DNA of 64,000 nt from an uncultured virus (IMG/VR IMGVR_UViG_3300047564_001460). Taxonomy: Duplodnaviria > Heunggongvirae > Uroviricota > Caudoviricetes. Made by a program: the position numbers and the translations under genes. The notes beneath the pieces were generated by a model. That model was not told the origin of the DNA. It made no database searches and saw only the letters and a list, made by a program, of their open reading frames with translations. Shown here piece by piece: positions 1 through 64,000 of the stretch (positions are counted from its first letter, which is position 1; each line of letters starts with the position of its first letter). The stretch lies in IMG/VR virus record IMGVR_UViG_3300047564_001460; one strand, written 5' to 3'.

Positions 1-66
1 GTATCGGGGGGTCGGATCCTGACATTTGTCAGGCGTCGGGGGGGTTTAATTTCGTTTACGATTAGC

Positions 67-95
67 TTGATTTTCGCGGTGCGTTTTGCTAATCT
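67..95 (+). promoter_or_regulatory. sigma70-type promoter of the first transcription unit
   Basis: TTGATT(67-72)-17 bp-TAATCT(90-95), with TG extension. Confidence 0.6.
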
Positions 96-168
96 TTAAT
101 CATGCGATCGACATTGATCGCTACCGAGTCAGGCGGGTTCCTGACAAATGTCAGCAAAGGGTTCTAAC

Positions 169-678
169 ATGCATGCTAGCACAACGTCAACAGTAGTAGT
201 CGCGGCCGATCAACTCAATGCGGCCGAGGCGATCGGTATCCTCGACGCGGCCCGTCAGGCCGTAGGCGATGCGGTCAGCAAAACCGGCGAGGTTATCGCT
301 AATTATGCAGGTGCACTCTGCGCGGTTTTCGGCCGGACCTGGTTCGAACTCAAGGGTAAGGAAGCCAAGGGTATCCGAGGCGAGCGTGCCAAGTTTGTTG
401 AAATGATGCTCGATCGCGGTGTCGCGGAAGGTTCGGTGGATAAGTATTGGCAGCGCGTCAAAGAGGCGAGCGGGTATCAAACGGCGGGTAACCGTGTGAC
501 CGCTGTCGCGACTCCCGATCAAAAGGTACTTGGCTACCTGCGCAGTGCGATCAACTTGGTTTTGACCTGCGAAGATGAAGGGGTCGATCTTCAAGCGTCC
601 GACTACAAGCATATCCTGATCGAAACCTTCCTCGCGCTCGGCGGGAAAGAAGAAGCCTTGGATTCGAAGGCTAAGTAA
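169..678 (+). CDS. Pre-early hypothetical protein
   Basis: Long ORF downstream of the promoter, GC-rich codon usage; ATG at 169 follows AAAGGG (alternative start 148). Confidence 0.8.
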   Translation: MHASTTSTVVVAADQLNAAEAIGILDAARQAVGDAVSKTGEVIANYAGALCAVFGRTWFELKGKEAKGIRGERAKFVEMMLDRGVAEGSVDKYWQRVKEASGYQTAGNRVTAVATPDQKVLGYLRSAINLVLTCEDEGVDLQASDYKHILIETFLALGGKEEALDSKAK

Positions 679-741
679 TCAACGGGGGGGGATCCCCCCC
701 CTCAAATCCTGACAATTGTCAGGTTTCAAAAGGAAGCTGAA

Positions 742-819
742 ATGGATCAATTTGTAATGGGTTTCATGGTTGCAATGCTGTTAGTAGTCGCAACGCTAAC
801 CACCACGGGAGTGATTTAA
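742..819 (+). CDS. 25-aa hydrophobic peptide (MDQFVMGFMVAMLLVVATLTTTGVI)
   Basis: AAAGGAAG RBS; its TAA abuts the ATG of the next gene; below the ORF-track cutoff. Confidence 0.55.
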   Translation: MDQFVMGFMVAMLLVVATLTTTGVI

Positions 820-1011
820 ATGGACCTTCATGTTTTGCCCGCCTATGGGCGTGATTACAAGAGCAAGTCGGCAGTCCTGGCCGATTGGCTGGCCGGAAAG
901 GATTTCATCGACGCGCGCACTGGCCGGTATCTCAGCATACGCGACGCAAAAGAGTACGCGCTCCAAGTCTGGATCCGGTACGACAAGCAAAGAAAAATAA
1001 TCAAAACCTGA
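820..1011 (+). CDS. Small early phage protein (PAYGRDYKS motif)
   Basis: GGAG RBS; motif recalled from early genes of other podoviruses; stop codon lies inside a palindrome. Confidence 0.75.
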   Translation: MDLHVLPAYGRDYKSKSAVLADWLAGKDFIDARTGRYLSIRDAKEYALQVWIRYDKQRKIIKT

Positions 1012-1031
1012 CAATTGTCAGGTCCCAAATC

Positions 1032-1061
1032 AAACCCGCCTCGGCGGGTTTTTTCGTTTTT
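1032..1061 (+). terminator. Intrinsic terminator
   Basis: AAACCCGCC-TC-GGCGGGTTT followed by T tracts. Confidence 0.85.
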
Positions 1062-1445
1062 GTCGGCCCGAAAATCGGGCCTCGATAAAGTTACGTGAAC
1101 CGATATAGTTTTTATTTTGCGGTACGATCGTGGTACGTTTTTCCTTTTGTTACGTTTCAAATGTAACTTTGCTGTTTAAACATTTTAAACATACCAGTTC
1201 CCTGTGCGGGGGTAGTGTACCACAAAGTTACAAATTGAAAACGTAACTTTATCTAATCGTGATACGGTTTTCATATTGTTACGTTTGAAAGTGTAACAAA
1301 CCAGTTCCCTGTGCGGGAGTAGAACGTACCTCAAGTTGGTAAACTGACAATTGTCAGTTAACTTTATAACTTTGTACCACAATGTTAACGGTAAAGTTAC
1401 GTTTCGGGGGTATAAAGTTACGTTTTAAAATCGACCTCGCGCTTG

Positions 1446-1458
1446 TAAGTCCTTGATT
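1446..1458 (-). promoter_or_regulatory. IHF-binding consensus site
   Basis: Reverse complement AATCAAGGACTTA matches WATCAANNNNTTR. Confidence 0.6.
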
Positions 1459-1644
1459 ACAAAGGAATTACCGTTATAAAGTTATAAGTTACGTTTTTTT
1501 GGCAAAATGCATGGGCAGTTTTTAAAAAAGCCTCTCGGCAGGTGCGCCTAATACTATTATAATATTTAGTACAAGTTGGCTACCCCATTCATTTTTCAGT
1601 ATAACTTTATAACTTATTAACTCTATACTAATAATATATATATA

Positions 1645-1657
1645 AATCAAGTACTTA
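1645..1657 (+). promoter_or_regulatory. IHF-binding consensus site
   Basis: AATCAAGTACTTA matches WATCAANNNNTTR and is preceded by an AT tract. Confidence 0.65.
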
Positions 1658-1754
1658 CAAAAGTTACGCGTGCAATAATTTCTATAACCAAAACGTAACT
1701 TACGTAACTTTGTCACACAATTTGAAGAAAGCAGCTTTTTGCACCCTAAAATAT

Positions 1755-1783
1755 TTGACTTAGGGGTTAGATTGTGGTATAAT
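1755..1783 (+). promoter_or_regulatory. Strong sigma70 early promoter
   Basis: TTGACT-17 bp-TATAAT with extended -10 TG. Confidence 0.85.
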
Positions 1784-1945
1784 ATATATTGGGGTATACA
1801 AACAAACGTAACTTATCACTTTGTCACACAAACAAGCCAAACACACTCAAACCCATTTATAACATTGCAACACAATCTGCTCACCCACAAACTGCCCCAA
1901 AACCTGACAATTGTCAGCCTGTAAAACCAAACCAAGGAGCTACTC

Positions 1946-2269
1946 ATGCGCACCACCGACACACGTACCACCAACCCACTCAACCAACACAAACTCATGA
2001 ACACCGACGATCTCGAACCGATCGACCCCATCACCGGAAACCCAAACACCAAGTGGCACACCTGCATCACTTGCGGAGACGACGTGCACGAGCAACGCTG
2101 GAACCTGGGCCACTACACCTGCCTCTTTTGCGGTGAAGCCGATGCGCAAGCAGCTCGGCGTTCCTGGTGCGTGGTGCAGGAATACGGCAAAGGCCCCTAC
2201 CAATTCATTACGTCTGCTTCTGCACCCACAACCCTCAAGCAAACCAACCAAAAAGCACTGCGCGATTAA
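1946..2269 (+). CDS. C4 zinc-finger protein (DksA/TraR-like finger)
   Basis: CITCG-x14-CLFC; AAGGAG RBS. Confidence 0.65.
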   Translation: MRTTDTRTTNPLNQHKLMNTDDLEPIDPITGNPNTKWHTCITCGDDVHEQRWNLGHYTCLFCGEADAQAARRSWCVVQEYGKGPYQFITSASAPTTLKQTNQKALRD

Positions 2270-2308
2270 CAACCAACAACCTGACAAATGTCAGGAAAGG
2301 AGAATGAG

Positions 2309-2758
2309 ATGAAAGACATTATTGTTTGCGATTTAGATGGGACGCTCGCTAACTGCGAGCACCGTGTGCACTATGTGCGGAACAAACCTAAAAACTGGGA
2401 TGCGTTCTACGCAGGAGTGCGGGGGGATACGGTGAATGCACCTGTGCTGCACGTTTTGTATGTGTTTATGGATTACGAAGGAGGGGAGCACCCGATTATT
2501 TTTTGCACAGGCAGACCTGAGCGTTGCCGTGCCGATACCGAGTGGTGGTTGCGTGAGGTATGCCACATAAGCGACTACACCTTGCTCATGCGCAAAGATG
2601 GCGACTTCCGTGCCGACTACGTAGTAAAGCAGGAGATTCTCGACCAGCACATACCCAAAGACCGTGTGCTGTTTGTGCTCGACGACAGGCAGCAGGTTGT
2701 CGATATGTGGAGGCGCAATGGGTTGGTTTGCTTTCAGGTAGCTGAGGGGAACTTTTGA
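2309..2758 (+). CDS. HAD-superfamily phosphatase (T4 PseT/Pnkp phosphatase-domain-like)
   Basis: DLDGTL motif I, CTGR motif II, LDDRQQVVDMWR motif IV. Confidence 0.88.
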   Translation: MKDIIVCDLDGTLANCEHRVHYVRNKPKNWDAFYAGVRGDTVNAPVLHVLYVFMDYEGGEHPIIFCTGRPERCRADTEWWLREVCHISDYTLLMRKDGDFRADYVVKQEILDQHIPKDRVLFVLDDRQQVVDMWRRNGLVCFQVAEGNF

Positions 2759-2789
2759 AAGCTGACAAATGTCAGGAAAGGAGAATGAG

Positions 2790-3110
2790 ATGAGTGCGGA
2801 CATGGGGCAGTTCGATGCGAGGAAAACCACCCCATCGAGTAAAGAAGCGCAGGATCAAGTATTTGCAAAGTTTAAACAAAGGAGGGTTAGTGAAATGAAA
2901 GTAAAGACAAACGACGAGGAAACAGGCAAGTGGGTGGTTATTAACTTCTTCCCACATGAACCTGCGCATGTGTACGGCTTCTTCGACACCGAGAAGGAAG
3001 CTATTGAGTATGCGGTGAAGCACAAGATGGACATGTATGGGAACGCGTTCGACGTGCAGATGGTGCTGAATGCGCACTATGAATACACAAAAAGGGAGCC
3101 GTGGGAATGA
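2790..3110 (+). CDS. Hypothetical early protein
   Basis: AAAGGAG RBS, ORF with ATGA overlap. Confidence 0.75.
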   Translation: MSADMGQFDARKTTPSSKEAQDQVFAKFKQRRVSEMKVKTNDEETGKWVVINFFPHEPAHVYGFFDTEKEAIEYAVKHKMDMYGNAFDVQMVLNAHYEYTKREPWE

Positions 3111-3229
3111 AGATGTATGTGTACGTGGATAAGAAGTTGATTGTCGTGGAGACAAACCTTGCGTGGGCACTGCCCTACTGGAAACAACGCAAAGCTATAA
3201 ACAAATCCATCACATGGAGCGTGAAATGA
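3107..3229 (+). CDS. 40-aa hypothetical protein
   Basis: Fills the gap with ATGA overlaps at both ends (MKMYVYVDKK...). Confidence 0.6.
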   Translation: MKMYVYVDKKLIVVETNLAWALPYWKQRKAINKSITWSVK

Positions 3230-3582
3230 GAAAGATCGAGAAGTTAGTTTGTGGTGCGTTCGTGAAGCGGGAGATCGCAGGTCAAGGCAACACTGCGTCA
3301 TTCGGCAAAACCCTCTCATTGCACCGCAATCGTATTGCGCGGTGGGTGGAGGTCAAAGACTCATTCGGTAAAAACGCGATCGAGCTGGAGATCAGTCTTG
3401 CTGGGTGGAACACGCCGACAACAAGAAGCAGGTTGAATGCTGTACTGACCCTTCTTGAGTATCCATACCGTGTGCACACCGTCAAAGGTCAACCATACCT
3501 TGGTAATTGGAAGATACCGACCGATGAGTTCTTTCGAGTGGATGCATACCTGATGCAGAGTCGAGAAGCGTGGAGGGACTGA
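3226..3582 (+). CDS. Conserved phage early protein (MRKIE...GWNTPTTRSRLNA type)
   Basis: GGAG RBS; recurrent phage motif. Confidence 0.75.
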   Translation: MRKIEKLVCGAFVKREIAGQGNTASFGKTLSLHRNRIARWVEVKDSFGKNAIELEISLAGWNTPTTRSRLNAVLTLLEYPYRVHTVKGQPYLGNWKIPTDEFFRVDAYLMQSREAWRD

Positions 3583-4025
3583 TGGAGCAGTTAACTGAAC
3601 GAGAACGGATTAGCCGACTGACATATGTCAGGAAGATGGTTGCAAAAGATGGACTGCCGTTGCGTGTCGGCGACTGGTGGGAGACGGTGCCTGTTGAAGA
3701 AGGTAACGGTGTGTTCGTGCACAAGCTGCGCATACGCTCGCTTACTGATAGCAGACAGAAAACCAGAATCATTCAATCCAACCTCATCGTGGACAGCGTA
3801 TCGGGGGGCTTAGATCGAGTAAGGGCTGATGGGTGGAGGATAGCCTTCGGACACTTTATCTGTGACACACCGCCTGACAGCCGACTCAACCTCACGAGGG
3901 TTGACGAGAAGCTGTACCCCATGCTCAACCTGATGCTCAATGATCTGTTTGCTGAGGCAGGACTGCGGATGCGGGTGAGGGGCAGAAGAAACTTCAATGT
4001 ATACAGAGATAGGGACAACATATGA
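3582..4025 (+). CDS. Hypothetical early protein
   Basis: GGAGG RBS, coupled to neighbours. Confidence 0.7.
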   Translation: MEQLTERERISRLTYVRKMVAKDGLPLRVGDWWETVPVEEGNGVFVHKLRIRSLTDSRQKTRIIQSNLIVDSVSGGLDRVRADGWRIAFGHFICDTPPDSRLNLTRVDEKLYPMLNLMLNDLFAEAGLRMRVRGRRNFNVYRDRDNI

Positions 4026-4609
4026 AAGATGCAAAAAAACTAAACGACGCGCAAGCACACGGGGGGTTGGTCATGTGTAAGGAGTCCGAGATACCGAAGC
4101 GGGAGCAGTTGAAACTTATTCTGGAGGAGCACGAGAGACCCTGGGACAAGGAGCCGGACGAGCTATGGTTTGCCATCACGATAAGAAAGAAGGTGGAGCA
4201 GACGATATTCAAGCAGACCTTCGAGTGTGAGATCAGGAGACACCCATCCATGTTGCACCTGTGTGGGTACTTGAGTTTTGTTGTCAGCAGGAGAGCAAAG
4301 GGGTTCGACCCCAAGCAGCTATTCAACATCGTCGAAGAAGCACCGCATGGAGGGGTGACGTACAAAAGCTATGACAGCAAGTACCGTGCGATGGTGATTG
4401 GGTTCGACTGCGCACACATGACTGACTTTTCGCCTGGGTTGTACTTTCCTACGGACGATGGAGCTGTTTGGAGGTTGTCGGGCAACCCCAAGAACTACAA
4501 GACCGAAGCGTTTGTGCGGGAGCAGTTGAACAAGTTAGCCGAGGAGGTCGCAGTGCAGTTGATTGCGTTGGGTTGGTGCGAAGCTGACATTTGTCAGGAG
4601 GGACTGTGA
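4022..4609 (+). CDS. Conserved phage protein (CGY...HGGxTY...GFDCAH family, possibly metal-binding)
   Basis: HLCGY, HGGVTY and IGFDCAH motifs. Confidence 0.75.
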   Translation: MKDAKKLNDAQAHGGLVMCKESEIPKREQLKLILEEHERPWDKEPDELWFAITIRKKVEQTIFKQTFECEIRRHPSMLHLCGYLSFVVSRRAKGFDPKQLFNIVEEAPHGGVTYKSYDSKYRAMVIGFDCAHMTDFSPGLYFPTDDGAVWRLSGNPKNYKTEAFVREQLNKLAEEVAVQLIALGWCEADICQEGL

Positions 4610-4992
4610 ATAAATTCTTTGCACTTGCCCCAAACGTTCAGCGAGCGTTGAACAAGTTGAAGATTGATCTTGCGGGTGAAGACAGTGTGCAGATAGTTTT
4701 AGCGTCTGCGTTAGAAAAGGGAGAGTGGTATCTATCCATACGTGCTGTGAGTTTTAAAGAGATACTTGATGGGCCGAGGTATGGCTTCTTTAAGATGGGT
4801 GAGCTTATATCTACGGAAGAATCTATTCTAGGTGCGTATGTACACGGGTGGATGATTGGTGATGATAGTTACATAAGAAACACAGATAATTTGGTAGCAC
4901 TGTACTTTGATAAAGTTTTGTTTTACACTGTCAATAGAGATTTGTATCCTATACTCGAATCGTTACTAAAAGAGAAACAGCAAACACATTGA
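4606..4992 (+). CDS. Hypothetical protein
   Basis: GTGA overlap; GGAGG RBS directly after a palindrome; AT-richer sequence. Confidence 0.7.
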   Translation: MNKFFALAPNVQRALNKLKIDLAGEDSVQIVLASALEKGEWYLSIRAVSFKEILDGPRYGFFKMGELISTEESILGAYVHGWMIGDDSYIRNTDNLVALYFDKVLFYTVNRDLYPILESLLKEKQQTH

Positions 4993-5001
4993 AAGGAAGC
5001 G

Positions 5002-5193
5002 ATGATGCCGATTACGTTCACACTGACCGAGATCATATTACTTATAACAAACACGCTGGCTGTGGGCTACGCACTGCACTACTGGGATGCGCATAGGAAA
5101 GCGAGCTTCTTTTTAGAGAACATCTTCACTGACCTGGACTTTCGAAAGAGAGTGCTGAAGGACTACGACGAGTTCGCAGCGAAACACGGGTGA
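5002..5193 (+). CDS. Small membrane protein
   Basis: N-terminal hydrophobic helix; AAGGA RBS. Confidence 0.65.
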   Translation: MMPITFTLTEIILLITNTLAVGYALHYWDAHRKASFFLENIFTDLDFRKRVLKDYDEFAAKHG

Positions 5194-5447
5194 AAAAGAA
5201 TCAAAACATTGGCGATGAAAATCACACATACCAGTTCCAAGGAGAAAGAATGGACGACGTACAAGATCGGTTCAATGATTTGAATTACCACTGGAGCATC
5301 TACGCCAAAAATTATGGCTACAGTGAGCAGTCACGCAGTGTGCTGTACCAAACCTACAAAGCTGGCTGGCTTGCAGCTAAGTCAGAAGACAAACGAATTG
5401 TGAAAGGCGGTGAAGAATGGCGACTACTGGACAACGACCAAGCGTGA
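5190..5447 (+). CDS. Hypothetical protein
   Basis: ORF in the operon; true start may be the internal ATG after AAGGAG. Confidence 0.6.
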   Translation: MKKNQNIGDENHTYQFQGERMDDVQDRFNDLNYHWSIYAKNYGYSEQSRSVLYQTYKAGWLAAKSEDKRIVKGGEEWRLLDNDQA

Positions 5448-5749
5448 AGAAGAAACCCAAAAGAGCATCCCCCGTTATCCCCCCAAAAAAGATCAAGGTG
5501 AACGACAAGTGTCTCGACATGCACTGCATGGAGGACATGCGCAAGGCAAACAAAGACAAAACGTTTGAGATCTACGTGCGTACACCCATCGACATCAAGT
5601 TGAGGAAGTTTTGTTTCGTGACATACGGAGACAATCGGTTACTTGTGGACTACGTGACGGGCAGTATTTATTCAACGGTTGATGGGTACTGTACGAGCAC
5701 TAATCAACTGCGCTTGGTCTCGCCGATTAATCTTGATTACACCCACTGA
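5417..5749 (+). CDS. Hypothetical basic protein
   Basis: ORF in the operon. Confidence 0.6.
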   Translation: MATTGQRPSVKKKPKRASPVIPPKKIKVNDKCLDMHCMEDMRKANKDKTFEIYVRTPIDIKLRKFCFVTYGDNRLLVDYVTGSIYSTVDGYCTSTNQLRLVSPINLDYTH

Positions 5750-5780
5750 AACTGACAAATGTCAGGAAGGAGAAGAATCA

Positions 5781-5936
5781 GTGAAACAAATTAAGACTTG
5801 GAATGAACGGTGTGACGAACACCCAGACCACCAGCAGGGGATGATTAGCGAAGGAATGATTAGAGCGAGGATGCAGGAAGAAATTGACGAACTGCGCCAA
5901 GCACTAGAGGAAAAGCTAAAGGAGAAGAACACATGA
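5781..5936 (+). CDS. Small protein ending LRQAL-EEKLKEKNT (modular family)
   Basis: Palindrome plus AAGGAG RBS, then GTG. Confidence 0.7.
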   Translation: MKQIKTWNERCDEHPDHQQGMISEGMIRARMQEEIDELRQALEEKLKEKNT

Positions 5937-6121
5937 GCAAAGATACAGGCGGCCCAGCGTTTCCGCTGTTTGCGGCAACAGGCCATAGCGGTATGACTTT
6001 GCGTGATTACTTTGCAGCTAAGGCTATGCAAGCAATAGCGCAGAAATACAGCCATGAAGGGGATGTTTCACGCAACGCATACAAAATTGCAGATGCTATG
6101 TTGAAAGCGAGGGAGCAATGA
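5933..6121 (+). CDS. Conserved small phage protein (GGPAFP...GMTLRDYFAAKAMQ family)
   Basis: Characteristic motif of a widespread phage early family. Confidence 0.8.
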   Translation: MSKDTGGPAFPLFAATGHSGMTLRDYFAAKAMQAIAQKYSHEGDVSRNAYKIADAMLKAREQ

Positions 6122-6375
6122 ACAAGGAAAATCCAGTGGCGTGGTTTTCTACATCACCTGACGGAAAATTATCAAACAAATTTGCTTGTAAACCAACGGA
6201 AGGTAATTGGGTTGAACCCCTCTACACCGCACCACCAAAGCGTGAGTGGGTTGGTCTGACTGATGAGGAAAAGAGTGACCTGTGGTGCGAATCAACAGGA
6301 CGAGATTGGGTGAATGAGGACACCCATGTGTTTGCTGACGCCATCGAAGCCAAGCTAAAGGAGAAGAACACATGA
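6118..6375 (+). CDS. Modular-family protein (PVAW...PLYTAPP...WVGLT...AIEAKLKEKNT)
   Basis: Blocks shared with neighbours. Confidence 0.8.
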   Translation: MNKENPVAWFSTSPDGKLSNKFACKPTEGNWVEPLYTAPPKREWVGLTDEEKSDLWCESTGRDWVNEDTHVFADAIEAKLKEKNT

Positions 6376-6785
6376 ACTTCCGTATCAAAGACATCAAACA
6401 AGTAGTCCTTCATGCCCAAGGCGGAAGCGGTGGAACAGGCTATATGACAGGAGCAAAAACAATGAGCAGAGAAGCTATGCAACTGGCGCTTGAGGCGCTG
6501 GAGTTATATCAAAGCAGGATGTGCGTTCAAATGTTTGACGAAGCCATCACCGCCCTGCGCCAAGCACTGGAAGAAAAACGAGAGCCGGTTGGCTACTTCA
6601 GCGTCAACGATTACGGGCGTTGGGAAGAAAACGAAGGTACATATGGTGAACCCCTCTACACCGCACCACCAAAGCAATGGGTTGGGCTGACGGCTTATGA
6701 AATACAAGAGATCTATTCAGGAAATCAGCACTGGGGCAATTTTGCTTGCGCCATCGAAGCCAAGCTAAAGGAGAAGAACACATGA
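6372..6785 (+). CDS. Modular-family protein (second in-frame start at 6462, MSREAM)
   Basis: Shared blocks; AGGAG RBS before 6462. Confidence 0.8.
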   Translation: MNFRIKDIKQVVLHAQGGSGGTGYMTGAKTMSREAMQLALEALELYQSRMCVQMFDEAITALRQALEEKREPVGYFSVNDYGRWEENEGTYGEPLYTAPPKQWVGLTAYEIQEIYSGNQHWGNFACAIEAKLKEKNT

Positions 6786-7192
6786 GCAGAGAAGCTATGA
6801 AGCTGGCGCTTGATATGTTGAACGAGATTGCGGATGACGTGTATTGCGACCAAAAATTAGAAGGAGTCATCACCACCCTGCGCCAAGCACTTGTCGATGA
6901 CGTAAACACATCGCAAGAACGTGTCGATGAAACGACGAAACAAGAACATGAGCCGGTGGCGTGGATAAGCGATAGTCCAACGAAAGGCAACGGTAAGCAA
7001 CTGCACTGGGCTAAAGCAGAAGCGTGGAGATGGTCAAGCAATATCACGCCCCTCTACACCACACCACCAAAGCGTGAATGGGTTGGGCTGACGGATGAGG
7101 AGATTCTTGCTGAAATTCCTATAACCACTATCAGACCTGCAACAACATTTGCAAGAGCAATCGAAGCCAAGCTGAAGGAGAAGAACACATGA
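6782..7192 (+). CDS. Modular-family protein
   Basis: MSREAM...LRQAL...EPVAW...PLYT...AIEAKLKEKNT. Confidence 0.8.
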   Translation: MSREAMKLALDMLNEIADDVYCDQKLEGVITTLRQALVDDVNTSQERVDETTKQEHEPVAWISDSPTKGNGKQLHWAKAEAWRWSSNITPLYTTPPKREWVGLTDEEILAEIPITTIRPATTFARAIEAKLKEKNT

Positions 7193-7422
7193 ATGAAATC
7201 GAATTAGTAATTGTCAAGATGGCGCGGGAAGCGGGGTTTCGTGTTGGCCCGTCCCGAGATGGGCCTGATGATGTGTGGGGCATTGGTGTAAACCTTGAAC
7301 GCTTCGCTGCCCTTGTTGCTGCTACCGAGCGTGAGGCGTGTGCGAAGGTGTGCCTTGAAGAAGCACCAAGTCTTGATGGGCAGTTGTGCGCCGACGCCAT
7401 ACGAGCAAGGGGACAGGCATGA
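7189..7422 (+). CDS. Conserved small phage protein (ERFAALV..EREACA..CADAIRARG family)
   Basis: Recurrent phage motif. Confidence 0.75.
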   Translation: MNEIELVIVKMAREAGFRVGPSRDGPDDVWGIGVNLERFAALVAATEREACAKVCLEEAPSLDGQLCADAIRARGQA

Positions 7423-7727
7423 AGGACTACCTGGCAGGCCAGAGAAGAACAATGGCTGAAAACAAAACAGCAAAGACACCAACGGATGGTGGAACAGGTT
7501 TTATCGACGGTGTGTGGCATGGGCCTACGGCGTGGCAGTGTCAATGCGGCAAACCCTATACGGTCACTTGTATTTCAAGCACACCGTTAAAGCGTGAATG
7601 GGTTGGGCTGACGGATGATGTTGTGTTTGAGCTAGCAGACACAAACCTTTACGAAGGTGGCAAGAATTTTGGTGTGCTGGCGTTTGCTAAAGCGATTGAG
7701 CAAGCCCTAAAGGAGAAGAACACATGA
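7419..7727 (+). CDS. Modular-family protein
   Basis: KREWVGLTD...AIEQALKEKNT. Confidence 0.75.
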   Translation: MKDYLAGQRRTMAENKTAKTPTDGGTGFIDGVWHGPTAWQCQCGKPYTVTCISSTPLKREWVGLTDDVVFELADTNLYEGGKNFGVLAFAKAIEQALKEKNT

Positions 7728-8059
7728 TAAGGATGAATGAGATTCTGTATGCGCGGATGATCAATATGCTTATGGAAGGATGCACAGCGCACGATGTTGC
7801 ATACAGGACAGGTCTACACGTTGTAACAGTGCAGTCCTACCTCCGAGCACTGCATAAAGAGAAAGTCGTTTACGTCATGGGCTGGGTTAAAAACAGCCGA
7901 GGGGCAGACACGACGAAGATTTATAGGTTGGGCAAAGAACAAGACAAACCAAGAGAAGTGCTCACACGAGCAGAGATTGCTGCACGGTACAAATTTAAAC
8001 AACGGCTACGCAAACAGATGCAACGCGAGCGATCAATCATGGAAGGAGCAAGAGTATGA
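7724..8059 (+). CDS. Putative HTH DNA-binding protein
   Basis: CTAHDVAYRTGLHVVTVQSYLRALH, a winged-HTH-like pattern. Confidence 0.6.
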   Translation: MIRMNEILYARMINMLMEGCTAHDVAYRTGLHVVTVQSYLRALHKEKVVYVMGWVKNSRGADTTKIYRLGKEQDKPREVLTRAEIAARYKFKQRLRKQMQRERSIMEGARV

Positions 8060-8090
8060 GCAAGCTGACAAATGTCAGGAAGGAGAGCGA

Positions 8091-8447
8091 ATGAACCCTG
8101 ATACAAAAGAAACGAAAACACAGAAACTAACAGAGGTACAGGAAAAGGTTTTGAGCTACGTGCGTAAACGCAAGAATCCAGTAACCGCCAAGCAAGTGTG
8201 GCTACAAACGAAGGTCGGCAGTAAAGAGGCGCAGGATGCGCTCAGGCATTTGGCATACAAGGGATACATCAAGAGCTTCAAGCGAGTGGAGAATCTAAAG
8301 CAGGATCGGTTCTATTCTTTTCTTACAGATACGCCAGAACCAAAACCCAAAAAGCAAAGGACGAAACCCATCGCTAGCAACTTCTTCAACAACCCATTTG
8401 GTTTGGGAGTGCGAAATGAAAGAGTATCGAGTACAAGTAACGGTTAA
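8091..8447 (+). CDS. Putative winged-helix DNA-binding protein
   Basis: LTEVQEKVLSYV...VTAKQV...ALRHLAYKGYI pattern; palindrome-fused RBS. Confidence 0.6.
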   Translation: MNPDTKETKTQKLTEVQEKVLSYVRKRKNPVTAKQVWLQTKVGSKEAQDALRHLAYKGYIKSFKRVENLKQDRFYSFLTDTPEPKPKKQRTKPIASNFFNNPFGLGVRNERVSSTSNG

Positions 8448-9027
8448 GAACAACCTGCTTCTGAATGCTATAGAAAAGGCAGGGTATAAATCAATCTCAG
8501 ATTTTTGTGAGGGTGCAGGGTTACCAAATAAATCAGAAGTTGGCAATCTAATAAACCTAAAGTCGAGCCCCGTGTTGAAGAACGGGGAGCTTTCTGCGCT
8601 TGCTAAAAAGATACTCGACTTTCTGTGTGCACTGCCCGAAGACTTGTGGACGGAAGAGCAACTGTTCATGAGGTTGGAAACGAATAAGGGTTACATGCAC
8701 CTGGATAAACAACAAATGGATGTGCTGTCGTACGGGGAAAGGCCACAAGATACACCGGAGCTGGAAAACGCAGTCATGCGCAAAGAGCTGCAAGCTAAGG
8801 TACAGGAAGTGATAGGAACCCTGCGACCAATACATCAACTTGTGCTGAAGATGCGTTTTGGTATGAACGACCACCAAGAAGTGCATACGTTAGATGAAAT
8901 CGCAGATAAGTTAAACGTAACAAAAGAACGTGTGCGACAGATTGAACATGCCGCTATGTACAAATTCCGAACACTTTGTATACACGACGAAGCTATTAAA
9001 GAAGTTCTTAGAGATGAGGATTACTGA
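8416..9027 (+). CDS. Protein with a C-terminal sigma70 region-4 HTH (no region 2), N-terminal Cro-like segment
   Basis: VLKMRFG...TLDEIADKLNVTKERVRQIEHAAMYKFR resembles RpoD region 4.2 (TRERIRQIEAKALRKLR). Confidence 0.82.
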   Translation: MKEYRVQVTVKNNLLLNAIEKAGYKSISDFCEGAGLPNKSEVGNLINLKSSPVLKNGELSALAKKILDFLCALPEDLWTEEQLFMRLETNKGYMHLDKQQMDVLSYGERPQDTPELENAVMRKELQAKVQEVIGTLRPIHQLVLKMRFGMNDHQEVHTLDEIADKLNVTKERVRQIEHAAMYKFRTLCIHDEAIKEVLRDEDY

Positions 9028-9066
9028 CCTGACAAAAGTCAGGTAGTCAACTGTACGTGAAAAAAT

Positions 9067-9095
9067 TTGACTTAGGGTTTTATTTGTGGTACAAT
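9067..9095 (+). promoter_or_regulatory. sigma70 early promoter of the AAA+/VWA operon
   Basis: TTGACT-17 bp-TACAAT, TG extension; shares TTTGACTTAGGG with the 1755 promoter. Confidence 0.82.
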
Positions 9096-9185
9096 ATAAG
9101 ATAGTGGTAGATGTATCTGTAGTACCTGAGTCAGGCGGGATTCCTGACAATTGTCAGTCATTAGAGTTCATTAGAGGAGTTTGAA

Positions 9186-10250
9186 ATGTCAGAAGTTTCT
9201 TTCGGTAAGTCCATCACACTCAAGCAAGCAGCTAACCTCATCAAGTCCAACCCAGAGACTAGGTTTCTTTTGCAAGGCGAGCCTGGTATCGGCAAGTCCT
9301 CTCTGCTTGAAAACATCGCCGAGGATCTCGGCTACGACTATGCGTATATCGACGTACCCAATATGGATCTGGGTGACATCGCGATGCCTGTGATCGATCA
9401 CGAAACCAAAACGACGCGCTACTACCCCAACGCTAGATTCAAGGTGCATCAGGGCAAACCTGTCGTCATCATGCTCGACGAGTTTACGAAGGGTGCCGAG
9501 CCGGTCAAGAACATGCTGCACCCTATGCTTGAGAAGGCTAACCCACGCCTGGGTGACATTACCCTGGACAAACGTTCACCTATCTTTCTTACGGGCAACT
9601 TGAGTACTGATGGTGTGGGCGACAACTTGAAAGCACACAGCCGCAATCGTATCGTGCCCGTGACAATCAGCAAGCCGACTGCGGAGGAGTGGATCGAGTG
9701 GGGCTCAAACAAGGGTATCGAAGCCGAGGTGCTGGCCTGGGTGTATCAGTTTCCCCAAGTATTGGCTAGCTATCGCGATGGTAACCAGAGCGAGAACCCC
9801 TACATCTATAACCCCAAGAAGCCGCAAGCTGCGTTCGTTTCGCCACGTTCACTTGAGACTGCTAGCAACATCATACGTAGCAGGAGGTTCCTCGATTCGG
9901 ATACGGTTATCTCTGCGTTGACTGGTGCGATCGGTGAGTCTGGTGCGAGGGACATGCAAGCCTATATTGAGTTCGCCGATCAGCTCCCAACGTGGGAAGC
10001 AACGATCAAAGAGCCCAAGACTGCGCCTGTGCCTACGAGTGCAGGTGCGTGTGCAATTGTCGTGTTCGGTGCAATTGCACGTATCACTAAGGATACTATT
10101 ACCCCATTCATGGAGTACCTGGAGCGGTTTGAGTCTGAGTGGCAAGCCGTGTTCGCTATCAACATCGCTAAGACTCCAAGTAAGCAAGCGATTGCGTTTT
10201 CGTGCAAAGCGTTCGCTAACTGGGTCTCGAAGAACCAAGACTTACTGTAA
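9186..10250 (+). CDS. MoxR-type AAA+ ATPase
   Basis: Walker A GEPGIGKS, Walker B IMLDEF, FLTGN sensor, SPRS. Confidence 0.88.
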   Translation: MSEVSFGKSITLKQAANLIKSNPETRFLLQGEPGIGKSSLLENIAEDLGYDYAYIDVPNMDLGDIAMPVIDHETKTTRYYPNARFKVHQGKPVVIMLDEFTKGAEPVKNMLHPMLEKANPRLGDITLDKRSPIFLTGNLSTDGVGDNLKAHSRNRIVPVTISKPTAEEWIEWGSNKGIEAEVLAWVYQFPQVLASYRDGNQSENPYIYNPKKPQAAFVSPRSLETASNIIRSRRFLDSDTVISALTGAIGESGARDMQAYIEFADQLPTWEATIKEPKTAPVPTSAGACAIVVFGAIARITKDTITPFMEYLERFESEWQAVFAINIAKTPSKQAIAFSCKAFANWVSKNQDLL

Positions 10251-10292
10251 AAAATCTGGCTACTGACAAATGTCAGGAAAGGAGCGCTGAAT

Positions 10293-10577
10293 GTGTATTC
10301 AAAGTTAGAAAGGATGGAGGATCTACCGCTTGAATGGCACGAGGTCAGACGACTAGGTATGCAACTGTACGGTGCGTATACCGTGATGTTCGAGCGGGTG
10401 ATGTTCAACGCAAGCGAGCTGCCGAAGATAAGAGTCAAGCTGTTTCGGACGCGAGCTAGTACAACTACCACACGCGAGTTGATCGCTGTGTTTACCGATG
10501 CTGAAGAAGCCAGAGTAATGCTGAGCCTGCTTCACTCAACGCTGTTAGATGACATGAAACTTTTAGGAGAAAGATGA
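10293..10577 (+). CDS. Hypothetical protein
   Basis: Palindrome-fused AAAGGAG RBS, GTG start. Confidence 0.6.
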   Translation: MYSKLERMEDLPLEWHEVRRLGMQLYGAYTVMFERVMFNASELPKIRVKLFRTRASTTTTRELIAVFTDAEEARVMLSLLHSTLLDDMKLLGER

Positions 10578-10578
10578 G

Positions 10579-11793
10579 ATGGATGAAGAACGTAAACTGA
10601 AGAAGGCAAAGATCTCGCTCATGCGGGATCCCCGCTTTGCCCTGTGGCAAGGCATCATGATGGTCGGTAAGACGGTGGTCTCCGATAACGTACCGACTGC
10701 GGCAACAAACGGTCGAGACGAGATCTATGGTCGCAAGTTCATCAAAGAGCTATCCGACGCTGAGCTTAACTTTGTCGTGCTGCACGAGAGCTTGCACAAA
10801 GCCTATCGGCACCTGACCACATGGAAGAAGCTGCATGACGAGAATCACCGCCTAGCTAACGCTGCTTGTGACTACGTTATTAACTTGAAGCTGAGGGACA
10901 TGGATCCATCAGGCAGGACGTTGGCTTTCCCCAAGTTCAAGACAGGCAAGTTGGCAGGTAAGGAGATGGGCCTGATCGACGAGCGGTTCCGTGGGATGAA
11001 CACCAAGCAAGTCTTCGACATTCTTAAGCAGGAGATGAAGGATGGCGGCGGTGGGGGTGGTGGCGATGACAATTGTCAGGACGGGTTCGACGAGCATGAC
11101 TGGGATAGTGCGAAGGACATGACCGAGGAGGAGAAGCGCGAGCTTAGCCGAGACATTGATCAAGCACTGCGGCAAGGTCAGATGGCGGCGGCAAAAATTG
11201 CCGGTAAGAACGCAGGTGGTATCGATCGTGAGCTTCAGGATCTGCTCGAACCAAAGCTAGATTGGCGTGAGGTGCTACGCGAGTTCGTTAAAGCAACCTG
11301 CTATGCGAAAGATGCGAGTAGCTGGCGCAAAGTAAACAGGAGGTACTTAAGTACAGGGATGTACATGCCGACGCTGATCGGTGAGAAGGTTGGGCACTTG
11401 GTCGTTGCCGTCGATACGTCTGGCTCGATCGGTTCGGCTGAGCTGGCTGACTTTCTTAGCGAGGTTAAGGGTATCGCAGAAGAGGTAAACCCTGACAAGG
11501 TGGACTTGATCTATTGGGACGCTAAGGTCGCTGGGCATGAGGAGTATGGACTAGGAACTGTGGAGTCAATCATTCAATCAACAAAGCCACGCGGTGGTGG
11601 AGGCACTGCGCCTTCGTGCGTATCGCAATACTTAAAGGAGAAAGCAATTGTTCCAGAGTGCATCGTTGTTCTCACGGATGGCTATGTGGGTGGCGACTGG
11701 GGTTCTGATTGGGAGGCTCCGTTGCTATGGGTTATCACGCAAAACAGCACCGTTGTTGCGGATCACGGCAAAACAATTCATATGCCTCACTAA
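10579..11793 (+). CDS. HExxH metallopeptidase-like plus VWA domain protein (DUF2201-like)
   Basis: PTAATNG, LHESLH, ANAACDYVIN, MIDAS DTSGS, GGGT, LTDG. Confidence 0.88.
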   Translation: MDEERKLKKAKISLMRDPRFALWQGIMMVGKTVVSDNVPTAATNGRDEIYGRKFIKELSDAELNFVVLHESLHKAYRHLTTWKKLHDENHRLANAACDYVINLKLRDMDPSGRTLAFPKFKTGKLAGKEMGLIDERFRGMNTKQVFDILKQEMKDGGGGGGGDDNCQDGFDEHDWDSAKDMTEEEKRELSRDIDQALRQGQMAAAKIAGKNAGGIDRELQDLLEPKLDWREVLREFVKATCYAKDASSWRKVNRRYLSTGMYMPTLIGEKVGHLVVAVDTSGSIGSAELADFLSEVKGIAEEVNPDKVDLIYWDAKVAGHEEYGLGTVESIIQSTKPRGGGGTAPSCVSQYLKEKAIVPECIVVLTDGYVGGDWGSDWEAPLLWVITQNSTVVADHGKTIHMPH

Positions 11794-11809
11794 TAAATGG
11801 AGAAGCAAA

Positions 11810-12049
11810 ATGGTCGTAGTTAATTTGGGATACAGCACAAGCATTGTAGTTACCAAAGAGGATGCAATGGCTTTGGTCGGCATCCTTGAACGTTCGTATG
11901 CGTGGGACGAGAAGTATGTGTCTAAGAACGATTCGGAGACAGGGGAGTCGCATTACTTGTACTACGCATACCCCAGTACCAATATGCCGACGATGAAGAT
12001 CGTCAACGATGAAGTCTTTACGATGGCTAAGTTAGCAGGTAAGCCCTGA
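11810..12049 (+). CDS. Hypothetical protein
   Basis: GGAG RBS; stop codon inside a palindrome. Confidence 0.7.
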   Translation: MVVVNLGYSTSIVVTKEDAMALVGILERSYAWDEKYVSKNDSETGESHYLYYAYPSTNMPTMKIVNDEVFTMAKLAGKP

Positions 12050-12103
12050 CAAATGTCAGGAGTTAGAGTTGTTCGTGTCGTTAGTAATCATTAGGAGAAT
12101 CAA

Positions 12104-12967
12104 ATGAGCATTAGTGCATCAGCAGTTCTGGTCGAGCTGAATATCAGCGTATGGCCCGCATCAAAGATCGACAAAGAAGTTACCGAGTTCACCAATAGAA
12201 ATGCATCCGCTGTGGCCGATGCGTCTCAAACCAAGAAGAACCTCTTTGCAGGTACGTCCTTACGCAAAGACATTGAGAAGTTCGCAGCTCGCGTTCGTCT
12301 CTATCACAACCAACACACTCTCCCGTGGGCAGACAAAGGCGAGCGTCTTTTGCCGACCAAGCTGTTCATGGACTACAAGATTAGTATGAATACGTTCGAG
12401 CATACCTTCGACAGTATGTGCAACGAATTCTTTCAGGCGTACCCATCGCTTGTTGCTCAGGCTCCCATGAACCTCGGTACGTTGTTCAAAGCCGAGGACT
12501 ATCCAGACCTGGATGATGTCAAGCTGAAGTTTGGATTCCGTCGGTCGGTCAACCCGCTGCCTGAGTCTGGTGACTTCCGCTTAGATATTCCGTCGGATGA
12601 CTTAGCCGAGATGCGCAGTGAGTATGAAGCCAAGTTCGAGGAGCGGCTCGCCGATGCGATGCGCACCCCGTGGGATCGCTTACACACTATGCTGACGAAT
12701 ATCTCCGAGAAGCTAACTGATACGAAGCGAGAGGAAGAGGAAGGCAAGACCAAGCGTTATCACGACTCTCTGGTTACCAACGCGCTAGACCTGTGCTCCC
12801 TGCTGAGCAAGCTGAACATCACCAACGATCCGAAGTTGGAGGAAGCGCGTCGGCAGTTGGAGATAACGATGGTGGGTACGAACATAGCAGCAATCAAAGA
12901 TGATCCTGCCGAGCGTGTCCAGATCAAGTCGCGTGTCGATGCAATCCTCAACAAGTTTTCCTGGTAG
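12104..12967 (+). CDS. DUF3150-like helical protein (partner of the AAA+/VWA module)
   Basis: AVLVELNISVW...TKKNLF...HTLPW pattern and context. Confidence 0.65.
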   Translation: MSISASAVLVELNISVWPASKIDKEVTEFTNRNASAVADASQTKKNLFAGTSLRKDIEKFAARVRLYHNQHTLPWADKGERLLPTKLFMDYKISMNTFEHTFDSMCNEFFQAYPSLVAQAPMNLGTLFKAEDYPDLDDVKLKFGFRRSVNPLPESGDFRLDIPSDDLAEMRSEYEAKFEERLADAMRTPWDRLHTMLTNISEKLTDTKREEEEGKTKRYHDSLVTNALDLCSLLSKLNITNDPKLEEARRQLEITMVGTNIAAIKDDPAERVQIKSRVDAILNKFSW

Positions 12968-12998
12968 TCCTGACAATTGTCAGCCATTGGAGATAAGT

Positions 12999-13907
12999 AT
13001 GAATACCGATAAAGATTTACTAGAACATCCCAACGTTCGCCTGTCTGAAGATCTCACGAAGAAATACCCTGACGCTAAAATCCTTTTGCATCAGCAGTCA
13101 ACTAGCTCGCGCAAATTGATTGATCTTATCGAGTTGGTGCTTACTGAGAAGCCGACGTGGTTGGTTGTTGCTAACGCAGTACGACCAGACAGAAACAACG
13201 ACCCTCAAAACCTTTACCCCGAGAGGTTTCGGCTGGAGTCAAACGGAGATGCTTTGGGTCAGGTATCAATGCACTACCGTCACGGTTATGGGTATGTGTA
13301 TGAGGTTCACAATCAGCGTATCGCAGATGCATACGAACGAGCGGACAGTCTTAGGACTGCTGATATTAAGAAAGCACTAGCGACTATCAAGAAGAAGTTC
13401 TACGCTCGGACCCCGTTGGAAGTTTTACTCGATACGAACAAAGCAGCAAAGAGAATGGCGCAGCATCAGGCTTGGGAAACGTGTAGAGCGGCTGACGCGT
13501 TGGAGCGGAACATAAGAGATAAAGCTGTTGACTTTGTTACTGGCCCTGGCTGGCATCACTTTCTTGATTACATATCGGAGTCTGGCAGTGCGGCTGAAAG
13601 TTTGAAGTTAAAGCTGCACAAGATGTTGGGGGACCGAGATGAAGAGGGGCAAAAGAAAATAGCTGCTAGTGAGATACACGACAAGTTTGATAAGAATGAT
13701 GGTCTGCTTGTTGTGCAGAACGGTAGTAGGTATATGGTGTGTCCTATGGAGTCTCAGCAGTACGAGCACCACACTGACGATACGTTGCCAGAAGATACAA
13801 GGATGAAGCTAGGTCTACTTAAGTTGGTAGATGAAGGCTTTCTCATCAGTAATGTGGGTATTAGAGTTTCTAAAAACACGTTTGCGTTGACAATGGAGGT
13901 ACAATAA
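12999..13907 (+). CDS. Hypothetical protein
   Basis: GGAG RBS after a palindrome; long ORF. Confidence 0.8.
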   Translation: MNTDKDLLEHPNVRLSEDLTKKYPDAKILLHQQSTSSRKLIDLIELVLTEKPTWLVVANAVRPDRNNDPQNLYPERFRLESNGDALGQVSMHYRHGYGYVYEVHNQRIADAYERADSLRTADIKKALATIKKKFYARTPLEVLLDTNKAAKRMAQHQAWETCRAADALERNIRDKAVDFVTGPGWHHFLDYISESGSAAESLKLKLHKMLGDRDEEGQKKIAASEIHDKFDKNDGLLVVQNGSRYMVCPMESQQYEHHTDDTLPEDTRMKLGLLKLVDEGFLISNVGIRVSKNTFALTMEVQ

Positions 13908-13908
13908 A

Positions 13909-14148
13909 ATGTCTGAGTACAACGTTACTGTGAGACCAAATCCTCACTATAGAAAACGTGACGACGGTGGGCCGTTTATTATAAGCGACCCTAGATTTAA
14001 GTACGTACCTGCATCCGCTACAGACGTAAGAGAATCGTGGAAGCGGTACGGTTGGACACCTAGTGAGAAAAGAAATGGAGCCGAAGAACATGAGATCCCT
14101 GCAAAACCTTTTTCGTCAAATGCTGGGTATTCCCGAGTTAGGTGGTAG
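13909..14148 (+). CDS. Hypothetical protein
   Basis: GGAGG RBS; FKYVPASATDVRESW motif. Confidence 0.65.
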   Translation: MSEYNVTVRPNPHYRKRDDGGPFIISDPRFKYVPASATDVRESWKRYGWTPSEKRNGAEEHEIPAKPFSSNAGYSRVRW

Positions 14149-14154
14149 ATAGAA

Positions 14155-14305
14155 TTTCACACTCCCATGGACTGATAGGGCGGCGCACTAGCCTAGCAGA
14201 TGTGAGTGTGTGCTGTCGGCTACCTTCTGGAGTGTGTGGAAAGTTTGTGAGAGGGTAGTCCTTCCTAGACATGACGGGGGGCATGTAATCTGCTCGACCC
14301 CCCAA
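14155..14305 (+). ncRNA. Candidate structured intergenic RNA
   Basis: Four complementary segment pairs in a 170-nt intergenic gap (see findings). Confidence 0.35.
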
Positions 14306-14323
14306 CCAAACAAGGAGATAACA

Positions 14324-14527
14324 ATGATTGATGCCGACTCACCCGCTAACTGCCCGAAGCGCAAAAAGCGGGGGTTGATTACCGACGAAGAGTTAGCAAG
14401 GAGTTGGCCGTTTGGACGTGTAGATCCTAAGCGTTGTGAGTGGTACCACAGGGAGAAGCAAGCCAAGCGGACAGCAAAGAAAGACCTCCTGACATTTGTC
14501 AGCGAGGTGGGAGAAGCACCTTTTTAG
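14324..14527 (+). CDS. Hypothetical protein
   Basis: AAGGAG RBS. Confidence 0.65.
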   Translation: MIDADSPANCPKRKKRGLITDEELARSWPFGRVDPKRCEWYHREKQAKRTAKKDLLTFVSEVGEAPF

Positions 14528-14535
14528 GAGTAGTT

Positions 14536-14733
14536 ATGGAAGAACCAGTGGAGGGTGATAAGCCCCCCAAAAGGAGACGGGGCCCTGGTAAGAAGCCCCC
14601 TATGTTGTGTACAAGTTTGCGCTTACCCAAGGAAGTGATGGAGTATTTTGATCAGTTCCCTAACAAGCAAACACGTATGAGAGAAGTACTAACAGAGTTT
14701 GTTAAACGTCAACAAGGAAATTACGATGAGTAA
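14536..14733 (+). CDS. BrnA-antitoxin-like ribbon-helix-helix protein
   Basis: RGPGKKP...SLRLPKEVMEYF...QTRMREVL resembles the BrnA family. Confidence 0.7.
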   Translation: MEEPVEGDKPPKRRRGPGKKPPMLCTSLRLPKEVMEYFDQFPNKQTRMREVLTEFVKRQQGNYDE

Positions 14734-15172
14734 AAAACAAGAGATAATTGAATATATAACCGCAAACCCAACGGCTAAAGCAGCAGCAGTTGCCTACCTG
14801 TTCGGTACGAGTGCGCAGGTGGTCTATCAGATTAAGTCGGACGCAGGACTATCGAAGCCACGCACAAACAAGACTGCGAAACCCAAGGCGGCTAAGAAAG
14901 CTGCACCTCGCAAAGCAAGGGCAAAGCAGGTTACCGTGGAGATCGAAGAAGTGGATGAGGTCAATCATCCCCCCCATTACTTGGTCGGCGGTATCGAGGT
15001 TATCGACTACATCAAAGCCAAGCTGACTCCCGAGGAATTCCGTGGGTACTTGAAGGGCAACGTGATCAAATACATCAGTCGTGCCGACCACAAGAACGGC
15101 ATGATCGATTGGGGTAAAGCCGATTGGTATGTTGACAGATACCGCAAAGAGGTAGAACATAGTCACGTTTGA
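14726..15172 (+). CDS. DUF3310 (SaV/T7 gp1.7-like) protein with N-terminal HTH-like and Lys/Ala-rich linker
   Basis: DEVNHPPHY..GGIEVIDYI...GYLKGNVIKY..R..HKNG...KA.WY. Confidence 0.85.
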   Translation: MSKKQEIIEYITANPTAKAAAVAYLFGTSAQVVYQIKSDAGLSKPRTNKTAKPKAAKKAAPRKARAKQVTVEIEEVDEVNHPPHYLVGGIEVIDYIKAKLTPEEFRGYLKGNVIKYISRADHKNGMIDWGKADWYVDRYRKEVEHSHV

Positions 15173-15207
15173 TCTTGTGGTAAGGGTGCTGACATTTGTC
15201 AGCTTGT

Positions 15208-15233
15208 GCCGCCTTTTTAGGCGGCTTTTTTTT
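15208..15233 (+). terminator. Intrinsic terminator ending the early operon
   Basis: GCCGCCT-TTTT-AGGCGGC followed by T8. Confidence 0.88.
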
Positions 15234-15238
15234 GTCTG

Positions 15239-15266
15239 TTGACACTGTAAAATGTTGTGTTATGAT
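15239..15266 (+). promoter_or_regulatory. sigma70 promoter of the replication operon
   Basis: TTGACA-16 bp-TATGAT with TG extension. Confidence 0.7.
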
Positions 15267-15297
15267 GCTCCTCCGATTTGATTTACTGGAGCATCAA

Positions 15298-15603
15298 TTG
15301 GCTAAAACACCAGAAGCCAAAGTAAAAGATAGCATCAAAAAAATACTAAAAGAAAACGATGTCTATTACGCTATGCCTATAGGTACAGGCTTTGGTAGTT
15401 CAGGAGTCCCAGATTTTCTTTGCTGCGTGCAAGGTAGATTTGTGGGTATCGAAGCAAAGGCAGGGGGCAATCTACCTACTGACCTTCAACTTAAAAACAT
15501 GAACAGCATAAACGCCGCAGGTGGGGTGACAATTGTCATCGATGAAGTTAACGTTAAAGCGTTAAGTGGCTACATAAAACTCATTAAGGAAAACAAGGTA
15601 TGA
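15298..15603 (+). CDS. VRR-NUC domain nuclease (Holliday-junction-resolvase-like)
   Basis: TPEAKVK, GVPDFL, FVGIEAKA, PTDLQ; TTG start after GGAG. Confidence 0.88.
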   Translation: MAKTPEAKVKDSIKKILKENDVYYAMPIGTGFGSSGVPDFLCCVQGRFVGIEAKAGGNLPTDLQLKNMNSINAAGGVTIVIDEVNVKALSGYIKLIKENKV

Positions 15604-16013
15604 ACGAAGGACTAAAAATAGTATTAGAACGCATGCGCACAAACCCCGAAGAGTTTGGTGAAGACTCTAAAAAGTGGAGGTGGATCAATGGCTTTGCCGA
15701 CGCTTTGGATGCTGACGAATTAAAAGCGTTAGCGGCTGGGAAAAGAAAAGCATTGAGAGAGCTGTTCACCCGTAGAGTTATGGCTACGTTGGTGGATATT
15801 AAACTTGATTTGGATGAACTTGAAAGTGAAAGTATGTCGCAGTTAGGGGCGGCAATATCGGGGGTAAAAGCAGCAATCGGGTCAGGAACGGCGATAAGCA
15901 ATATGAGTTATAAGCCGAACCCTATTACAACATCGACAGATTCTCCTGGCAAACTAATCTTATCGCAATCAGAACTTATTAGACTCAAAGCAATGATGAA
16001 AGAAGTTGAATGA
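15600..16013 (+). CDS. Hypothetical protein
   Basis: ATGA-coupled ORF. Confidence 0.7.
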   Translation: MNEGLKIVLERMRTNPEEFGEDSKKWRWINGFADALDADELKALAAGKRKALRELFTRRVMATLVDIKLDLDELESESMSQLGAAISGVKAAIGSGTAISNMSYKPNPITTSTDSPGKLILSQSELIRLKAMMKEVE

Positions 16014-17830
16014 ATATACTTACCATAGACTTTGAAACGTACTACGATCGGGAGTTCAGCCTGACCAAACTGACTACGGAGGAGTACATCCGTGACAACA
16101 GGTTTGAAACCATCGGCGTATCGGTGCAGGTTAACGACGGTGAACCTGAATGGTTCAGCGGTAAAACAGAGGACCTATACCAGTTCCTGAAGGAGTATGA
16201 CTGGGGGAATAGTTTAGCCCTTGCGCATAACGCGATGTTCGACGGTGCCATCCTTAACTGGATCTTTAATATCAAACCGAAAGGTTGGTTAGATACATTG
16301 AGCATGGCCCGAGCATTGCACGGCACTGAGGTGGGTGGTAGCCTAGCGGTATTAGCGAAGCACTACGACATAGGGCAGAAAGGTGATGAAGTCATTCATG
16401 CGTTGGGTAAACGACGAATTGATTTTTCTGCTGCTGATCTTGCTCGGTATGGCGCTTATTGTTCCAATGATGTTGCTCTTACTTATGATCTTTTTGGATA
16501 CATGAGCAACGGGTTCCCCCAAACGGAACTTCGCCTTATAGACCAAACCATCCGCATGTTCACCGAGCCAGAACTAAGGCTCGATGTGAAAGTATTAAAG
16601 ACGCACCTGCTTGAGTTACAGCAAAGAAGGAAAGATCTGGTACAAAACTTCAGTGAAGCCGATTTGATGAGCAACCAGAAGTTTGCCGCTATATTGCTTG
16701 CATGGGGCGTAGAACCCCCAACGAAGATTAGCCCGACGACAGGCAAAACAACTTTCGCATTCTCAAAGACCGATGAGGAGTTCAAGGCACTCCTTGATCA
16801 TCCGAACGCAGAAGTACAAAACTTGGTAGCTTCACGGCTAGGAGCTAAGTCCACACTGGAGCAGACTCGGACGGAAAGGTTCTTGGGTATAGCGTATCGG
16901 GGCGAACTCCCTGTGCCCTTGCGGTATTACGCTGCACATACGGGCAGATGGGGAGGTGACGACAAGTTGAATCTACAAAATCTCCCAAGGTCGTCTCCAC
17001 TTAAGAAAGCAATCATAGCTCCTGACAAATATCAGATCGTCGATTCCGACTCATCACAGATCGAAGCACGTACGCTTGCTTGGCTTGCGGGGCAAGATGA
17101 TTTGGTCGATGCGTTCGAGAAGGGTGAGGACGTGTACAAAATAATGGCCTCGGCGATTTACAACAAGCCGGTGAATGACATAACCAAGGACGAGCGGTTT
17201 GTCGGTAAGACGACAATTTTAGGCGCAGGGTACGGCATGGGGGCTAAGAAGTTTCAGGCGCAGCTTAAGAACTTCAAGGTGGAGGTGGAGCTTGAGGAAG
17301 CGCAGCGCATCATCGATACGTACCGCGAGACATACCCAAAGATTCGCCGACTGTGGTTCGACGCAGGGGAGGCCCTCTCGGCCATTATGAACAATCAGCA
17401 GACCTTTCTTGGGCGCGACGACTTGTTAGCGGTTGAGGGTACGAAGGGTATTAAACTGCCGAACGGCCTGTATATTCGGTATCCCAATTTGCGTATGCAC
17501 ACTGCTGAAGAAGGCGGTAAGAGCGAGCTTGTGTACGACACACGCAGAGGCAAACAGACAGTACCGAACAGGATTTACGGTGGGAAGGTTGTCGAGAATG
17601 TGTGCCAAGCATTAGCACGAATTATCATCGGCGAGCAGATGCTTTTGGTCGCGAAAAAGTATAGAGTTGTGATGACAGTGCACGATGCTATTGCTTGTTT
17701 AGTTCCAGAGATGGAGATAGACAACGGTGTTGAGTACGTCGAGTTGTGCATGAAGATACGCCCATCCTGGGCACCCGAACTACCTCTTAATTGTGAGGCC
17801 GGACATGGTTACTCTTACGGTGATTGCTAG
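16010..17830 (+). CDS. polA: Family A DNA polymerase with 3'-5' exonuclease
   Basis: ExoI DFET, HNAMFD, HTGRWGG, NLQNLP, motif A DSSQIEAR, motif B RFVGKTTILGAGYG, motif C VHD. Confidence 0.95.
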   Translation: MNILTIDFETYYDREFSLTKLTTEEYIRDNRFETIGVSVQVNDGEPEWFSGKTEDLYQFLKEYDWGNSLALAHNAMFDGAILNWIFNIKPKGWLDTLSMARALHGTEVGGSLAVLAKHYDIGQKGDEVIHALGKRRIDFSAADLARYGAYCSNDVALTYDLFGYMSNGFPQTELRLIDQTIRMFTEPELRLDVKVLKTHLLELQQRRKDLVQNFSEADLMSNQKFAAILLAWGVEPPTKISPTTGKTTFAFSKTDEEFKALLDHPNAEVQNLVASRLGAKSTLEQTRTERFLGIAYRGELPVPLRYYAAHTGRWGGDDKLNLQNLPRSSPLKKAIIAPDKYQIVDSDSSQIEARTLAWLAGQDDLVDAFEKGEDVYKIMASAIYNKPVNDITKDERFVGKTTILGAGYGMGAKKFQAQLKNFKVEVELEEAQRIIDTYRETYPKIRRLWFDAGEALSAIMNNQQTFLGRDDLLAVEGTKGIKLPNGLYIRYPNLRMHTAEEGGKSELVYDTRRGKQTVPNRIYGGKVVENVCQALARIIIGEQMLLVAKKYRVVMTVHDAIACLVPEMEIDNGVEYVELCMKIRPSWAPELPLNCEAGHGYSYGDC

Positions 17831-17858
17831 GAGCCCCGAATTGAAAGTGGAGACTGTT

Positions 17859-18029
17859 ATGGATTATGCGGAACACATTCTCAACGCAGAGAAAAATCTA
17901 CGTGACGCATACAATTTGATGCAAGAAGGTAAATCCCTCGAAGCCGCAGTGGCTGCGCTTGAAGCAGTAGCAGACGCAAAGATGGCATACACCGCTATAA
18001 AGTACACCAACCCGAGGGATGCTGCGTAA
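17859..18029 (+). CDS. Small helical hypothetical protein
   Basis: GGAG RBS; coupled to the next gene. Confidence 0.6.
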   Translation: MDYAEHILNAEKNLRDAYNLMQEGKSLEAAVAALEAVADAKMAYTAIKYTNPRDAA

Positions 18030-18694
18030 TGGCACACGTTGCTTGGTCGTACAGTAGCCTGAAGACATTCCAGCAATGTCCGAGGAAGTATTACCACACG
18101 AAGGTAGCTAAAGATTTTCCTGAGCCACAAACTCAGGCGATGCTGTACGGCGAGCAAGTCCACAAAGCTGCTGAAGACTTTATCAAGTCAGGCACACCCA
18201 TACCCGAGAAGTTCGAGTTCATCCGTGAGGTTGTCGAGCAGCTTGCATCCCTGCCTGGGGAGAAGCACTGTGAGCTTCGCTTGGGGTTAACCAAAGACCT
18301 GAAGCCTTGCGGATTCTTTGATAAGAACGTTTGGTGGCGTGGGATTGCCGACTTGGTTATCGTGAACGAAGAGAAAGGGCTCATCCACTCGATAGACTAC
18401 AAGACAGGCAAGAGTGCTCGGTATGCTGACGTACAGCAACTTGATCTTGTAGCAGCGGGTCTGTTCGCTAAGTTTCCGAACATTACAAAAATAAAGTCGG
18501 CACTGCTTTTTGTGGTGAGCAAAGAGTTCGTTAAGGCTACGCACCAAGCGGATATGGTTGAGCAGTACGTAAGCAAACCCGCGCAAGATGTAGCGCGTAT
18601 TGAAGCTGCTTTAGAGAATGGGGTATGGAACCCCGTTGAGAGTGCGCTGTGCAAATTCTGCCCAGTGAAAACATGCGAGTACAACAGGAGCTAA
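18029..18694 (+). CDS. PD-(D/E)XK (RecB/Cas4-like) exonuclease
   Basis: WSYSSL..F.QCPR, GIADL, IDYKTGK, C-terminal CKFCPVKTC. Confidence 0.9.
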   Translation: MAHVAWSYSSLKTFQQCPRKYYHTKVAKDFPEPQTQAMLYGEQVHKAAEDFIKSGTPIPEKFEFIREVVEQLASLPGEKHCELRLGLTKDLKPCGFFDKNVWWRGIADLVIVNEEKGLIHSIDYKTGKSARYADVQQLDLVAAGLFAKFPNITKIKSALLFVVSKEFVKATHQADMVEQYVSKPAQDVARIEAALENGVWNPVESALCKFCPVKTCEYNRS

Positions 18695-18696
18695 TC

Positions 18697-19011
18697 ATGC
18701 CCTATGTAAACAAACCACGCCCGTACAAAAAAGAGTACCAACAGCAGTTAGCTCGGGGGGAGCACGAGAATCGAATGGAGCGGCAACGAGCCCGTGAAGC
18801 CATCGATAAAAAGAACCCCGATCGTGATAAGGATGGGATTGCGGACATACGTGAAGGTAAAGACGTTGCCCATCGCGTAGCACTCTCAAAGGGTGGCACG
18901 AACGGTAACGGCACTCGGTTGGAAAGCGCAGCAAAGAACCGATCGTTTAAGCGCAACGCCAACCACAAACTTGTTTCGGAGACTAGTAAGAAGGAGAGCA
19001 AAAAGAAATGA
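18697..19011 (+). CDS. HNH-like endonuclease
   Basis: KDVAH..ALSKGGTN....R......NRS. Confidence 0.7.
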   Translation: MPYVNKPRPYKKEYQQQLARGEHENRMERQRAREAIDKKNPDRDKDGIADIREGKDVAHRVALSKGGTNGNGTRLESAAKNRSFKRNANHKLVSETSKKESKKK

Positions 19012-19202
19012 CCGATGAACAAATGTGGCTCTTAATTCATGGGCGACAGGAAGTGCCTTGGTATAAAGTAATAACAGGACTGACGGGAGAACAAATAACT
19101 GATCCACTTTTTGCACGACTAAGAGATGCAGGAAAACTTAAAGCAGACATAGGTCGAATGACAGTTAGACTAAAGGAAGAAAATGAATCTATCAGAGTAT
19201 GA
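19008..19202 (+). CDS. Hypothetical protein
   Basis: AAGGAG RBS, ATGA overlap. Confidence 0.6.
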   Translation: MTDEQMWLLIHGRQEVPWYKVITGLTGEQITDPLFARLRDAGKLKADIGRMTVRLKEENESIRV

Positions 19203-20577
19203 GTGGCCCTGTCCAAGAGGGCTCGCTCCGTTTGAACATCAGAAGGTGACGGCTGAGTTTTTAGTGAGTAAGCGGAAAGCATTTTGTTTCAATGAGCAAG
19301 GTACAGGCAAGACTGCATCGGTTATCTGGGCAGTGGACTATTTGATGAACATCGGGTTGTTGAACCGAGTGCTTATCATTTGCCCGTTGTCGATCATGAA
19401 GTCTGCATGGCAAGCCGACTTGTTCAAGTTTGCTATTCATCGGAGAGTAGCCGTAGCTTATGGGTCGGCGGAGAAGCGCAGGGAAATCATCAAGGGCATG
19501 TCCGAGATCGTTATCATTAATTTTGATGGTGTCGGCATAGTCAAGAAAGAGATCGCTAACGGTGGGTTTGATTTGATCGTTGTCGATGAAGCGTCTGCCT
19601 ACAAGAATGCGCAGACTGAGCGGTGGAAAGACCTACGCGACCTGACAAAAGTCATCAAGGGGTTGTGGATGTTGACGGGAACCCCTGCCGCACAAGCACC
19701 TACCGACGCATTCGGTTTAGCCAAGCTAGTGAACCCCAACGGTATACCCATGTTCTTCGGGCAGTTCAGGGATATGGTGATGCAGAAGCTGACCATGTAC
19801 CGATGGATACCCAGACCCAACGCCGAGAAGATTGTTTTCAACGCGCTGCAACCTGCGATACGGTTCGAGAAAAAGCACTGCCTCGACCTGCCCCCCGTTA
19901 CGTTTGCGGAAAGAGATGCACCCATGACTCCGCAGCAAAGAGCCTATTACGCAAAGCTAAAGAAGCAGATGCTGATTGAGGCAGCGGGCGAAGAGGTATC
20001 TGCTGTGAATGCAGCAGTACAGATAAACAAGCTGCTACAGATTGCTGGTGGTGCGGTGTATGCCGACTCGGGTGAGGTGTTGGAGTTTGACGTGAAGCAC
20101 CGACTGAACGTGGTGCAGGAAGTCATCGAAGAAGCCTCGAACAAAGTGCTAGTCTTTGTACCGTTTACACATACGATCGAGTTGTTGGAGAAGCACCTGA
20201 CCGCAGCCAAGATTACGTGTGCGGTTATCAACGGATCAGTAAGCGTCAACAAACGATCCGAGATTGTGAAAGACTTCCAAGATAAACCCGAGCCCCGAGT
20301 GCTTATCATTCAACCGATGGCAGCTTCGCATGGGCTTACACTAACCGCAGCCGACACCATCATTTGGTACGCACCTTGTTCAAGTGTGGAAACGTACCTC
20401 CAAGCAAACGCACGGATCGATCGACCAGGACAGAAGAACAACATGACCATCGTGCACATCAAAGGAAGTCCAGTCGAATCAAGGATGTACAGCTTGCTGC
20501 GTAGCAACATCAACGACCATAAACGCGTCATTGATTTATATAAACAAGAACTGTCTGAAGAAGAGTTGACAGTGTAA
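19183..20577 (+). CDS. SNF2-family (SF2) helicase
   Basis: EQGTGKT, VVDEAS, LTGTP, HGLTLT, QANARIDRPGQ. Confidence 0.92.
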   Translation: MNLSEYEWPCPRGLAPFEHQKVTAEFLVSKRKAFCFNEQGTGKTASVIWAVDYLMNIGLLNRVLIICPLSIMKSAWQADLFKFAIHRRVAVAYGSAEKRREIIKGMSEIVIINFDGVGIVKKEIANGGFDLIVVDEASAYKNAQTERWKDLRDLTKVIKGLWMLTGTPAAQAPTDAFGLAKLVNPNGIPMFFGQFRDMVMQKLTMYRWIPRPNAEKIVFNALQPAIRFEKKHCLDLPPVTFAERDAPMTPQQRAYYAKLKKQMLIEAAGEEVSAVNAAVQINKLLQIAGGAVYADSGEVLEFDVKHRLNVVQEVIEEASNKVLVFVPFTHTIELLEKHLTAAKITCAVINGSVSVNKRSEIVKDFQDKPEPRVLIIQPMAASHGLTLTAADTIIWYAPCSSVETYLQANARIDRPGQKNNMTIVHIKGSPVESRMYSLLRSNINDHKRVIDLYKQELSEEELTV

Positions 20578-20593
20578 AAAGTTATGGCATAAT
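20566..20593 (+). promoter_or_regulatory. sigma70 promoter
   Basis: TTGACA-16 bp-CATAAT with TG; shares GTTGACA.TGTAAAA with the 15239 promoter. Confidence 0.65.
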
Positions 20594-20620
20594 AGCCGTA
20601 ACAACCACAAGGAGCTAACA

Positions 20621-21046
20621 ATGGATGAACAGGTCCAGGGGGCTAATCCCCCCCTAGATTTAGGCAGACTGACTGAAGCGTACATCAAGCTACGTGATGC
20701 CAGAGCAAACCTAAAGAAGACGTACGAGGCTGAGGACACAGGCTTAGCCGAGCAAATGGGTGTTATCGAATCTGAGTTGCTGAAGCAGTGCGCAACGATG
20801 AACGCCGACAGCATCCGCACCCCACATGGCACGATCATTCGTTCAGTTAAATCACGGTACTGGACTAATGATTGGGATTCTATGTATCAAGTTATTAAAG
20901 AACGAGATGCATTTGGCCTACTAGAGAAGCGACTTCATCAAACAAACATGAAGCAGTTTCTTGAAGAGAATCCCGATGTTCTACCGCATGGCTTAAATGT
21001 AGAGAACGCTTACTCCGTGGTAGTTAGACGTGCAAAGGAAAAATGA
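20621..21046 (+). CDS. Conserved replication-module protein (coiled coil, distantly Gam/gp157-like)
   Basis: SIRTPHGT, DWDSMY, LLEKRL motifs; AAGGAG RBS. Confidence 0.7.
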   Translation: MDEQVQGANPPLDLGRLTEAYIKLRDARANLKKTYEAEDTGLAEQMGVIESELLKQCATMNADSIRTPHGTIIRSVKSRYWTNDWDSMYQVIKERDAFGLLEKRLHQTNMKQFLEENPDVLPHGLNVENAYSVVVRRAKEK

Positions 21047-21047
21047 G

Positions 21048-21932
21048 ATGGGCACAGTAGCATTATTTGGATCAGACCTCCCCGACTTTCTACAGAATGC
21101 AGGGGTTAGCGAGCTAACTAAAAAACTCGCAGGTAAGACAGGCGTAGCACGGATCGTTCCCAAAAACGGAATCTTCCGTAAGGTTGTCGGCGGCGAGGAG
21201 ATGGGCAAAGTCAAAGGCTCGATCAAGACCGTTATCGTCAACGCATCCCCCGATGTTGGGCGCATCTACTACGCAAAGCAGTGGACCCCCGACGCTGAGC
21301 CTACAGCTCCCGATTGCTTCTCGAACGACGGTCGTACACCGGACGAAAAAGCAGCAAACAAACAAGCCGATCGGTGCGACTCATGCCCACAGAATATCAA
21401 AGGCTCAGGCCAAGGTAATTCTAAGGCTTGCCGTTACTCACGTAGGCTGGCGTTGTTATTGGAGGAGGACTTTGGTACTGCACTCGAAGGTCGTGTGTAT
21501 CAGATGAACCTTTCATCCAAGTCGTTGTTCGGTGACAGCTTGAGCAATGGCACACACCCGTTCGAGAACTACAGCAAGTATCTTGCTAATAACGGCGAGA
21601 GTCTTGATTTTGTAGTTACCGAGATCAGCTTTAACGAGGATAACGACAACCAATCCGTGTTGTTCGCTCCCGTGCGTAGGATCGTGAAGCAAGAGTACGA
21701 AGTATCTTCTAAGGCAACAACAAGCCCTGAAGTTAGTCGTATGGTGATCATGACTCCCTACCAAGCGGATATGACGGGGCGTACCAAGCAGATAGCAGCA
21801 CCAAAGAATGATGATGCTGAAGACGCTAACGTTGTCGGTGAGCCGACTGTACGGCAGAAAAAAGCGGAGCCTGTTGTGAAACAGAAAGCCGACTTGAACT
21901 CCGTGCTGAAGGCGTGGACGGACGAGGAGTGA
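21048..21932 (+). CDS. Putative ssDNA-binding/annealing protein
   Basis: PDCFS...CDSCPQN..GSG...KAC motif, acidic aromatic C-terminus WTDEE, replication context. Confidence 0.6.
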   Translation: MGTVALFGSDLPDFLQNAGVSELTKKLAGKTGVARIVPKNGIFRKVVGGEEMGKVKGSIKTVIVNASPDVGRIYYAKQWTPDAEPTAPDCFSNDGRTPDEKAANKQADRCDSCPQNIKGSGQGNSKACRYSRRLALLLEEDFGTALEGRVYQMNLSSKSLFGDSLSNGTHPFENYSKYLANNGESLDFVVTEISFNEDNDNQSVLFAPVRRIVKQEYEVSSKATTSPEVSRMVIMTPYQADMTGRTKQIAAPKNDDAEDANVVGEPTVRQKKAEPVVKQKADLNSVLKAWTDEE

Positions 21933-21933
21933 T

Positions 21934-22176
21934 ATGAGCTATGGCTACAGTCACGATCTAGTTGAGGCAAACAAAGCCGCAGATCGTAGGTTGTTGGGTG
22001 TGGCCTTGGGTCGATTCTGCATTAATCGGGGAATCAGTGTGATGGAAATAGCGGAGCAATTCGGTGTTTCCCGCATGACGGTTTACAACTGGTTCAGGGG
22101 AGCTACGCTCCCTACCCGAGCTAATGAAGAGCTGATTCGAGGTTATTTAGTACGCTTCACGAAACATCGGAGTTAG
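21934..22176 (+). CDS. Cro/CI-type HTH protein
   Basis: SVMEIAEQFGVSRMTVYNWFRG. Confidence 0.85.
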   Translation: MSYGYSHDLVEANKAADRRLLGVALGRFCINRGISVMEIAEQFGVSRMTVYNWFRGATLPTRANEELIRGYLVRFTKHRS

Positions 22177-22177
22177 C

Positions 22178-25018
22178 ATGACGTTCGACCTGCTTGACAC
22201 CGTGTTGCCCACGGAAGGGCGGTACTGTGTGCTTGGTATTGGTCGGTACGCAGAACAAAAGTTTGTAGAGACGCGAGAAGAAGTAACAGAACTCGCACAA
22301 GAGCTTGTTGATGGAAAGAAGGATGTTTACTTCGGATGCGCGAAGTTCGGTGAGCTAAATAACCGCACACACGCTAACGCTAAGTATTTCCGCGCTTTAT
22401 GGCTTGATATTGATTGCGGCCCCACAAAGGCTGTACCCGATGAAAAGGGCAGGATCAAAGGCTATATCGATCAGCAAACTGGACTTGAGGAACTACAAAA
22501 GTTTTGCACCGCAACAGGATTACCTAAACCTATCTTGGTTAGTTCTGGTAATGGTGTACATGCGTATTGGCTATTGAAAGAAACGATAGCAAAAAATCAA
22601 TGGGATGCATTAGCCGACCGGCTGGAAGATTTGTGCCTTGAGCATGAATTGATTGTTGATTCAAGCGTGTTTGAAGCGTCAAGGGTGCTGCGTATCCCAG
22701 GTACGTTTAACTTCAAAGACATAACCAATCCGCTGCCCGTGGAGGTGCTAAATGAAGATACACCACGGTTTGACTACGAAGAATTAAGAGAGTTATTAGG
22801 CGCACCTGAGCCAAAAGAAGAGAAGCCTGACTTCATCCCACGGTCGTTAAGCCCGATGATGCAAGCGCTCATGAAGAACAAGGTCAAGAAGTTTACGACC
22901 ATCATGATCAAGTCGGTTAACGGTACAGGATGCAACCAGCTATTACATTGCTATGAGAATCAAGAGTTTTTAGAAGAACCGTTTTGGCGGTCCGCGCTAT
23001 CCGTTGCAGCTTTCTGCATAGACAAAGACAAGGCAGTTTACAAACTATCGAGCAGGTACCCCAACTACGATCCAATCGAAACTGAAAAGAAAGTCGATTA
23101 TTTGATCAAGACGGGAGGTCCGCATCACTGCACTACGTTTGAAAAACATAACCCAGGTGGTTGTGACGAGTGCCCACACAAGGGCAAACTGAAGTCGCCG
23201 ATCATGCTCGGTGTTGAGATTGAGGAAGCGCAGGACGAGCCAGTTGAAATTAGAGACGAGAACGATGTAGTTAATTTCTTCCAGATACCTGATTACCCAT
23301 TTCCTTTTTTCCGAGGAAAGAATCGTGGTGTTTATCGGCAAGCAGATAAGGACGAGGAAGAAGGCGCAACGCTTGTATACGAGCATGACTTGTGGCTAGT
23401 TAAGCGCATGAAAGATCCAGACTTAGGCGAAGTGGTCTTGTTTAGGCTGCATTTACCACAAGATGGGTTGCGTGAGTTCACGCTCACAGCAGGGACAATC
23501 TGTACGAAGGACGAGCTGCGCAAGTCGTTGGCACAGCAAGGGGTTGTTACCTCTAAGAAGCAGTATGACAGTCTTGCACAGTACGTTATTGCATCACTGA
23601 AAAACTTGCAGTTTGAGAAAAAGGCAGAAATGATGAGAACACAATTTGGTTGGGTTGATAACGACAGTAAGTTTGTTATCGGCGATAGAGAGATCACAAA
23701 GAACGGTGTGTTTTATAGCCCCCCATCGCATACTACTCGCGACGTAGCAGAGAAGATGATCGTCAAGGGGTCGTTGGATAAGTGGAAAGAAGCATTCAAT
23801 ATGTACGCACGGCCAGGACTGGAGCCCCATGCGTTTGCTGCACTTACTGCGTTTGGTTCGCCGTTGCTGAAGTTCACAGGTTTGGAAGGGGCGATCATCA
23901 ACTTGATTCACCCAACGTCAGGCTCAGGCAAATCGACCGTGCTGTATATGTGCAATAGCGTCAGTGGGGAGCCAAAAGGTCTGACATCGATGTTCAAGGA
24001 TACGTTCAACGCAAAGATCCATCAGATAGGCGTTATGAATAACGTAGCAAACACAATCGATGAAATTACTAACCTGACAGGTATGGAGTTTTCGGATCTT
24101 TCGTACAGCATTTCTCAGGGTCGCGGCAAGAACAAGATGAAGGGGTCGTCCAACGAGCTGCGCATCAACAACACAAAGTGGCAGGGGATAACGTTAGCTT
24201 CATCCAACGCTAGCTTCTACGAGAAGTTGGGCATTACAAAGAACTCACCTGACGGCGAGATGATGCGGTTGCTTGAGTACAAGATTGAACCGACTACGAT
24301 AATCTCGACCGAAGAAGGTAAAGCAATGTTTGACCACCAACTTCGTGAAAACTTTGGGCATGCGATGGAGCCCTATGCGCAGTTCCTAGTGAACAACCTT
24401 GAAGATGTAATCGACCTGCTACGCAAGACACAAGCGAAGATTGACCGAGAGGTACAGTTCAGCGCACGAGAGCGGTTCTGGTCAGCAGTGGCAGCATGCA
24501 ATATCACGGGTGGGTTGATTGCGAAAAGTCTTGGTCTGCACGAGTACGACATGAAGGCAGTGTACGCATGGTTAAGAGACATGCTCACGCAAATGCGCGA
24601 AGAGATTGCCCCGCCGACTAGCTCCGCTGCGGCGATCATTGGTGACTTCATCAACACCAACATCGGTCATATTCTTGTTGTTAAGGATGCGCTAGATGCA
24701 CGAACCAATCTAGCGGCTGCTCCGACGTTGGAACCCAAGGGAGAGTTAGTTATACGCTACGAGCCAGACACAAAGCACCTGTACTTGTCAGCGGGCAAAT
24801 TCCGAGAGTTTTGTGTAGAGAGGCAGATTAGCTACCGCAGTACGCTGAATGAGCTGACTAAGATGGGTCTGTTCAAAGAATCACTGAACAAGCGTATGGC
24901 GAAGGGGATGCAGCTAGACTCACCTGCTGTGAGGGCACTGCTGTTTGATGTTTCAGGCTCAGAACTACTACAAGTTGGTGGCAACGATGATAGTGGCGAA
25001 CGTCCAGTATCGGATTGA
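22178..25018 (+). CDS. Primase-helicase (AEP/RepB-type primase plus DUF927 helicase)
   Basis: WLDID, SGNGVHAYW, RVLRIPGT, Cys cluster, Walker A SGSGKST, IDE. Confidence 0.88.
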   Translation: MTFDLLDTVLPTEGRYCVLGIGRYAEQKFVETREEVTELAQELVDGKKDVYFGCAKFGELNNRTHANAKYFRALWLDIDCGPTKAVPDEKGRIKGYIDQQTGLEELQKFCTATGLPKPILVSSGNGVHAYWLLKETIAKNQWDALADRLEDLCLEHELIVDSSVFEASRVLRIPGTFNFKDITNPLPVEVLNEDTPRFDYEELRELLGAPEPKEEKPDFIPRSLSPMMQALMKNKVKKFTTIMIKSVNGTGCNQLLHCYENQEFLEEPFWRSALSVAAFCIDKDKAVYKLSSRYPNYDPIETEKKVDYLIKTGGPHHCTTFEKHNPGGCDECPHKGKLKSPIMLGVEIEEAQDEPVEIRDENDVVNFFQIPDYPFPFFRGKNRGVYRQADKDEEEGATLVYEHDLWLVKRMKDPDLGEVVLFRLHLPQDGLREFTLTAGTICTKDELRKSLAQQGVVTSKKQYDSLAQYVIASLKNLQFEKKAEMMRTQFGWVDNDSKFVIGDREITKNGVFYSPPSHTTRDVAEKMIVKGSLDKWKEAFNMYARPGLEPHAFAALTAFGSPLLKFTGLEGAIINLIHPTSGSGKSTVLYMCNSVSGEPKGLTSMFKDTFNAKIHQIGVMNNVANTIDEITNLTGMEFSDLSYSISQGRGKNKMKGSSNELRINNTKWQGITLASSNASFYEKLGITKNSPDGEMMRLLEYKIEPTTIISTEEGKAMFDHQLRENFGHAMEPYAQFLVNNLEDVIDLLRKTQAKIDREVQFSARERFWSAVAACNITGGLIAKSLGLHEYDMKAVYAWLRDMLTQMREEIAPPTSSAAAIIGDFINTNIGHILVVKDALDARTNLAAAPTLEPKGELVIRYEPDTKHLYLSAGKFREFCVERQISYRSTLNELTKMGLFKESLNKRMAKGMQLDSPAVRALLFDVSGSELLQVGGNDDSGERPVSD

Positions 25019-25181
25019 TTGGAGTAGGTTCCGCAAGGGGCAGTCGTTTTTTGTACCCTGCATCGACTCCGAGGAAGCTAAGCGAGCGGTAAGAGCCGTC
25101 ACCAAGCGGCTCGAAATCAAAGTACTTATGAAAGTAGTCGTAGAAGATGGAGTAAAGGGTTTACGAGTGTGGAGACTTTGA
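24987..25181 (+). CDS. Small conserved protein (GQSFFVPC...GLRVWR)
   Basis: Motif common next to phage primases. Confidence 0.65.
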   Translation: MIVANVQYRIDWSRFRKGQSFFVPCIDSEEAKRAVRAVTKRLEIKVLMKVVVEDGVKGLRVWRL

Positions 25182-25242
25182 TGTATATTGGCATCTGTTC
25201 TCCTTGTTGTGGATGTTAGCTCCATTCATCCTTCCCAACTTA

Positions 25243-25267
25243 CCCCGCGCAATGCGGGGATTTTTTT
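25243..25267 (+). terminator. Terminator at the convergence of the two arms
   Basis: CCCCGC-GCAAT-GCGGGG followed by A and T7. Confidence 0.75.
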
Positions 25268-28200
25268 ACTTACGTTTTTCAGCCATCTCTTTAGCTCGCT
25301 TTTCGAGCCGCTCGGCTAACTTATCAGCAGCTTCACCCACAAGAGACACATTCTTCTCAGTGAGCGTAACACCAGCAACAGCCCCTTCTCTACGCTCTAA
25401 CTTACCTTCGATCGACTTAACAACCGTATCTTCAGTGATAGCGTAGGACGGGTATTGGCGATTGAACTTGCTTACTTCGTCCTCAATAATTTTATTGAAA
25501 ACTTCATCCCCTTCGTCGGTTCCTTTCTTGTACTGCACGTTCAAGCGCGTCAAGATGAGGTTGCGTTTGTTGAGGATCTTCTGCTCAACACCGTTGAGTT
25601 TGAAGTTGTTGACCTGCGTTACTGCGTTGATGTCTGGGTTGAAACCAAGTGCACGACCGACCAGCTCGCCAACCTTGATGTGTTCTTTTGCAACTAACAA
25701 AGAACCAGCAGACGTTTTAATACCTTCGTCCATCATTTTGTTAGTCATGATCCAGTTGCGAATGGCCGCAGGGGACATACGCTCGAACATCTTTTGATAA
25801 TCGCCCTCAGCGTAGGCTTGGTATGCGTCGGCTAAAGAAAGACCCATACTTGCAGTCGGCCCCATGTTGTCCACCATGAACGCAATCGCCGAGTCCCTAG
25901 CAGTCTTGGTCTCTTTGCTGTCCCTACCCCACATATCATTGAGCTGCGTACGAGAAGCAATATCCCAACCGGTGAGAGCATTGAAAACACCACGATCTAC
26001 GATGTCAGATATAGGCACACTGCCGATAGTCATATCACCCAAGTACTCAGGTATGAGCACGGTACGGAGGTAAGTTTCGAGATCCATCTCCCGCAACTCT
26101 TTGGGCCAGTCGTCATCATCAGACATTTGCCCCCACATCCAGCCAAGCATACCCACAACAGAACTAAAGAAGGCCATTCCAGGCACACCAGCTACTAGCG
26201 CAGACATACTGAGCACGCCGAAGAACTTCTTGACCGCAACCGATCTACCTTCTGCGTCTAGGGGGGCGAGAATGCGCTTGAAGTTAGTGCCGAGCAACAG
26301 CGCCATTTGCAGGGGGTACATCTTGAACTGGAACAGAACCTTGCCCAGACCCTTCTGCATCCACAACGGACGGTTAGCTACATCGTAGTTACCGAGTGCT
26401 TCGTTAACATCCCCAACGGCATGTCGAACTGCTTCTTCGTGCGTAAGCCCACGGTCACGACCCATGCGGTAAGAGGCAAGGTAAACAGCCTCTCGGGTAA
26501 GACGCTCCACATTGTGTAGTAGCCCACCGACAAGAATATTTGCTGCCCTAGCACCTTTACCAGGAATGCTGTCGAATTGGTCAGTCGTTACAGCTTTGTA
26601 CCCAAACACAAGGGATGAGTACGTTGACTGCTCAACTCCAAGCTCAACCATGTCGGCTACCGCACGGCGCTCATCTGGCTTTAATCCTTTTGCATTTGCT
26701 AGGCTTGGGGCTACATAAGAGGTAGTACCGTCTGGATTACTTCTTACTACACCGTACTGATTCACAAGCGTCAGCATCTTGGATACTTCTTTAATCGCTT
26801 TAGCCATATTGTTGTGGTTTGCACCAAGCACAGGTACACCCGAGATCAACAAGCTGAATGGCTGCACGAGGGCAGAAGATATACCCGTCATGTAGTAGAA
26901 GAAAGAAAGTTTGTTTGCCATACCTGCTATGGCATCCGTTAATCCACCTTCTTGCCCCGCTAGTGCAGCGTTGGCCCGACGCTCAGTCTCATCAACAAAC
27001 GGAGAAAGCTCTTCGCGCTCGGCGATCGAATCTTTTGCAGCGGAAAGAGCAACACGGATCTTTGGTGAAAACTCCAAACGAGCAAGCTGAATACCCTGCT
27101 TGGCGGCAACCGACGCTATGTTTTGGGTCAGATCAACACTGAAACCAATCCGACCCTTACGATGAATGAACTGCCTACGGAAGCTCTGCTCCGGCATCGT
27201 GGTTAGATACAGTTGGTAGATCGAATCTTTTAGGGCTTCTCTAGCAGCAATAGCTTGTTCGCGCTGGTCTTCCTCAGTCACACCACTAGATACCGGTGCA
27301 AAATCACCTTCGTCAATTGCCCTAAATATGGCTTGTAGCAACGGAGACGAGTCCAACGAATCCCTACGCAAGTCGCGTATGTTGTTACCCAGCTTGAAGT
27401 TATTTGTATCTATCTGCTCTTCAAGCGGGCTTTTGCTATTCGGGTTCAACTCCGCAGCGAGGATTTCTGCTGCTCGATTACGGGCACCACGAGTCTTGAA
27501 TATGTAGAACTCAGGCTGATCCGAGTACAAACCCTTTTCCACACGTAAGTAGTAGTTGCCGTCTGGGCGCACCAACGGGAAGAAAGGACGGATGCGATTC
27601 TCGGTTTCAAAGGTCTTACGAATCATCGCCATCAGGTTAGTCTTAGTTTCTGGGTTGACCCCCTGAAGGTTTTGAATCTGCTCATCAAGCAGATTGCTGT
27701 AAAGATTGATTATCGATTCGTAGTACTTAAGGATACGTGAGTACAGCTTTTTACCGGTATCACCAAGAGCTTCAAACTTACGATCAAAAAGCGGATTGCG
27801 TGTCGGCAGCTTAGTGTTTGTCGGGTCGTACTCGGCAAGAGTCGTCTCATAGATAAAGTCTTCCAACTTGGGACGCAGTGTCTTATCTGATTTGAACCCA
27901 CGCTTAACTTCATCAATAAGCGTAACGGCACCGCGCATAAACTGCTGAGACGTGCCGAGCATTTCACCAACAAGATCGTTTACTTCCCGCAGTCGAGGAA
28001 CATCCCTCTGCGCCCATTTAGTTAAGAAGTCGAGCGTAGGCATACGTACGAAGGCAGTCTTCGCCGCATCGGACATATTGTCCCAAACTTCTTCGATGTA
28101 TTCGCGGACCGCACCAGGATCTCGGGCAAGCTGCGAGAGCTTCATACCTTCGGCTAACTCAGTCCCACTACGAGACCTGAGCACAACCTGCTCGGCTTTC

Positions 28201-31200
28201 TTCTGTTCGCGCAACATGCGCTTCAGCGATTTCTTTTCTATCTGCTGAGGCTCAGGCCCAAACTGCCTTTGTGAAAAAGCCTTTAACCCTTTCTCTGCTA
28301 TGCGCATTCCAGGAGTCTTAGGCGTTGTAAGCAGTTTGTCAGTGATGTCGATTAGGTTGGAAAGCGCAGTTTGCTTATCCGCACCAAGGCCGAAAGCATC
28401 CAATAAGATTTTTACAAACTGAGAAAACCCGCTTCGTTGCTTTCCAGGTAGCGCAGATAAAAATGCTTGGAAGTCTTGATCAGACATTCCATATGCCAAG
28501 AATTCATTTGAGTCGTTAAATATTTCGTAAGACCCATCTTCAGTTTGGGTGCTTTCTACAACCCTACGTAGTTCTATAGGTAGCTGGCCTTTATCCCTAA
28601 GATAGTAGTAATACATCTCGCTTTGGGCGGCTAACTCATTAAGCTCCCTAATCAGCTTTTGCAGTTTTGAATCTTTGCGCCCACCGATACTTGCTGCCGA
28701 GCCAAGCGCAATCTTTTGTGATGTAGCAGCATGAAGAGCTTCGTGCAGTACAGTTGTATTGTTAACACCTTGATCTTTGCCAAAGCTCTTACCGCGCACA
28801 TAGATTGTTCTGTTCTCAGGGACATATATACCCCGAGCGCGATCCCAAGCCTCTCGATTCTTTTCGAGTACAGGCGGTAGTGCGTCACCTACCTCTATGA
28901 CAACATACTTAACACCATTGAGGAACGGACGAAGCCTTTCGGCTAATGCTTTTTCAAATGCATCGCCTAGCTTCGCTACGAAAGTCATTGCTTGGACGGC
29001 ATTTTTTGCCGTCGATAAACCTTCCTCTGGAGGGCCTACGTTGGATTCAGCTTTAGACGCTAGGACTTCTTTTTTCCTAACCGCTTCACGGTTAGCATCC
29101 TCTTCCTTGATCTTCTTGCGGAAGAAGTCGAGAGCTTGAGGGCTTAGTCCCAACTGCTTTATGGATTCTTTAATCCGTTTACCAACTGCCGTGCCGCGCA
29201 GGTTTGCATTTGCGTCCAGGCGAAGAAGCTGTTTAATAGCCGATTCGCGCAGGTTGCCCCGCTGCTCTTCGATCGCTTCCCGTGACTCACCCTTTGCAGC
29301 AAGCGCAGTGACAAGTGCTTCGTCTTCAATATCTAAAGCCGATGTCTCAAGATCCTTTTGGGCTTTTAAAAGCGCACGGTCAGCTCTAGCCTTTTCAGCC
29401 TGAACAGTTTTCTTTTCCGCTGCTTTCTTCTCAGCTACATCAGGAGAAAGTTTTTTACGCCCGCGACCAGTCTTCTTTCTTATCTCTTCTGAAGAAGGGA
29501 GCTGAGTGATGAGGGGGGGACCGACAAACTCTTCTGTGGCAGGTTCTGCCACTTTTGTTCCTTCAACAGCCTCTGCTGTTCCCTCTTTTTCTGCTTGCTT
29601 GGTTTCGGTGGTTTCAGCGGCACTTAATGTTTCCTTTTTTGGTTTAGTTTTCCCTACGGCAGACTCAACTATAGTCCCCCTACCAAGTGCATAAACATCG
29701 CTGTAGTGGGAATATTTCTTCTCTTTGTCTACTTGGTAAGCTTCTGAGGCCATAGGGCCAATATCAACAACCTGCCTAGCCACAAGAACTTCGCCTGGGG
29801 CAAGGGATCTTGCGCGGCGATCAAACCCTATCTTGTCAAAACTACGAAATCCGTAACGATCTATAGTTACAGGAAACTCAATTAGCTTATCTGCTTTAAC
29901 GTAAATCGGGACAATAGAACCGGGAATATTGTGGTGCTCGTCGGGCATACCATATGTAGCAGCGACATCTGGGCTGTCCGATACAAATACGTTGTAGCCC
30001 TCTCGTGGCTCAGCATTAATTGCGCCCTCTTTGTCGCCTTGTATTCCACGGTATAGAACTAACGGCTCACCATTTTTGTCTGTAATAAACTCATCTGTTT
30101 TTGCTACGGCTTCTTCCGTTAATGCAGCGGGCTGCGCCTCTTCTCCGCGTACAGGTTGCTCAACAGGTTCTCCAGGAGGTACCACTCCACTTGGTTCAGC
30201 TTCTTCAGTTCGTCCGGTACCAAGAGTTCGTTCTGGTCGGCCAGATACTTGAATGCTTTCTCCAACTGCTGGGATGACAGGTCCTTTAACACTTTGCTCT
30301 CCTTCAGCACTAGCTTCTTCTTTGGCTTGCCTCCAAGCAACTGCCATAGCTTGGTCTGACGGCATACCGCCCATCATTAATTCTTGCGCAATTTCATCGG
30401 CACGGTTAGTAACAGGCCCTGTAGCTATTTCAGAAGCCGTTTCAACAATCGAATCATCCACTTCTCGGGTGGCAACCGCAATAGCACGAGACTTAGTAAA
30501 CCCAGAGAGTGCTACTAATTCTTCCGCACGAGCATTAATCATCTCCTGCCGATCGGCTTGGGCTAGTGTTTTTGGTTCAACCTTTTGCTCTTCCGTACCA
30601 ATAGCGGGTTCAACTTTTTCCGCAGCTAAATCAGCGGTTGGGATTGTCGGCTCACCTTTAGGTTTAGCTTGTTGTTCTTCAGCTTCCCGCCTTTTCAATT
30701 CAGCCGATGCTTCAAGTATTTCTTTTGCGGTAAGAGGCTCATCAACAGGCTTACCACGTAGTTCTCTAGATTTTCTAACAGCAGCAGATAAACCTTTGGC
30801 CCCACCTGCCATTAGTCCACCCTGAGTAATAGTCTGCAATACGGTGTCTTGCAATTGATTAAGCAAGTCCATAGCAGTCGTGTCTTTACCCAGGCCAGAA
30901 GCCATGTCAGTAAACGCTTGCCCAAGTGTAGTAAGTGATTCTCCAGGTATCTCTCTTACGATAGCTTTACCAAAGTACTCCGTCAGTTTTTCTGTAGGAA
31001 CGCCTTTTGCAGCAGCTTTAATACCTTGGATAGTGGCCGATAACCCACCAATACGTTCACCAAGAATTTCAAATGCAGCGAAAGCGCCAGCTCTAGCGGT
31101 AGCTTCGTTAGCTTCTAACCCAGCGTCTCTACCTGCTGCGTATTCTTGCCCAAAAGATTGAAGCCCCATGTAAACAAGTGGCGCGGCCATACCACCGGAC

Positions 31201-32078
31201 AAAACACCCGCAACCAATCCAGGTGACTGCTGGATAATTGAATTTATTGCACCTTCTAGGATTTGAGCAGGTCTACCTTTAGCCTTACCCATACCTTCTT
31301 GAAACTGCCTAGCATTCTTTGCTGCATCAGAATAAAACTCAGCCGCACGGTCATCCCCTACTAACTCGGTAGAAAACCTAGCAAGACCAGAAAATCCTTG
31401 TTTAATTCCTTGTTTAGCTAGTTCAGTAGCTCTACCAAGAGTTCCTTCTTTACCAGCTTCTTGCGCAGCAATGACTCTTTCTGGTGTTTCTTGTGCTTCT
31501 GCTAATGGCTGAGGTATTTCACCAATACGGGCAGCACGTTGTGCTTCCATTTCAGCTATCTCAGGTCTCAACCCTCGGGCTTGTAGAGCGGCACTTCGTT
31601 GTTCTCTTGTAGTACCAAGAGCGGCAACTTGTTTAGACTTAGTACGATCAAGTTGTTTTTGTTGTTCGTCGATTGTTCGAGCAACTGAACCGACCCAATC
31701 ATCTCGGCTCATCATAGCAACGCGTTTTTCAGGTGTAGCAGCGTCATACGCATTTCGTATAGCTGCAAACATTTCTTCCGTTACGGGAGCGCCGCGCCGT
31801 TCTATTCTTGGTTGAACAGGCGGCTTAAAATCCTTCATTACGGACTTAGTGGTTGTTTTGCCTTCCTCAAACACAGGAGCTTCACCTAACCCCTCTAATT
31901 CAGAAAGGCTGCGAAGTTCTGGTTTAGCTTTTTCTTCTGTTATTGGAGCTGCTGGTTTTTCCGCAGGGGCTACTGCCGCACCACCAAACTGTTTAGCAAG
32001 GGCGGCGAAGTCTGTAGGTGGAGGAGATGCGGCAGAACCTCCAAACTGTTTGGCAAGGGCAGCGTAGTCCGTTGCCAT
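25266..32078 (-). CDS. 2270-aa polyvalent ejection/internal virion protein (ART-like, zincin HExxH, PLxRFG-like regions)
   Basis: DKNGEPLVLYRG...VFVSDSPDVAATY; LHEALH; PFFPLVR; last gene of the virion operon. Confidence 0.8.
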   Translation of the reverse strand: MATDYAALAKQFGGSAASPPPTDFAALAKQFGGAAVAPAEKPAAPITEEKAKPELRSLSELEGLGEAPVFEEGKTTTKSVMKDFKPPVQPRIERRGAPVTEEMFAAIRNAYDAATPEKRVAMMSRDDWVGSVARTIDEQQKQLDRTKSKQVAALGTTREQRSAALQARGLRPEIAEMEAQRAARIGEIPQPLAEAQETPERVIAAQEAGKEGTLGRATELAKQGIKQGFSGLARFSTELVGDDRAAEFYSDAAKNARQFQEGMGKAKGRPAQILEGAINSIIQQSPGLVAGVLSGGMAAPLVYMGLQSFGQEYAAGRDAGLEANEATARAGAFAAFEILGERIGGLSATIQGIKAAAKGVPTEKLTEYFGKAIVREIPGESLTTLGQAFTDMASGLGKDTTAMDLLNQLQDTVLQTITQGGLMAGGAKGLSAAVRKSRELRGKPVDEPLTAKEILEASAELKRREAEEQQAKPKGEPTIPTADLAAEKVEPAIGTEEQKVEPKTLAQADRQEMINARAEELVALSGFTKSRAIAVATREVDDSIVETASEIATGPVTNRADEIAQELMMGGMPSDQAMAVAWRQAKEEASAEGEQSVKGPVIPAVGESIQVSGRPERTLGTGRTEEAEPSGVVPPGEPVEQPVRGEEAQPAALTEEAVAKTDEFITDKNGEPLVLYRGIQGDKEGAINAEPREGYNVFVSDSPDVAATYGMPDEHHNIPGSIVPIYVKADKLIEFPVTIDRYGFRSFDKIGFDRRARSLAPGEVLVARQVVDIGPMASEAYQVDKEKKYSHYSDVYALGRGTIVESAVGKTKPKKETLSAAETTETKQAEKEGTAEAVEGTKVAEPATEEFVGPPLITQLPSSEEIRKKTGRGRKKLSPDVAEKKAAEKKTVQAEKARADRALLKAQKDLETSALDIEDEALVTALAAKGESREAIEEQRGNLRESAIKQLLRLDANANLRGTAVGKRIKESIKQLGLSPQALDFFRKKIKEEDANREAVRKKEVLASKAESNVGPPEEGLSTAKNAVQAMTFVAKLGDAFEKALAERLRPFLNGVKYVVIEVGDALPPVLEKNREAWDRARGIYVPENRTIYVRGKSFGKDQGVNNTTVLHEALHAATSQKIALGSAASIGGRKDSKLQKLIRELNELAAQSEMYYYYLRDKGQLPIELRRVVESTQTEDGSYEIFNDSNEFLAYGMSDQDFQAFLSALPGKQRSGFSQFVKILLDAFGLGADKQTALSNLIDITDKLLTTPKTPGMRIAEKGLKAFSQRQFGPEPQQIEKKSLKRMLREQKKAEQVVLRSRSGTELAEGMKLSQLARDPGAVREYIEEVWDNMSDAAKTAFVRMPTLDFLTKWAQRDVPRLREVNDLVGEMLGTSQQFMRGAVTLIDEVKRGFKSDKTLRPKLEDFIYETTLAEYDPTNTKLPTRNPLFDRKFEALGDTGKKLYSRILKYYESIINLYSNLLDEQIQNLQGVNPETKTNLMAMIRKTFETENRIRPFFPLVRPDGNYYLRVEKGLYSDQPEFYIFKTRGARNRAAEILAAELNPNSKSPLEEQIDTNNFKLGNNIRDLRRDSLDSSPLLQAIFRAIDEGDFAPVSSGVTEEDQREQAIAAREALKDSIYQLYLTTMPEQSFRRQFIHRKGRIGFSVDLTQNIASVAAKQGIQLARLEFSPKIRVALSAAKDSIAEREELSPFVDETERRANAALAGQEGGLTDAIAGMANKLSFFYYMTGISSALVQPFSLLISGVPVLGANHNNMAKAIKEVSKMLTLVNQYGVVRSNPDGTTSYVAPSLANAKGLKPDERRAVADMVELGVEQSTYSSLVFGYKAVTTDQFDSIPGKGARAANILVGGLLHNVERLTREAVYLASYRMGRDRGLTHEEAVRHAVGDVNEALGNYDVANRPLWMQKGLGKVLFQFKMYPLQMALLLGTNFKRILAPLDAEGRSVAVKKFFGVLSMSALVAGVPGMAFFSSVVGMLGWMWGQMSDDDDWPKELREMDLETYLRTVLIPEYLGDMTIGSVPISDIVDRGVFNALTGWDIASRTQLNDMWGRDSKETKTARDSAIAFMVDNMGPTASMGLSLADAYQAYAEGDYQKMFERMSPAAIRNWIMTNKMMDEGIKTSAGSLLVAKEHIKVGELVGRALGFNPDINAVTQVNNFKLNGVEQKILNKRNLILTRLNVQYKKGTDEGDEVFNKIIEDEVSKFNRQYPSYAITEDTVVKSIEGKLERREGAVAGVTLTEKNVSLVGEAADKLAERLEKRAKEMAEKRK

Positions 32079-33484
32079 TACTGAACACCCGCAGCTTTTT
32101 TGAAGTCGTCAGCTTGTTTTTGAGTCGGAAAGAAATACGTAACCCCACCAGCGGTAGCCGTAAATTTCCCTGTAGCAGTTGAAGTTGTTGGCGCAGTTGA
32201 TGCAGCGGGTTTAGCGCCAGTAGTTAGTCTTGCATTTACGTACGCATCTTCAGCCGCTTTGACGTTGCCCCCCGCTTCCGAAACTAATCGGTTGTATTCT
32301 TTTCTGTTGGTAATTGCTAGTTTGTTGAATGCGGTTCTAAGATCTGTAGTTTCTCTAGACTCTACTTTTGCCCCTTCAACAACCTGCCTAGCCCCACCAA
32401 TATCTGAGGTCCGCATACGATCTGCGGCACGGGCTAAAGCATCCCTCTTCTGCTTGTTTTCTTCAGTGGGATTTTGTTCAAACGCAATCTCCGCAGCCGC
32501 TAGCTGTTCGGCTAATTTAGGCCCAGACCCAGGACGTGGAGGTGTCGGAGGTTTAGTGGCTTGGAGAGCACGTACGTTAGCTCTGCCTTGCGCTTCTTCA
32601 AGCTGCATCCTAGCCGTTACAGCGTCTTTCTGATTCTTACGATAGGACTCAAGTGCCGACAGAGCCCCACGCATATTGCCTTGCTTCTCTTTACGCTGGG
32701 CATCCATGTAATCAAACTCCATGCGATCAAGCGCACGTTGTTCAGTTTGCTGTGCCCGTTTGATTGCACCAAGCCCTTTACCTAAAACTCCACCTGCGGA
32801 AGTAATTGCACGTAGAGCACCCCCAGGTTGCTGCGCAGCGGCAGCAGCTTCAAAAAAGGCACCGGCACGTTCGTACTTATCTCCACTACCAATTTCACCA
32901 CGCCGAGTTTTTAGAGCTTCGAGTGCTTTGGGGTATGGACTTTCTGTATCACCTTCTACCTTAGTTAAATAATTCTTAATGAATTCATTTTGTTGTTCAG
33001 GAGTTAAATCTTTAACCTGACTTGCGTACTGTCTTAGTCGAGAGTTGCCCGCAAGTATTTCATTAAGTAGACGAGTCCTCACGGGGCCTAAACCTTTAGC
33101 CTCATCTTCAGTAAGCGCAGTATTTTCTCTGGTTACTTGATCTTCATCATCATCATTTTCTCTGGTTAATTGACCTTCATCTCTATCCTTGCCGGAAAAA
33201 GCGACAATTCCTCCAGGAGCAAAACCCTGTGCAGGTGTTGGCATGGCGCTAAGACCGGCAGGTTGAATGGCTTCCTGTACTAAAGAAGGACCACCTTTCG
33301 GAGGAGCGTTTTGACCCGCCATCGCAGAACGCATGGCAGATTCTTCTTTAATAAGTTGAAGGGCTCGGAGTGCAGTGAACGCATCGAGGTTAGGCACTTG
33401 GCCTTGACCAAGCACCGCTTGCTGAAGAATCGTCGGGTTTGTTTTAAACCGCTCGGCGAAAATCGAAGCCTTATCGATTGCCAT
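32078..33484 (-). CDS. Internal virion/ejection protein
   Basis: Helical and Ala/Gln-rich; FAPGG motif; position. Confidence 0.65.
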   Translation of the reverse strand: MAIDKASIFAERFKTNPTILQQAVLGQGQVPNLDAFTALRALQLIKEESAMRSAMAGQNAPPKGGPSLVQEAIQPAGLSAMPTPAQGFAPGGIVAFSGKDRDEGQLTRENDDDEDQVTRENTALTEDEAKGLGPVRTRLLNEILAGNSRLRQYASQVKDLTPEQQNEFIKNYLTKVEGDTESPYPKALEALKTRRGEIGSGDKYERAGAFFEAAAAAQQPGGALRAITSAGGVLGKGLGAIKRAQQTEQRALDRMEFDYMDAQRKEKQGNMRGALSALESYRKNQKDAVTARMQLEEAQGRANVRALQATKPPTPPRPGSGPKLAEQLAAAEIAFEQNPTEENKQKRDALARAADRMRTSDIGGARQVVEGAKVESRETTDLRTAFNKLAITNRKEYNRLVSEAGGNVKAAEDAYVNARLTTGAKPAASTAPTTSTATGKFTATAGGVTYFFPTQKQADDFKKAAGVQ

Positions 33485-33491
33485 TTTTACC

Positions 33492-34694
33492 TCACACCAT
33501 TGTGTTCAATGCAATAGCACCCAAGCCACCGCCCCTGAGTCCTTCGTTTTCATCAATCCTACCGCCTTCTGCTTTTAAAAGCGAGGAGATACCTGCCGCA
33601 CCGAGCCCAAGAGACGTTAAATTCTGGATGGTTGTCGGCGCAGCTTGATAAACCGTCGATCCCTGTGCAGACAGAGGTACACCCCGAATAATGTCGGACA
33701 TGAACGCAAGCTGCTTGTAGGGGTAGTTTAGATAATTTTGATAGTCTTGGTACTGCTGGTTCAGGATATTTTGCGCTTGCTGTTGCTGCTGTAGGCCGTA
33801 CTGAGCTTGAAGCTGGTTGATACCGAGGTTCTGCCCATACTGAGTTTGGCCTAAGTTGCCTAGCTGACCAGCCCCTTGAAGCGCAGTCTGTAACCCTTGA
33901 AGGCCGAGCCCCGCACCAAACTGACCTTGCTGTGCGTTGAGTTGAGCAGCAGCTTGACCAAACTGAGCCTCTTGCCCTGCCGCACCCATTTGTTGGCCGT
34001 AACCAAACTGCCGAGACTGTTCTGCTTGTTGCTGTGCAGCAAGTTTTGTTTGTTGGTTTGCTAGTGCAGCTTGTAGGCCGAGTCCAGTCTCAGTGTTGAA
34101 CTGCTGCATGGCTTGTTGATACGCAGCCGCATCGATACCGCCAAGTTGTTGTTGCAATGCACGATTACGCTCTGAACGCTGAATAAAGTCTCGGGCACCA
34201 CCAAAAGCCCCCGATCGAACTGCACCAGCTTGGTCGGCTAACCCAGCAATACCTGCTTGCCTTTTCGCCTCTTGCTTCAGTACATCTGTGTAGGGGTTCA
34301 TGTACCGCTGAGCAACCCCTTCACCCGTAAAAGACGTAGTGCCAACCTTGTCCGTAGCAAAAGACCCAGGTTGGTAAAGATCAGGACGAGAGTACTGATT
34401 AGTTACAGGATTGTAGGTGTAAGCGGTATTGAGTGCCCCAAGTCCTGCAAGCCCAGCCAAACCCGTAGCATCAGAAAGCTGAGGCGCAGTCTGCATGAGT
34501 GCTGCGTTTTGGAAAGCCTGCTGTTGGAAAGGAGAGAACTGAGCAACACGATCCCCTTGGTACTGCATGTAAGGGTTCTGGGTAATATCAGTAACCGCAG
34601 CAGCTTGCCCAAGTAGGTCTTGAGCATAGGGAGAAATCTCAGGGGCGAAGCCAATCTGAGTCTGTTGAATTGCGGTCGGGATAGCGTCAGCCAT
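33492..34694 (-). CDS. DNA-transfer/pilot-like ejection protein
   Basis: Gln/Gly/Ala-rich, YMNPY, GAFGG.R, YPYKQLAF. Confidence 0.7.
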   Translation of the reverse strand: MADAIPTAIQQTQIGFAPEISPYAQDLLGQAAAVTDITQNPYMQYQGDRVAQFSPFQQQAFQNAALMQTAPQLSDATGLAGLAGLGALNTAYTYNPVTNQYSRPDLYQPGSFATDKVGTTSFTGEGVAQRYMNPYTDVLKQEAKRQAGIAGLADQAGAVRSGAFGGARDFIQRSERNRALQQQLGGIDAAAYQQAMQQFNTETGLGLQAALANQQTKLAAQQQAEQSRQFGYGQQMGAAGQEAQFGQAAAQLNAQQGQFGAGLGLQGLQTALQGAGQLGNLGQTQYGQNLGINQLQAQYGLQQQQQAQNILNQQYQDYQNYLNYPYKQLAFMSDIIRGVPLSAQGSTVYQAAPTTIQNLTSLGLGAAGISSLLKAEGGRIDENEGLRGGGLGAIALNTMV

Positions 34695-34705
34695 GCTGCA
34701 ACTCC

Positions 34706-37147
34706 TTAAGCAGGGAGGTATTTGTCGGAGCTGCTGTCTTTAGCGACTTTGCCTTTTCCGACTGTTTTACGGCGGGCTTTCTGAACCCGATCCATCATTT
34801 CGTATAGTTTCCTAGCACCAGCGTTTGTAGAGCCGTTTCCAAGTTCTGAAACGATACGAGCAGGGACTACGAATTCACCGTCGGCCAAACGCGCTGGACG
34901 GTTCTGCCCAATAACCGCAGGGATAGAATCAGATACCCCATCACCAGGACCGCGCAGCAACCTACCGCCGTCAGAGTAAGAGCCAAGGTTATAAGAAAGA
35001 CTCGAAAGCCCTCCTTCAGCAAATAGTCCACCATCCGCTCCACCTTCTACTATTTTCTCGGGTTTAGTCTCTGGGTTTTTCTTCATCTCTTCAATTAACT
35101 TACCAGCAGCATCGTAGTAATTATTGTCGGCACCACGATAGCGATTATCAGCCTCACGAACAGCAGTGATGGTTTTACCATCCTTATCTTTAGTCGTAAT
35201 GATGTTGGGTTGGTAGTTAGGGTTAGCTACATACTGCTGCTTGCTCGAATCCCACGTATATTTCTTTTGGTACGAAGGACGAGGTATACCTAAAACAGAC
35301 TCAGCGTACGGACGCATAATCTCGCCCGTTGGCGTAACAGGACGTAGTGGATAAGCAGCACCAGCCTTACCCATCAAATAGTCATAAGCAGATTTAGACC
35401 CACCGGAAGTTTTATCGTATGTTGCTAGAAAGTCTTCGTAGGTTTTAGGTACGGTTGGCGTGTAGCCCAGGCTTCCACCACCTTCTGTATATTCATCGCG
35501 TACTTGCTTCATACCTGTAAACCCACCTGTTGGACGACCAGGGATATTGGGCATCGTAGTGATTGTGCCATTGGGGTTGAGTACAGCTACATCGCTACCA
35601 CCAACACCAGGAGCTAAAGCAGTTTCAGGAGCTTCATCTAATTCAGTAGGTTTGGATACACGAGTGAGTGCTTCTGTAATCGGCACACAAGCATTTTTAG
35701 CTGCGTCAAATGTATATCCGGTTGGGCAAGTTAAATTATTAAATCCACCGCCGTAACTAATTGCATCTTCTTCAACTTTTACCGTAGTTCTATTTAACCA
35801 CTCATCAACAGTCATACCGGTAGCACGTTTAAAATCGGCTTCGTTTAATTCCCATTTTTGCATCTCATTTGCAATAGCAGCACGAGACTTCAATGCCGGA
35901 TCATTAGCAAGCTGATAATTAATATTACTGCTGAGGCCCGCTAAACCACCATAAGTTTCACCAACGTTAGCAGCAGCCCCAATATCTTTGTTTGTAAGCG
36001 CGTAAACATTAGCTCCTGACACTTGTCCAGGATGCAATTGCGAAGCTTTTTGAAGGTCCGCAGCCGATACACCCCACTGATTCATAGCTGCTTGGGCTTG
36101 ATCGTAAGTAAGGTTGGGGTTAGTTGCTATGTAGTTAGCAATATTTTGGTAGTACTTGTCTAATCCAATACCACCTTCACCAGTAGCGTATTTAAGCCCT
36201 TCGGACATACCACCATCGGCCATACGAACAACCGGTTCGCTGCGATACATCAACCCCATCAGTCCACCGTCGGCAACTCCACCTTCTGCCATACCAGGAG
36301 GAATACTGTAGGGAAACTCGCGACCCGCAGCCTCTTCAGCTTTGACCGGAGGAAGTGCGGTGTACTGTTGAGCGTAGGGATCGTAGGTGTACGGACGAAT
36401 GTACGCAGTCGGCAAAGTCGTCTTTGTTTGAGGTAATCCTTTTTGGACCGCCATATCTGCAAAGACCGGAGAAGCCGCAGCAGCACCAGCCATCAACGCA
36501 GCCCTACCTCCACCCATTTGAGAAGCAAGTGAACCAAGACCGCCTTGACCGGAAGCAATTTGATACCCCCGTTGCGCTATCGCTTCTGGACCTAAAGCTG
36601 CTCTTGTAGCCGCAAGTTGTTCGGGTGTGGCAGTTGCCCCCATTAATTTAGCTAGTTCGGGTTGTGACAAACCAGACATCGAAATATCACCAGACGCAGC
36701 TACAGCTTCTGGGCTAACCAATGCAGACATACCTTCGCCTGTAAGAGCCTTAGCCCCTAACCCTTCCATTGCACCACCAAACTGAGCACCACCATAAGCA
36801 CCAAGCCCAGCCATGATGCCTTTACCCAAATCACCAGTGCGTAAGGCTTCAACTCCACCTACTAGCAGACCTGTACCGACAGTGCCGCTTGCGCCAATCA
36901 TGGAGCCAATAGCAGAACCAACACCAGGAGCAACCAAGTTAAGGCCGAAACCAATAAGCGCAGGTAGTAACGATTTCAGGAACCCAGCTTCAGGGAGCCC
37001 AGTCTCGGGGTTGATTGTCAGTGACCCACCGTGTGCTTTTGCAAGTGCTTGCAAACTGCGAACTTCTTCCGGGGCCATGTGAACAAGCATGGTGTCAGGA
37101 CCTCGACCCTTCGAGGCTAATTCATTGGCGATTATGGCTAGGCTCAT
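34706..37147 (-). CDS. Internal virion protein with terminal GRGPDTMLVH and GPGDGVSDSIPA..GEFVVP modules
   Basis: TINPETGLPEA motif, hydrophobic Gly-rich segment, tape-measure-like C-terminal motif. Confidence 0.7.
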   Translation of the reverse strand: MSLAIIANELASKGRGPDTMLVHMAPEEVRSLQALAKAHGGSLTINPETGLPEAGFLKSLLPALIGFGLNLVAPGVGSAIGSMIGASGTVGTGLLVGGVEALRTGDLGKGIMAGLGAYGGAQFGGAMEGLGAKALTGEGMSALVSPEAVAASGDISMSGLSQPELAKLMGATATPEQLAATRAALGPEAIAQRGYQIASGQGGLGSLASQMGGGRAALMAGAAAASPVFADMAVQKGLPQTKTTLPTAYIRPYTYDPYAQQYTALPPVKAEEAAGREFPYSIPPGMAEGGVADGGLMGLMYRSEPVVRMADGGMSEGLKYATGEGGIGLDKYYQNIANYIATNPNLTYDQAQAAMNQWGVSAADLQKASQLHPGQVSGANVYALTNKDIGAAANVGETYGGLAGLSSNINYQLANDPALKSRAAIANEMQKWELNEADFKRATGMTVDEWLNRTTVKVEEDAISYGGGFNNLTCPTGYTFDAAKNACVPITEALTRVSKPTELDEAPETALAPGVGGSDVAVLNPNGTITTMPNIPGRPTGGFTGMKQVRDEYTEGGGSLGYTPTVPKTYEDFLATYDKTSGGSKSAYDYLMGKAGAAYPLRPVTPTGEIMRPYAESVLGIPRPSYQKKYTWDSSKQQYVANPNYQPNIITTKDKDGKTITAVREADNRYRGADNNYYDAAGKLIEEMKKNPETKPEKIVEGGADGGLFAEGGLSSLSYNLGSYSDGGRLLRGPGDGVSDSIPAVIGQNRPARLADGEFVVPARIVSELGNGSTNAGARKLYEMMDRVQKARRKTVGKGKVAKDSSSDKYLPA

Positions 37148-37177
37148 TGTTGCCCCTTTGGAACAATTTTGATCATT

Positions 37178-38572
37178 TTATTGGGTTAGGTCGTAGAAGG
37201 AAATAGACCCGACACCATCTCCTTTAGTTGCACCAGATACAGTCCTTACACCTAGCGTATAAATATCGCTCACTCCGGCAATTGTCGCACCTAATTGAAG
37301 ATCCCAGTTGTAGCCTGTAGCTGCGGAAGTATTTACCGTACCGCCACTACCCGTTGATGTGACGTAATCTGTTTGAACAATGGTTCCACCACTCATCGCT
37401 GTAGCAGCCACATCATAATCAACATTGGAATCAGACGGCACAGTTGCCGCCCAAGTTGCTCCAGTAAGCGTGGTGTTTTTGACTAGCGCCACTTCATAGT
37501 TCTGGCTGGTTAACGGTAAAAACTGTGTACGGTTGGGTAACACCACTGCCCCAGTGCGTCCAGAAGCAAGACGGATGGACACAATAGGATAAAACGCTGC
37601 TGTATCAATATTAGTAAACGATGTGGTGCGCCTTGCTACATGGTCAATAGAGGTCTGTTCAAATCCACCCTCGGAAACAACCGAGCAGCAAATAGACTTC
37701 ATGCTGGCCGCAACCGCAGACGTGGCTGAACTGATCTCATACCTAACCGGCAAAATAGCCGTGGTCATATAAACGTTGGAGATGTCGTTCGCATTGTTAA
37801 ATGTATGGCAAACGATGTACTGACCATTAATAATAAATCCGCAGCGGATCGATCCAACACCGAGCCACTCAAAATCCATCCAGAGAATCTGCGCCTTGCT
37901 AGGGTCAAGTGTAAAACCTGACTCACCTGTACCGTCTAACTTGTCGCCGTTCCAATTAGCTTGGTTTACTGTCCTTGCATCAGATGCTGTACCTGTTACA
38001 TAAGACCGTAGAACAAACGAATAAGTACCATCCACCCTTTGAAAAAATACGCCGTTTTGGTCGTTGTAGTAACCAACCCGCTGCGTTAGATTTAAGCTTT
38101 GACTGCTATCCATCACAAAGGTTGCAAGCACCAACAAGCCCTTCCCCGGCTGATAAGGGAAGGACCGATAAGACTGACGGGTAACTGAGCCTACACCCGC
38201 GCCTGTAACTTCCATCTTGACGGCTGCTTCGTTAGGGAGAAAAGTAGTTGTACCGGTTCCTGTAGTTGATACATCAAATTGATTGTCGGCGGCATACCTA
38301 TTCTGACTATCAAAAAGGGTGTAAGGCTGACTTACACGCTGCCGACCAAACGCATCAAAATAAGTTCCGGGCAACGTGACCGTACCCGAAATTGGGAGTG
38401 TGGATGTAGTTGCCATAAGCCTTGCCAAAAAGTCATCGATACGATTGAAGTACAGACGTAAGACGTTGCTGTATTGATCTTGGAACCGTTGGTCCCATTC
38501 ACGAGGAGCTAACGGAAGATTAGGCGCAGCAATCTTATCTAGCGTGTACTCAGTGGTAACGACAAAGCTCAT
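37178..38572 (-). CDS. Virion structural (tail) protein
   Basis: APNLPLAP..LRLYFNRID N-terminus; beta-rich DAFGRQRVS domain. Confidence 0.65.
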   Translation of the reverse strand: MSFVVTTEYTLDKIAAPNLPLAPREWDQRFQDQYSNVLRLYFNRIDDFLARLMATTSTLPISGTVTLPGTYFDAFGRQRVSQPYTLFDSQNRYAADNQFDVSTTGTGTTTFLPNEAAVKMEVTGAGVGSVTRQSYRSFPYQPGKGLLVLATFVMDSSQSLNLTQRVGYYNDQNGVFFQRVDGTYSFVLRSYVTGTASDARTVNQANWNGDKLDGTGESGFTLDPSKAQILWMDFEWLGVGSIRCGFIINGQYIVCHTFNNANDISNVYMTTAILPVRYEISSATSAVAASMKSICCSVVSEGGFEQTSIDHVARRTTSFTNIDTAAFYPIVSIRLASGRTGAVVLPNRTQFLPLTSQNYEVALVKNTTLTGATWAATVPSDSNVDYDVAATAMSGGTIVQTDYVTSTGSGGTVNTSAATGYNWDLQLGATIAGVSDIYTLGVRTVSGATKGDGVGSISFYDLTQ

Positions 38573-38573
38573 G

Positions 38574-40667
38574 TTAGCGTCTGCCGTCAGGACGAATATC
38601 AATACGTGGTGCGCCCAACTGCCACGTCGTATTAAGCTGGTTTGACTCGATCTTAAAAATCATTTGTCTTCCGCGCATACGTGTAAAGATTTGCCCAGTA
38701 AATTCCTCAGTAATGACATAAGTCGAGCTACTAGCTACTTGCGCACTAGCAGACGATAGGGAGCCTGAACCTGAGTTGTACAGCCCGTACAGTGTCATCG
38801 TAACTTGAGGTGAAGTACCAGTCGGCGTATTTTCCGAATTTGAAAAAGTTAAGTCGGGTAACACACGCCACACAAAGCCAAAGTTGTGCCCATCACCAAT
38901 ATCAAACTCAGACGAAGAGATATTAGCCGCAATAGCTACTTCAGTACCGGTTTCGTTATTGTTTAACCCATTTTCGTGATTAACGATGTTATTCCTATAT
39001 GTAGCTGCAACAGGGTAGTCTCTTAAATCCGTGTCGAGCCAAGCGGTGCGATCAAGCGTCCCGTAATACCAAATACGTTCTTGGTAGTTGTACACCACAT
39101 ACTTATCAACAGTCGTAGAGCTAGCAGAGCAATAAAACCACCAAACTTCGTTAAACCCTTCGTTAGTCCCTGCAAATATTTGTGCGTACTGACTTTTATT
39201 TATGTCATTAAATACATACCTGCGAAGATCGCAATTCAACGTCTGCACACGACCGTCGTACAAATAAAATTTATCAACACCCATCCAATACACAATACCG
39301 GACGCAAGGGCTACGCAGTTCTGCCCGACAATCGATATATTGTCACCGAGCAGTTGTGAACCCCAAACATACGGAGGACCTAAATACTGCAAGGAGTACA
39401 CCGATGCGTCGGTGAATACAACAATTTCCTGACGTGCTTGTATTGCGGTAACAATCTCTGATCCATGTGATAGCCGAACCGACCCAGCTTGATTTGTGGC
39501 GTTTGGAGTCCAGTTGTACGGATCGTCTTGATTTGACCAACGAATGAGCATGGGGTCCTGAGCAGAGCTGCCGTAATCGTTTGCTCCATACGCCAGGATA
39601 AACCGCGAAGTATCAGAAACAGTTATATAGTTTTGTATTGATGGGACATCTTCTAAAAGAGAGACATACGCACCTGATGCTGCACTTGTTGTCGCATTTA
39701 CGACAGCGCCAGCGGAGTCCAATAATTGGAAAGATAACCCATCAACGTTGTAAACGTAATAAGTAGTGTTCGCGCTTATTCCTGTCGGCAAACCACCTCC
39801 AGTTGTGTAATTAAACTGGATAGCAGCACCTTCGGTAAGAAGTAAATTGGTAGCAGTAACAACAGCGGGAGAAGCTATAGGTATTGTAACAGCGCCAAAA
39901 GTAGAAGAAGGGGTACGTAATAAATACCCCCGCGTACCGACACCATTTGTTGCATCCCAGTAGTACAAACCACCACCACGAGGGCCAAACACAAGGTCTT
40001 CACCATAGTTGCTTTGGCTCCACAAACGGATAGTAGTAATGGTAGTACCACCAAAACCCCATGTTGTGCCTGTTTGACCCCAAGAACCAGCGCCCCAACC
40101 AACAACAGGTACACCTACAGCAGAACCAACATTAATTTGATACGCAGCAACAACCGCAGAGCCGCCATAACTACCAGCAGTTAGAGCAGAGGGGGCAGTG
40201 ATGTAATAAGAGTTTACGTCTTTTACTGTTATTTGAAACTCATTATTAAGAATTGTGGAGTAGGTACCTGTAGCCCCGCTGAAGGTTACAAAATCTCCAG
40301 TAACACAACCATGAAGAGTATCAGTAACAGTAACCGTCGTCGTACCGTCAGCAGAAAAAGGATCCGTACCAAGAGTCACAGTTTCTCGGATGGGAGTAAT
40401 GTCGTAGTAAGTGCCGCCGCGCTCAATATAAAATTTAAGATTTGTACCGACACCGAGGAGGTTAAGCCCCCCTAATGTGATCCAATTCCAAAGCGATCGG
40501 CAAACACCTAAAAACGTATTAGCAGAAATGCGATTCCAACCGCCGATTACTTCGGGCGTGCCTTGACGAAAACGAACTTTGTCACAGTCGTACCAACCAC
40601 CTTCGGTCGTATACCGAGTATTTTCTCGGTTGACTCCAGGTTTAAAAAGTATTTTTTGAAGTGGCAT
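38574..40667 (-). CDS. Tail tubular/stabilization protein (P22 gp10 / T7 gp12-like nozzle)
   Basis: Beta-propeller-like composition, IRWSNQ.D...W, size and position. Confidence 0.75.
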   Translation of the reverse strand: MPLQKILFKPGVNRENTRYTTEGGWYDCDKVRFRQGTPEVIGGWNRISANTFLGVCRSLWNWITLGGLNLLGVGTNLKFYIERGGTYYDITPIRETVTLGTDPFSADGTTTVTVTDTLHGCVTGDFVTFSGATGTYSTILNNEFQITVKDVNSYYITAPSALTAGSYGGSAVVAAYQINVGSAVGVPVVGWGAGSWGQTGTTWGFGGTTITTIRLWSQSNYGEDLVFGPRGGGLYYWDATNGVGTRGYLLRTPSSTFGAVTIPIASPAVVTATNLLLTEGAAIQFNYTTGGGLPTGISANTTYYVYNVDGLSFQLLDSAGAVVNATTSAASGAYVSLLEDVPSIQNYITVSDTSRFILAYGANDYGSSAQDPMLIRWSNQDDPYNWTPNATNQAGSVRLSHGSEIVTAIQARQEIVVFTDASVYSLQYLGPPYVWGSQLLGDNISIVGQNCVALASGIVYWMGVDKFYLYDGRVQTLNCDLRRYVFNDINKSQYAQIFAGTNEGFNEVWWFYCSASSTTVDKYVVYNYQERIWYYGTLDRTAWLDTDLRDYPVAATYRNNIVNHENGLNNNETGTEVAIAANISSSEFDIGDGHNFGFVWRVLPDLTFSNSENTPTGTSPQVTMTLYGLYNSGSGSLSSASAQVASSSTYVITEEFTGQIFTRMRGRQMIFKIESNQLNTTWQLGAPRIDIRPDGRR

Positions 40668-41188
40668 TACGCACCCCGTAGGTACAGCGCTTTTTCAGCT
40701 TTGCGGCGGCGCACCAATCCCGGTAACACTTTGCCGCCACCCATAGTCCACATCATAAACGCTTCTGCTGCGCCTTCATAGTCGGCACGGTTGTTCTTTA
40801 TTCTTATCGAAGACCGCTGGTAATTGCCGACTCCAGCGTTGAACGCAAAACTGACCACAGCGTCGAAGCTTGACTGACGGCCAGCAAGATTAGGAGACAT
40901 TCTAAGTACACCGCGTTCAAAACGGACGAGATCATCCTCAAAAAGGCGATCAATCTCCTCCTGCGTCCAAGTGCGATTATCTTGGGCTGCGAGCGGGTAG
41001 TCCTTGCGAAGGATGCCGGTATAGCCATCTTTCCTCAATACAGGTAGCTTGATCTGATCTTGGTATAAAACGTGACCGTAACCAATCGTCCAAATATGAG
41101 CAGGGCATAAGTAGGGCTTAAGACTCTTGCCTTCAAAACTGTGCATCAAATCAATGCCAGCCTGCCCTGTCTTCATTTTTTCTGCCAA
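40667..41188 (-). CDS. Endolysin, GH24 lysozyme
   Basis: FEG..L.PYLCPA..WTIGYGH, FDAVVSFAFNAG, LPGLVRRRKAE. Confidence 0.93.
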   Translation of the reverse strand: MAEKMKTGQAGIDLMHSFEGKSLKPYLCPAHIWTIGYGHVLYQDQIKLPVLRKDGYTGILRKDYPLAAQDNRTWTQEEIDRLFEDDLVRFERGVLRMSPNLAGRQSSFDAVVSFAFNAGVGNYQRSSIRIKNNRADYEGAAEAFMMWTMGGGKVLPGLVRRRKAEKALYLRGA

Positions 41189-41676
41189 CTACGGGAGCCA
41201 AACCAAAACCCAATGATGCCGCCAAGCATTGCCATCTCATCATCAGAAAAGATAATCGCGCTGACTCGGATCAAGTCGTCAATGTTTTGCACAAGGTGAG
41301 GGTGCTGCCAGACGTAATACGCAAGCACAGCGTTGATAGCGATCAGTTCCAAGATGAGCAAGTAAGTGACGTTAGGCCGCACCGTACCAATGTAATTCAC
41401 CACCCACTTGCTAGACTTCTCAATGATCTGCTTGTCGTGATCCAGTGCTGCAACTGTCATTTGAGCGTCAGTCTGCATGGCGATCTGGTCGGTGCGGATT
41501 TCTTCCACACGCTGCTGAGCAATGTAGCCTTCCTTGGCTAAGGCTAACTCTCGCTCCGATTGCATCCTTGCAAGCTCAAGCTCATGGGCTTGATCGGCTT
41601 TGTTTTGGAAGTAATCAAGCAGTTTGGGCAGACCCGAGATCAGCAGCCCACCTAGTGTGGATAGGAGTGAAAGCAT
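41173..41676 (-). CDS. Holin-like membrane protein
   Basis: Hydrophobic segments, VRP, C-terminal GFWFGSR; adjacent to the endolysin. Confidence 0.7.
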   Translation of the reverse strand: MLSLLSTLGGLLISGLPKLLDYFQNKADQAHELELARMQSERELALAKEGYIAQQRVEEIRTDQIAMQTDAQMTVAALDHDKQIIEKSSKWVVNYIGTVRPNVTYLLILELIAINAVLAYYVWQHPHLVQNIDDLIRVSAIIFSDDEMAMLGGIIGFWFGSRSWQKK

Positions 41677-41678
41677 GA

Positions 41679-42095
41679 TTACCCCTTAGCCGTTACGATG
41701 TCTTGACCTTTTTTGACCGTTACTTTGCTGCCCTCAACGTCTACCTGCATGGGTTGCTCGGCACGGTCTAGCTTGTCAAGACGTTGGATCAAGTCTTTAA
41801 TAACTTCAAACTCGGGTTTTTCTTGCTTAGCAGCAGTTCCTGCGATGCCGTTGAGCATCTGGATCAAGGCGGTTAACGAAGCACCGAGCAAGCCCATAAC
41901 AGCCGCGATTTTTTCACCGTCGAGGAATAACGATGCCCCAACGCCAACGAGTACGATTAAGAAGATATAAAGCAGCCCATCTTCACCAATGGCTTTACCT
42001 GCTACTTCTTTGGCCGAGTCTTGTGCTTTAAGCTCTTCAAGCCGAATCTTGGCTTGCGCCTTGAGTACAGCCAGCTCGTGGGTTTTGTCGTCCAT
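41679..42095 (-). CDS. Two-TM membrane protein (lysis-associated?)
   Basis: Two hydrophobic helices. Confidence 0.6.
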   Translation of the reverse strand: MDDKTHELAVLKAQAKIRLEELKAQDSAKEVAGKAIGEDGLLYIFLIVLVGVGASLFLDGEKIAAVMGLLGASLTALIQMLNGIAGTAAKQEKPEFEVIKDLIQRLDKLDRAEQPMQVDVEGSKVTVKKGQDIVTAKG

Positions 42096-42257
42096 TTACT
42101 GCTCTGCTTTTACTTCAGGGGCTACTTGAAGTTGTGGCGATACTTGCTCTTGGATGGCTTGTACGATTTGAAATACTTCGCCATAAGGCCGTGTGCCTAG
42201 ATACCCCATGATGTTGTTCATCAGAGAAAGTTTTACGGTTACGTCTTGATCGTTCAT
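42096..42257 (-). CDS. 53-aa protein (MNDQDVTVKL...RPYGEVFQIV)
   Basis: Fills the gap, GGAG RBS, ATGA overlap; missed by the ORF track. Confidence 0.65.
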   Translation of the reverse strand: MNDQDVTVKLSLMNNIMGYLGTRPYGEVFQIVQAIQEQVSPQLQVAPEVKAEQ

Positions 42258-42577
42258 GCTTGGCTCCAAGGTAGGGGTGGAGAAATTATTGGCGGGTCAA
42301 TCTGATTCTGTATTTGCTGCGCCACTGCTGCTTCGGCTGAATCTTTGTCCACACCGTTGGCCCAGCACCAGTCAATAACCTGTAGTTCCCTAAACCGGCT
42401 AATAGGTGATAAGTTTGTTCCGCTTTCAACGGAAAACAAGCATATACCGCAGACCTGACTTTCGTAAGTACCGTCCGCACCAGTGCATCGCCAATGAGCG
42501 GTGAATACGTAATTTACCCCTTCAGTGGTTTGTGGGACAAAATCTGAGGAATCGACTGTCCAGTTGTAAGTGATCAT
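42254..42577 (-). CDS. Tail-fibre-associated small protein
   Basis: YNW...HWRC...PLPW motif typical next to fibre genes. Confidence 0.6.
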   Translation of the reverse strand: MITYNWTVDSSDFVPQTTEGVNYVFTAHWRCTGADGTYESQVCGICLFSVESGTNLSPISRFRELQVIDWCWANGVDKDSAEAAVAQQIQNQIDPPIISPPLPWSQA

Positions 42578-42618
42578 AGTTGAGTGCCCATCTGGTTCGG
42601 TTGTGGTATATTTTTACC

Positions 42619-43446
42619 CTATCTAAATGACGCATAACAAATAGCAGGCTCAAACTCATCAGTAAGAGAGCAAGTCACTGATCTTCCCCCGGTACTAGAC
42701 ACTACAAATGATGCCCCGCTTGTACGAAAACCGACACTGATAGGATACCCATCTATAAAATAATTACGTGTAAGATTTGTCCAAGTAATATTACCCCCTT
42801 CCCCAAAATATCCAACCGACCCCCCATTACCAAATAAACAGCCGTCTGCCGATACGTTTACGGTTTGACTGCTATTGTTGCTAGTTGTGGTTGCTGTTGC
42901 GGTAGCAGTTGCGCTTGAAAGGTTTACGGCAGTGTAAGTAGCAATCCCATTCTGAGATACATTTTTATTGAAGGTAGCGACAATATTTGCGGTAGTACCC
43001 GAAGTTACTGGTGAATCGGTTATACAAATAGCAGCAAGAGTGCGATTGTTCACTATAGATACGGCGATTGTTGTCGATTGCCCTCCGACCGTAACTGAAG
43101 AAAGTGAAAGCCCCGAAGTACCAGCATTTTCTTGAGCGTTTACTAGAACAATAACTCGTCTTCCAGCGCTGGCAGTCCCAATCGAAAAACCTGAATAAGT
43201 TATGGTTGACGCAGCGGGTGATTGATTGAGTAATGTAGAAGCGACGTAAGCAAATGTGGGAGCATTTGACTTACCATAAAAGTTCGTCGGCATTGTAATT
43301 TGCCCAGAAGGAACCCCCGCAAGTGTGCGAACATTAGTGTCGTTAAGCGAAATCTGACCTGAAGCTGACTGACCTAACTCAACAGCAATAGATTGCCCCG
43401 AAGTGGAACCTGCAAGACTAATTGGGCCAGAAGAATTTAAAGCCAT
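42619..43446 (-). CDS. Fibre tip/adhesin-like protein
   Basis: MALNSSGPISL...NFYGKS N-terminus; Ser/Thr-rich beta domain. Confidence 0.65.
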   Translation of the reverse strand: MALNSSGPISLAGSTSGQSIAVELGQSASGQISLNDTNVRTLAGVPSGQITMPTNFYGKSNAPTFAYVASTLLNQSPAASTITYSGFSIGTASAGRRVIVLVNAQENAGTSGLSLSSVTVGGQSTTIAVSIVNNRTLAAICITDSPVTSGTTANIVATFNKNVSQNGIATYTAVNLSSATATATATTTSNNSSQTVNVSADGCLFGNGGSVGYFGEGGNITWTNLTRNYFIDGYPISVGFRTSGASFVVSSTGGRSVTCSLTDEFEPAICYASFR

Positions 43447-45038
43447 TACTCACCCCTCAACGCTTTGACCTCTGCACGAAGTTCTTTGATCGCCTCAATT
43501 AGTAGGGGAATCATCTTCTCATACCGCACGGTTAAGTATCGTTCATCAATAGGCGCAGGGACTACAACCTCTGGAAGAACGGCTTGCACTTGTTGGGCAG
43601 ATACACCTACTTCTCGTACAGGTTCATATCCAAGATCTTGCGCGGTTTGATTAGCCTCATAGAAGAATCCTTCTAACTGACAAATTTTGTCAAGCGCGTT
43701 TTCAATACTGCCAAGCCTTGTTTTAAGGCGGTCATCCGAGTAGTACGCAGTAACGTTGTTAGTAGCGCGAATTTCTCCGGCTGTACCTGATGCACCCGTA
43801 CCCACCCCAAGCGAATTTACTTGGTAATTATTCCCTGTATTTAGAGCGTTTGCGGTTGTTGCGGTTGTTGCGGTTGTAGCAGACGTAGCAGAAGTGGCAG
43901 AAGTGGCCGTTGAAGCGTTTCCATTTAACGTAGCAGTAATCGTACCTGCACTAAAGTTGCCTGAAGCATCTCTTGCTACGATAGTCAAAGCGGTATTTGC
44001 GTTTGTGGCATTTGATGTTACGGTAAAAGTAACATTGCTTGCTTGGTTAGCTGTAAACGTCTGTGACCCAGAAAGACCTGTTCCGGCAACAGCAAGCGTC
44101 AAAGTCCCATTATTTGGTGTACTTACAGCAGCCCAAGAAGGTGCAGAGGTGCCGTTCGACTGTAATACATACCCAGCCGTACCCGCCGCTAAAAAAGCAG
44201 TAGCACCAGACCCAGTGTTATAGGGTATCTGCCCAGCCCCACCACCGGCAAGATTAGTAGCTGTCGTTGCAGACGTAGCACTCGTAGCAGAAGTGGCGGA
44301 AGTAGCTGTTGAAGCGTTTCCGTTTAACGCCGCAGTAATTATACCCGCACTAAAGTTTCCTGAAGCATCCCGCTGAACAATCGTCGAGGCAGTATTTGCA
44401 TTAGTAGCTTGCGTCCAAGTGGGTACACTAGCTCCACCAGAAGTTAAAACATAACCGGCTGTACCCGCTGAAGTGACCGCATAAGCAGTACCCGTCCCAT
44501 AAGCCACCCCACCCGCAGTAGGGCTAGCTGTACTGTTTGTACCCCCAGAAGCGACTGGTAATGCTGACCCAAGAGTAATACCACCGGCAAAATAATTAAT
44601 TTGCTCAACGGCATTCGTACCATCGGTGAAAATGGCTACTTTTTTACCGTCAGGAATAACAACCCCAGTCCCTGCTGCGGTCGTACCGCTAATCGCTGTA
44701 GCTACATAGAACGTACACTGATAACCAGTATTGTTCCAAATAACAAAGGTTCTAGCTATGGGAGGCGCATACAACTCAAAGTTTGCAGACAACGTACCCG
44801 CGTTTAATTTAAGGCAGTTGTATTTAGCTTGTGTATACGTTGGAGACCCAGAAAGACTTGGGTCAGAAAAAGTAAGAGCTTGTTTGTTTGCAGTCGGCGT
44901 AATGGTCACAGCTACATATGCCAACATGCTGTCAACCATCCAAGTAATGCCGCTATTCACAGCATTGCCCCATGCACCATCCAACTCACCCTGGGTGGGT
45001 AAGGCCAACTTCAAATTGGTTGAGTAAGCTGTAGCCAT
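43446..45038 (-). CDS. Tail fibre with C-terminal peptidase S74 intramolecular chaperone
   Basis: YSDDRLK...GVSAQQVQAVLPEVV...LLIEAIKEL; internal SAT repeats. Confidence 0.85.
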   Translation of the reverse strand: MATAYSTNLKLALPTQGELDGAWGNAVNSGITWMVDSMLAYVAVTITPTANKQALTFSDPSLSGSPTYTQAKYNCLKLNAGTLSANFELYAPPIARTFVIWNNTGYQCTFYVATAISGTTAAGTGVVIPDGKKVAIFTDGTNAVEQINYFAGGITLGSALPVASGGTNSTASPTAGGVAYGTGTAYAVTSAGTAGYVLTSGGASVPTWTQATNANTASTIVQRDASGNFSAGIITAALNGNASTATSATSATSATSATTATNLAGGGAGQIPYNTGSGATAFLAAGTAGYVLQSNGTSAPSWAAVSTPNNGTLTLAVAGTGLSGSQTFTANQASNVTFTVTSNATNANTALTIVARDASGNFSAGTITATLNGNASTATSATSATSATTATTATTANALNTGNNYQVNSLGVGTGASGTAGEIRATNNVTAYYSDDRLKTRLGSIENALDKICQLEGFFYEANQTAQDLGYEPVREVGVSAQQVQAVLPEVVVPAPIDERYLTVRYEKMIPLLIEAIKELRAEVKALRGE

Positions 45039-45047
45039 TTAATGCTC

Positions 45048-46049
45048 CTATTGCGTCACGATAACATCCCACGAGGATGTTTGGCTATTGTTAACATTTT
45101 GCCAGTTTGTACTTTGGTAGTCATCAATAAGTTCCCATAAGTATCTGGGTAAGGCTGTGTCACTCGCTAATGAAGACTCAAGTACTGTAGCTAAAACTGC
45201 TGCCCCACCGGAAACCGAATCAGTAGCAGACGCAGCATCAGCAGCAACAGCAACAAGGTTAGCCAAAGAACTAATGTTGTCTGACCCATTAGCAGATTCA
45301 ACAATTTCCGCGATGAACAACGGTTGGGATAAGCTGGAGTCGGCAGCATTTGCTGATTCTGTAATGTAAGCCAAAAACAACTTGAAAGAATCGGTAGCAT
45401 CTGATCCGCTAGCAGATTCCGTAATTGAGGTACTAAGTGAAAGCCCCCCTGAAGATGCATCCGACCCGTTAGCTGCTTCCGAAACCAAAGTAAGTGCGGA
45501 AAGTGTCGTACTGCTTGAATCAACACCATTAGCGGTTTCTGCGATTGACGCAACAAGTGAAAAGCCCCCCGAAGAGAGGTCCGCCCCACTAGCTGTTTCT
45601 GCGATAGAAACAGATATTGAAAATGTTGAATTTGTTGAGTCTGTACCGTTTGCTGCTTCCGAAACTGCTGCGCTAAGTGTGTAGCTAGCACTAGTTGAGT
45701 CTGTACCGTTTGCTGCTTCTGAGATTGCTGCGCTAAGTGTGTAGCTAGCACTAGTTGAGTCTGTACCGTTTGCTGCTTCCGAAACTGCTGCGCTAAGTGT
45801 GTAGCTAGCACTAGTTGAGTCTGTACCATTTGCTGCTTCCGAAATAACAGCACCCACAGATAACAAAGCGTTAACTGCATCAGTCCCATTTGCAGTTTCA
45901 GATATAGATACGTCATATACACGCACCCCACTAAAACCCCATGTACCTGAACCCCAAGTACCATAACCCCAGCCTTCGGTAACGGGAGGAGACCCGCTCT
46001 CGCCTGTCGCACCAAATGGTGCACCGCTAAACGCTGAGAAGCCGAACAC
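45048..46049 (-). CDS. Virion fibre-like protein with 20-aa repeats
   Basis: (SEAANGTDSTSASYTLSAAV)n. Confidence 0.75.
   Translation of the reverse strand: MFGFSAFSGAPFGATGESGSPPVTEGWGYGTWGSGTWGFSGVRVYDVSISETANGTDAVNALLSVGAVISEAANGTDSTSASYTLSAAVSEAANGTDSTSASYTLSAAISEAANGTDSTSASYTLSAAVSEAANGTDSTNSTFSISVSIAETASGADLSSGGFSLVASIAETANGVDSSSTTLSALTLVSEAANGSDASSGGLSLSTSITESASGSDATDSFKLFLAYITESANAADSSLSQPLFIAEIVESANGSDNISSLANLVAVAADAASATDSVSGGAAVLATVLESSLASDTALPRYLWELIDDYQSTNWQNVNNSQTSSWDVIVTQ
45633..45844. repeat. 60-bp tandem repeat, about 3.5 near-identical copies
   Basis: Lines starting at 45661, 45721 and 45781 are almost identical. Confidence 0.95.
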
Positions 46050-46058
46050 ATTGTTGCC

Positions 46059-46370
46059 TTATATGAGCTGTGCGGTGGTGAGGTTGATGATTTGATCGGT
46101 GGTTAAGACTTCTGGGATTGTAATGGGTATTTCTTCTGAAGGTGAGGTTTGCCAAGCACTCTCAACCCACATCTTGCCTTCGTGCTGCCAGTTCCACTGC
46201 CATCCTGCCCTGTCTGCTGGCTTAGGGTCTCTTACGATCCATTCCCAGTTTAGCCATACCAACTCTTTACCATCAGGGATGTCTGTCGGAGGCGAAGGAG
46301 CCTGTTGCCAGCCTTCAGTACCGTCTGTTTCAGTGCTTGGGATAGACCCGTTCTTTGTCCAGTATTGCAT
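46059..46370 (-). CDS. Trp/Pro-rich fibre-associated protein
   Basis: GAGG RBS; position. Confidence 0.6.
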   Translation of the reverse strand: MQYWTKNGSIPSTETDGTEGWQQAPSPPTDIPDGKELVWLNWEWIVRDPKPADRAGWQWNWQHEGKMWVESAWQTSPSEEIPITIPEVLTTDQIINLTTAQLI

Positions 46371-46379
46371 GGTCTACCT

Positions 46380-48458
46380 CTATAGGGTTGGGAAGGCTGC
46401 TGTTGGTGTAGTAATTGTTCTTGCGTACCTAGTAATACGAAGATCATTAATGTAGCCAAGGAACGGTAAATCCCCGTTTGTATTTCTTGCCCCCACAACT
46501 GGAATGGCTCCAGATGGAGAGTAAATAGAACTAGCAAACGTATTTTGAGCCACCTGCGATCCTGCAACATAAATTTTTATGTTGTTAGTTCCACTCCCAG
46601 ACCGAACCACACTAATGTAATTCCAAGCATTCGTAGTGAGCGTACCTCCATAAAGAACAAGTTGATAAGATACGCCATCACTTGACAATCCAATACCTAC
46701 ACTTGCACTTGAATTTATAGTGAAAATTATGCCATTAGTCGTAGCGTTTTCTCTTGAATAAATAACTTGAGTTCCAGAGGGTGTGGCTGTTATATAAATC
46801 CAAGCCTCAATCGTAAAATCAGATGCTTGGAAATTAAACATTGGTACGTCCACACCTCTTAAATAATCACCCGTCCCATCAAAGTACATACTCCCGCTTC
46901 CCCACTTAGCAGAGATAGCCGTACTTATCTGAGCATTCCCCACCGTCTCCAAGTCATTCTTAGACGTAGCGTCATAGATACCGGCGTTGGTGAAGTTGAG
47001 GAGGAGGCTGGTGTTGGTGATGGCGGTGAGTGGTGCGGTGGGTGGAGTGAACTGTGTCCCGTTTGGATATACACAGCTTCCTTTTACTATACGGAAGTTA
47101 CTAATGTAACCATTCCAATATTGAGCAGCATATTCTCCGACCCTACCTATTGACAATTGAGTCGAAGAGTCATTAATACTTGCCCCTGCAACATTAGAAG
47201 TCCCATCTTGAACCCCGTTGATGTATTGGCGTAATGTATTTCCATCTCTTACAAAAGCAATATGAACCCACTGGTTAGTAGGCATATCTGCTGTACTTGT
47301 ACAAGTGTATCCTGTAGTTCCGCTATAAACGCCATTAAGAACTTTGTTCCCTGAACTATTGCCACCAAAAAATGAAATCGTTGACAGAGATAAAGAACTT
47401 GCGAATTGCCCATAAACACGTAAATCAGAACCACCTAAAAAATAAGTCCAATATTCAATCGTAAAATCACCGCTACCCATCGTAAACGCAGCGTTATCAG
47501 CAGTGCTTAACCAATCTGAGTTCCCATCAAAATACCCTGACCCACCATAGGTCGCAGCAGACCACGATGCAGTGGGGTTGAATGGGGAGAAGGCGACTAC
47601 GGTTGGGGAGCCTGAAGGCGTAAGGGTAAATGGCGTGTTGCTTGTATTACCCTGCCCGTTGTCAATAAAACGATTTGACTGACAAGTAAGTAAAGATGTC
47701 TGCCCTGTTGTAATCGCGGATATGTTTGTTCCAGCGGACTGCGTAGCCGCAAGCGGTGAGGTTGGTGGTGTAAATGCCCCTGTGTAAACCGCAACGCCTT
47801 TAACAACTCTCGTGTTGCTTAAATAACCAGAAAAAGCATAACCAGAAAGAACTCCTGTTCCTTTTGCAATATAAGGGCTGTTTTGAGTTATATTTTGCGC
47901 TCTTGTACCTGAAGCTATACTTGCACCATCAAGATATACGGTTAAAACATTTGAGGAATCTCTAACAACTGCTAAGTGATGCCATTGATTAGGCCAACTT
48001 GATGTTAATGAATAAGTTAAATCGTTTGTATAGCCATCAATTCTTACAGTCAAAACACCTAAACTTGTAAAAATTCCAAAACTACCAGAGGTATTAACCG
48101 ACCCTAAGTCATAAAACAATTGGTCAGAAGAATTTGAGCCAGTTGAATAAAACCAAGTTTCAAAAGTAAATTGCCCCGTTCCAAAAGCAAACGCAGCGTT
48201 GCTTGGTGCAGTAAGCCCTGAACTAGAAAAATAATTCCCCCACCCCGTCTGTGAGAACGGTGAGAACGTACCCTGTGTCGTGTTTCCGTTGCGGGTGATG
48301 GTGAAGTTATTGGTAGAACCGTCTAAGAACGTATTGTTCTGTGCGCCATTCGTACCGTTGCCAGGAAGCAGTAGCGTGGTGTATTCGTAGTAAGGGTCTG
48401 CGGTGACTGCGCTACCTGAGAAGATAGACGCAATCATTGCTGTTAAGTTACCAGCCAT
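46380..48458 (-). CDS. Receptor-binding/fibre protein with three LamG (concanavalin A-like) domains
   Basis: Three FT.E.W...W.H.A.VR...GY....R repeats. Confidence 0.85.
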   Translation of the reverse strand: MAGNLTAMIASIFSGSAVTADPYYEYTTLLLPGNGTNGAQNNTFLDGSTNNFTITRNGNTTQGTFSPFSQTGWGNYFSSSGLTAPSNAAFAFGTGQFTFETWFYSTGSNSSDQLFYDLGSVNTSGSFGIFTSLGVLTVRIDGYTNDLTYSLTSSWPNQWHHLAVVRDSSNVLTVYLDGASIASGTRAQNITQNSPYIAKGTGVLSGYAFSGYLSNTRVVKGVAVYTGAFTPPTSPLAATQSAGTNISAITTGQTSLLTCQSNRFIDNGQGNTSNTPFTLTPSGSPTVVAFSPFNPTASWSAATYGGSGYFDGNSDWLSTADNAAFTMGSGDFTIEYWTYFLGGSDLRVYGQFASSLSLSTISFFGGNSSGNKVLNGVYSGTTGYTCTSTADMPTNQWVHIAFVRDGNTLRQYINGVQDGTSNVAGASINDSSTQLSIGRVGEYAAQYWNGYISNFRIVKGSCVYPNGTQFTPPTAPLTAITNTSLLLNFTNAGIYDATSKNDLETVGNAQISTAISAKWGSGSMYFDGTGDYLRGVDVPMFNFQASDFTIEAWIYITATPSGTQVIYSRENATTNGIIFTINSSASVGIGLSSDGVSYQLVLYGGTLTTNAWNYISVVRSGSGTNNIKIYVAGSQVAQNTFASSIYSPSGAIPVVGARNTNGDLPFLGYINDLRITRYARTITTPTAAFPTL

Positions 48459-48459
48459 A

Positions 48460-49200
48460 TCAGGTCACTCCTGGTCCAGTAACCCACCAAGTATCTGTAG
48501 CAACTTTCAACAACGATGCCATACCCTTAGTAGCTACAGTACGGTTTCCAGTAGCACCATTAGCTAACTGAAACGTTACACCAGCACCAGAGATCGTTAG
48601 TGCACCGCTGTTGTTGTTAAGTACTAGGATTGTAGTTCCTGTAGGAAATGCTACAGAAGCGTTGGTTGGTACTGTAAGCGTTGCTGTAGAGCCACCAGTA
48701 AAGTAAACATGATCACCAGCATCAGCCAGCGCAAGCGTGTAAGCAGTCGCACCACCAGAAACTTGTGGTGAGCCGATATAGCCCACTGAGCTAATAGGCA
48801 TTGTGCTGTTCTTAAGCAACTTGCCCGTTGTGCCATCGTAGACCGCAAGAACCGAGTCCGTAGAGCTAGCAGGGCCGACCACATCGCCAGCACCCGCTAA
48901 AGCCATAAGGCTCCAGTAAGTTGCGTTCGTGGGTAGATTGCCGGTGGAGTTAAGTATGCAGATGTAAGATGAATTGTTGTAAGAAACAACGTCGTTCACT
49001 ACATAAGCAGTTCCCGCGCTATACGCACCAAGCCATTTCATACTTGCAGCGTAACCAAGACTATTCCAAGCCGTGGAACCATTACCAACCTTAAACCGCC
49101 CTGTGTCCGTTTCAGCGCCGATTTCCCCTGCCATCAAAGTAGGGTTAGCAGAAGTCCACTGAGCAGCAGTGCCATTACGGGTTTGAATTTGAACGGCCAT
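48460..49200 (-). CDS. Fibre protein with Mtd/hyaluronidase-type N-terminal anchor
   Basis: QTRNGTAAQWTSANPTL.AGEIG.ETDT..FKVGNG. Confidence 0.8.
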   Translation of the reverse strand: MAVQIQTRNGTAAQWTSANPTLMAGEIGAETDTGRFKVGNGSTAWNSLGYAASMKWLGAYSAGTAYVVNDVVSYNNSSYICILNSTGNLPTNATYWSLMALAGAGDVVGPASSTDSVLAVYDGTTGKLLKNSTMPISSVGYIGSPQVSGGATAYTLALADAGDHVYFTGGSTATLTVPTNASVAFPTGTTILVLNNNSGALTISGAGVTFQLANGATGNRTVATKGMASLLKVATDTWWVTGPGVT

Positions 49201-49586
49201 TAGGGTGCTCCTCCGTCGATAGCCTGTGCGCCGCCATAGTTAGTTGAAGGGACGCCGCCATCTAGGTTTGGTGAATTGGCTAATGCTGCTTCAGCAGGGA
49301 GAGTTACAAAAACACTTTTTGTCCCCGCACTAAAGTTGACTAAGTTACCTGAGTTGCTAGAAGACAGCACCGTGCTTCTTGATAAGGTCGTGCCGCTGGA
49401 TGTGTAAGTTCCGATCCCAACTTCCCAGTCAGAACCTGATTGATCAGCTATGGTGTAATAAGTGCTGTTGCCGTTTCCTACCGCAGCGAAGGATTGAAAC
49501 CCTGTTACAGCACCGGCTAGAGTTACTGTCCCTGTGCCAGTGCTGACTGTAGTTTCCTGTACACGATCAGCAAGGACGAAAGCCAT
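49200..49586 (-). CDS. Virion structural protein
   Basis: ADRVQETT.STGTG...WEVGIGT motif. Confidence 0.7.
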   Translation of the reverse strand: MAFVLADRVQETTVSTGTGTVTLAGAVTGFQSFAAVGNGNSTYYTIADQSGSDWEVGIGTYTSSGTTLSRSTVLSSSNSGNLVNFSAGTKSVFVTLPAEAALANSPNLDGGVPSTNYGGAQAIDGGAP

Positions 49587-49587
49587 A

Positions 49588-50163
49588 TTACGTTGCAGCT
49601 AAAGAAAATTGATAAGTTACTTGGAGTGTGTCACCGTTAACTACTGCGCGAGAGCCCCCAGTAAAATCATTAGCAGAAAATAAAATATACACCCCAGTAG
49701 TACCCCCTTTCGTACTGTCGTTAGACAAGAAAGCTCCATAAATAGTTGTAGAACCATTTATATTGAATACTGCTTTATTTGCTGAATTAGTTACAACCGC
49801 TGGGTTAGTTGCGCTTGGAGCAGCAAACGTAGCAATAGGGCGAGTGGCATCACTGTACGTAGTATTTTCTGTCCAAGTACCATGAGAAGTATAAGTATCA
49901 GAAGCAGATGGGGTACCAGTATTTTTTAACCCAACATACCACGTAGTAATACGTGCTGTAGAGCCATCAAGCGCTGTACCGGCCATATATTGAAGACCAA
50001 CATTAACCACAAGATTCTTGGATTCAGCGGTCCACTTGAGCTTGCCGTCTTTGTCGTAGCACTCAAACGTATATTTACCCATAGCATGGGCACCTTCTGA
50101 CGAAGCGGGACGAGCAATCAACCCTCCAGAAACAACATCCGTAGCTTTACTCTTTTCCATCAT
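49588..50163 (-). CDS. Virion structural protein
   Basis: NLVVNVG...GDTLQVTY pattern. Confidence 0.7.
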   Translation of the reverse strand: MMEKSKATDVVSGGLIARPASSEGAHAMGKYTFECYDKDGKLKWTAESKNLVVNVGLQYMAGTALDGSTARITTWYVGLKNTGTPSASDTYTSHGTWTENTTYSDATRPIATFAAPSATNPAVVTNSANKAVFNINGSTTIYGAFLSNDSTKGGTTGVYILFSANDFTGGSRAVVNGDTLQVTYQFSLAAT

Positions 50164-50582
50164 GAAATCCTTAAAATGGCGTTACTGCTATTTGCAGTTG
50201 GAAACTGTACTTGAAATGTGGACGTAGAAATCTTATCAGACCCAAAATCAAGTACGCATACAGTTGGGTTAGTAACCCCATCATATTTGTAAATCAGCGC
50301 CCCACGAGCAGTAATCGCTGCACTCCAAGACACATTAGCAAAAGAGATATAAGCAACGGTGCTGCCCGCGCTAATTGTAGGTGTAGCTGTTACAGTAAGC
50401 GTAGCACCACCCGAACTATACCCAGAAGCTGAGACTTCGTTTTCAGAAGTATAAGCAGCCGTATTCTCCCCAAGAGAAGCTAACGCAGTATACAAAGCAA
50501 TCTTAAATGTGTCGGTGGAGAAATCATAATCTCCATTCATCAACCCAGTCTTAAATGCGTTTGTGGCGGTCTGTGCAATCAT
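50160..50582 (-). CDS. Virion structural protein
   Basis: FKIALYT...GYSSGG...ARGALIY...VLDFG. Confidence 0.7.
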   Translation of the reverse strand: MIAQTATNAFKTGLMNGDYDFSTDTFKIALYTALASLGENTAAYTSENEVSASGYSSGGATLTVTATPTISAGSTVAYISFANVSWSAAITARGALIYKYDGVTNPTVCVLDFGSDKISTSTFQVQFPTANSSNAILRIS

Positions 50583-51271
50583 TAAGTCACCGCTTGTCTG
50601 TACTGACCACTACGATAAGCATCCTGTCGTTCCATACCATCACCAAGACGTTTAGCCAACCCAAGAGCTTCCATATACTTTTGGTTGTATAGCTGCATCA
50701 TATCGGGCTCACCTTTCATATAGGTGTAAGCCTCAACAAGCGAACCATACAAAAGAACTGAGTCAAAATTATCCCCAAGCCAAGACGTATTAGCTGTAAC
50801 GATGGACTCTGGGTAATAGTAATAATGCAACTCAACTGAATAACTAGCGTCGGGTGTAGGCCCAAAAAGAAAAGTCAGTTCGTTAGTAATTGTACTTCCA
50901 GAAACTGTTGGCCCAAATAAAGCATAATAACGAGGGAGCCCTGTATCAGCAGGATTGGGATATGCCTGCCTAATAAAATTAACATCTTTGTTCAATAAGT
51001 ACTCATACGCACCAGTGGCATCTATAACTGCAAAAGAGTACACGGCTAAAAAATCATTTGGGCAGTTTAAATACATAGCCCTAAGACCAGCACCTGATCC
51101 AGAATACGCTGAGGTAACCCCCGTCACATTTTTACGAAGTGATGGAAACTGTACGGTGTTATAGATACGCTGCTCAGCCTGCTGAACAAACGTGGGAATC
51201 TCAGCAACAAAAGCTGTGCTTGTATTCTCCGTGTACGCTTGAATAGCAGAACTGAGATCAGTGTAATTCAT
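50582..51271 (-). CDS. Head-tail adaptor / tail tubular protein A-like
   Basis: FVQQAEQRI, G.PRYYA, PTPD..Y, LLYGSL.EA. Confidence 0.7.
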   Translation of the reverse strand: MNYTDLSSAIQAYTENTSTAFVAEIPTFVQQAEQRIYNTVQFPSLRKNVTGVTSAYSGSGAGLRAMYLNCPNDFLAVYSFAVIDATGAYEYLLNKDVNFIRQAYPNPADTGLPRYYALFGPTVSGSTITNELTFLFGPTPDASYSVELHYYYYPESIVTANTSWLGDNFDSVLLYGSLVEAYTYMKGEPDMMQLYNQKYMEALGLAKRLGDGMERQDAYRSGQYRQAVT

Positions 51272-51468
51272 GCCATCGGGCCTCTAGCCATCAAACCTTT
51301 AGTGGCAGCACCTGTACCGCGAATCTTAATCCCGCTGGTTTTAGGCGGCTTGTAGTCGTTACTGTGGTTGCTAGCTACAGAAACGTTAGCTTCGCGCATG
51401 TACTGCTTATTGTTTGAAAGCCCAGCTTCTTCCATCGGCTGATACTTAGGTGTTTTGTAAAGCGCCAT
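51268..51468 (-). CDS. Small basic protein
   Basis: RGTGAATKG motif; GGAGG RBS. Confidence 0.65.
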   Translation of the reverse strand: MALYKTPKYQPMEEAGLSNNKQYMREANVSVASNHSNDYKPPKTSGIKIRGTGAATKGLMARGPMA

Positions 51469-51469
51469 A

Positions 51470-51637
51470 TTAGCCTCCACGACCGGTGTGGCGTTGGTTC
51501 ATAACCTTTGCCATGTTACGCCCGTACTTGAGCATATCAGCATTAGTTTTACCACCAGCGCGAAGTTTAGTCAGGGGCTTGCCAGGGTGCATAGCTTTTT
51601 CATGCTTGTGCACGGCTTTCTTTGCATCGTCTTTCAT
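51470..51637 (-). CDS. 55-aa basic protein (MKDDAKKAVHKHEKAMHPG...)
   Basis: AAGGAG RBS; fills the gap; missed by the ORF track. Confidence 0.7.
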   Translation of the reverse strand: MKDDAKKAVHKHEKAMHPGKPLTKLRAGGKTNADMLKYGRNMAKVMNQRHTGRGG

Positions 51638-51647
51638 ATCCGACTCC

Positions 51648-52076
51648 TTATGTCGTCACTACCGTAACTGTACCAATATCGACGTTCAGAACCAAGTAAT
51701 TTGGCGTAAGTCCGTTGTCATCCGATCGAGCACCGCCTACTGGACTCCAACCCCACTGAAACACCCTACTACCCGTCTCAGGAAATCCTACTCCATTTAC
51801 TGTAGTACTAGAAGTCTGAAGAATCTGTAGTCCACTTTGCCCTGACTGATAGTAGCTTCGATCGGGGCGCGGTTCACGTAACGCCTGTGGATCATCTACT
51901 GGATACATACCAAGCTGCAACTGCGGTTGATCAGGATCCCAACATTCAGGACAGACCAACAGATTATAGTTCTTGGTCTTTATGATTTCTCGGCGAAGCA
52001 ATTTCAGTTTAAACCGCTGATCACAGCGATCGCACTGCGCAATTGCATTTTTACCTGAGGCAAATCGTTGACCCAT
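51648..52076 (-). CDS. Conserved CxxC-CxxC morphogenesis protein
   Basis: CDRC...VCPECWD..QPQ. Confidence 0.7.
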   Translation of the reverse strand: MGQRFASGKNAIAQCDRCDQRFKLKLLRREIIKTKNYNLLVCPECWDPDQPQLQLGMYPVDDPQALREPRPDRSYYQSGQSGLQILQTSSTTVNGVGFPETGSRVFQWGWSPVGGARSDDNGLTPNYLVLNVDIGTVTVVTT

Positions 52077-53008
52077 TAAATAGTGCTCCCGATGAACTGC
52101 TGACGGGGTACAAGTCTTAGCGCAGCTTTCTCTCTATCTTCAGACGCAGCAAGCTCCCAAGCCTCATCGTATTGCTGCTTCAACATAACTAAACGCTGTG
52201 CACCTTCTGGAATCTTCATCGCGATGTAGTACGCCAACCCAGCAGCCAAGCATGGGATGAACCTAAACGGCACGTCCATGATGTTGACACCACCGCCAGC
52301 GTCTTGAGTACGGCGAAGTCTCCAGTAAGCAAATACGTAGGTAGTAGCAGCGTCAGGAGTCGGCCAAACCGTTATTGCTGGGACCTGCGCCCAATAAACA
52401 GCCGTTCCAGTCGTGTGTGATGCAGCAGTTGTATCTTGCTGTGCGCGGAAACAATTAGATAAAGTATTGCCGCTAATGTAGCTGTAGTTAATGATCTCGT
52501 TGTCGATCTTTACAAATCCAGAAGCGGGCAAACCCACTACAGAATTCAAAGTTATTGACGTTGCCGTGCTATTGATCGCCCCATTTAGAGTCAATCCAGT
52601 CGGCGAGTTTTGTGCGTTATATCGCTGTATCCATACTTGAATAGGGCGAGCTTGCTGAATTTTGTTGGGGATCGTAGCGTAGGTTGAGACGCTGATGCGG
52701 GAAATTGTTAGGTCAGCCTGAGTGGAAGCTAAGTTGCCCCCTGTGCGAATCACATGCTCAAGCAAATCAATTGTGTCGTTAGGTAGGGGGTAGGTGTTTT
52801 GCCCCTGCTGAAGTGTGATGGTTCCAGGCTCAATACTCCACATATTGATACCACGGTTAGCCCAATCAGCAAACATAATATTGAGACTGCGCCGAGCTGT
52901 GCGCAGGTTGTAACCAGTACGAAGTTCACTCCCAGCGCGTTCAAACGCCTCTTCGACCAGCTCAGCTAGGTCAAGATTAAAAGTCGTTGCACCAGAGGTA
53001 ATAGCCAT
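52076..53008 (-). CDS. Head completion/adaptor protein (P22 gp4-like)
   Basis: EEAFER.G...ARRSLN....WANRG, WPTPD, GLAYY; position. Confidence 0.7.
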   Translation of the reverse strand: MAITSGATTFNLDLAELVEEAFERAGSELRTGYNLRTARRSLNIMFADWANRGINMWSIEPGTITLQQGQNTYPLPNDTIDLLEHVIRTGGNLASTQADLTISRISVSTYATIPNKIQQARPIQVWIQRYNAQNSPTGLTLNGAINSTATSITLNSVVGLPASGFVKIDNEIINYSYISGNTLSNCFRAQQDTTAASHTTGTAVYWAQVPAITVWPTPDAATTYVFAYWRLRRTQDAGGGVNIMDVPFRFIPCLAAGLAYYIAMKIPEGAQRLVMLKQQYDEAWELAASEDREKAALRLVPRQQFIGSTI

Positions 53009-53241
53009 TATCTAAATCCTGAAGTCTTCTTTGCGATGGACTTGGGTTGCGCTACGAATTGCTTTCCTTTGGCTTTTCCTGCTCGTTTTGCTCGGGTTGT
53101 TGCTGCGTATTCTTGGGGGGAAAGAGCTTTGATCGCAGCTTCTGGAAGGTATCTTTCACCTGTTTTACTAGACGGTTTACCACTTTTAGTCCTCCATTTC
53201 TGGTCACCCCAAGCCTTCAGACTTTGCTGTGGTGCTTTCAA
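53008..53241 (-). CDS. Small basic protein (DUF5872-like)
   Basis: QSLK.W..QKWRTKSGK...ERYLP. Confidence 0.7.
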   Translation of the reverse strand: MKAPQQSLKAWGDQKWRTKSGKPSSKTGERYLPEAAIKALSPQEYAATTRAKRAGKAKGKQFVAQPKSIAKKTSGFR

Positions 53242-53513
53242 TCTCGGTAGCCTCCACCAGCGGCTTTGTACTTCTTAGCTACAAGTTGTGCTTTGCGGGC
53301 GGACCATTGTCCTGCACCTGTGCCGTGGGTAGCCGCAGCTTTAACCTGAGAAACAATACGCTTGCGCAACTCAGGTTTGGTGTAATTACCCGCTGCATTT
53401 ACCTTACCGCCTTCGGCATACTCATCAAAGTCAGTATTATCTCGCCTAGCTTTACGCTTGGCAGACGGCATTTTGGATGGGCTTATTGCACCCATCCCGC
53501 GACACGGCATCAT
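53238..53513 (-). CDS. Small basic protein (DUF5872-like)
   Basis: YTKPELR...GQWSARKAQ...YK.AGGGY. Confidence 0.7.
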   Translation of the reverse strand: MMPCRGMGAISPSKMPSAKRKARRDNTDFDEYAEGGKVNAAGNYTKPELRKRIVSQVKAAATHGTGAGQWSARKAQLVAKKYKAAGGGYRD

Positions 53514-53516
53514 GAT

Positions 53517-54005
53517 TTAGCAAGACTTAGCTTTGCCGCCGTACTTCATGCCAAGTGGTTTGCTGCCGGACATATGAATCATCTTGCCCTTGGTTTTACC
53601 CTTGGTAGCAACGCCATCACGGCTGGGGGCAGCAGTTTTAACAGTACCCATTTTAGCGGTAGTGATACCGCCTTTTGCCATCTTTTTCATTTCGGATTCC
53701 TCATGTTTAACCATAGATGCAGGAGCGCCCTTTTTCTTCATGAACGCTACTTCTTTCTTGACCATTGCCTTAGATTCAGCCATACCACCTCCTGCCATAA
53801 GAGCCGTCTTCCCATGACGAGTTGAAGGCTTGTTTATCTTCTGAAGATCCGGTCGGCTGCTAGATCCAGAACCAAACTTCAGACCCTTACTTTTCTCACT
53901 ATATTCTTGAGCTACATCTTGTGGAATACCTGCCTTCTTCGCAAAGCTTGGGTTATGTGCTGCTGCATCCATGAACCTTTTTTGCTTGGCACTAACGGCT
54001 GGCAT
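53517..54005 (-). CDS. Lys-rich basic protein
   Basis: SAKQKRFM.AAAHNP.FAKK; several M-x-x-GG motifs. Confidence 0.7.
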   Translation of the reverse strand: MPAVSAKQKRFMDAAAHNPSFAKKAGIPQDVAQEYSEKSKGLKFGSGSSSRPDLQKINKPSTRHGKTALMAGGGMAESKAMVKKEVAFMKKKGAPASMVKHEESEMKKMAKGGITTAKMGTVKTAAPSRDGVATKGKTKGKMIHMSGSKPLGMKYGGKAKSC

Positions 54006-54246
54006 TCCTGTGCTCCTTGATAAACGCATCCAGTTTGGTATCCAGACGATCCAACCGGTCCAGGACTCGATTGATGTCGTTGTGCACGTCCACCTTCGTC
54101 ACGTACTCTCTCGCTACTTCCTCGCGAGTCTTGTTTATTAAGACTCCCAATCTGTGCAACTCTACTGACTTCTCCTTGAGTATCCACCCTAGTAGCCCAA
54201 TGAATGTAGTCAGCAAGGCGTTCCATATCAGCATTTCCATGCCCAC
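53992..54246 (-). CDS. Single-TM coiled-coil protein
   Basis: N-terminal TM helix, then heptad pattern. Confidence 0.65.
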   Translation of the reverse strand: MGMEMLIWNALLTTFIGLLGWILKEKSVELHRLGVLINKTREEVAREYVTKVDVHNDINRVLDRLDRLDTKLDAFIKEHRNASR

Positions 54247-54250
54247 ACCA

Positions 54251-54805
54251 TCACATCACTCTGCCGCGAGTTTTACCCCGCTTAGCAATACCGTCGGCGC
54301 GACTAGACGCTGAATTTACTTTACCACCTCTTTTGTACTCTTTGTCCTCGTTATTCTTAACCCTGCGCATAGCGTCTTCAACATCTTTGAAGGCTTGCTC
54401 TTGATCCACACGCTCTTGCGCTTCTTTGGTTAATTTAACTCTGTCGGACGGTACAGACGCTTTGTCGATAACTTTATCGATAGCTTTGCCAACTTTTGGA
54501 TTGCGCTTGTCTATTTCTTCGCCAATAGCCCTGCCTGCCATAAAGGCAGCTTGAGCAGCACCCGCACGGCCCATAGTTCGTGAAAGCGCCCTACCAGCAG
54601 CTTCTTGGGTTTTAGCGCGATCCATGTAACCACGATTACCTTCGCGGTTAGTTTTTTGATCTAACCCTTTTTTGATCCTATCAAGATCAGCTTCGTTAGA
54701 AGCCACTACATCTTCTTTGGGGTGGGGGGTTAAATCTTTTGCGTTGGTTTGGTTAGGCGACCTGTATATGTAGCCTTCCTTTTCCGGTCTGTTTAAGCGT
54801 CCCAT
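54251..54805 (-). CDS. Basic hypothetical virion protein
   Basis: GAGG RBS; C-terminal YKRGGKV..RADGIAKRGKTRG. Confidence 0.7.
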   Translation of the reverse strand: MGRLNRPEKEGYIYRSPNQTNAKDLTPHPKEDVVASNEADLDRIKKGLDQKTNREGNRGYMDRAKTQEAAGRALSRTMGRAGAAQAAFMAGRAIGEEIDKRNPKVGKAIDKVIDKASVPSDRVKLTKEAQERVDQEQAFKDVEDAMRRVKNNEDKEYKRGGKVNSASSRADGIAKRGKTRGRVM

Positions 54806-54812
54806 AGTTACC

Positions 54813-55067
54813 TCAGCATTTCCAAGCACGAAGCGATTTATTGATACGACTATCAGGGTCGTTGGCAGTTTTAGCACTTGTGAGTTTCTTCTTCATGCCT
54901 TTCATTCGAGCACAAAAAGAATCTCTGCGAGAACCGCCTTCCGGTTGCGGGGGCTTCAATCCAGGTTTACCCGGATTAGCTGCGTTATAAGAGGCTCGAC
55001 CCTTGGCGTTCAAACCACCTTTAGGGTTTTTGCCTTCCTTGCGCTGCCATGCGGGGGACTTAGCCAT
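54813..55067 (-). CDS. Small basic protein (DUF6321-like)
   Basis: AWQRKEGK...GGLN.KG...SFCARM.G...W.C. Confidence 0.75.
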   Translation of the reverse strand: MAKSPAWQRKEGKNPKGGLNAKGRASYNAANPGKPGLKPPQPEGGSRRDSFCARMKGMKKKLTSAKTANDPDSRINKSLRAWKC

Positions 55068-55347
55068 AATAAATAGTCACTGCGTCGGCACTACCGGTAT
55101 CACAAAAGATACCGTTTTCAGCAAGGATACCTTCGCCAGGGATCACCACGGTATGGCATCCAGCAGCGGTCACACCCAATTTCAGTAGGACTTTTCCAGA
55201 AGCAGCAGAAGCATTATCGTAAAAGATAATAGGCTGAGCGCCCCCTGTACCTACAGCAATAAACGCACCTTTAATACGAGTGCGGGATGTAACTAACGCT
55301 GCGTCAGACTCGGTGTACGCCGATAGAACGTCATATTGCATCGTCAT
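55060..55347 (-). CDS. Small beta-rich virion protein
   Basis: AGGAG RBS; IPGEGIL..NGI motif. Confidence 0.65.
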   Translation of the reverse strand: MTMQYDVLSAYTESDAALVTSRTRIKGAFIAVGTGGAQPIIFYDNASAASGKVLLKLGVTAAGCHTVVIPGEGILAENGIFCDTGSADAVTIYYG

Positions 55348-55360
55348 GATGCGCTCCTAA

Positions 55361-55738
55361 TTAGCTGGTAGCTATGATGCCAAGAGCTTTTAAATGCTTA
55401 ACGATGTCGCCAATCGTATACGCTTTGGTACCAGAACCGCCAGTAAACGTAGCAGCACTATCAACAGCCGTACCGGCACCAGCAGTAAAGCCAGAGGTTT
55501 GTCCAGTCGAAGCAGGCTGAGCTACGGGAGTAGCGCCATAAAGTCCAAACGTATCGGTAGCAGCATCACCAATGGCAGCATTGCCTGTGACAGTCAAAGT
55601 GCCCGTAGCAACGGAATCAACAACAGTAGCTGCGCCAAGCGTGGCATTAACAGTTACAGCGCCCGTGGAAGAATTAATAGAAATAGACTGGAAGCCATTT
55701 TGCGATCTTACTGGCCCAGTAAAGGTGGTGTTAGCCAT
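55361..55738 (-). CDS. Capsid-associated protein
   Basis: MANTTFTGPVRS N-terminus; follows the major capsid gene. Confidence 0.65.
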   Translation of the reverse strand: MANTTFTGPVRSQNGFQSISINSSTGAVTVNATLGAATVVDSVATGTLTVTGNAAIGDAATDTFGLYGATPVAQPASTGQTSGFTAGAGTAVDSAATFTGGSGTKAYTIGDIVKHLKALGIIATS

Positions 55739-55744
55739 CTTGAT

Positions 55745-55825
55745 CCTCTACATGCGATTTTGGTATATCAGTCTGCATGTACGCCAGCCGGGACTGTCTG
55801 ATATACCGGATAACCCCGGAATACC
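55745..55825 (-). ncRNA. Pseudoknotted RNA element downstream of the major capsid gene (possibly the Mu-gpT-DE motif)
   Basis: Three interleaved stems: CCGGG/CCCGG, GGTATATCAG/CTGATATACC, TACATGC/GCATGTA. Confidence 0.65.
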
Positions 55826-55837
55826 CCTAGTATAAAT

Positions 55838-55864
55838 AAAAAAGGGGGTTTTGCAACCCCCCTT
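55838..55864 (-). terminator. Intrinsic terminator after the major capsid gene
   Basis: Minus strand GGGGGTT-GCAA-AACCCCC followed by TTTTTT. Confidence 0.85.
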
Positions 55865-55882
55865 CTTGACCGCATCGTTTGA

Positions 55883-56794
55883 TTAGGTCGAACCGCTCGA
55901 TCCAAACATACCAAGAGGATCAGACCATCCGAACGAATAACGCTCACGAGCTTTGTAGCGAACGTTGCCGGTATCGAAATCACCGTCCATTGAATTTTGT
56001 AACGGTGTACGAATGAAGTGCTTCATGCCGTTAGGTACATCGGTCGTGAGGAACCATGCATTGCTATCGGTCAAGAAGTGGTTAACGGTGTAACCCTCTG
56101 GGATTGCGCCCATCTGCTTCAACGCGTTGATGTCGTTGTCGGCAGTTGCTACACGGAGTTCAGTGTCAAGCAAACGCTTAGCAGTAAACATCAGTGCAGG
56201 GGGAACAATCAGCTTCTTGGGCTTAGCTGCAATCAACAGTCCACGTTCGTCCGTCCACGCAGCAATCGCGATAACAGCAGCCTCAAGAGAGGTTTCGTTA
56301 AGGTCAGCTTGAGTGGAAGGCGTGTTGCTGTTGGTGCCACCAGAGATTAGGGGGTGAGCCGTCGAGAATAAAGGCACTCCATCACCACCTGTATAGGCAG
56401 AGTTGAAGCCGTTGTTCAGGACCGCAGCAGCCTTAACCTGTTTGGTGTAAGCCATTGCACGAGCCAAAGCCTTCGTATAACGAGCTGAAAGGCTGTCATA
56501 CAGGTTATCTTCGATCGCTTCTTCAGTGATCGAGAAACCAAGAGCAATGGTTTCGTGGTTGTAGCGAGTTGACCAAGCTTCTTGCGCGTTGTCATAAGCG
56601 ATTGCGCTACCTTCGGCCTTGACCGGTGCAGCACTAAAGCCTGACAGCTTGGTTTCCTCTTCAAACGAACGCTCGGAGGTCTCGGTTTCGTAGATCTCTT
56701 TGTGTTCTTCGCCATAACGAGCGTACTCCATGCCGAACAGTGCGTTCAGGCCGGGGAGAAGCTCTTTCAGTAGTTGTGCGCGTGAAATAGCCAT
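55883..56794 (-). CDS. Major capsid protein (HK97 fold, Mu gpT-like family)
   Basis: MAISRAQLLKELLPGLNALFG, LIVPPAL, AWFL.TD, RERYSFGWSD; position; strong terminator. Confidence 0.9.
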   Translation of the reverse strand: MAISRAQLLKELLPGLNALFGMEYARYGEEHKEIYETETSERSFEEETKLSGFSAAPVKAEGSAIAYDNAQEAWSTRYNHETIALGFSITEEAIEDNLYDSLSARYTKALARAMAYTKQVKAAAVLNNGFNSAYTGGDGVPLFSTAHPLISGGTNSNTPSTQADLNETSLEAAVIAIAAWTDERGLLIAAKPKKLIVPPALMFTAKRLLDTELRVATADNDINALKQMGAIPEGYTVNHFLTDSNAWFLTTDVPNGMKHFIRTPLQNSMDGDFDTGNVRYKARERYSFGWSDPLGMFGSSGST

Positions 56795-56806
56795 TTAATT
56801 TTCCCC

Positions 56807-57676
56807 TTATACGCCGGTAGCGAACTGATAGCTATGCCAGCCTTGATTCCACTTAACAAGAACTTCAGGATACCCAATAAAGGTAAACGAAGAACCAGAA
56901 GCGGCGGTCAAAGTTTTAGCTACAGTTACAGAAGTGCCGTTAACGTTAGTGACATAGTTGTAGTCACCAGGAAGTCCACCAGCAGTAGCGGCAGGACAAA
57001 CAACCTGCATACCTGCTTGAAGACCCGTAACAGCAGCAGCCAAAATGATTGTGGTACTAGACGAAGATCCAGTGCCAGTCACGCTATAAGCGGTTTCGGG
57101 TACGACTGCAACCACACGGAAAGGAAGCGACGTGCCAGAGACACGAACGTTACCGGTACCGTTCGACGGACCATCACCAGACACAGCCATCTTGGAGTTA
57201 CCAGTCGTAGTGCTACCAGCAACGCCAGTAATTGCATATACGTTGGTTCCAACAAACGATTGGTTAGCGTAACCAATCGTAGAGGCGGTGATGCTTTCTG
57301 TGGAGGTCTGTCCAACCATAGCAACCCTAAACACAGCAGACGGATCGTCAACTACGAAAGCAACGATGTCGTTAGCAACAGTGTTTGCTGGGAAATACTG
57401 AGCATAAAGCTTTTGCCCAGTAGAAGCGTTGGTGTACTGACATCCTACAAACACGCCAATTGCGCCAGCAATAACTGTGCTGGGGCTAGAAGCGGCAGAG
57501 TAGGTCGTTTTGATCAGAGTTCCATCAGTCGTCAGTTGGACTAAATCACCGTAAAAAAGACTGGAGGTGAGTCCGCTGGCGATAGGAATCTGTCGGGTTG
57601 CTCCCGCATACGGTAGGCCATTAAGTTCATTAATAGCTTTAAAACCGTAAGGAGCGTCAACAGTGGGGTAAGCCAT
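56807..57676 (-). CDS. Capsid decoration/cement protein
   Basis: DAPYGF...FYGD.V...GVFVGC.Y...DDP; upstream of the major capsid gene. Confidence 0.65.
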   Translation of the reverse strand: MAYPTVDAPYGFKAINELNGLPYAGATRQIPIASGLTSSLFYGDLVQLTTDGTLIKTTYSAASSPSTVIAGAIGVFVGCQYTNASTGQKLYAQYFPANTVANDIVAFVVDDPSAVFRVAMVGQTSTESITASTIGYANQSFVGTNVYAITGVAGSTTTGNSKMAVSGDGPSNGTGNVRVSGTSLPFRVVAVVPETAYSVTGTGSSSSTTIILAAAVTGLQAGMQVVCPAATAGGLPGDYNYVTNVNGTSVTVAKTLTAASGSSFTFIGYPEVLVKWNQGWHSYQFATGV

Positions 57677-57691
57677 TTGTTACTCCTAAGA

Positions 57692-58150
57692 TTAAGATCC
57701 TGTACCGAAAGTAACCTTGGAACGTTTCTCCGAAAAGAGCGGCATCCGAGGATCACTTTCCCTTAAAAAGTTATTGTCTACAGATTCCATCTGAGCTTTA
57801 TTCTGCTTAGCGTAATACTCGGATCGCTGCTTCAAAAACTCCGCTGGAATACGACAGAGCAATAAACCACCCACTTCTACGCCGCCCTTAAAGCGACCTT
57901 CGGTGGAAGCGTGCATCATAAGCTCGGGATATTCTTCTGCTTTGCAGGGTTCATATCCTTCACGAAATTTGGAAGACACGTTTGACGGATCGGCCACTCC
58001 CATCGTACTTATACGAATGTAGCGGTGTACCCAGCCCTCGCGAGGGTCAGGCATTGGTAACGTCTCTGGCGGTCTCCAAGCTGTGGGCCGGAGAACTGCT
58101 TGCCTAGTAGACTCTTCGCGGGAACCGCGCTCTTGTTTACCTTGATCCAT
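57692..58150 (-). CDS. Conserved head-module protein
   Basis: W.PP..LP.P...REGYE...GGLLLCRIP. Confidence 0.65.
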   Translation of the reverse strand: MDQGKQERGSREESTRQAVLRPTAWRPPETLPMPDPREGWVHRYIRISTMGVADPSNVSSKFREGYEPCKAEEYPELMMHASTEGRFKGGVEVGGLLLCRIPAEFLKQRSEYYAKQNKAQMESVDNNFLRESDPRMPLFSEKRSKVTFGTGS

Positions 58151-58152
58151 GA

Positions 58153-59115
58153 TTAAACGCCTTTCCTAATTAGAGCAACCTGTTTAGCGTACTGTTCCAA
58201 CGGCACCCCAAGACGACGCGCAATGGCGGCTTCTGATGCTTTCAACTTGACGCGATTAGGCGGTGTGCTGCGTGTAGCCGGAGCCACCACAACAGCGGGC
58301 TTTGTTGCACGGCGCGGAGGTTCATCCTCTTCTGCCGGATCTTCTTGCTGCTCGCTCCCGAATTCTTCGGGGAATCTTCGACGCATGGTAGCGTCAACAA
58401 TCTTATAATACTCCTTAGTTCCAATGAATGCTTGGCCTTTTTCTTGAGCTAACCGCTGATGCAACCCGAGGGCGGAAGCGGTCATTTCAGGATTACTGCC
58501 AAACCAATCATTATCTTCTAACCACTCCTTGTCTCGATCAGACATTTTAGGAGCGGGAGGAGCACTAGGTTTATGTTGTACCTCTTTTTCTTCAACTTGT
58601 AAAGGCTTCATATTCTCAGCCTTGTCCAAGTTCAAAGTAGCCCGTGCTATTTCAGCTTGAGCTTCAGCAAGTAATTCAGCATCACCAGCTTCATATGCTT
58701 CTTTATATTTCTTCTTTGCAACGTCAAAAGCAACTTGCGCGGAAGTTTTAGACTGCTCAACATATGCCTGGGAGCCAATAGCTACTTGCTGCTGTAACCG
58801 TTTATTCTCCTCAATTAGCTGTCGTGCGTAAGTCTCAGCAGCTTCACGTTCCCTAAGAGCTTCTTCTTTTGCTCGGCGTTCATCGTGATAACCACGGGTA
58901 AATTTCTTAATCCTGGCCTGAACTTTCTCGTCATAAGAGGCAAGTTCATCTTCGGTCGGATCATCAACAGGTTCTTTAGCAGGTTTACGACCACGATCCT
59001 CTGGTGGAGTATCGTCTTCAATTTCGACTTCAAAATTGTCGTCTGCTTCGGCTGTTTGTTTTTCCTGTTTTTCATCAGGAAACGTATATTCATCTTTAAT
59101 TTCGGGGGGCATCAC
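58153..59115 (-). CDS. Scaffolding protein
   Basis: Acidic N-terminus, coiled coil, C-terminal IARRLGVPLEQYAK. Confidence 0.75.
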   Translation of the reverse strand: MMPPEIKDEYTFPDEKQEKQTAEADDNFEVEIEDDTPPEDRGRKPAKEPVDDPTEDELASYDEKVQARIKKFTRGYHDERRAKEEALREREAAETYARQLIEENKRLQQQVAIGSQAYVEQSKTSAQVAFDVAKKKYKEAYEAGDAELLAEAQAEIARATLNLDKAENMKPLQVEEKEVQHKPSAPPAPKMSDRDKEWLEDNDWFGSNPEMTASALGLHQRLAQEKGQAFIGTKEYYKIVDATMRRRFPEEFGSEQQEDPAEEDEPPRRATKPAVVVAPATRSTPPNRVKLKASEAAIARRLGVPLEQYAKQVALIRKGV

Positions 59116-59122
59116 TTACTCC

Positions 59123-59530
59123 TTACGCAGCGCGGGTAATACCACGCGGATCTTCTACAACCGCCTCAACGCTATCGTCGTTGATAATGCGGAACTCCCG
59201 ACCGTGAATCTTTAGTCGCGTACCACTGTTGGGGCGAACAATTACAAAGTCCCCTTCCTTACAAGACGGTCCGCTAGGAAATCTTGTTGGGTCTTTATAA
59301 GCATCCGGTCCAATCTTTACGACAAACAACACGGGAGTAAGAACTTCCTCGTAATACATGGTTTTGTCGGACTTAATAATCCCAATTTCACTCTCCGCAT
59401 ACTCTTCCATCGCCTCGGGGACGACACAAAGTAAATGGTAAGTTCTTGGGTCAGGCAACTGCTTCGCTTTTTGTTCGGCTGATTTATTTAGCAAGCCGGA
59501 CAGATCGACCGCAGTGGTTAAGTCAGTCAT
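59123..59530 (-). CDS. GroES-like co-chaperonin
   Basis: GII, VVKIGPDAY, EGDFV, RIINDD.V.AVV. Confidence 0.8.
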   Translation of the reverse strand: MTDLTTAVDLSGLLNKSAEQKAKQLPDPRTYHLLCVVPEAMEEYAESEIGIIKSDKTMYYEEVLTPVLFVVKIGPDAYKDPTRFPSGPSCKEGDFVIVRPNSGTRLKIHGREFRIINDDSVEAVVEDPRGITRAA

Positions 59531-59720
59531 CAGATTTCTCCAAATGTTGCACGAGGTCATTGATAATGGATTCTGCTTGGTCTAGACCCCGGATAGTCCC
59601 GCAGATAAAACGGTAGGCTGCATAATCATCAGCTCTACCGGTCTGTAAAAATGCAGACTGCTCCTTGCGGAGCTTGTCGATCTCCCTCGCAACGTGAGCG
59701 AGGACTTTTATTTCATTCAA
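59523..59720 (-). CDS. Small conserved protein between portal and GroES
   Basis: DYAAYRFICGTIRGL motif. Confidence 0.7.
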   Translation of the reverse strand: MNEIKVLAHVAREIDKLRKEQSAFLQTGRADDYAAYRFICGTIRGLDQAESIINDLVQHLEKSDD

Positions 59721-62212
59721 TCTTTCTCCTTCTTAGGTGGTTTCTGGTTCTGCGCGGATCTCTGTGCGGCCTGCACAGCCATCTGTGCCCTGCTTTTGGC
59801 GATTTCTACGCCAAGTCGTGCGCCCTCAAGCATCTGGTTCTTATTCACCTTATCGCGAGCGGCAGCGGCGGTAGCCCCTACCTGCATAGCAGCGATCTCT
59901 TTCTGGGCGGCAATTCTTGCCTCTTCAATCCGTAGTTGGTCGGCTTTTGCCGCTACGTCGGCTGCTTGCTTCTGGGCTTTGAGCTTCAGGTCCTCCATCT
60001 TCAACTGCAACTCCTGCATCTGCATTTGAATGATCGGATCTTGTGCTTTCTGCTGGGCTTGTTGCTGTGCAACAGCGGCTTGGGCTTGTTGTGCCAGACG
60101 CTGTGATGCCTGTGAGGCGAGCTGCGCTACCTGTGCTGCCGTAGCTGGATCCATGTTTTCTGACTGTTCCTTGGTTGGTAACAGTAGACCGATCGATGCC
60201 TCAACCTCTTTGCGATACTGGAACGCCAAGTGCTCATTAATATGGGCCGTAACCGCAGACTGTATCTGCTGCCCCACAGGAGAGTTCTGGAGCATGCCCA
60301 TGATTGCGGGGTTCTGCATCATCGACATATGGGTGGCGATGTGAGCGGCGTGGTCCTGCTCAATAAACGCTTTGTTGGGCTTCATCGTGAGGAAGTTCTG
60401 GTTCTCCTGCACCGGATCAACAGGCTTCAGATCATCTTCAACAGGCACAAGCTTGGCAGCGTTCTTGATCCCCAACACCTCAATCATCTGGCGATGCAAC
60501 AAAGGTAAGTTGTAGATGTTTGGCGCAGACTGAGCTAGCTGGAACACAGCCTGATACTGAACAATCTTCTGAGCCATCGTTGCTGCGTTCGGATCACTGA
60601 CAGGCATAACTTCAACCATGTCGTAGTCAGAACGCTTGATGTCCCGCCCACCTTCTTCAGGATCATAGTCGTAGCTATCAGGTGTGTAGTCGGCAATGAT
60701 GGACTTAAGAAGTTTGAACTCAATCTTCATCGCGTTATGGAGTCGCGCCTGCACTGCGCCCATAATCTTTAGCTGTCTTTCAAGCAACGCAAGCGTTGTA
60801 CCTACGGGTGCTTGTGCGGACATATCACTAACTTGCAAGTCACCTGCCGAAGCGAACGCCCTGCCTTCTTGGACGATTGTCTGGAAAAGGGAGAACAGAA
60901 CTTGGCTTGGCTCTTTGTAAGGCAGCGGTAAGATATTGTCGCGTAGCGTACCGCTTGGGATGTCTACATCCCTGAATTCTCCTGGTGCGATCGGCGTATC
61001 GTCACCCTTAACGCGAAGACCTCTAGTCTTTAACCCGCCTGGGAGGTTCGATAACGTGCCTGCATCAACAAGCTGGCGAATGAGCATCGTGGCCGATTTT
61101 GCGTATCCACCGATGAGATGGATGAGACCATAGCCGTAGAAGCCAAATCCCGGCACGTATTGGTAGTGCACAAAGTGCTGCCTCTTGAGGTGAAGCTCAT
61201 CACCTTCGTACCAATTCCTACGGATCGCAAGAACATTCCGTGTGCCTTTCTCGATAGTCACAACGTACGGAAGCGCGATACCTGTCGGCTCGTTCTTCTT
61301 GTTCTTATGTTCGTGCCCTTTCAAATCCAAGTCAACATGAATCTCAAGCATGCGATACCGATCGTCCTGTATCGCAGTCATGCCTTGCTCTTCAGCTTTC
61401 TGCTTCTCGATGTCGTCTAACTCATATGACGGCTCACCAAGATCAATATCAGCGTAGAACCCAGCTTCTTGCAGCTTCTTAACTTCGTTGGGTGTTTTGC
61501 GCATAACATGAGTCACACGCTCAGCCTTCTCCAGACTCGACGCACCATACGGCACCACGATGTCCTCGGCTGGAATAAACACTGCTACCTGCCGCCCGAT
61601 CGACGGATCGTAATACACCTTTTTGAACGCACTACCTGCTAGCGGTAAGTTCCACAACAGCTTCTCATGCTCAGGGCGATACTCCAGCATTACTTCTGTT
61701 AGCTGGTAGTTCATATCATCGCGAACTCGCGCAGCAGCTTCGTCTTTTTCAGGCGTGTCTTTACCAACAATCTGTGTCTTCACCGGCCCTGATGCTGGGA
61801 ATGTTTCAGTGATCGCCTCTGACTGGAACCTAACAACCGCCTCGGTGAGCATGGGGTGAAACACGCCACAGGCTCCCTGCCAAGGCTCTGTACGCTCCTC
61901 GTACTTTAACCCCAGCAGCTTCAACCCATCCACATACGTCTGTATCCACTCTTTGCGGTCGCCCATGTCCTTAATAAAGTCCTCCACCAGCTCGTTTCCT
62001 AAGCTCTGGAGGTCACTAGGGTCCATAAACTCCGCCAAATTGGCGTCAAATTCCTCTGCTGTTTCTTTCGTAGGGCTTAATTCGATCTCAATATCACCCA
62101 TCCCTATCGTCACTGACTCAGGATCTTCAATCTCAATCTCTATGGGTTCACTAAGTGCTGCCATACCGCCAAGCCCCTCGGGAGCCCCATACAACGCCTT
62201 ATCAATAGCCAT
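59717..62212 (-). CDS. Portal protein with long C-terminal coiled-coil barrel
   Basis: HPML.EA, GSAFKKVYYD, GFYGYG, Gln/Ala-rich tail; follows the terminase. Confidence 0.9.
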   Translation of the reverse strand: MAIDKALYGAPEGLGGMAALSEPIEIEIEDPESVTIGMGDIEIELSPTKETAEEFDANLAEFMDPSDLQSLGNELVEDFIKDMGDRKEWIQTYVDGLKLLGLKYEERTEPWQGACGVFHPMLTEAVVRFQSEAITETFPASGPVKTQIVGKDTPEKDEAAARVRDDMNYQLTEVMLEYRPEHEKLLWNLPLAGSAFKKVYYDPSIGRQVAVFIPAEDIVVPYGASSLEKAERVTHVMRKTPNEVKKLQEAGFYADIDLGEPSYELDDIEKQKAEEQGMTAIQDDRYRMLEIHVDLDLKGHEHKNKKNEPTGIALPYVVTIEKGTRNVLAIRRNWYEGDELHLKRQHFVHYQYVPGFGFYGYGLIHLIGGYAKSATMLIRQLVDAGTLSNLPGGLKTRGLRVKGDDTPIAPGEFRDVDIPSGTLRDNILPLPYKEPSQVLFSLFQTIVQEGRAFASAGDLQVSDMSAQAPVGTTLALLERQLKIMGAVQARLHNAMKIEFKLLKSIIADYTPDSYDYDPEEGGRDIKRSDYDMVEVMPVSDPNAATMAQKIVQYQAVFQLAQSAPNIYNLPLLHRQMIEVLGIKNAAKLVPVEDDLKPVDPVQENQNFLTMKPNKAFIEQDHAAHIATHMSMMQNPAIMGMLQNSPVGQQIQSAVTAHINEHLAFQYRKEVEASIGLLLPTKEQSENMDPATAAQVAQLASQASQRLAQQAQAAVAQQQAQQKAQDPIIQMQMQELQLKMEDLKLKAQKQAADVAAKADQLRIEEARIAAQKEIAAMQVGATAAAARDKVNKNQMLEGARLGVEIAKSRAQMAVQAAQRSAQNQKPPKKEKD

Positions 62213-62221
62213 GATGTGTCC

Positions 62222-63769
62222 TTACACTGTGTAATACCGCTCTTGGCGGTAACCTTTGAACCACCGAATATCGTCAGGTTCGTCCACTGGAAGGCGAAGG
62301 AACCCACCTTGTCTGAACCGCATCAGCGCCAACGTTGTCGCATCGGTCAAGTCATCATGCTCTCCGTTGGGAAACTCGGCTATCTCGTCTACAAGCTCTT
62401 CAGCCCATCTTGTTCTAGGCACCCAAACTTTCCCCGACGCAATAACATCTGATACTGAGTTCAACCGAGCAATCTTATCCTGCCCTTTGCTTGGTGTGTA
62501 CTCCTGCACCGGTATGCCCATCGCCCGCAAGTCATAGATCAACGGAGCCCCCGACGCTTTCTTCTCAATCAACACCCCATCAGGATCGTACTGCTTATAC
62601 TCGGCAAGCACGTCGCGCTTTAACTCAGGATACTCCACTCGCTTCTTATATGTGTTGAGTAAGATGATGTTGGCTGTGTTGTTGTCCTTAGGGTTGTAAA
62701 ACACCCCCCACGTCGTACCCGCAGAAAAGTCAGCACGGTTGTTCTTCTCGAACGCAGTGTCCCAAGTTTGTAAGATGTAGTCACACCTCGGAGGCTCATC
62801 CTCCTCCCACCACTTCCACCAATCTCTTTTGACGATGGCACTCTCGTTACCCACTGGGTTCTGCTGATACTGCGCCTGCCACTTCGCATTGGGCAACTCT
62901 TCTTTGAGTGCAGACAGCTCTTCAAGCGACCAAAACTGCGGCCACAGCGGGTTACCCGATGGCAATATCGCAGGAAACTCAATCACCTCCCACTCTTCAC
63001 CACCCCGTTGCGCAGAGGCTTTCAACACCTGCCCCGTCAGATCTCTCTGACTCCACCGTGTCATCACAATCACGATGGCTCCCCCCGGTTGCAGACGCTG
63101 CCGTGGACCTGATGTATACCACTCGTACACTTTGTCGTAGATGTCTGGGTTTGTAGCTGCCAGCGCAGCCTCTTGTTCTGAGTGCGGGTCGTCAATAATG
63201 AGGATGTCGGCACCTTTACCGGTCACCGCACCCCCTACACCAATAGCAAAGTAGTCACCACTCTTATTAGTGTTCCATCTTCCTGCTGCTTTTGAGTCTG
63301 CTTGCAGTCCTACGCCTGGAAAAATGGTTTTGTACACGTCCTGATCGACTAAGTTCCTCACTTTCCGCCCGAACCCCACCGCCAACTCCGCAGTATGTGA
63401 GGTCTGGATCACTTTTTTGTGTGGAAACTTCCCCAAAAACCAAGCTGGCAGTAAATAAGAGGCAAATTCACTCTTGGTATGCCGTGGCGGCATGTTAATA
63501 ATCAATCTTTTCAGCGACCCATTCGCCACACGCTCAAAAGCATCCGCCATCCGCTTGTGATGAGCCCCAGATATGAACGTCGGCCACACTCTTTCTACAA
63601 ATTTTATAAACTTTTGCTGCGCAAGCTCTTGCTCGCGTAGTTTTTCTAGCCTTATAAGCTGCGCTTCTAGTATACGCAGGTCTCCTTCAGACATTTTCCC
63701 CGATTTAACGAGCGTTAATATGTCTTTTAGAGAGGGTGCGTTAGCCGCAGGAGTAGTAGATAGACTCAT
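62222..63769 (-). CDS. terL: Terminase large subunit
   Basis: MPPRHTKSE, IIDDPH, VMTRW, QYQQ.P, WDTA, IEKKASG, HDDLTD. Confidence 0.95.
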   Translation of the reverse strand: MSLSTTPAANAPSLKDILTLVKSGKMSEGDLRILEAQLIRLEKLREQELAQQKFIKFVERVWPTFISGAHHKRMADAFERVANGSLKRLIINMPPRHTKSEFASYLLPAWFLGKFPHKKVIQTSHTAELAVGFGRKVRNLVDQDVYKTIFPGVGLQADSKAAGRWNTNKSGDYFAIGVGGAVTGKGADILIIDDPHSEQEAALAATNPDIYDKVYEWYTSGPRQRLQPGGAIVIVMTRWSQRDLTGQVLKASAQRGGEEWEVIEFPAILPSGNPLWPQFWSLEELSALKEELPNAKWQAQYQQNPVGNESAIVKRDWWKWWEEDEPPRCDYILQTWDTAFEKNNRADFSAGTTWGVFYNPKDNNTANIILLNTYKKRVEYPELKRDVLAEYKQYDPDGVLIEKKASGAPLIYDLRAMGIPVQEYTPSKGQDKIARLNSVSDVIASGKVWVPRTRWAEELVDEIAEFPNGEHDDLTDATTLALMRFRQGGFLRLPVDEPDDIRWFKGYRQERYYTV

Positions 63770-63795
63770 TTAGGTTTGATAGTTTGTTTTTTGGT

Positions 63796-63999
63796 TTATT
63801 TTTCTTCTACTTTCTCTACGATTTCCGCAGTGAGCGTGTCTGGTGGAGGGCCTAATTGGGCATCTAGATCATCTAGGGGTGTTACATCTACTACATCACT
63901 ATTAAGTAGCCGTTTAACTCGCTCTGTAATAGACTCTTCTAGAGACTTACTGGATGTGTGATGTACTGTAATCTCACTGCGCTCTGTAAATAAACCAAT
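63796..63999 (-). CDS. Probable terminase small subunit, C-terminal part (runs off the window)
   Basis: Open frame IGLFTERSEITVHH...EEK* immediately upstream of terL. Confidence 0.6.
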   Translation of the reverse strand: MGLFTERSEITVHHTSSKSLEESITERVKRLLNSDVVDVTPLDDLDAQLGPPPDTLTAEIVEKVEEK

Positions 64000-64000
64000 A

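Follow-up and report, generated by a model that had tools for sequence, protein, structure and literature searches.

A palindrome array in the early arm of an uncultured freshwater podovirus and its candidate dimeric reader

Described arrays of dispersed sites

Cluster A stoperators, read by repressors such as those of L5 and TipsytheTRex, are proposed to block elongation, according to the part of the published account used here (PMC9283540). The array reported below shares with them over 20 dispersed sites, many of them within short gaps between genes, a likeness that supports the stoperator-like layout proposed in a first-pass annotation of this DNA, and one phage protein of about 170–180 aa as reader, here the candidate gp1. 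As described in that part of the account, stoperators are asymmetric and orientation-dependent, the Cluster A repressor is a monomer with an HTH and a stoperator domain, and the phages are temperate (PMC9283540). Our sites are palindromic, and the coding strand shows AA as well as TT centres; gp1 is a predicted homodimer with no HTH among the matches listed; and no integrase or ParB was found in 5 of 5 complete relatives of this phage. Unlike stoperators, the present array avoids core promoters and is confined to the early arm.

Cluster O phages carry more than 30 copies of a 17-bp repeat that resembles our sites in being dyad-symmetric, with an A/T centre in both orientations, and both intergenic and intragenic. 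The portion of the source used here gives these phages no integrase or ParAB (PMC4351075), and an integrase is absent here too. The same portion describes repeats of a different sequence that lie mostly away from promoters, extend genome-wide and have no identified reader (PMC4351075), whereas here 84 of 84 early promoters have a site and a candidate reader co-varies.

Dispersed palindromic sites also occur in phiC31, whose inverted repeat is present in 11 copies (bases 17000–41491) and whose c gene is annotated as 'repressor of lytic genes'. The c protein binds these conserved inverted repeats. Unlike the phage studied here, in which no integrase was found, phiC31 is temperate with an integrase; c has 683 aa against 169 for gp1, and comparing c with a gp1 profile (hhalign) gave no similarity (probability 0.2%, E 0.28). 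KorB operators of IncP plasmids and the matS sites of MatP in E. coli are further dispersed palindromes, where a dimer acts far from promoters or organises a DNA domain. Setting this array apart, the 5 complete relatives have no ParB-family match, and gp1 is modelled as all-helical, without an RHH strand. In the reading preferred here, the array would work like stoperators, the phiC31 array or the Cluster O array, yet belongs to none of them. Our search of the open literature listed no paper on this motif or protein, and the main text of PMC9599517 contains neither 'palindrom' nor 'operator'.

The array in the window and in relatives

The window, the whole 64,000-nucleotide stretch analysed, comes from an uncultured freshwater podovirus whose terminase is HTVC023P/DSL-LC04-like. 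A recount agreed with the annotated tally of 18 exact copies of CTGACAWWTGTCAG between 19 and 15202 (centres AA x7, TT x4, AT x6, TA x1), a density of about one per 800 bp. Enrichment was likewise evident: 21 matches at up to one mismatch (18 exact and three one-mismatch) against a shuffle mean of 0.05 and maximum of 1. Scanning TGACA-N-TGTCA over spacings 0 to 11 returned spacer 2 20 times and every other spacer at most once. From 15211 to 25200 lie one one-mismatch copy (0.03 expected) and two two-mismatch copies (0.08 expected). The virion arm (25201–64000) is empty at up to two mismatches (0.5 expected), as annotated; a single copy at 36016, with two mismatches and a non-W centre, is at chance level. 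All degenerate copies are present, with two starting one base earlier than annotated (14-mers at 11066 and 15526), and the overlaps with stop codons, fusions to Shine-Dalgarno sequences and neighbouring promoters are all as described. The features are as follows.

19..32, unstranded: site (TT), 5' of the gp1 promoter (exact-motif count)
67..95, + strand: putative sigma70 promoter for gp1, TTGATT-17-TAATCT, lying between sites 19 and 141 (read from sequence; under promoter-scan threshold; homologous promoters in relatives)
141..154, unstranded: site (AA), gp1 leader (exact-motif count); contains an in-frame ATG for gp1 at 148
169..678, + strand: gp1, first early gene, 169 aa; putative cognate dimeric DNA-binding protein (co-variation, structure model, homodimer prediction)
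709..722, unstranded: site (AT), past the gp1 stop (homologous position in 29/37 loci)
1008..1021, unstranded: site (AT) overlapping a stop codon, directly 5' of terminator 1032–1051
1032..1051, + strand: intrinsic-terminator-like hairpin closing the gp1 unit
1344..1357, unstranded: site (AT), AT-rich non-coding stretch
1755..1783, + strand: sigma70-like early promoter (promoter scan, 11/12)
1904..1917, unstranded: site (AT), leader of gene 1946 (homologous position in 33/38 loci)
2281..2294, unstranded: site (AA) fused to a Shine-Dalgarno
2762..2775, unstranded: site (AA) fused to a Shine-Dalgarno
3618..3631, unstranded: site (TA) within CDS 3582–4025 (CDS without homolog in 80 loci)
4584..4597, unstranded: site (TT) at a gene end, fused to the following Shine-Dalgarno
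5752..5765, unstranded: site (AA) fused to a Shine-Dalgarno
8065..8078, unstranded: site (AA) fused to a Shine-Dalgarno
9029..9042, unstranded: one-mismatch site past a stop codon, 5' of P9067
9067..9095, + strand: sigma70-like early promoter of the ATPase/VWA operon (promoter scan)
9144..9157, unstranded: site (AT), ATPase leader (homologous position in 49/49 loci)
10263..10276, unstranded: site (AA) fused to a Shine-Dalgarno
11066..11079, unstranded: one-mismatch site, linker of the VWA gene (identical in L083 and L088)
12046..12059, unstranded: site (AA) overlapping a stop codon
12970..12983, unstranded: site (AT) past a stop codon
14489..14502, unstranded: site (TT), end of small CDS 14324–14527 (identical in L083 and L088)
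15189..15202, unstranded: last exact site (TT), directly 5' of a terminator
15208..15225, + strand: intrinsic-terminator-like hairpin closing the early region (same layout in relatives)
15239..15266, + strand: promoter with 16-bp spacer of the nuclease/DNA polymerase/helicase block; leader without site
15526..15539, unstranded: two-mismatch site, VRR-NUC-like gene (identical in L083 and L088)
17022..17035, unstranded: one-mismatch site, DNA polymerase gene
19642..19655, unstranded: two-mismatch site, helicase gene; weakest copy

The array is conserved in related phages and co-varies with one candidate DNA-binding gene, gp1. A sister array stands at the same gene junctions in 70 of 80 relatives chosen via the ATPase (at least five sites of one class), a count that, like all those across relatives, is of mutually non-independent loci. 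It takes the form CTAACA-N-TGTTAG, CTAACA-NN-TGTTAG or CTGACA-WW-TGTCAG. Sites at homologous junctions are always of the class that the genome uses elsewhere, and the ATPase leader has one in 49 of 49 loci. The selection postulated for intragenic sites is borne out in relatives: the ATPase peptide SNIVR is coded as an exact site in 22 of 24 spacer-1 loci versus 7 of 23 spacer-2 loci. Synonymous codon choice keeps sites intact within genes.

There is only a slight chance that, instead of an operator, the motif forms an RNA hairpin or serves for recombination crossover. Such a reading would allow for two observations: the two arms compensate each other in the A-to-G change between classes, and a gene missing from 80 relatives lies between two 35-nt repeats of a site plus Shine-Dalgarno. 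However, G-U-compatible variants make up just 4 of 78 one-mismatch sites with spacer 2 and 2 of 21 with spacer 1, both centre orientations are found, and Rfam gave no match. As for crossover, no recombinase was found, and the joints listed (15 of 100) all fall within a site-free block at 6.0–7.6 kb. The scarcity of G-U variants and the two orientations, together with the predicted homodimer and residue co-variation described below, support a dimeric DNA-binding reader over an RNA signal.

Co-variation of gp1 with site class

Among six proposed readers, only gp1 (gene 169) co-varies with the sites. Spacer class changes once on the gp1 tree and 4–7 times on those of nine other genes in the first, ATPase-selected set. 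The RHH protein 14536 (BrnA-like at Pfam E 0.005, below cut-off) is near-identical across classes, with 6 changes on its own tree; the recognition helix of HTH protein 21934 is constant across classes and in a site-poor genome, with 5 changes; and 8416, 8091 and 7724 have matches in 5, 0 and 0 of 80 loci.

Two gp1 residues track site sequence. We collected 85 distinct gp1 sequences, of which 70 were classifiable and 15 were left out (fewer than 4 sites, mixed or too short). In TAAC genomes residue 89 follows the spacer: all 31 proteins with Asn have spacer 1 and all 35 with Thr, Ser or Val have spacer 2 (66 of 66 consistent). Residue 92 follows the A/G base, being Lys in 4 of 4 TGAC and 0 of 66 TAAC proteins (70 of 70 consistent); TAAC sites go with Val, Thr or Asn. 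Position 89 is the only perfect column of 153 for spacer and position 92 the only one of 154 for TGAC versus TAAC, both columns being picked post hoc; either one involves only about 4 changes, and supported branches give no more than 2 independent pairs (sign test p 0.5). Both residues lie on one predicted helix with an invariant Trp94 and a near-invariant Arg96.

The residue reading has its own exceptions. Position 89 is not a stand-alone rule, because 3 of 4 TGAC proteins combine Asn89 with spacer 2, and loci with Gln92 are ambiguous (L137 has 8 TAAC-spacer-1 and 4 TGAC; L140 has 3 TGAC). An earlier rule, by which the gp1 subfamily predicted the spacer, fitted all 47 of 47 loci of the first set but broke in 9 of 44 type-b TAAC loci, which have spacer 1. 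We replaced it because it failed in the wider set; the wider gp1 tree, from loci fetched by gp1, has 5 spacer changes.

We consider it very improbable that a host transcription factor reads the sites and that gp1 co-varies only in following the host. Phage genomes do hold such sites, Spo0A boxes in phi29 (in the part of PMC2731898 drawn on) and sites of CtrA, another host factor (likewise in part of PMC9437464). Against a host factor, the GC of spacer-1 genomes (0.44–0.55) overlaps that of other classes, L005 is of another class than L074/L075, its neighbours on the ATPase tree, and base and spacer are each tracked by single gp1 residues.

Judged by sequence and by model, gp1 appears to match no known DNA-binding family or fold. 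PHROG gave no match; the best Pfam hit of the window gp1 has E 0.09, and 2 of 76 members show a weak integrase SAM-like match (E 0.035). A PDB profile search reached E 0.27 at best, Foldseek returned nothing at E <0.001, and 50,697 annotated phages held no gp1 match. The best VIA structure comparison (Z 6.8, rmsd 3.5, 77 aligned) does not imply a new fold, and Atlas neighbours (DUF3102 at 0.83–0.88, phiC31-type repressor at 0.80, chance level) are leads only. The model is all-helical, with a predicted recognition helix at residues 87–100 and a second helical domain at 116–156. Homodimer prediction scored 0.66 against 0.00 for the best of 3 controls, with contact agreement between runs of at least 97% and pLDDT of at least 79; among solved structures, 20 of 30 homodimers passed the mark applied, as did 1 of 23 monomers. 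We consider that gp1 very probably binds the palindromes directly.

Promoter linkage and proposed action

Sites are positioned relative to promoters. Early promoters have a downstream site in 84 of 84 cases, centred at +32 to +120, and no site overlaps a core promoter. Replication promoters show a downstream site in only 1 of 30 and an upstream site in 30 of 30 (mode -86). In 40 of 44 loci a site flanks the gp1 promoter. Where the first gene is different or lies outside the locus (L009), a site follows the promoter in 1 of 11 cases; G008 (97% complete) gave no match to gp1 and contains just 1 site, and for the L007 and G020 arrays no reader was found within the stretches covered. Because positions are promoter-linked, we favour transcriptional control over the coating or protection also suggested for the array; for coating, its density would be thin.

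We propose, at a probability of about 0.57, that the palindromes are operators of gp1, the phage's first protein, whose dimers form a negative-feedback roadblock that lowers early transcription and spares replication genes. Host sigma70 polymerase would make gp1 as the first product. A two-fold symmetric dimer would then read each half-site through helix 87–100, with Lys92 specifying TGAC and Val, Thr or Asn specifying TAAC; among TAAC sites, Asn89 would select a 1-bp centre and Thr, Ser or Val a 2-bp centre. Accumulating gp1 would fill each early-leader site and the junction and intragenic sites, and block elongation, possibly with looping between sites. The early arm, gp1 included, would be turned down, while the replication promoter, behind a terminator and with a site-free leader, would stay on. 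Given binding, repression is the likely outcome. Activation or looping would also fit the sites located 5' of terminators and those about -86 relative to the replication promoter.

We regard as unlikely a mainly architectural role for bound gp1, in which it would bridge or loop the 15 kb that enter first, act as a ratchet for DNA entry, or protect this DNA from host defences. Transcription units have a site at each end (141 and 1008 around one, 9144 and 15189 around another, with a terminator following 1008 and 15189), site density is highest near the genome end, sites are kept within genes, and the second helical domain could serve such a role. However, the array is tied to promoters by the site present in 84 of 84 early leaders, and most sites are lost in lineages with a different first gene.

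Still less likely is positive action: within early leaders gp1 would load on RNA polymerase or assist it, or else, like phi29 p4, it would switch on the replication promoter from about -86 and repress the early promoters. The p4 protein brings polymerase to A3, a late promoter, in the part of the account used (PMC2731898). The constant upstream site of replication promoters would fit, as would the upstream site that 33 of 44 loci show at gp1 promoters, between about -54 and -106. The p4 position is near -82. Yet the intervening terminator may alone set the upstream distance, these promoters are near consensus and need little help, and asymmetry is usual in loading signals.

That gp1 acts as an immunity repressor, in a carrier state or in lysogeny without integration, seems very improbable. 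The layout is like that of stoperators in temperate phages (in the part of PMC9283540 used), and gp1, with sites flanking its promoter, appears autoregulated. Against this, the annotated lack of an integrase held up: tyrosine integrase, resolvase and ParB (PF00589, PF00239, PF02195) were found in 0 of 5 complete relatives, nor was an integrase, resolvase or ParB found among 87 window proteins. Pattern-limited searches of GTDB genomes found no ATPase or gp1 relative, and replication and late genes are nearly unguarded.

Preferring the gp1 roadblock, we see in this clade a named candidate for palindromes of the Cluster O type in integrase-free phages, which lack an identified reader or function, along with natural specificity variants and a two-residue prediction. 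If correct, gp1 would be a new compact sequence-specific DNA-binding family without known relatives, and would explain early-gene timing by host polymerase only in common uncultured freshwater phages. A bolder version, tentative at best, is that gp1 founds a family with an undescribed fold, that two residues one helical turn apart set base and half-site spacing, and that in a lytic phage the DNA entering first is silenced or folded as a whole by the array. A change in gp1 would then entail rewriting a dozen or more early-arm sites, and such lysogeny-free stoperator logic may yield exclusion groups among co-infecting relatives.

Two further signals were considered. CTAAC..GTTAG resembles integron attC ends, a reading we rejected because the TGAC class lacks GTT and an integrase is absent. 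The CTGC-N11-GCAG signal of site-poor genomes is a 19-bp tandem repeat.

A clade-wide palindrome array

The palindromes of the early arm form a real, clade-wide array under selection. Recounting CTGACA-WW-TGTCAG in the window bore out the copy counts, centres and contexts of the first-pass annotation: 18 exact copies, all within 19–15202. Sites at 9029, 11066 and 17022 depart from the consensus at one base; those at 15526 and 19642, which keep a W centre, depart from it at two. At one mismatch or fewer, we observed 21 matches against 0.05 in shuffled sequence. The virion arm is free of sites, as the annotation had noted, with no copy at two mismatches or fewer in bases 25201–64000 (0.5 expected).

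Relatives carry variants of the array. Among 80 loci fetched by ATPase (the best 80 of 288), CTAACA-N-TGTTAG (spacer-1) dominates in 41 and a 2-bp-centre form (spacer-2) in 29, either CTAACA-NN-TGTTAG or the window's TGAC form (L074 and L075); the remaining 10 are short, mixed or site-poor. A pattern covering all site forms found matches in 30 of 31 genomes; reversed, as a control, it matched none. Sites cluster in 9–15 kb in G004, G006 and G009, the complete records among the matches listed. We placed 670 sites relative to genes in 51 loci picked to be non-redundant, where a simple gene caller marks about 87% of the region as coding: 303 are intergenic, 161 span a gene end, 67 lie close to one and 139 sit well inside genes. 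At homologous junctions the site is always of the genome's own class; the ATPase leader, for example, shows this in 49/49 loci, a set without the site-poor L009 and L031. A further variant, CTTATA-WW-TATAAG, lies at homologous positions in L007 (264, 5084, 9208), whose first gene falls outside the locus. TGAC-type arrays also occur in L085/L127 (G020), L110 and L093, with looser centres in some; their fetched stretches gave no match to gp1, the first early gene.

Comparison of sequences indicates that selection acts on the sites as DNA, not as RNA or protein. An exact spacer-1 site encodes the ATPase peptide SNIVR in 22 of 24 spacer-1 loci versus 7 of 23 spacer-2 loci (Fisher p 1.7e-5, kinship uncorrected); elsewhere scattered synonymous codons encode it. 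An RNA role is improbable, in keeping with the annotation's preference for a DNA site: G-U-compatible variants are rare among one-mismatch sites (4/78 and 2/21), mirror-image variants are found on both arms, and Rfam holds no match to the site.

gp1 as candidate reader

169–678 (+): gp1, first early gene of the window

Binding of gp1 to the sites has, in our estimate, a probability of about 0.85. Clustering of all ORFs yielded two homologous first-gene families (hhalign 97%), one in 29 loci with spacer-1 only and the other in 18 loci, window included, with spacer-2 only. In this set, spacer class requires one change on the gp1 tree versus 4–7 on nine other genes; a host factor as reader is a less likely alternative. 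Of the annotation's candidates, the first gene co-varies with site class, and the RHH protein 14536 and HTH protein 21934 do not.

A residue rule describes the wider set. Among 66 loci fetched by gp1, blind to motif, equating gp1 subfamily with spacer failed, spacer 1 occurring in 9 of 44 TAAC loci of one subfamily (type b), and the residue rule took its place. We compared 85 distinct gp1 sequences, dropping 15 with fewer than four sites or mixed classes. Within the 66 TAAC genomes, all 31 with spacer-1 have Asn at position 89 and all 35 with spacer-2 have Thr, Ser or Val there; position 92 is Lys in 4/4 TGAC genomes and 0/66 others. Two additional short contigs sharing one Lys92 protein each have a pair of TGAC sites within 1 kb. 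Each position is the sole perfect column among ~153 for its own trait, both chosen after the fact; on a tree inferred with the helix left out, each trait changes four times, and supported branches yield two pairs that are independent (p 0.5). Spacer 2 accompanies Asn89 in three Lys92 proteins, and Gln92 cases are mixed in site class. Both positions lie on a predicted helix (87–100) adjoining invariant Trp94; reading of guanine by Lys, and packing of Val/Thr against a thymine methyl, are standard chemistry.

gp1, a member of an uncharacterised family, is a strong candidate for the reader and offers a testable two-residue code. Its model is all-helical with two domains (pLDDT 85.7, pTM 0.58). 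A homodimer is predicted at a score of 0.66 versus 0.00 for the best control, with contact agreement of at least 97% and pLDDT of at least 79; the mark used was attained by 20/30 solved homodimers and 1/23 monomers. Family and fold searches returned no match to gp1. Homolog searching yielded 59 representatives, of which two are spurious hits to repeat proteins, and 264 homologs among 8000 scored proteins, with no Pfam domain on the 120 listed.

Promoter placement and proposed mechanism

Site position differs between promoter classes, counted over 49 related loci. Early promoters (consensus, 17-bp spacer) have a site centred at +32 to +120 in 84/84 cases, mostly +37 to +60, and none overlaps the core promoter (0/84). 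Replication-block promoters (16-bp spacer) have an upstream site in 30/30 (mode −86) and a downstream one in only 1/30; a terminator sits between upstream site and promoter in the examples displayed. A scripted scan located the gp1 promoter in 44 loci, 40 with a flanking site; it located none in 25, window included, and skipped one. In the window, a shared 12-nt element (126–137, 9129–9140) lies directly 5' of leader sites 141 and 9144, each copy preceded by a short inverted repeat located after the promoter.

Most likely, gp1 dimers would build up and, once bound at leader and internal sites, obstruct elongation as roadblocks, imposing negative feedback over the whole early arm and leaving the replication promoter free. 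Given binding, repression is the probable outcome. Activation of the replication promoter, for which the upstream sites could serve, is less likely, as are looping or DNA-entry roles. The array would work like Cluster A stoperators (PMC9283540) but lacks their asymmetry and temperate-phage features. An immunity role also ranks lower. The annotation saw no integrase in the window, and searches of 5/5 complete relatives found no integrase, resolvase or ParB. The array resembles Cluster O repeats, whose reader was not identified (PMC4351075), and phiC31 repeats, whose repressor is not homologous to gp1. The literature searched, the main text of PMC9599517 included, holds no description of motif or gp1.

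Array loss and the surrounding phage

Some relatives have lost most of the array. In L054/L056, L030 and L031 another gene of gp1's size stands first, with weak relatedness to gp1 at best (hhalign 12%); in L009 the first gene lies outside the locus. Together these keep 1–5 sites, with a site after 1/11 promoters. G008 has a single site, within the VWA gene, and no gp1 match at E 0.01. The first gene of L054/L056, L030 and L031 is a third kind, for which a search found no cognate motif; it is duplicated in L054, each copy with its own promoter:

L054:4475–4984 and 5533–6045: third-kind first gene, two copies
L030:5721–6245: third-kind first gene
L031:253–771: third-kind first gene

The window's + arm encodes small early genes, an AAA ATPase/VWA pair, DNA polymerase, helicase and primase; its − arm encodes terminase, portal, capsid, tail and a DarB-like protein. 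The nearest annotated terminases are those of DSL-LC04 (58%) and Pelagibacter phages HTVC027P (53%) and HTVC023P (47%), and no cultured phage gave a close counterpart of the early arm. At least half of early-arm words are present in runs of three aquatic/freshwater metagenomes from three studies, a tally leaving out two samples that are possible sources of the window.

25266–32078: DarB-like protein, 2270 aa; weak ART-PolyVal and LPD39 matches, below cut-off
59123–59560: GroES-like gene, in the head module
1085–1750: AT-rich non-coding stretch with short repeats
L015:6718–6880, L030:6531–7095, L031:1037–1640: 19-bp tandem repeats at the equivalent place in relatives

The AT-rich stretch and its counterparts are a candidate replication origin. 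Near-identical 35-nt repeats (2278–2312, 2759–2793), each comprising site, Shine-Dalgarno and start, lie on either side of a polynucleotide-kinase-like gene that 80 relatives lack. Contigs from two other runs cease to match the window at 2313–2314, an indication that these units may be points of gene exchange; recombination as the array's role is less likely than the roadblock. At 5892–7727, within the early arm's longest stretch lacking a site, small genes made of common modules follow one another, stop and start codons overlapping at their junctions. In two metagenomes this stretch has very high contig depth and numerous joints, which suggests module shuffling.

Follow-up and report, generated by a model that had tools for sequence, protein, structure and literature searches.

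The question raised by this locus was how five small ORFs, clustered between positions 5781 and 7727 of a 64,000-nucleotide viral sequence (the whole of which is referred to here as the window), came to be built from the same short blocks of DNA with unrelated in-frame segments between them. The original prediction had described ordered blocks, A to E, reused by all five ORFs, and this was confirmed in every point checked. Overall, we consider it probable that linker-type homologous recombination inside genes shuffles three mini-domains, the five ORFs belonging to a family of small early proteins that is very large and occurs in freshwater tailed phages. All of the sequences used were metagenome assemblies. 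The genes of the region were as follows.

5781-5936, plus strand: ORF1, 51 aa; a variable N-terminal part, then block B running straight into block E
5933-6121, plus strand: interspersed 62-aa gene with an RDYFAAKAMQ module, its start supplied by the block E that ends ORF1; matches phrog_2201 (E = 3e-19)
6118-6375, plus strand: ORF2, 85 aa; C-insert-d-D-insert-E
6372-6785, plus strand: ORF3, 137 aa; an extra 30-aa N-terminal piece, then A (6462)-B-C-d-D-E
6782-7192, plus strand: ORF4, 136 aa; A-B-(linker)-C-d-D-E, the full architecture
7189-7422, plus strand: interspersed gene of 77 aa; belongs to a second family of shuffled modules (ERFAALV...EREACAK...AIRARG)
7419-7727, plus strand: ORF5; inner ATG at 7452 (MAENKTAKTP module), a short GGTG repeat, then D-insert-E
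7441-7459, plus strand: degenerate sixth copy of block E (EKNNG-stop type), containing the ATG at 7452
7724-8059, plus strand: HTH-like gene downstream of the array, started by the last block E; weak HTH-type matches only

The subset of blocks predicted for each ORF, and the insert lengths of about 13 to 28 aa, agreed with a re-reading of the ORFs. The extra N-terminal piece of ORF3 continued in frame into a gene that has an RBS and a start codon of its own (6449-6464, with the ATG at 6462), and an additional short repeat, coding for GGTG, was present at 6429 and 7488. Each block lay where it had been predicted.

6462-6493, plus strand (second copy 6782-6813): block A, start codon and first predicted helix
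6552-6568, plus strand (others 5889-5905 and 6875-6891): block B, second predicted helix of the N-terminal hairpin
6950-6964, plus strand (others 6130-6144 and 6582-6596): block C, first predicted strand of the beta module
7049-7101, plus strand (others 6217-6269 and 6651-6700, partial 7596-7621): block D, PLYT.PP followed by W.GLTDEE; the main intragenic joint
7157-7192, plus strand (other copies ending at 5936, 6375, 6785, and 7727): block E, predicted C-terminal helix, with RBS AAGGAG and overlapping ATGA

The first half of block D (PLYT.PP) began at 6217, 6651, and 7049 and the second half (W.GLT) at 6244, 6675, 7076, and 7596. Block E (AAGGAGAAGAACACATGA) was present in five exact copies, and no further copy was detected in the 64 kb when up to three mismatches were allowed; shuffled sequences contained a mean of 0.04 copies, and none of 100 shuffles reached five. 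The proposal that block E acts as a universal junction carrying an RBS and overlapping start was borne out in other phages, with the start codon overlapping or lying just inside the end of E in 97 of 109 units (a four-base stop/start overlap in 73 and an ATG just inside in 24 more). This arrangement suggests translational coupling at block E.

Synonymous positions in the blocks were conserved well beyond codon bias. In block D (197 units), an excess was detected for GGG (84%, compared to 19% expected), CTG (84% and 21%), ACG (69% and 24%), and GAT (96% and 44%), and in block E for GCC (89% and 25%; 109 units not selected by DNA). A set of 23 AAA-anchored units agreed, and a few positions had no excess. 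The synonymous sites were thus far from saturated, counter to what would be seen if the ORFs were ordinary diverged paralogues with blocks kept for protein structure and RBS only and with inserts that were fast-evolving loops inherited with the gene. Conservation down to the codon in an intragenic block that supplies no RBS would favor another alternative, a dedicated, evolved diversity system in which the blocks were selected as recombination sites and a cassette array was reshuffled during infection to vary binding loops against host defences. We regard such a system as unlikely, and the DNA conservation may simply have followed from shared descent and repeated exchange rather than from selection for recombining.

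Reassortment of the variable segments by recombination at the blocks, as originally predicted, was supported by homologues in other phages. Segments of the window reappeared at 87 to 100% identity with sharp ends in the blocks. The C-to-D segment of ORF3 (6582-6691) was 100% identical over 110 nt in locus L160, while the D-to-E segment of the same ORF (6667-6787) was 98% identical in L186; 6331-6445 was matched at 89% in L159 and 6768-6893 at 94% in L142. Segments of ORF4 were found in a different gene each time (6782-6891 at 92 to 97% in L130, L132, L142, and L296; 6876-6966 at 95% in L142). For ORF5, 7442-7613 was matched at 91% in L156 and also in L123 and L292, with other D-E inserts in those loci and with all three matches starting within the degenerate sixth E copy, and 7595-7720 was matched at 97% in L134. 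The variable part of ORF1 was also present in L297 (93.6% over 125 nt) and L162, there within other gene contexts. A single gene of L134 joined the N-terminal half of ORF4 (87%) to the C-terminal half of ORF5 (97%), a combination that argues against inheritance as paralogues. Recent exchanges included one stretch of 110 nt at 100% identity and another of 117 nt at 99%, a point on the side of a dedicated system.

The interspersed genes behaved similarly. A segment of the 77-aa gene (7294-7412) was 95% identical in L135, where it lay behind another N-terminus, and the RDYFAAKAMQ module was joined to other N-termini in L132 and L162. Other module families (ERFAALV/EREACAK/AIRARG, RDYFAAKAMQ, HTPGPW, and MSENKNAKTP) were shuffled likewise and interleaved with the A-E family, as seen at 7189-7422 and 5933-6121 of the window and in L135, L160, L162, and L292 to L294.

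Breakpoints lay in the blocks. Match ends fell within 6 nt of a block in 34 of 38 cases, compared to 53% expected, and the associated P value (2e-6) is optimistic because the list of blocks was made after the matches had been seen and the loci had been fetched through the blocks. Among pairs of D-E inserts with at least 85% identity, which are not independent of one another, 66 of 70 had unrelated DNA upstream of D (18 of 20 by cluster), whereas for ordinary small genes of these loci, compared at ends matched for position, the upstream DNA was unrelated in only 25 of 456 pairs and 8 of 99 clusters. The next gene differed in 62 of 65 insert-sharing pairs and in 142 of 454 control pairs. Same-genome pairs were removed from the D-E count, and the same rule was applied to test and control. 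Inserts were therefore not co-inherited in the manner of ordinary paralogues.

The last slot of the array also varied among contigs with the same downstream gene. Copies of gene 7724 with 95 to 98% identity were found in four metagenome contigs (L292 to L295; 4 of 13 loci), and homology was lost at or inside the E gene that precedes it. In this slot, L292 kept the N-terminal half of ORF5 but with the insert found in ORF3 of the window, L293 and L294 had a third insert in common behind different N-terminal halves, and L295 had a fourth insert. Such different inserts in one slot add to the evidence against diverged paralogues, which we consider scarcely credible even though the blocks coincide with predicted helices and strands and some insert clusters were clearly interrelated through ordinary divergence. 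The insert pool was very large, with 183 clusters among 218 units, of which 163 were singletons; a pool of this size would suit a dedicated system.

Reading frame was kept at the joints. All 217 D-E joins found at the DNA level were in frame and without a stop, as were all 74 in loci picked by DNA pattern only. The inserts had a pN/pS of 0.22 (44 pairs) compared to 0.17 for the control and were thus under purifying, not diversifying, point change. These results indicated that the inserts are working protein and that their diversity comes from swapping rather than from hypermutation, and the purifying pattern speaks against a dedicated diversity system.

Another possible source of the mosaic was assembly, with different phages having been joined by assemblers through shared blocks. 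The blocks were common to many phages of one sample, summed depth in one run was up to about 3,500 in the array compared to 6 to 20 in the flanks, and k = 31 unitigs broke at the blocks. Exact identity between unrelated block copies was short, however (median of 10 and 12 nt, 95th percentile of 23 to 24 nt, and maximum of 41 to 46 nt), a point against assembly chimeras because such lengths fall below those of usual reads and final k-mers. In runs from three studies, several junctions of the window were spanned by sequence that showed no differences, although no single record spans the array. Joints with short sides, which are probably from other phages, were not counted. Moreover, chimeras would not keep the frame in every join nor give 87 to 98% instead of 100% identity. 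An assembly artefact was hence judged highly improbable.

The positions of the crossovers pointed to homologous rather than site-specific recombination. Across approximately 30 nt of block D, linkage to the upstream segment fell while linkage to the insert rose, and the same was seen across approximately 20 nt of block E. The first mismatch in insert-sharing pairs lay between -13 and +23 around the W codon (49 pairs), positions that are blurred by later mutation. Crossovers were thus spread over 20 to 35 nt rather than occurring at one fixed position, contrary to the expectation for a dedicated system. Homologous recombination would, at a median identity of 10 to 12 nt, be near the lower end of its range.

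No RT was detected by Pfam among 56 ORFs or in 15 further ORFs, no RT-type motif was present in the six frames of the window, and five short virus records, only 14 to 34% complete, gave no RT match. One H.LRH-like motif was noted on the minus strand, at an unrelated place in the window, in a six-frame motif search. No integrase, tyrosine or serine recombinase, or known annealing protein was found among the window ORFs (Pfam and PHROGs). Together with the gradual change in linkage, these absences fit homology-driven exchange at short linkers. The recombinase search identified 18029-18694 as a PD-(D/E)XK exonuclease and gave no name to the product of 21048-21932; as a putative exonuclease/single-strand-binding pair the two are candidates for carrying out the exchange, with host enzymes as the other candidates, and the choice of enzyme is a guess. 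The array had been proposed to be an RT-independent diversity generator, and the lack of a detected RT is in keeping with the first part of this proposal. A dedicated, programmed generator was unsupported, with no recombinase detected, spread crossovers, and a varying place in the genome; copy number varied too (0 to 3 in relatives), many relatives had no copy in the DNA examined, and long unitigs of the window's own population contained no other letters. The exchange seen was between phages, which also counts against a dedicated generator.

In phages, diversity-generating retroelements vary segments of a protein whose scaffold stays constant, by means of an RT, a template/variable repeat pair, and adenine-specific mutation. 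The array has neither an RT nor such a repeat pair, and the segments replaced are nonalignable and of different lengths. It also differs from an integron or shufflon, as no tyrosine or serine recombinase was found nearby and there was no single fixed crossover position.

Protein models were consistent with a modular architecture. AlphaFold2 predicted for ORF4 a helical hairpin (A and B), a small beta module (C and d), and a helix pair (D and E), with a pLDDT of 81; the low pTM of 0.36 despite this value suggested beads on a string, that is, three separate modules. The predicted stem-plus-variable-loop architecture, like the early operon position, could also be accommodated by a dedicated system. 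A homodimer prediction for the C-E part scored 0.27 and was given no weight in either direction. In a viral structure search, the 10 best matches were uncharacterised proteins of uncultured phages, and a search of solved structures with the C-E model gave a best Z of only 2.6. A fold match of the full model to apo-CmTad1 (Z of 7.3 over 48 residues) was tied with unrelated proteins and was rejected as reflecting generic helical hairpins. For the binder or anti-defence role originally proposed, neither PADLOC nor Pfam nor solved structures supplied a match. The ESM Atlas returned hypothetical clusters only, including a DUF551 cluster at a TM of 0.32. In L142 (2066-2368), an A-B module was joined to a sequence that resembled an excisionase-type HTH by eye, with no Pfam match at E <= 1e-4. 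It is about an even guess that these proteins are non-essential modules for early interaction with the host, with specificity provided by their variable parts.

Under the favored explanation, each protein would consist of at most three mini-domains, independent of one another and joined in series: the hairpin A-insert-B, the beta module C-insert-d, and the helix pair D-insert-E. As the stems of these mini-domains are conserved also as DNA, they would serve as in-frame linkers of 20 to 45 nt. Recombination between co-infecting phages, and between copies, would swap inserts, mini-domains, and neighbouring genes while keeping the frame, and block E would provide an RBS and a coupled start for each incoming gene.

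The array was compared with known modular systems. In the PeSL cassettes of T4-type phages, according to the part of the report available (Arbiol et al. 2010, PMC2839356), short repeats among non-essential small early genes are crossover points, the repeat gives the next gene a Shine-Dalgarno sequence and start codon, and intergenic promoter/stem-loop cassettes move whole genes. The array resembles PeSLs so described, and Botstein/Campbell linker exchange, in having conserved short repeats as crossover points among small early genes and, at block E only, a repeat that ends in the Shine-Dalgarno sequence and start of the next gene. It differs from PeSLs in that the linkers are protein coding, are intragenic (A to D), and shuffle 40- to 170-nt gene pieces in frame. 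No promoter-like site of the PeSL sigma-70 kind was found in 5781-7727, and as for stem-loop terminators there was one weak hairpin inside an insert, the hairpin count being at chance level. The general model of linker-mediated exchange describes the array well, with boundaries falling in short conserved sequences shared by unrelated neighbours.

A link to the lambdoid early mosaic protein EaA of P22, a member of phrog_60 (E = 7e-48), was suggested by weak phrog_60 matches in 11 of 37 family members (best, 2e-5), with the window ORFs at E = 0.02 to 0.05. The B-C-d part aligned to EaA 25-76, including PLYAAPP, with an hhalign probability of 19%, and may be weakly related to it. Patchwork was evident in eaA as well: 18 of 590 matching phage records covered 80% of the gene and, among the 60 matches listed, 2 ended at nt 233 and 8 began at nt 210 to 258, at or just behind the PLYAAPP motif. 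The proximity of these ends to this motif is suggestive only, and the starts also coincide with a domain start. Unlike EaA, the array has many paralogues per genome, and no EaA counterpart was found for the D-E module or block A. A Pfam scan of the 148 longest of 240 block-bearing genes collected yielded no domain of any kind at E <= 1e-4, including the dATP/dGTP pyrophosphohydrolase and DUF551 domains (PF04448 [DUF551], PF04447, and PF13935 all absent), whereas the EaA control had the first two of these three.

In the early genes for Ea22 and EaD, the C-terminal parts have been swapped, and the proteins end in a constant tripeptide whose significance is left unexplained in the portion of the source available (PMC7093339). 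The array shares with the genes so described swapped parts and a constant C-terminus, here KEKNT. By analogy with block E, the basic-Gly-Glu tripeptide of Ea22/EaD (P22 eaD; L290, 6907-7500) may encode the RBS of the next gene. The array ORFs and their relatives differ in having no PF13935 match (P22 EaD control, E = 5e-20); the hhalign probability of an array protein with P22 EaD was 0.9%, and a Foldseek match to an Ead/Ea22-like protein had E = 0.011.

Relaxed homologous recombination by Rad52-like phage recombinases, as far as the accessible part of one report goes (De Paepe et al. 2014, PMC3945230), exchanges small gene fragments with traces of flanking homology; there, pieces of approximately 100 bp are exchanged inside genes, and the flanking homology is incidental and present in about a third of mosaics. 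The short identity between unrelated block copies calls for a tolerant route such as this one. In contrast to those mosaics, nearly all exchanged pieces of the array are bordered by a small, recurring set of blocks, and no such recombinase was found in the genome. Mosaicism within genes has been noted for lambdoid early genes (PMC2629481; PMC7093339) and at the domain level for phage proteins generally (PMC10684548), to judge from the portions of these sources available. The array is not a PeSL, diversity-generating retroelement, integron, or shufflon. Linker-mediated modular shuffling was already known; the new element is its sub-gene form, intragenic and with coding linkers, which is real and well supported.

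The family was large and widespread. The E motif alone was found in at least 128 exact stretches in viral contigs, a search with ORF4 gave 533 relatives among 604 candidates, and a profile of the C-E part gave 30,033 representatives at 50% identity. The best 120 of 7,867 protein matches were unnamed or "hypothetical". Attempts to name the five ORFs through Pfam, PHROGs, and PADLOC gave no usable match; Pfam detected no domain in them, and none of 37 family members matched in PADLOC. No description of the family was found in a literature search whose coverage largely left out subscription journals and supplements. Of 80 AAA-anchored loci, about 25 contained the motif of block D or block E, two of them probably spuriously; each had one to three of the genes, placed immediately before AAA in 2 loci and otherwise 5 to 11 kb downstream of it. 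These loci are of unequal length, so a miss does not equal absence. The five-copy cluster of the window is the dense end of this range, and its place in the genome is not fixed. No relatives of flanking genes 8416 and 5417 were found in viral contigs. Twenty runs containing part of the stretch were labelled freshwater, lake, aquatic, or drinking-water metagenomes, and of 28 loci detected in genome contigs 13 were labelled betaproteobacterial (by our own classification, and possibly misbinned phage DNA), a weak hint of a betaproteobacterial host.

Most demonstrations of the linker hypothesis of phage mosaicism have so far concerned repeats that lie between genes and carry entire genes along. 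In this family the linkers belong to the coding sequence, keep the frame, and occur in very many phages, so that new proteins are built from parts of 13 to 55 codons. This helps to explain the abundance of small orphan genes in freshwater viromes, with so many clusters arising from one scaffold, and it provides both a defined substrate for measuring recombination at homologies of 20 to 45 nt and a large, naturally occurring collection of such early proteins for host-interaction screening. A further reading, which we hold to be doubtful, is that the blocks are selected recombination platforms and that freshwater phages have in common a combinatorial library of small putative binding proteins, drawn from a shared pool of many hundreds of in-frame inserts on three mini-domain scaffolds. 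If so, early host-takeover or counter-defence functions would be retargeted in an enzyme-light parallel to antibody gene shuffling.

The window, to which Rfam gave no match, looks like most of an approximately 64-kb freshwater tailed phage genome, as judged against G001 (30 kb called 47% complete). G001 was 97% identical to the window in a match starting at 15578 and hence does not cover the array. Terminase, portal, capsid, and lysozyme genes were on the minus strand, and genes for DNA polymerase A, the PD-(D/E)XK exonuclease, an SNF2 helicase, and an AAA/VWA pair were on the plus strand. Two candidate control elements lay upstream of the array.

1755-1783, plus strand: sigma-70-type promoter-like site, from an 11/12 consensus match only, upstream of the co-oriented run of small genes that includes the array
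5752-5773, plus strand: palindrome CTGACAAATGTCAG and RBS, immediately preceding the array; the copy after it lies at 8065

The palindrome (CTGACA-NN-TGTCAG) was present in 21 copies between 19 and 17035 (e.g., 5752, 8065, 9144, and 10263), all within the first 17 kb and in many cases immediately ahead of an RBS with its start codon; no such number was reached in 100 shuffles. It is likely to be the operator of a phage regulator and is possibly a second, intergenic junction repeat. Two sigma-70-type promoter regions, at 1748-1786 before the run of small genes and at 9060-9098 before the AAA gene, were 85% identical. Directly after the array region, 8416-9027 encoded a protein with a sigma-70 region 4 domain, and an AAA ATPase, a DUF2201 metallopeptidase/VWA protein, and a 287-aa protein without a name (9186-12967) formed a trio conserved in these phages. 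On the minus strand, a 2,270-aa protein (25266-32078) had weak, below-cut-off matches to the polyvalent-protein domains LPD39 and ART-PolyVal, and a GroES-like (Cpn10) gene with a weak Pfam match (59123-59560) adjoined the portal gene.
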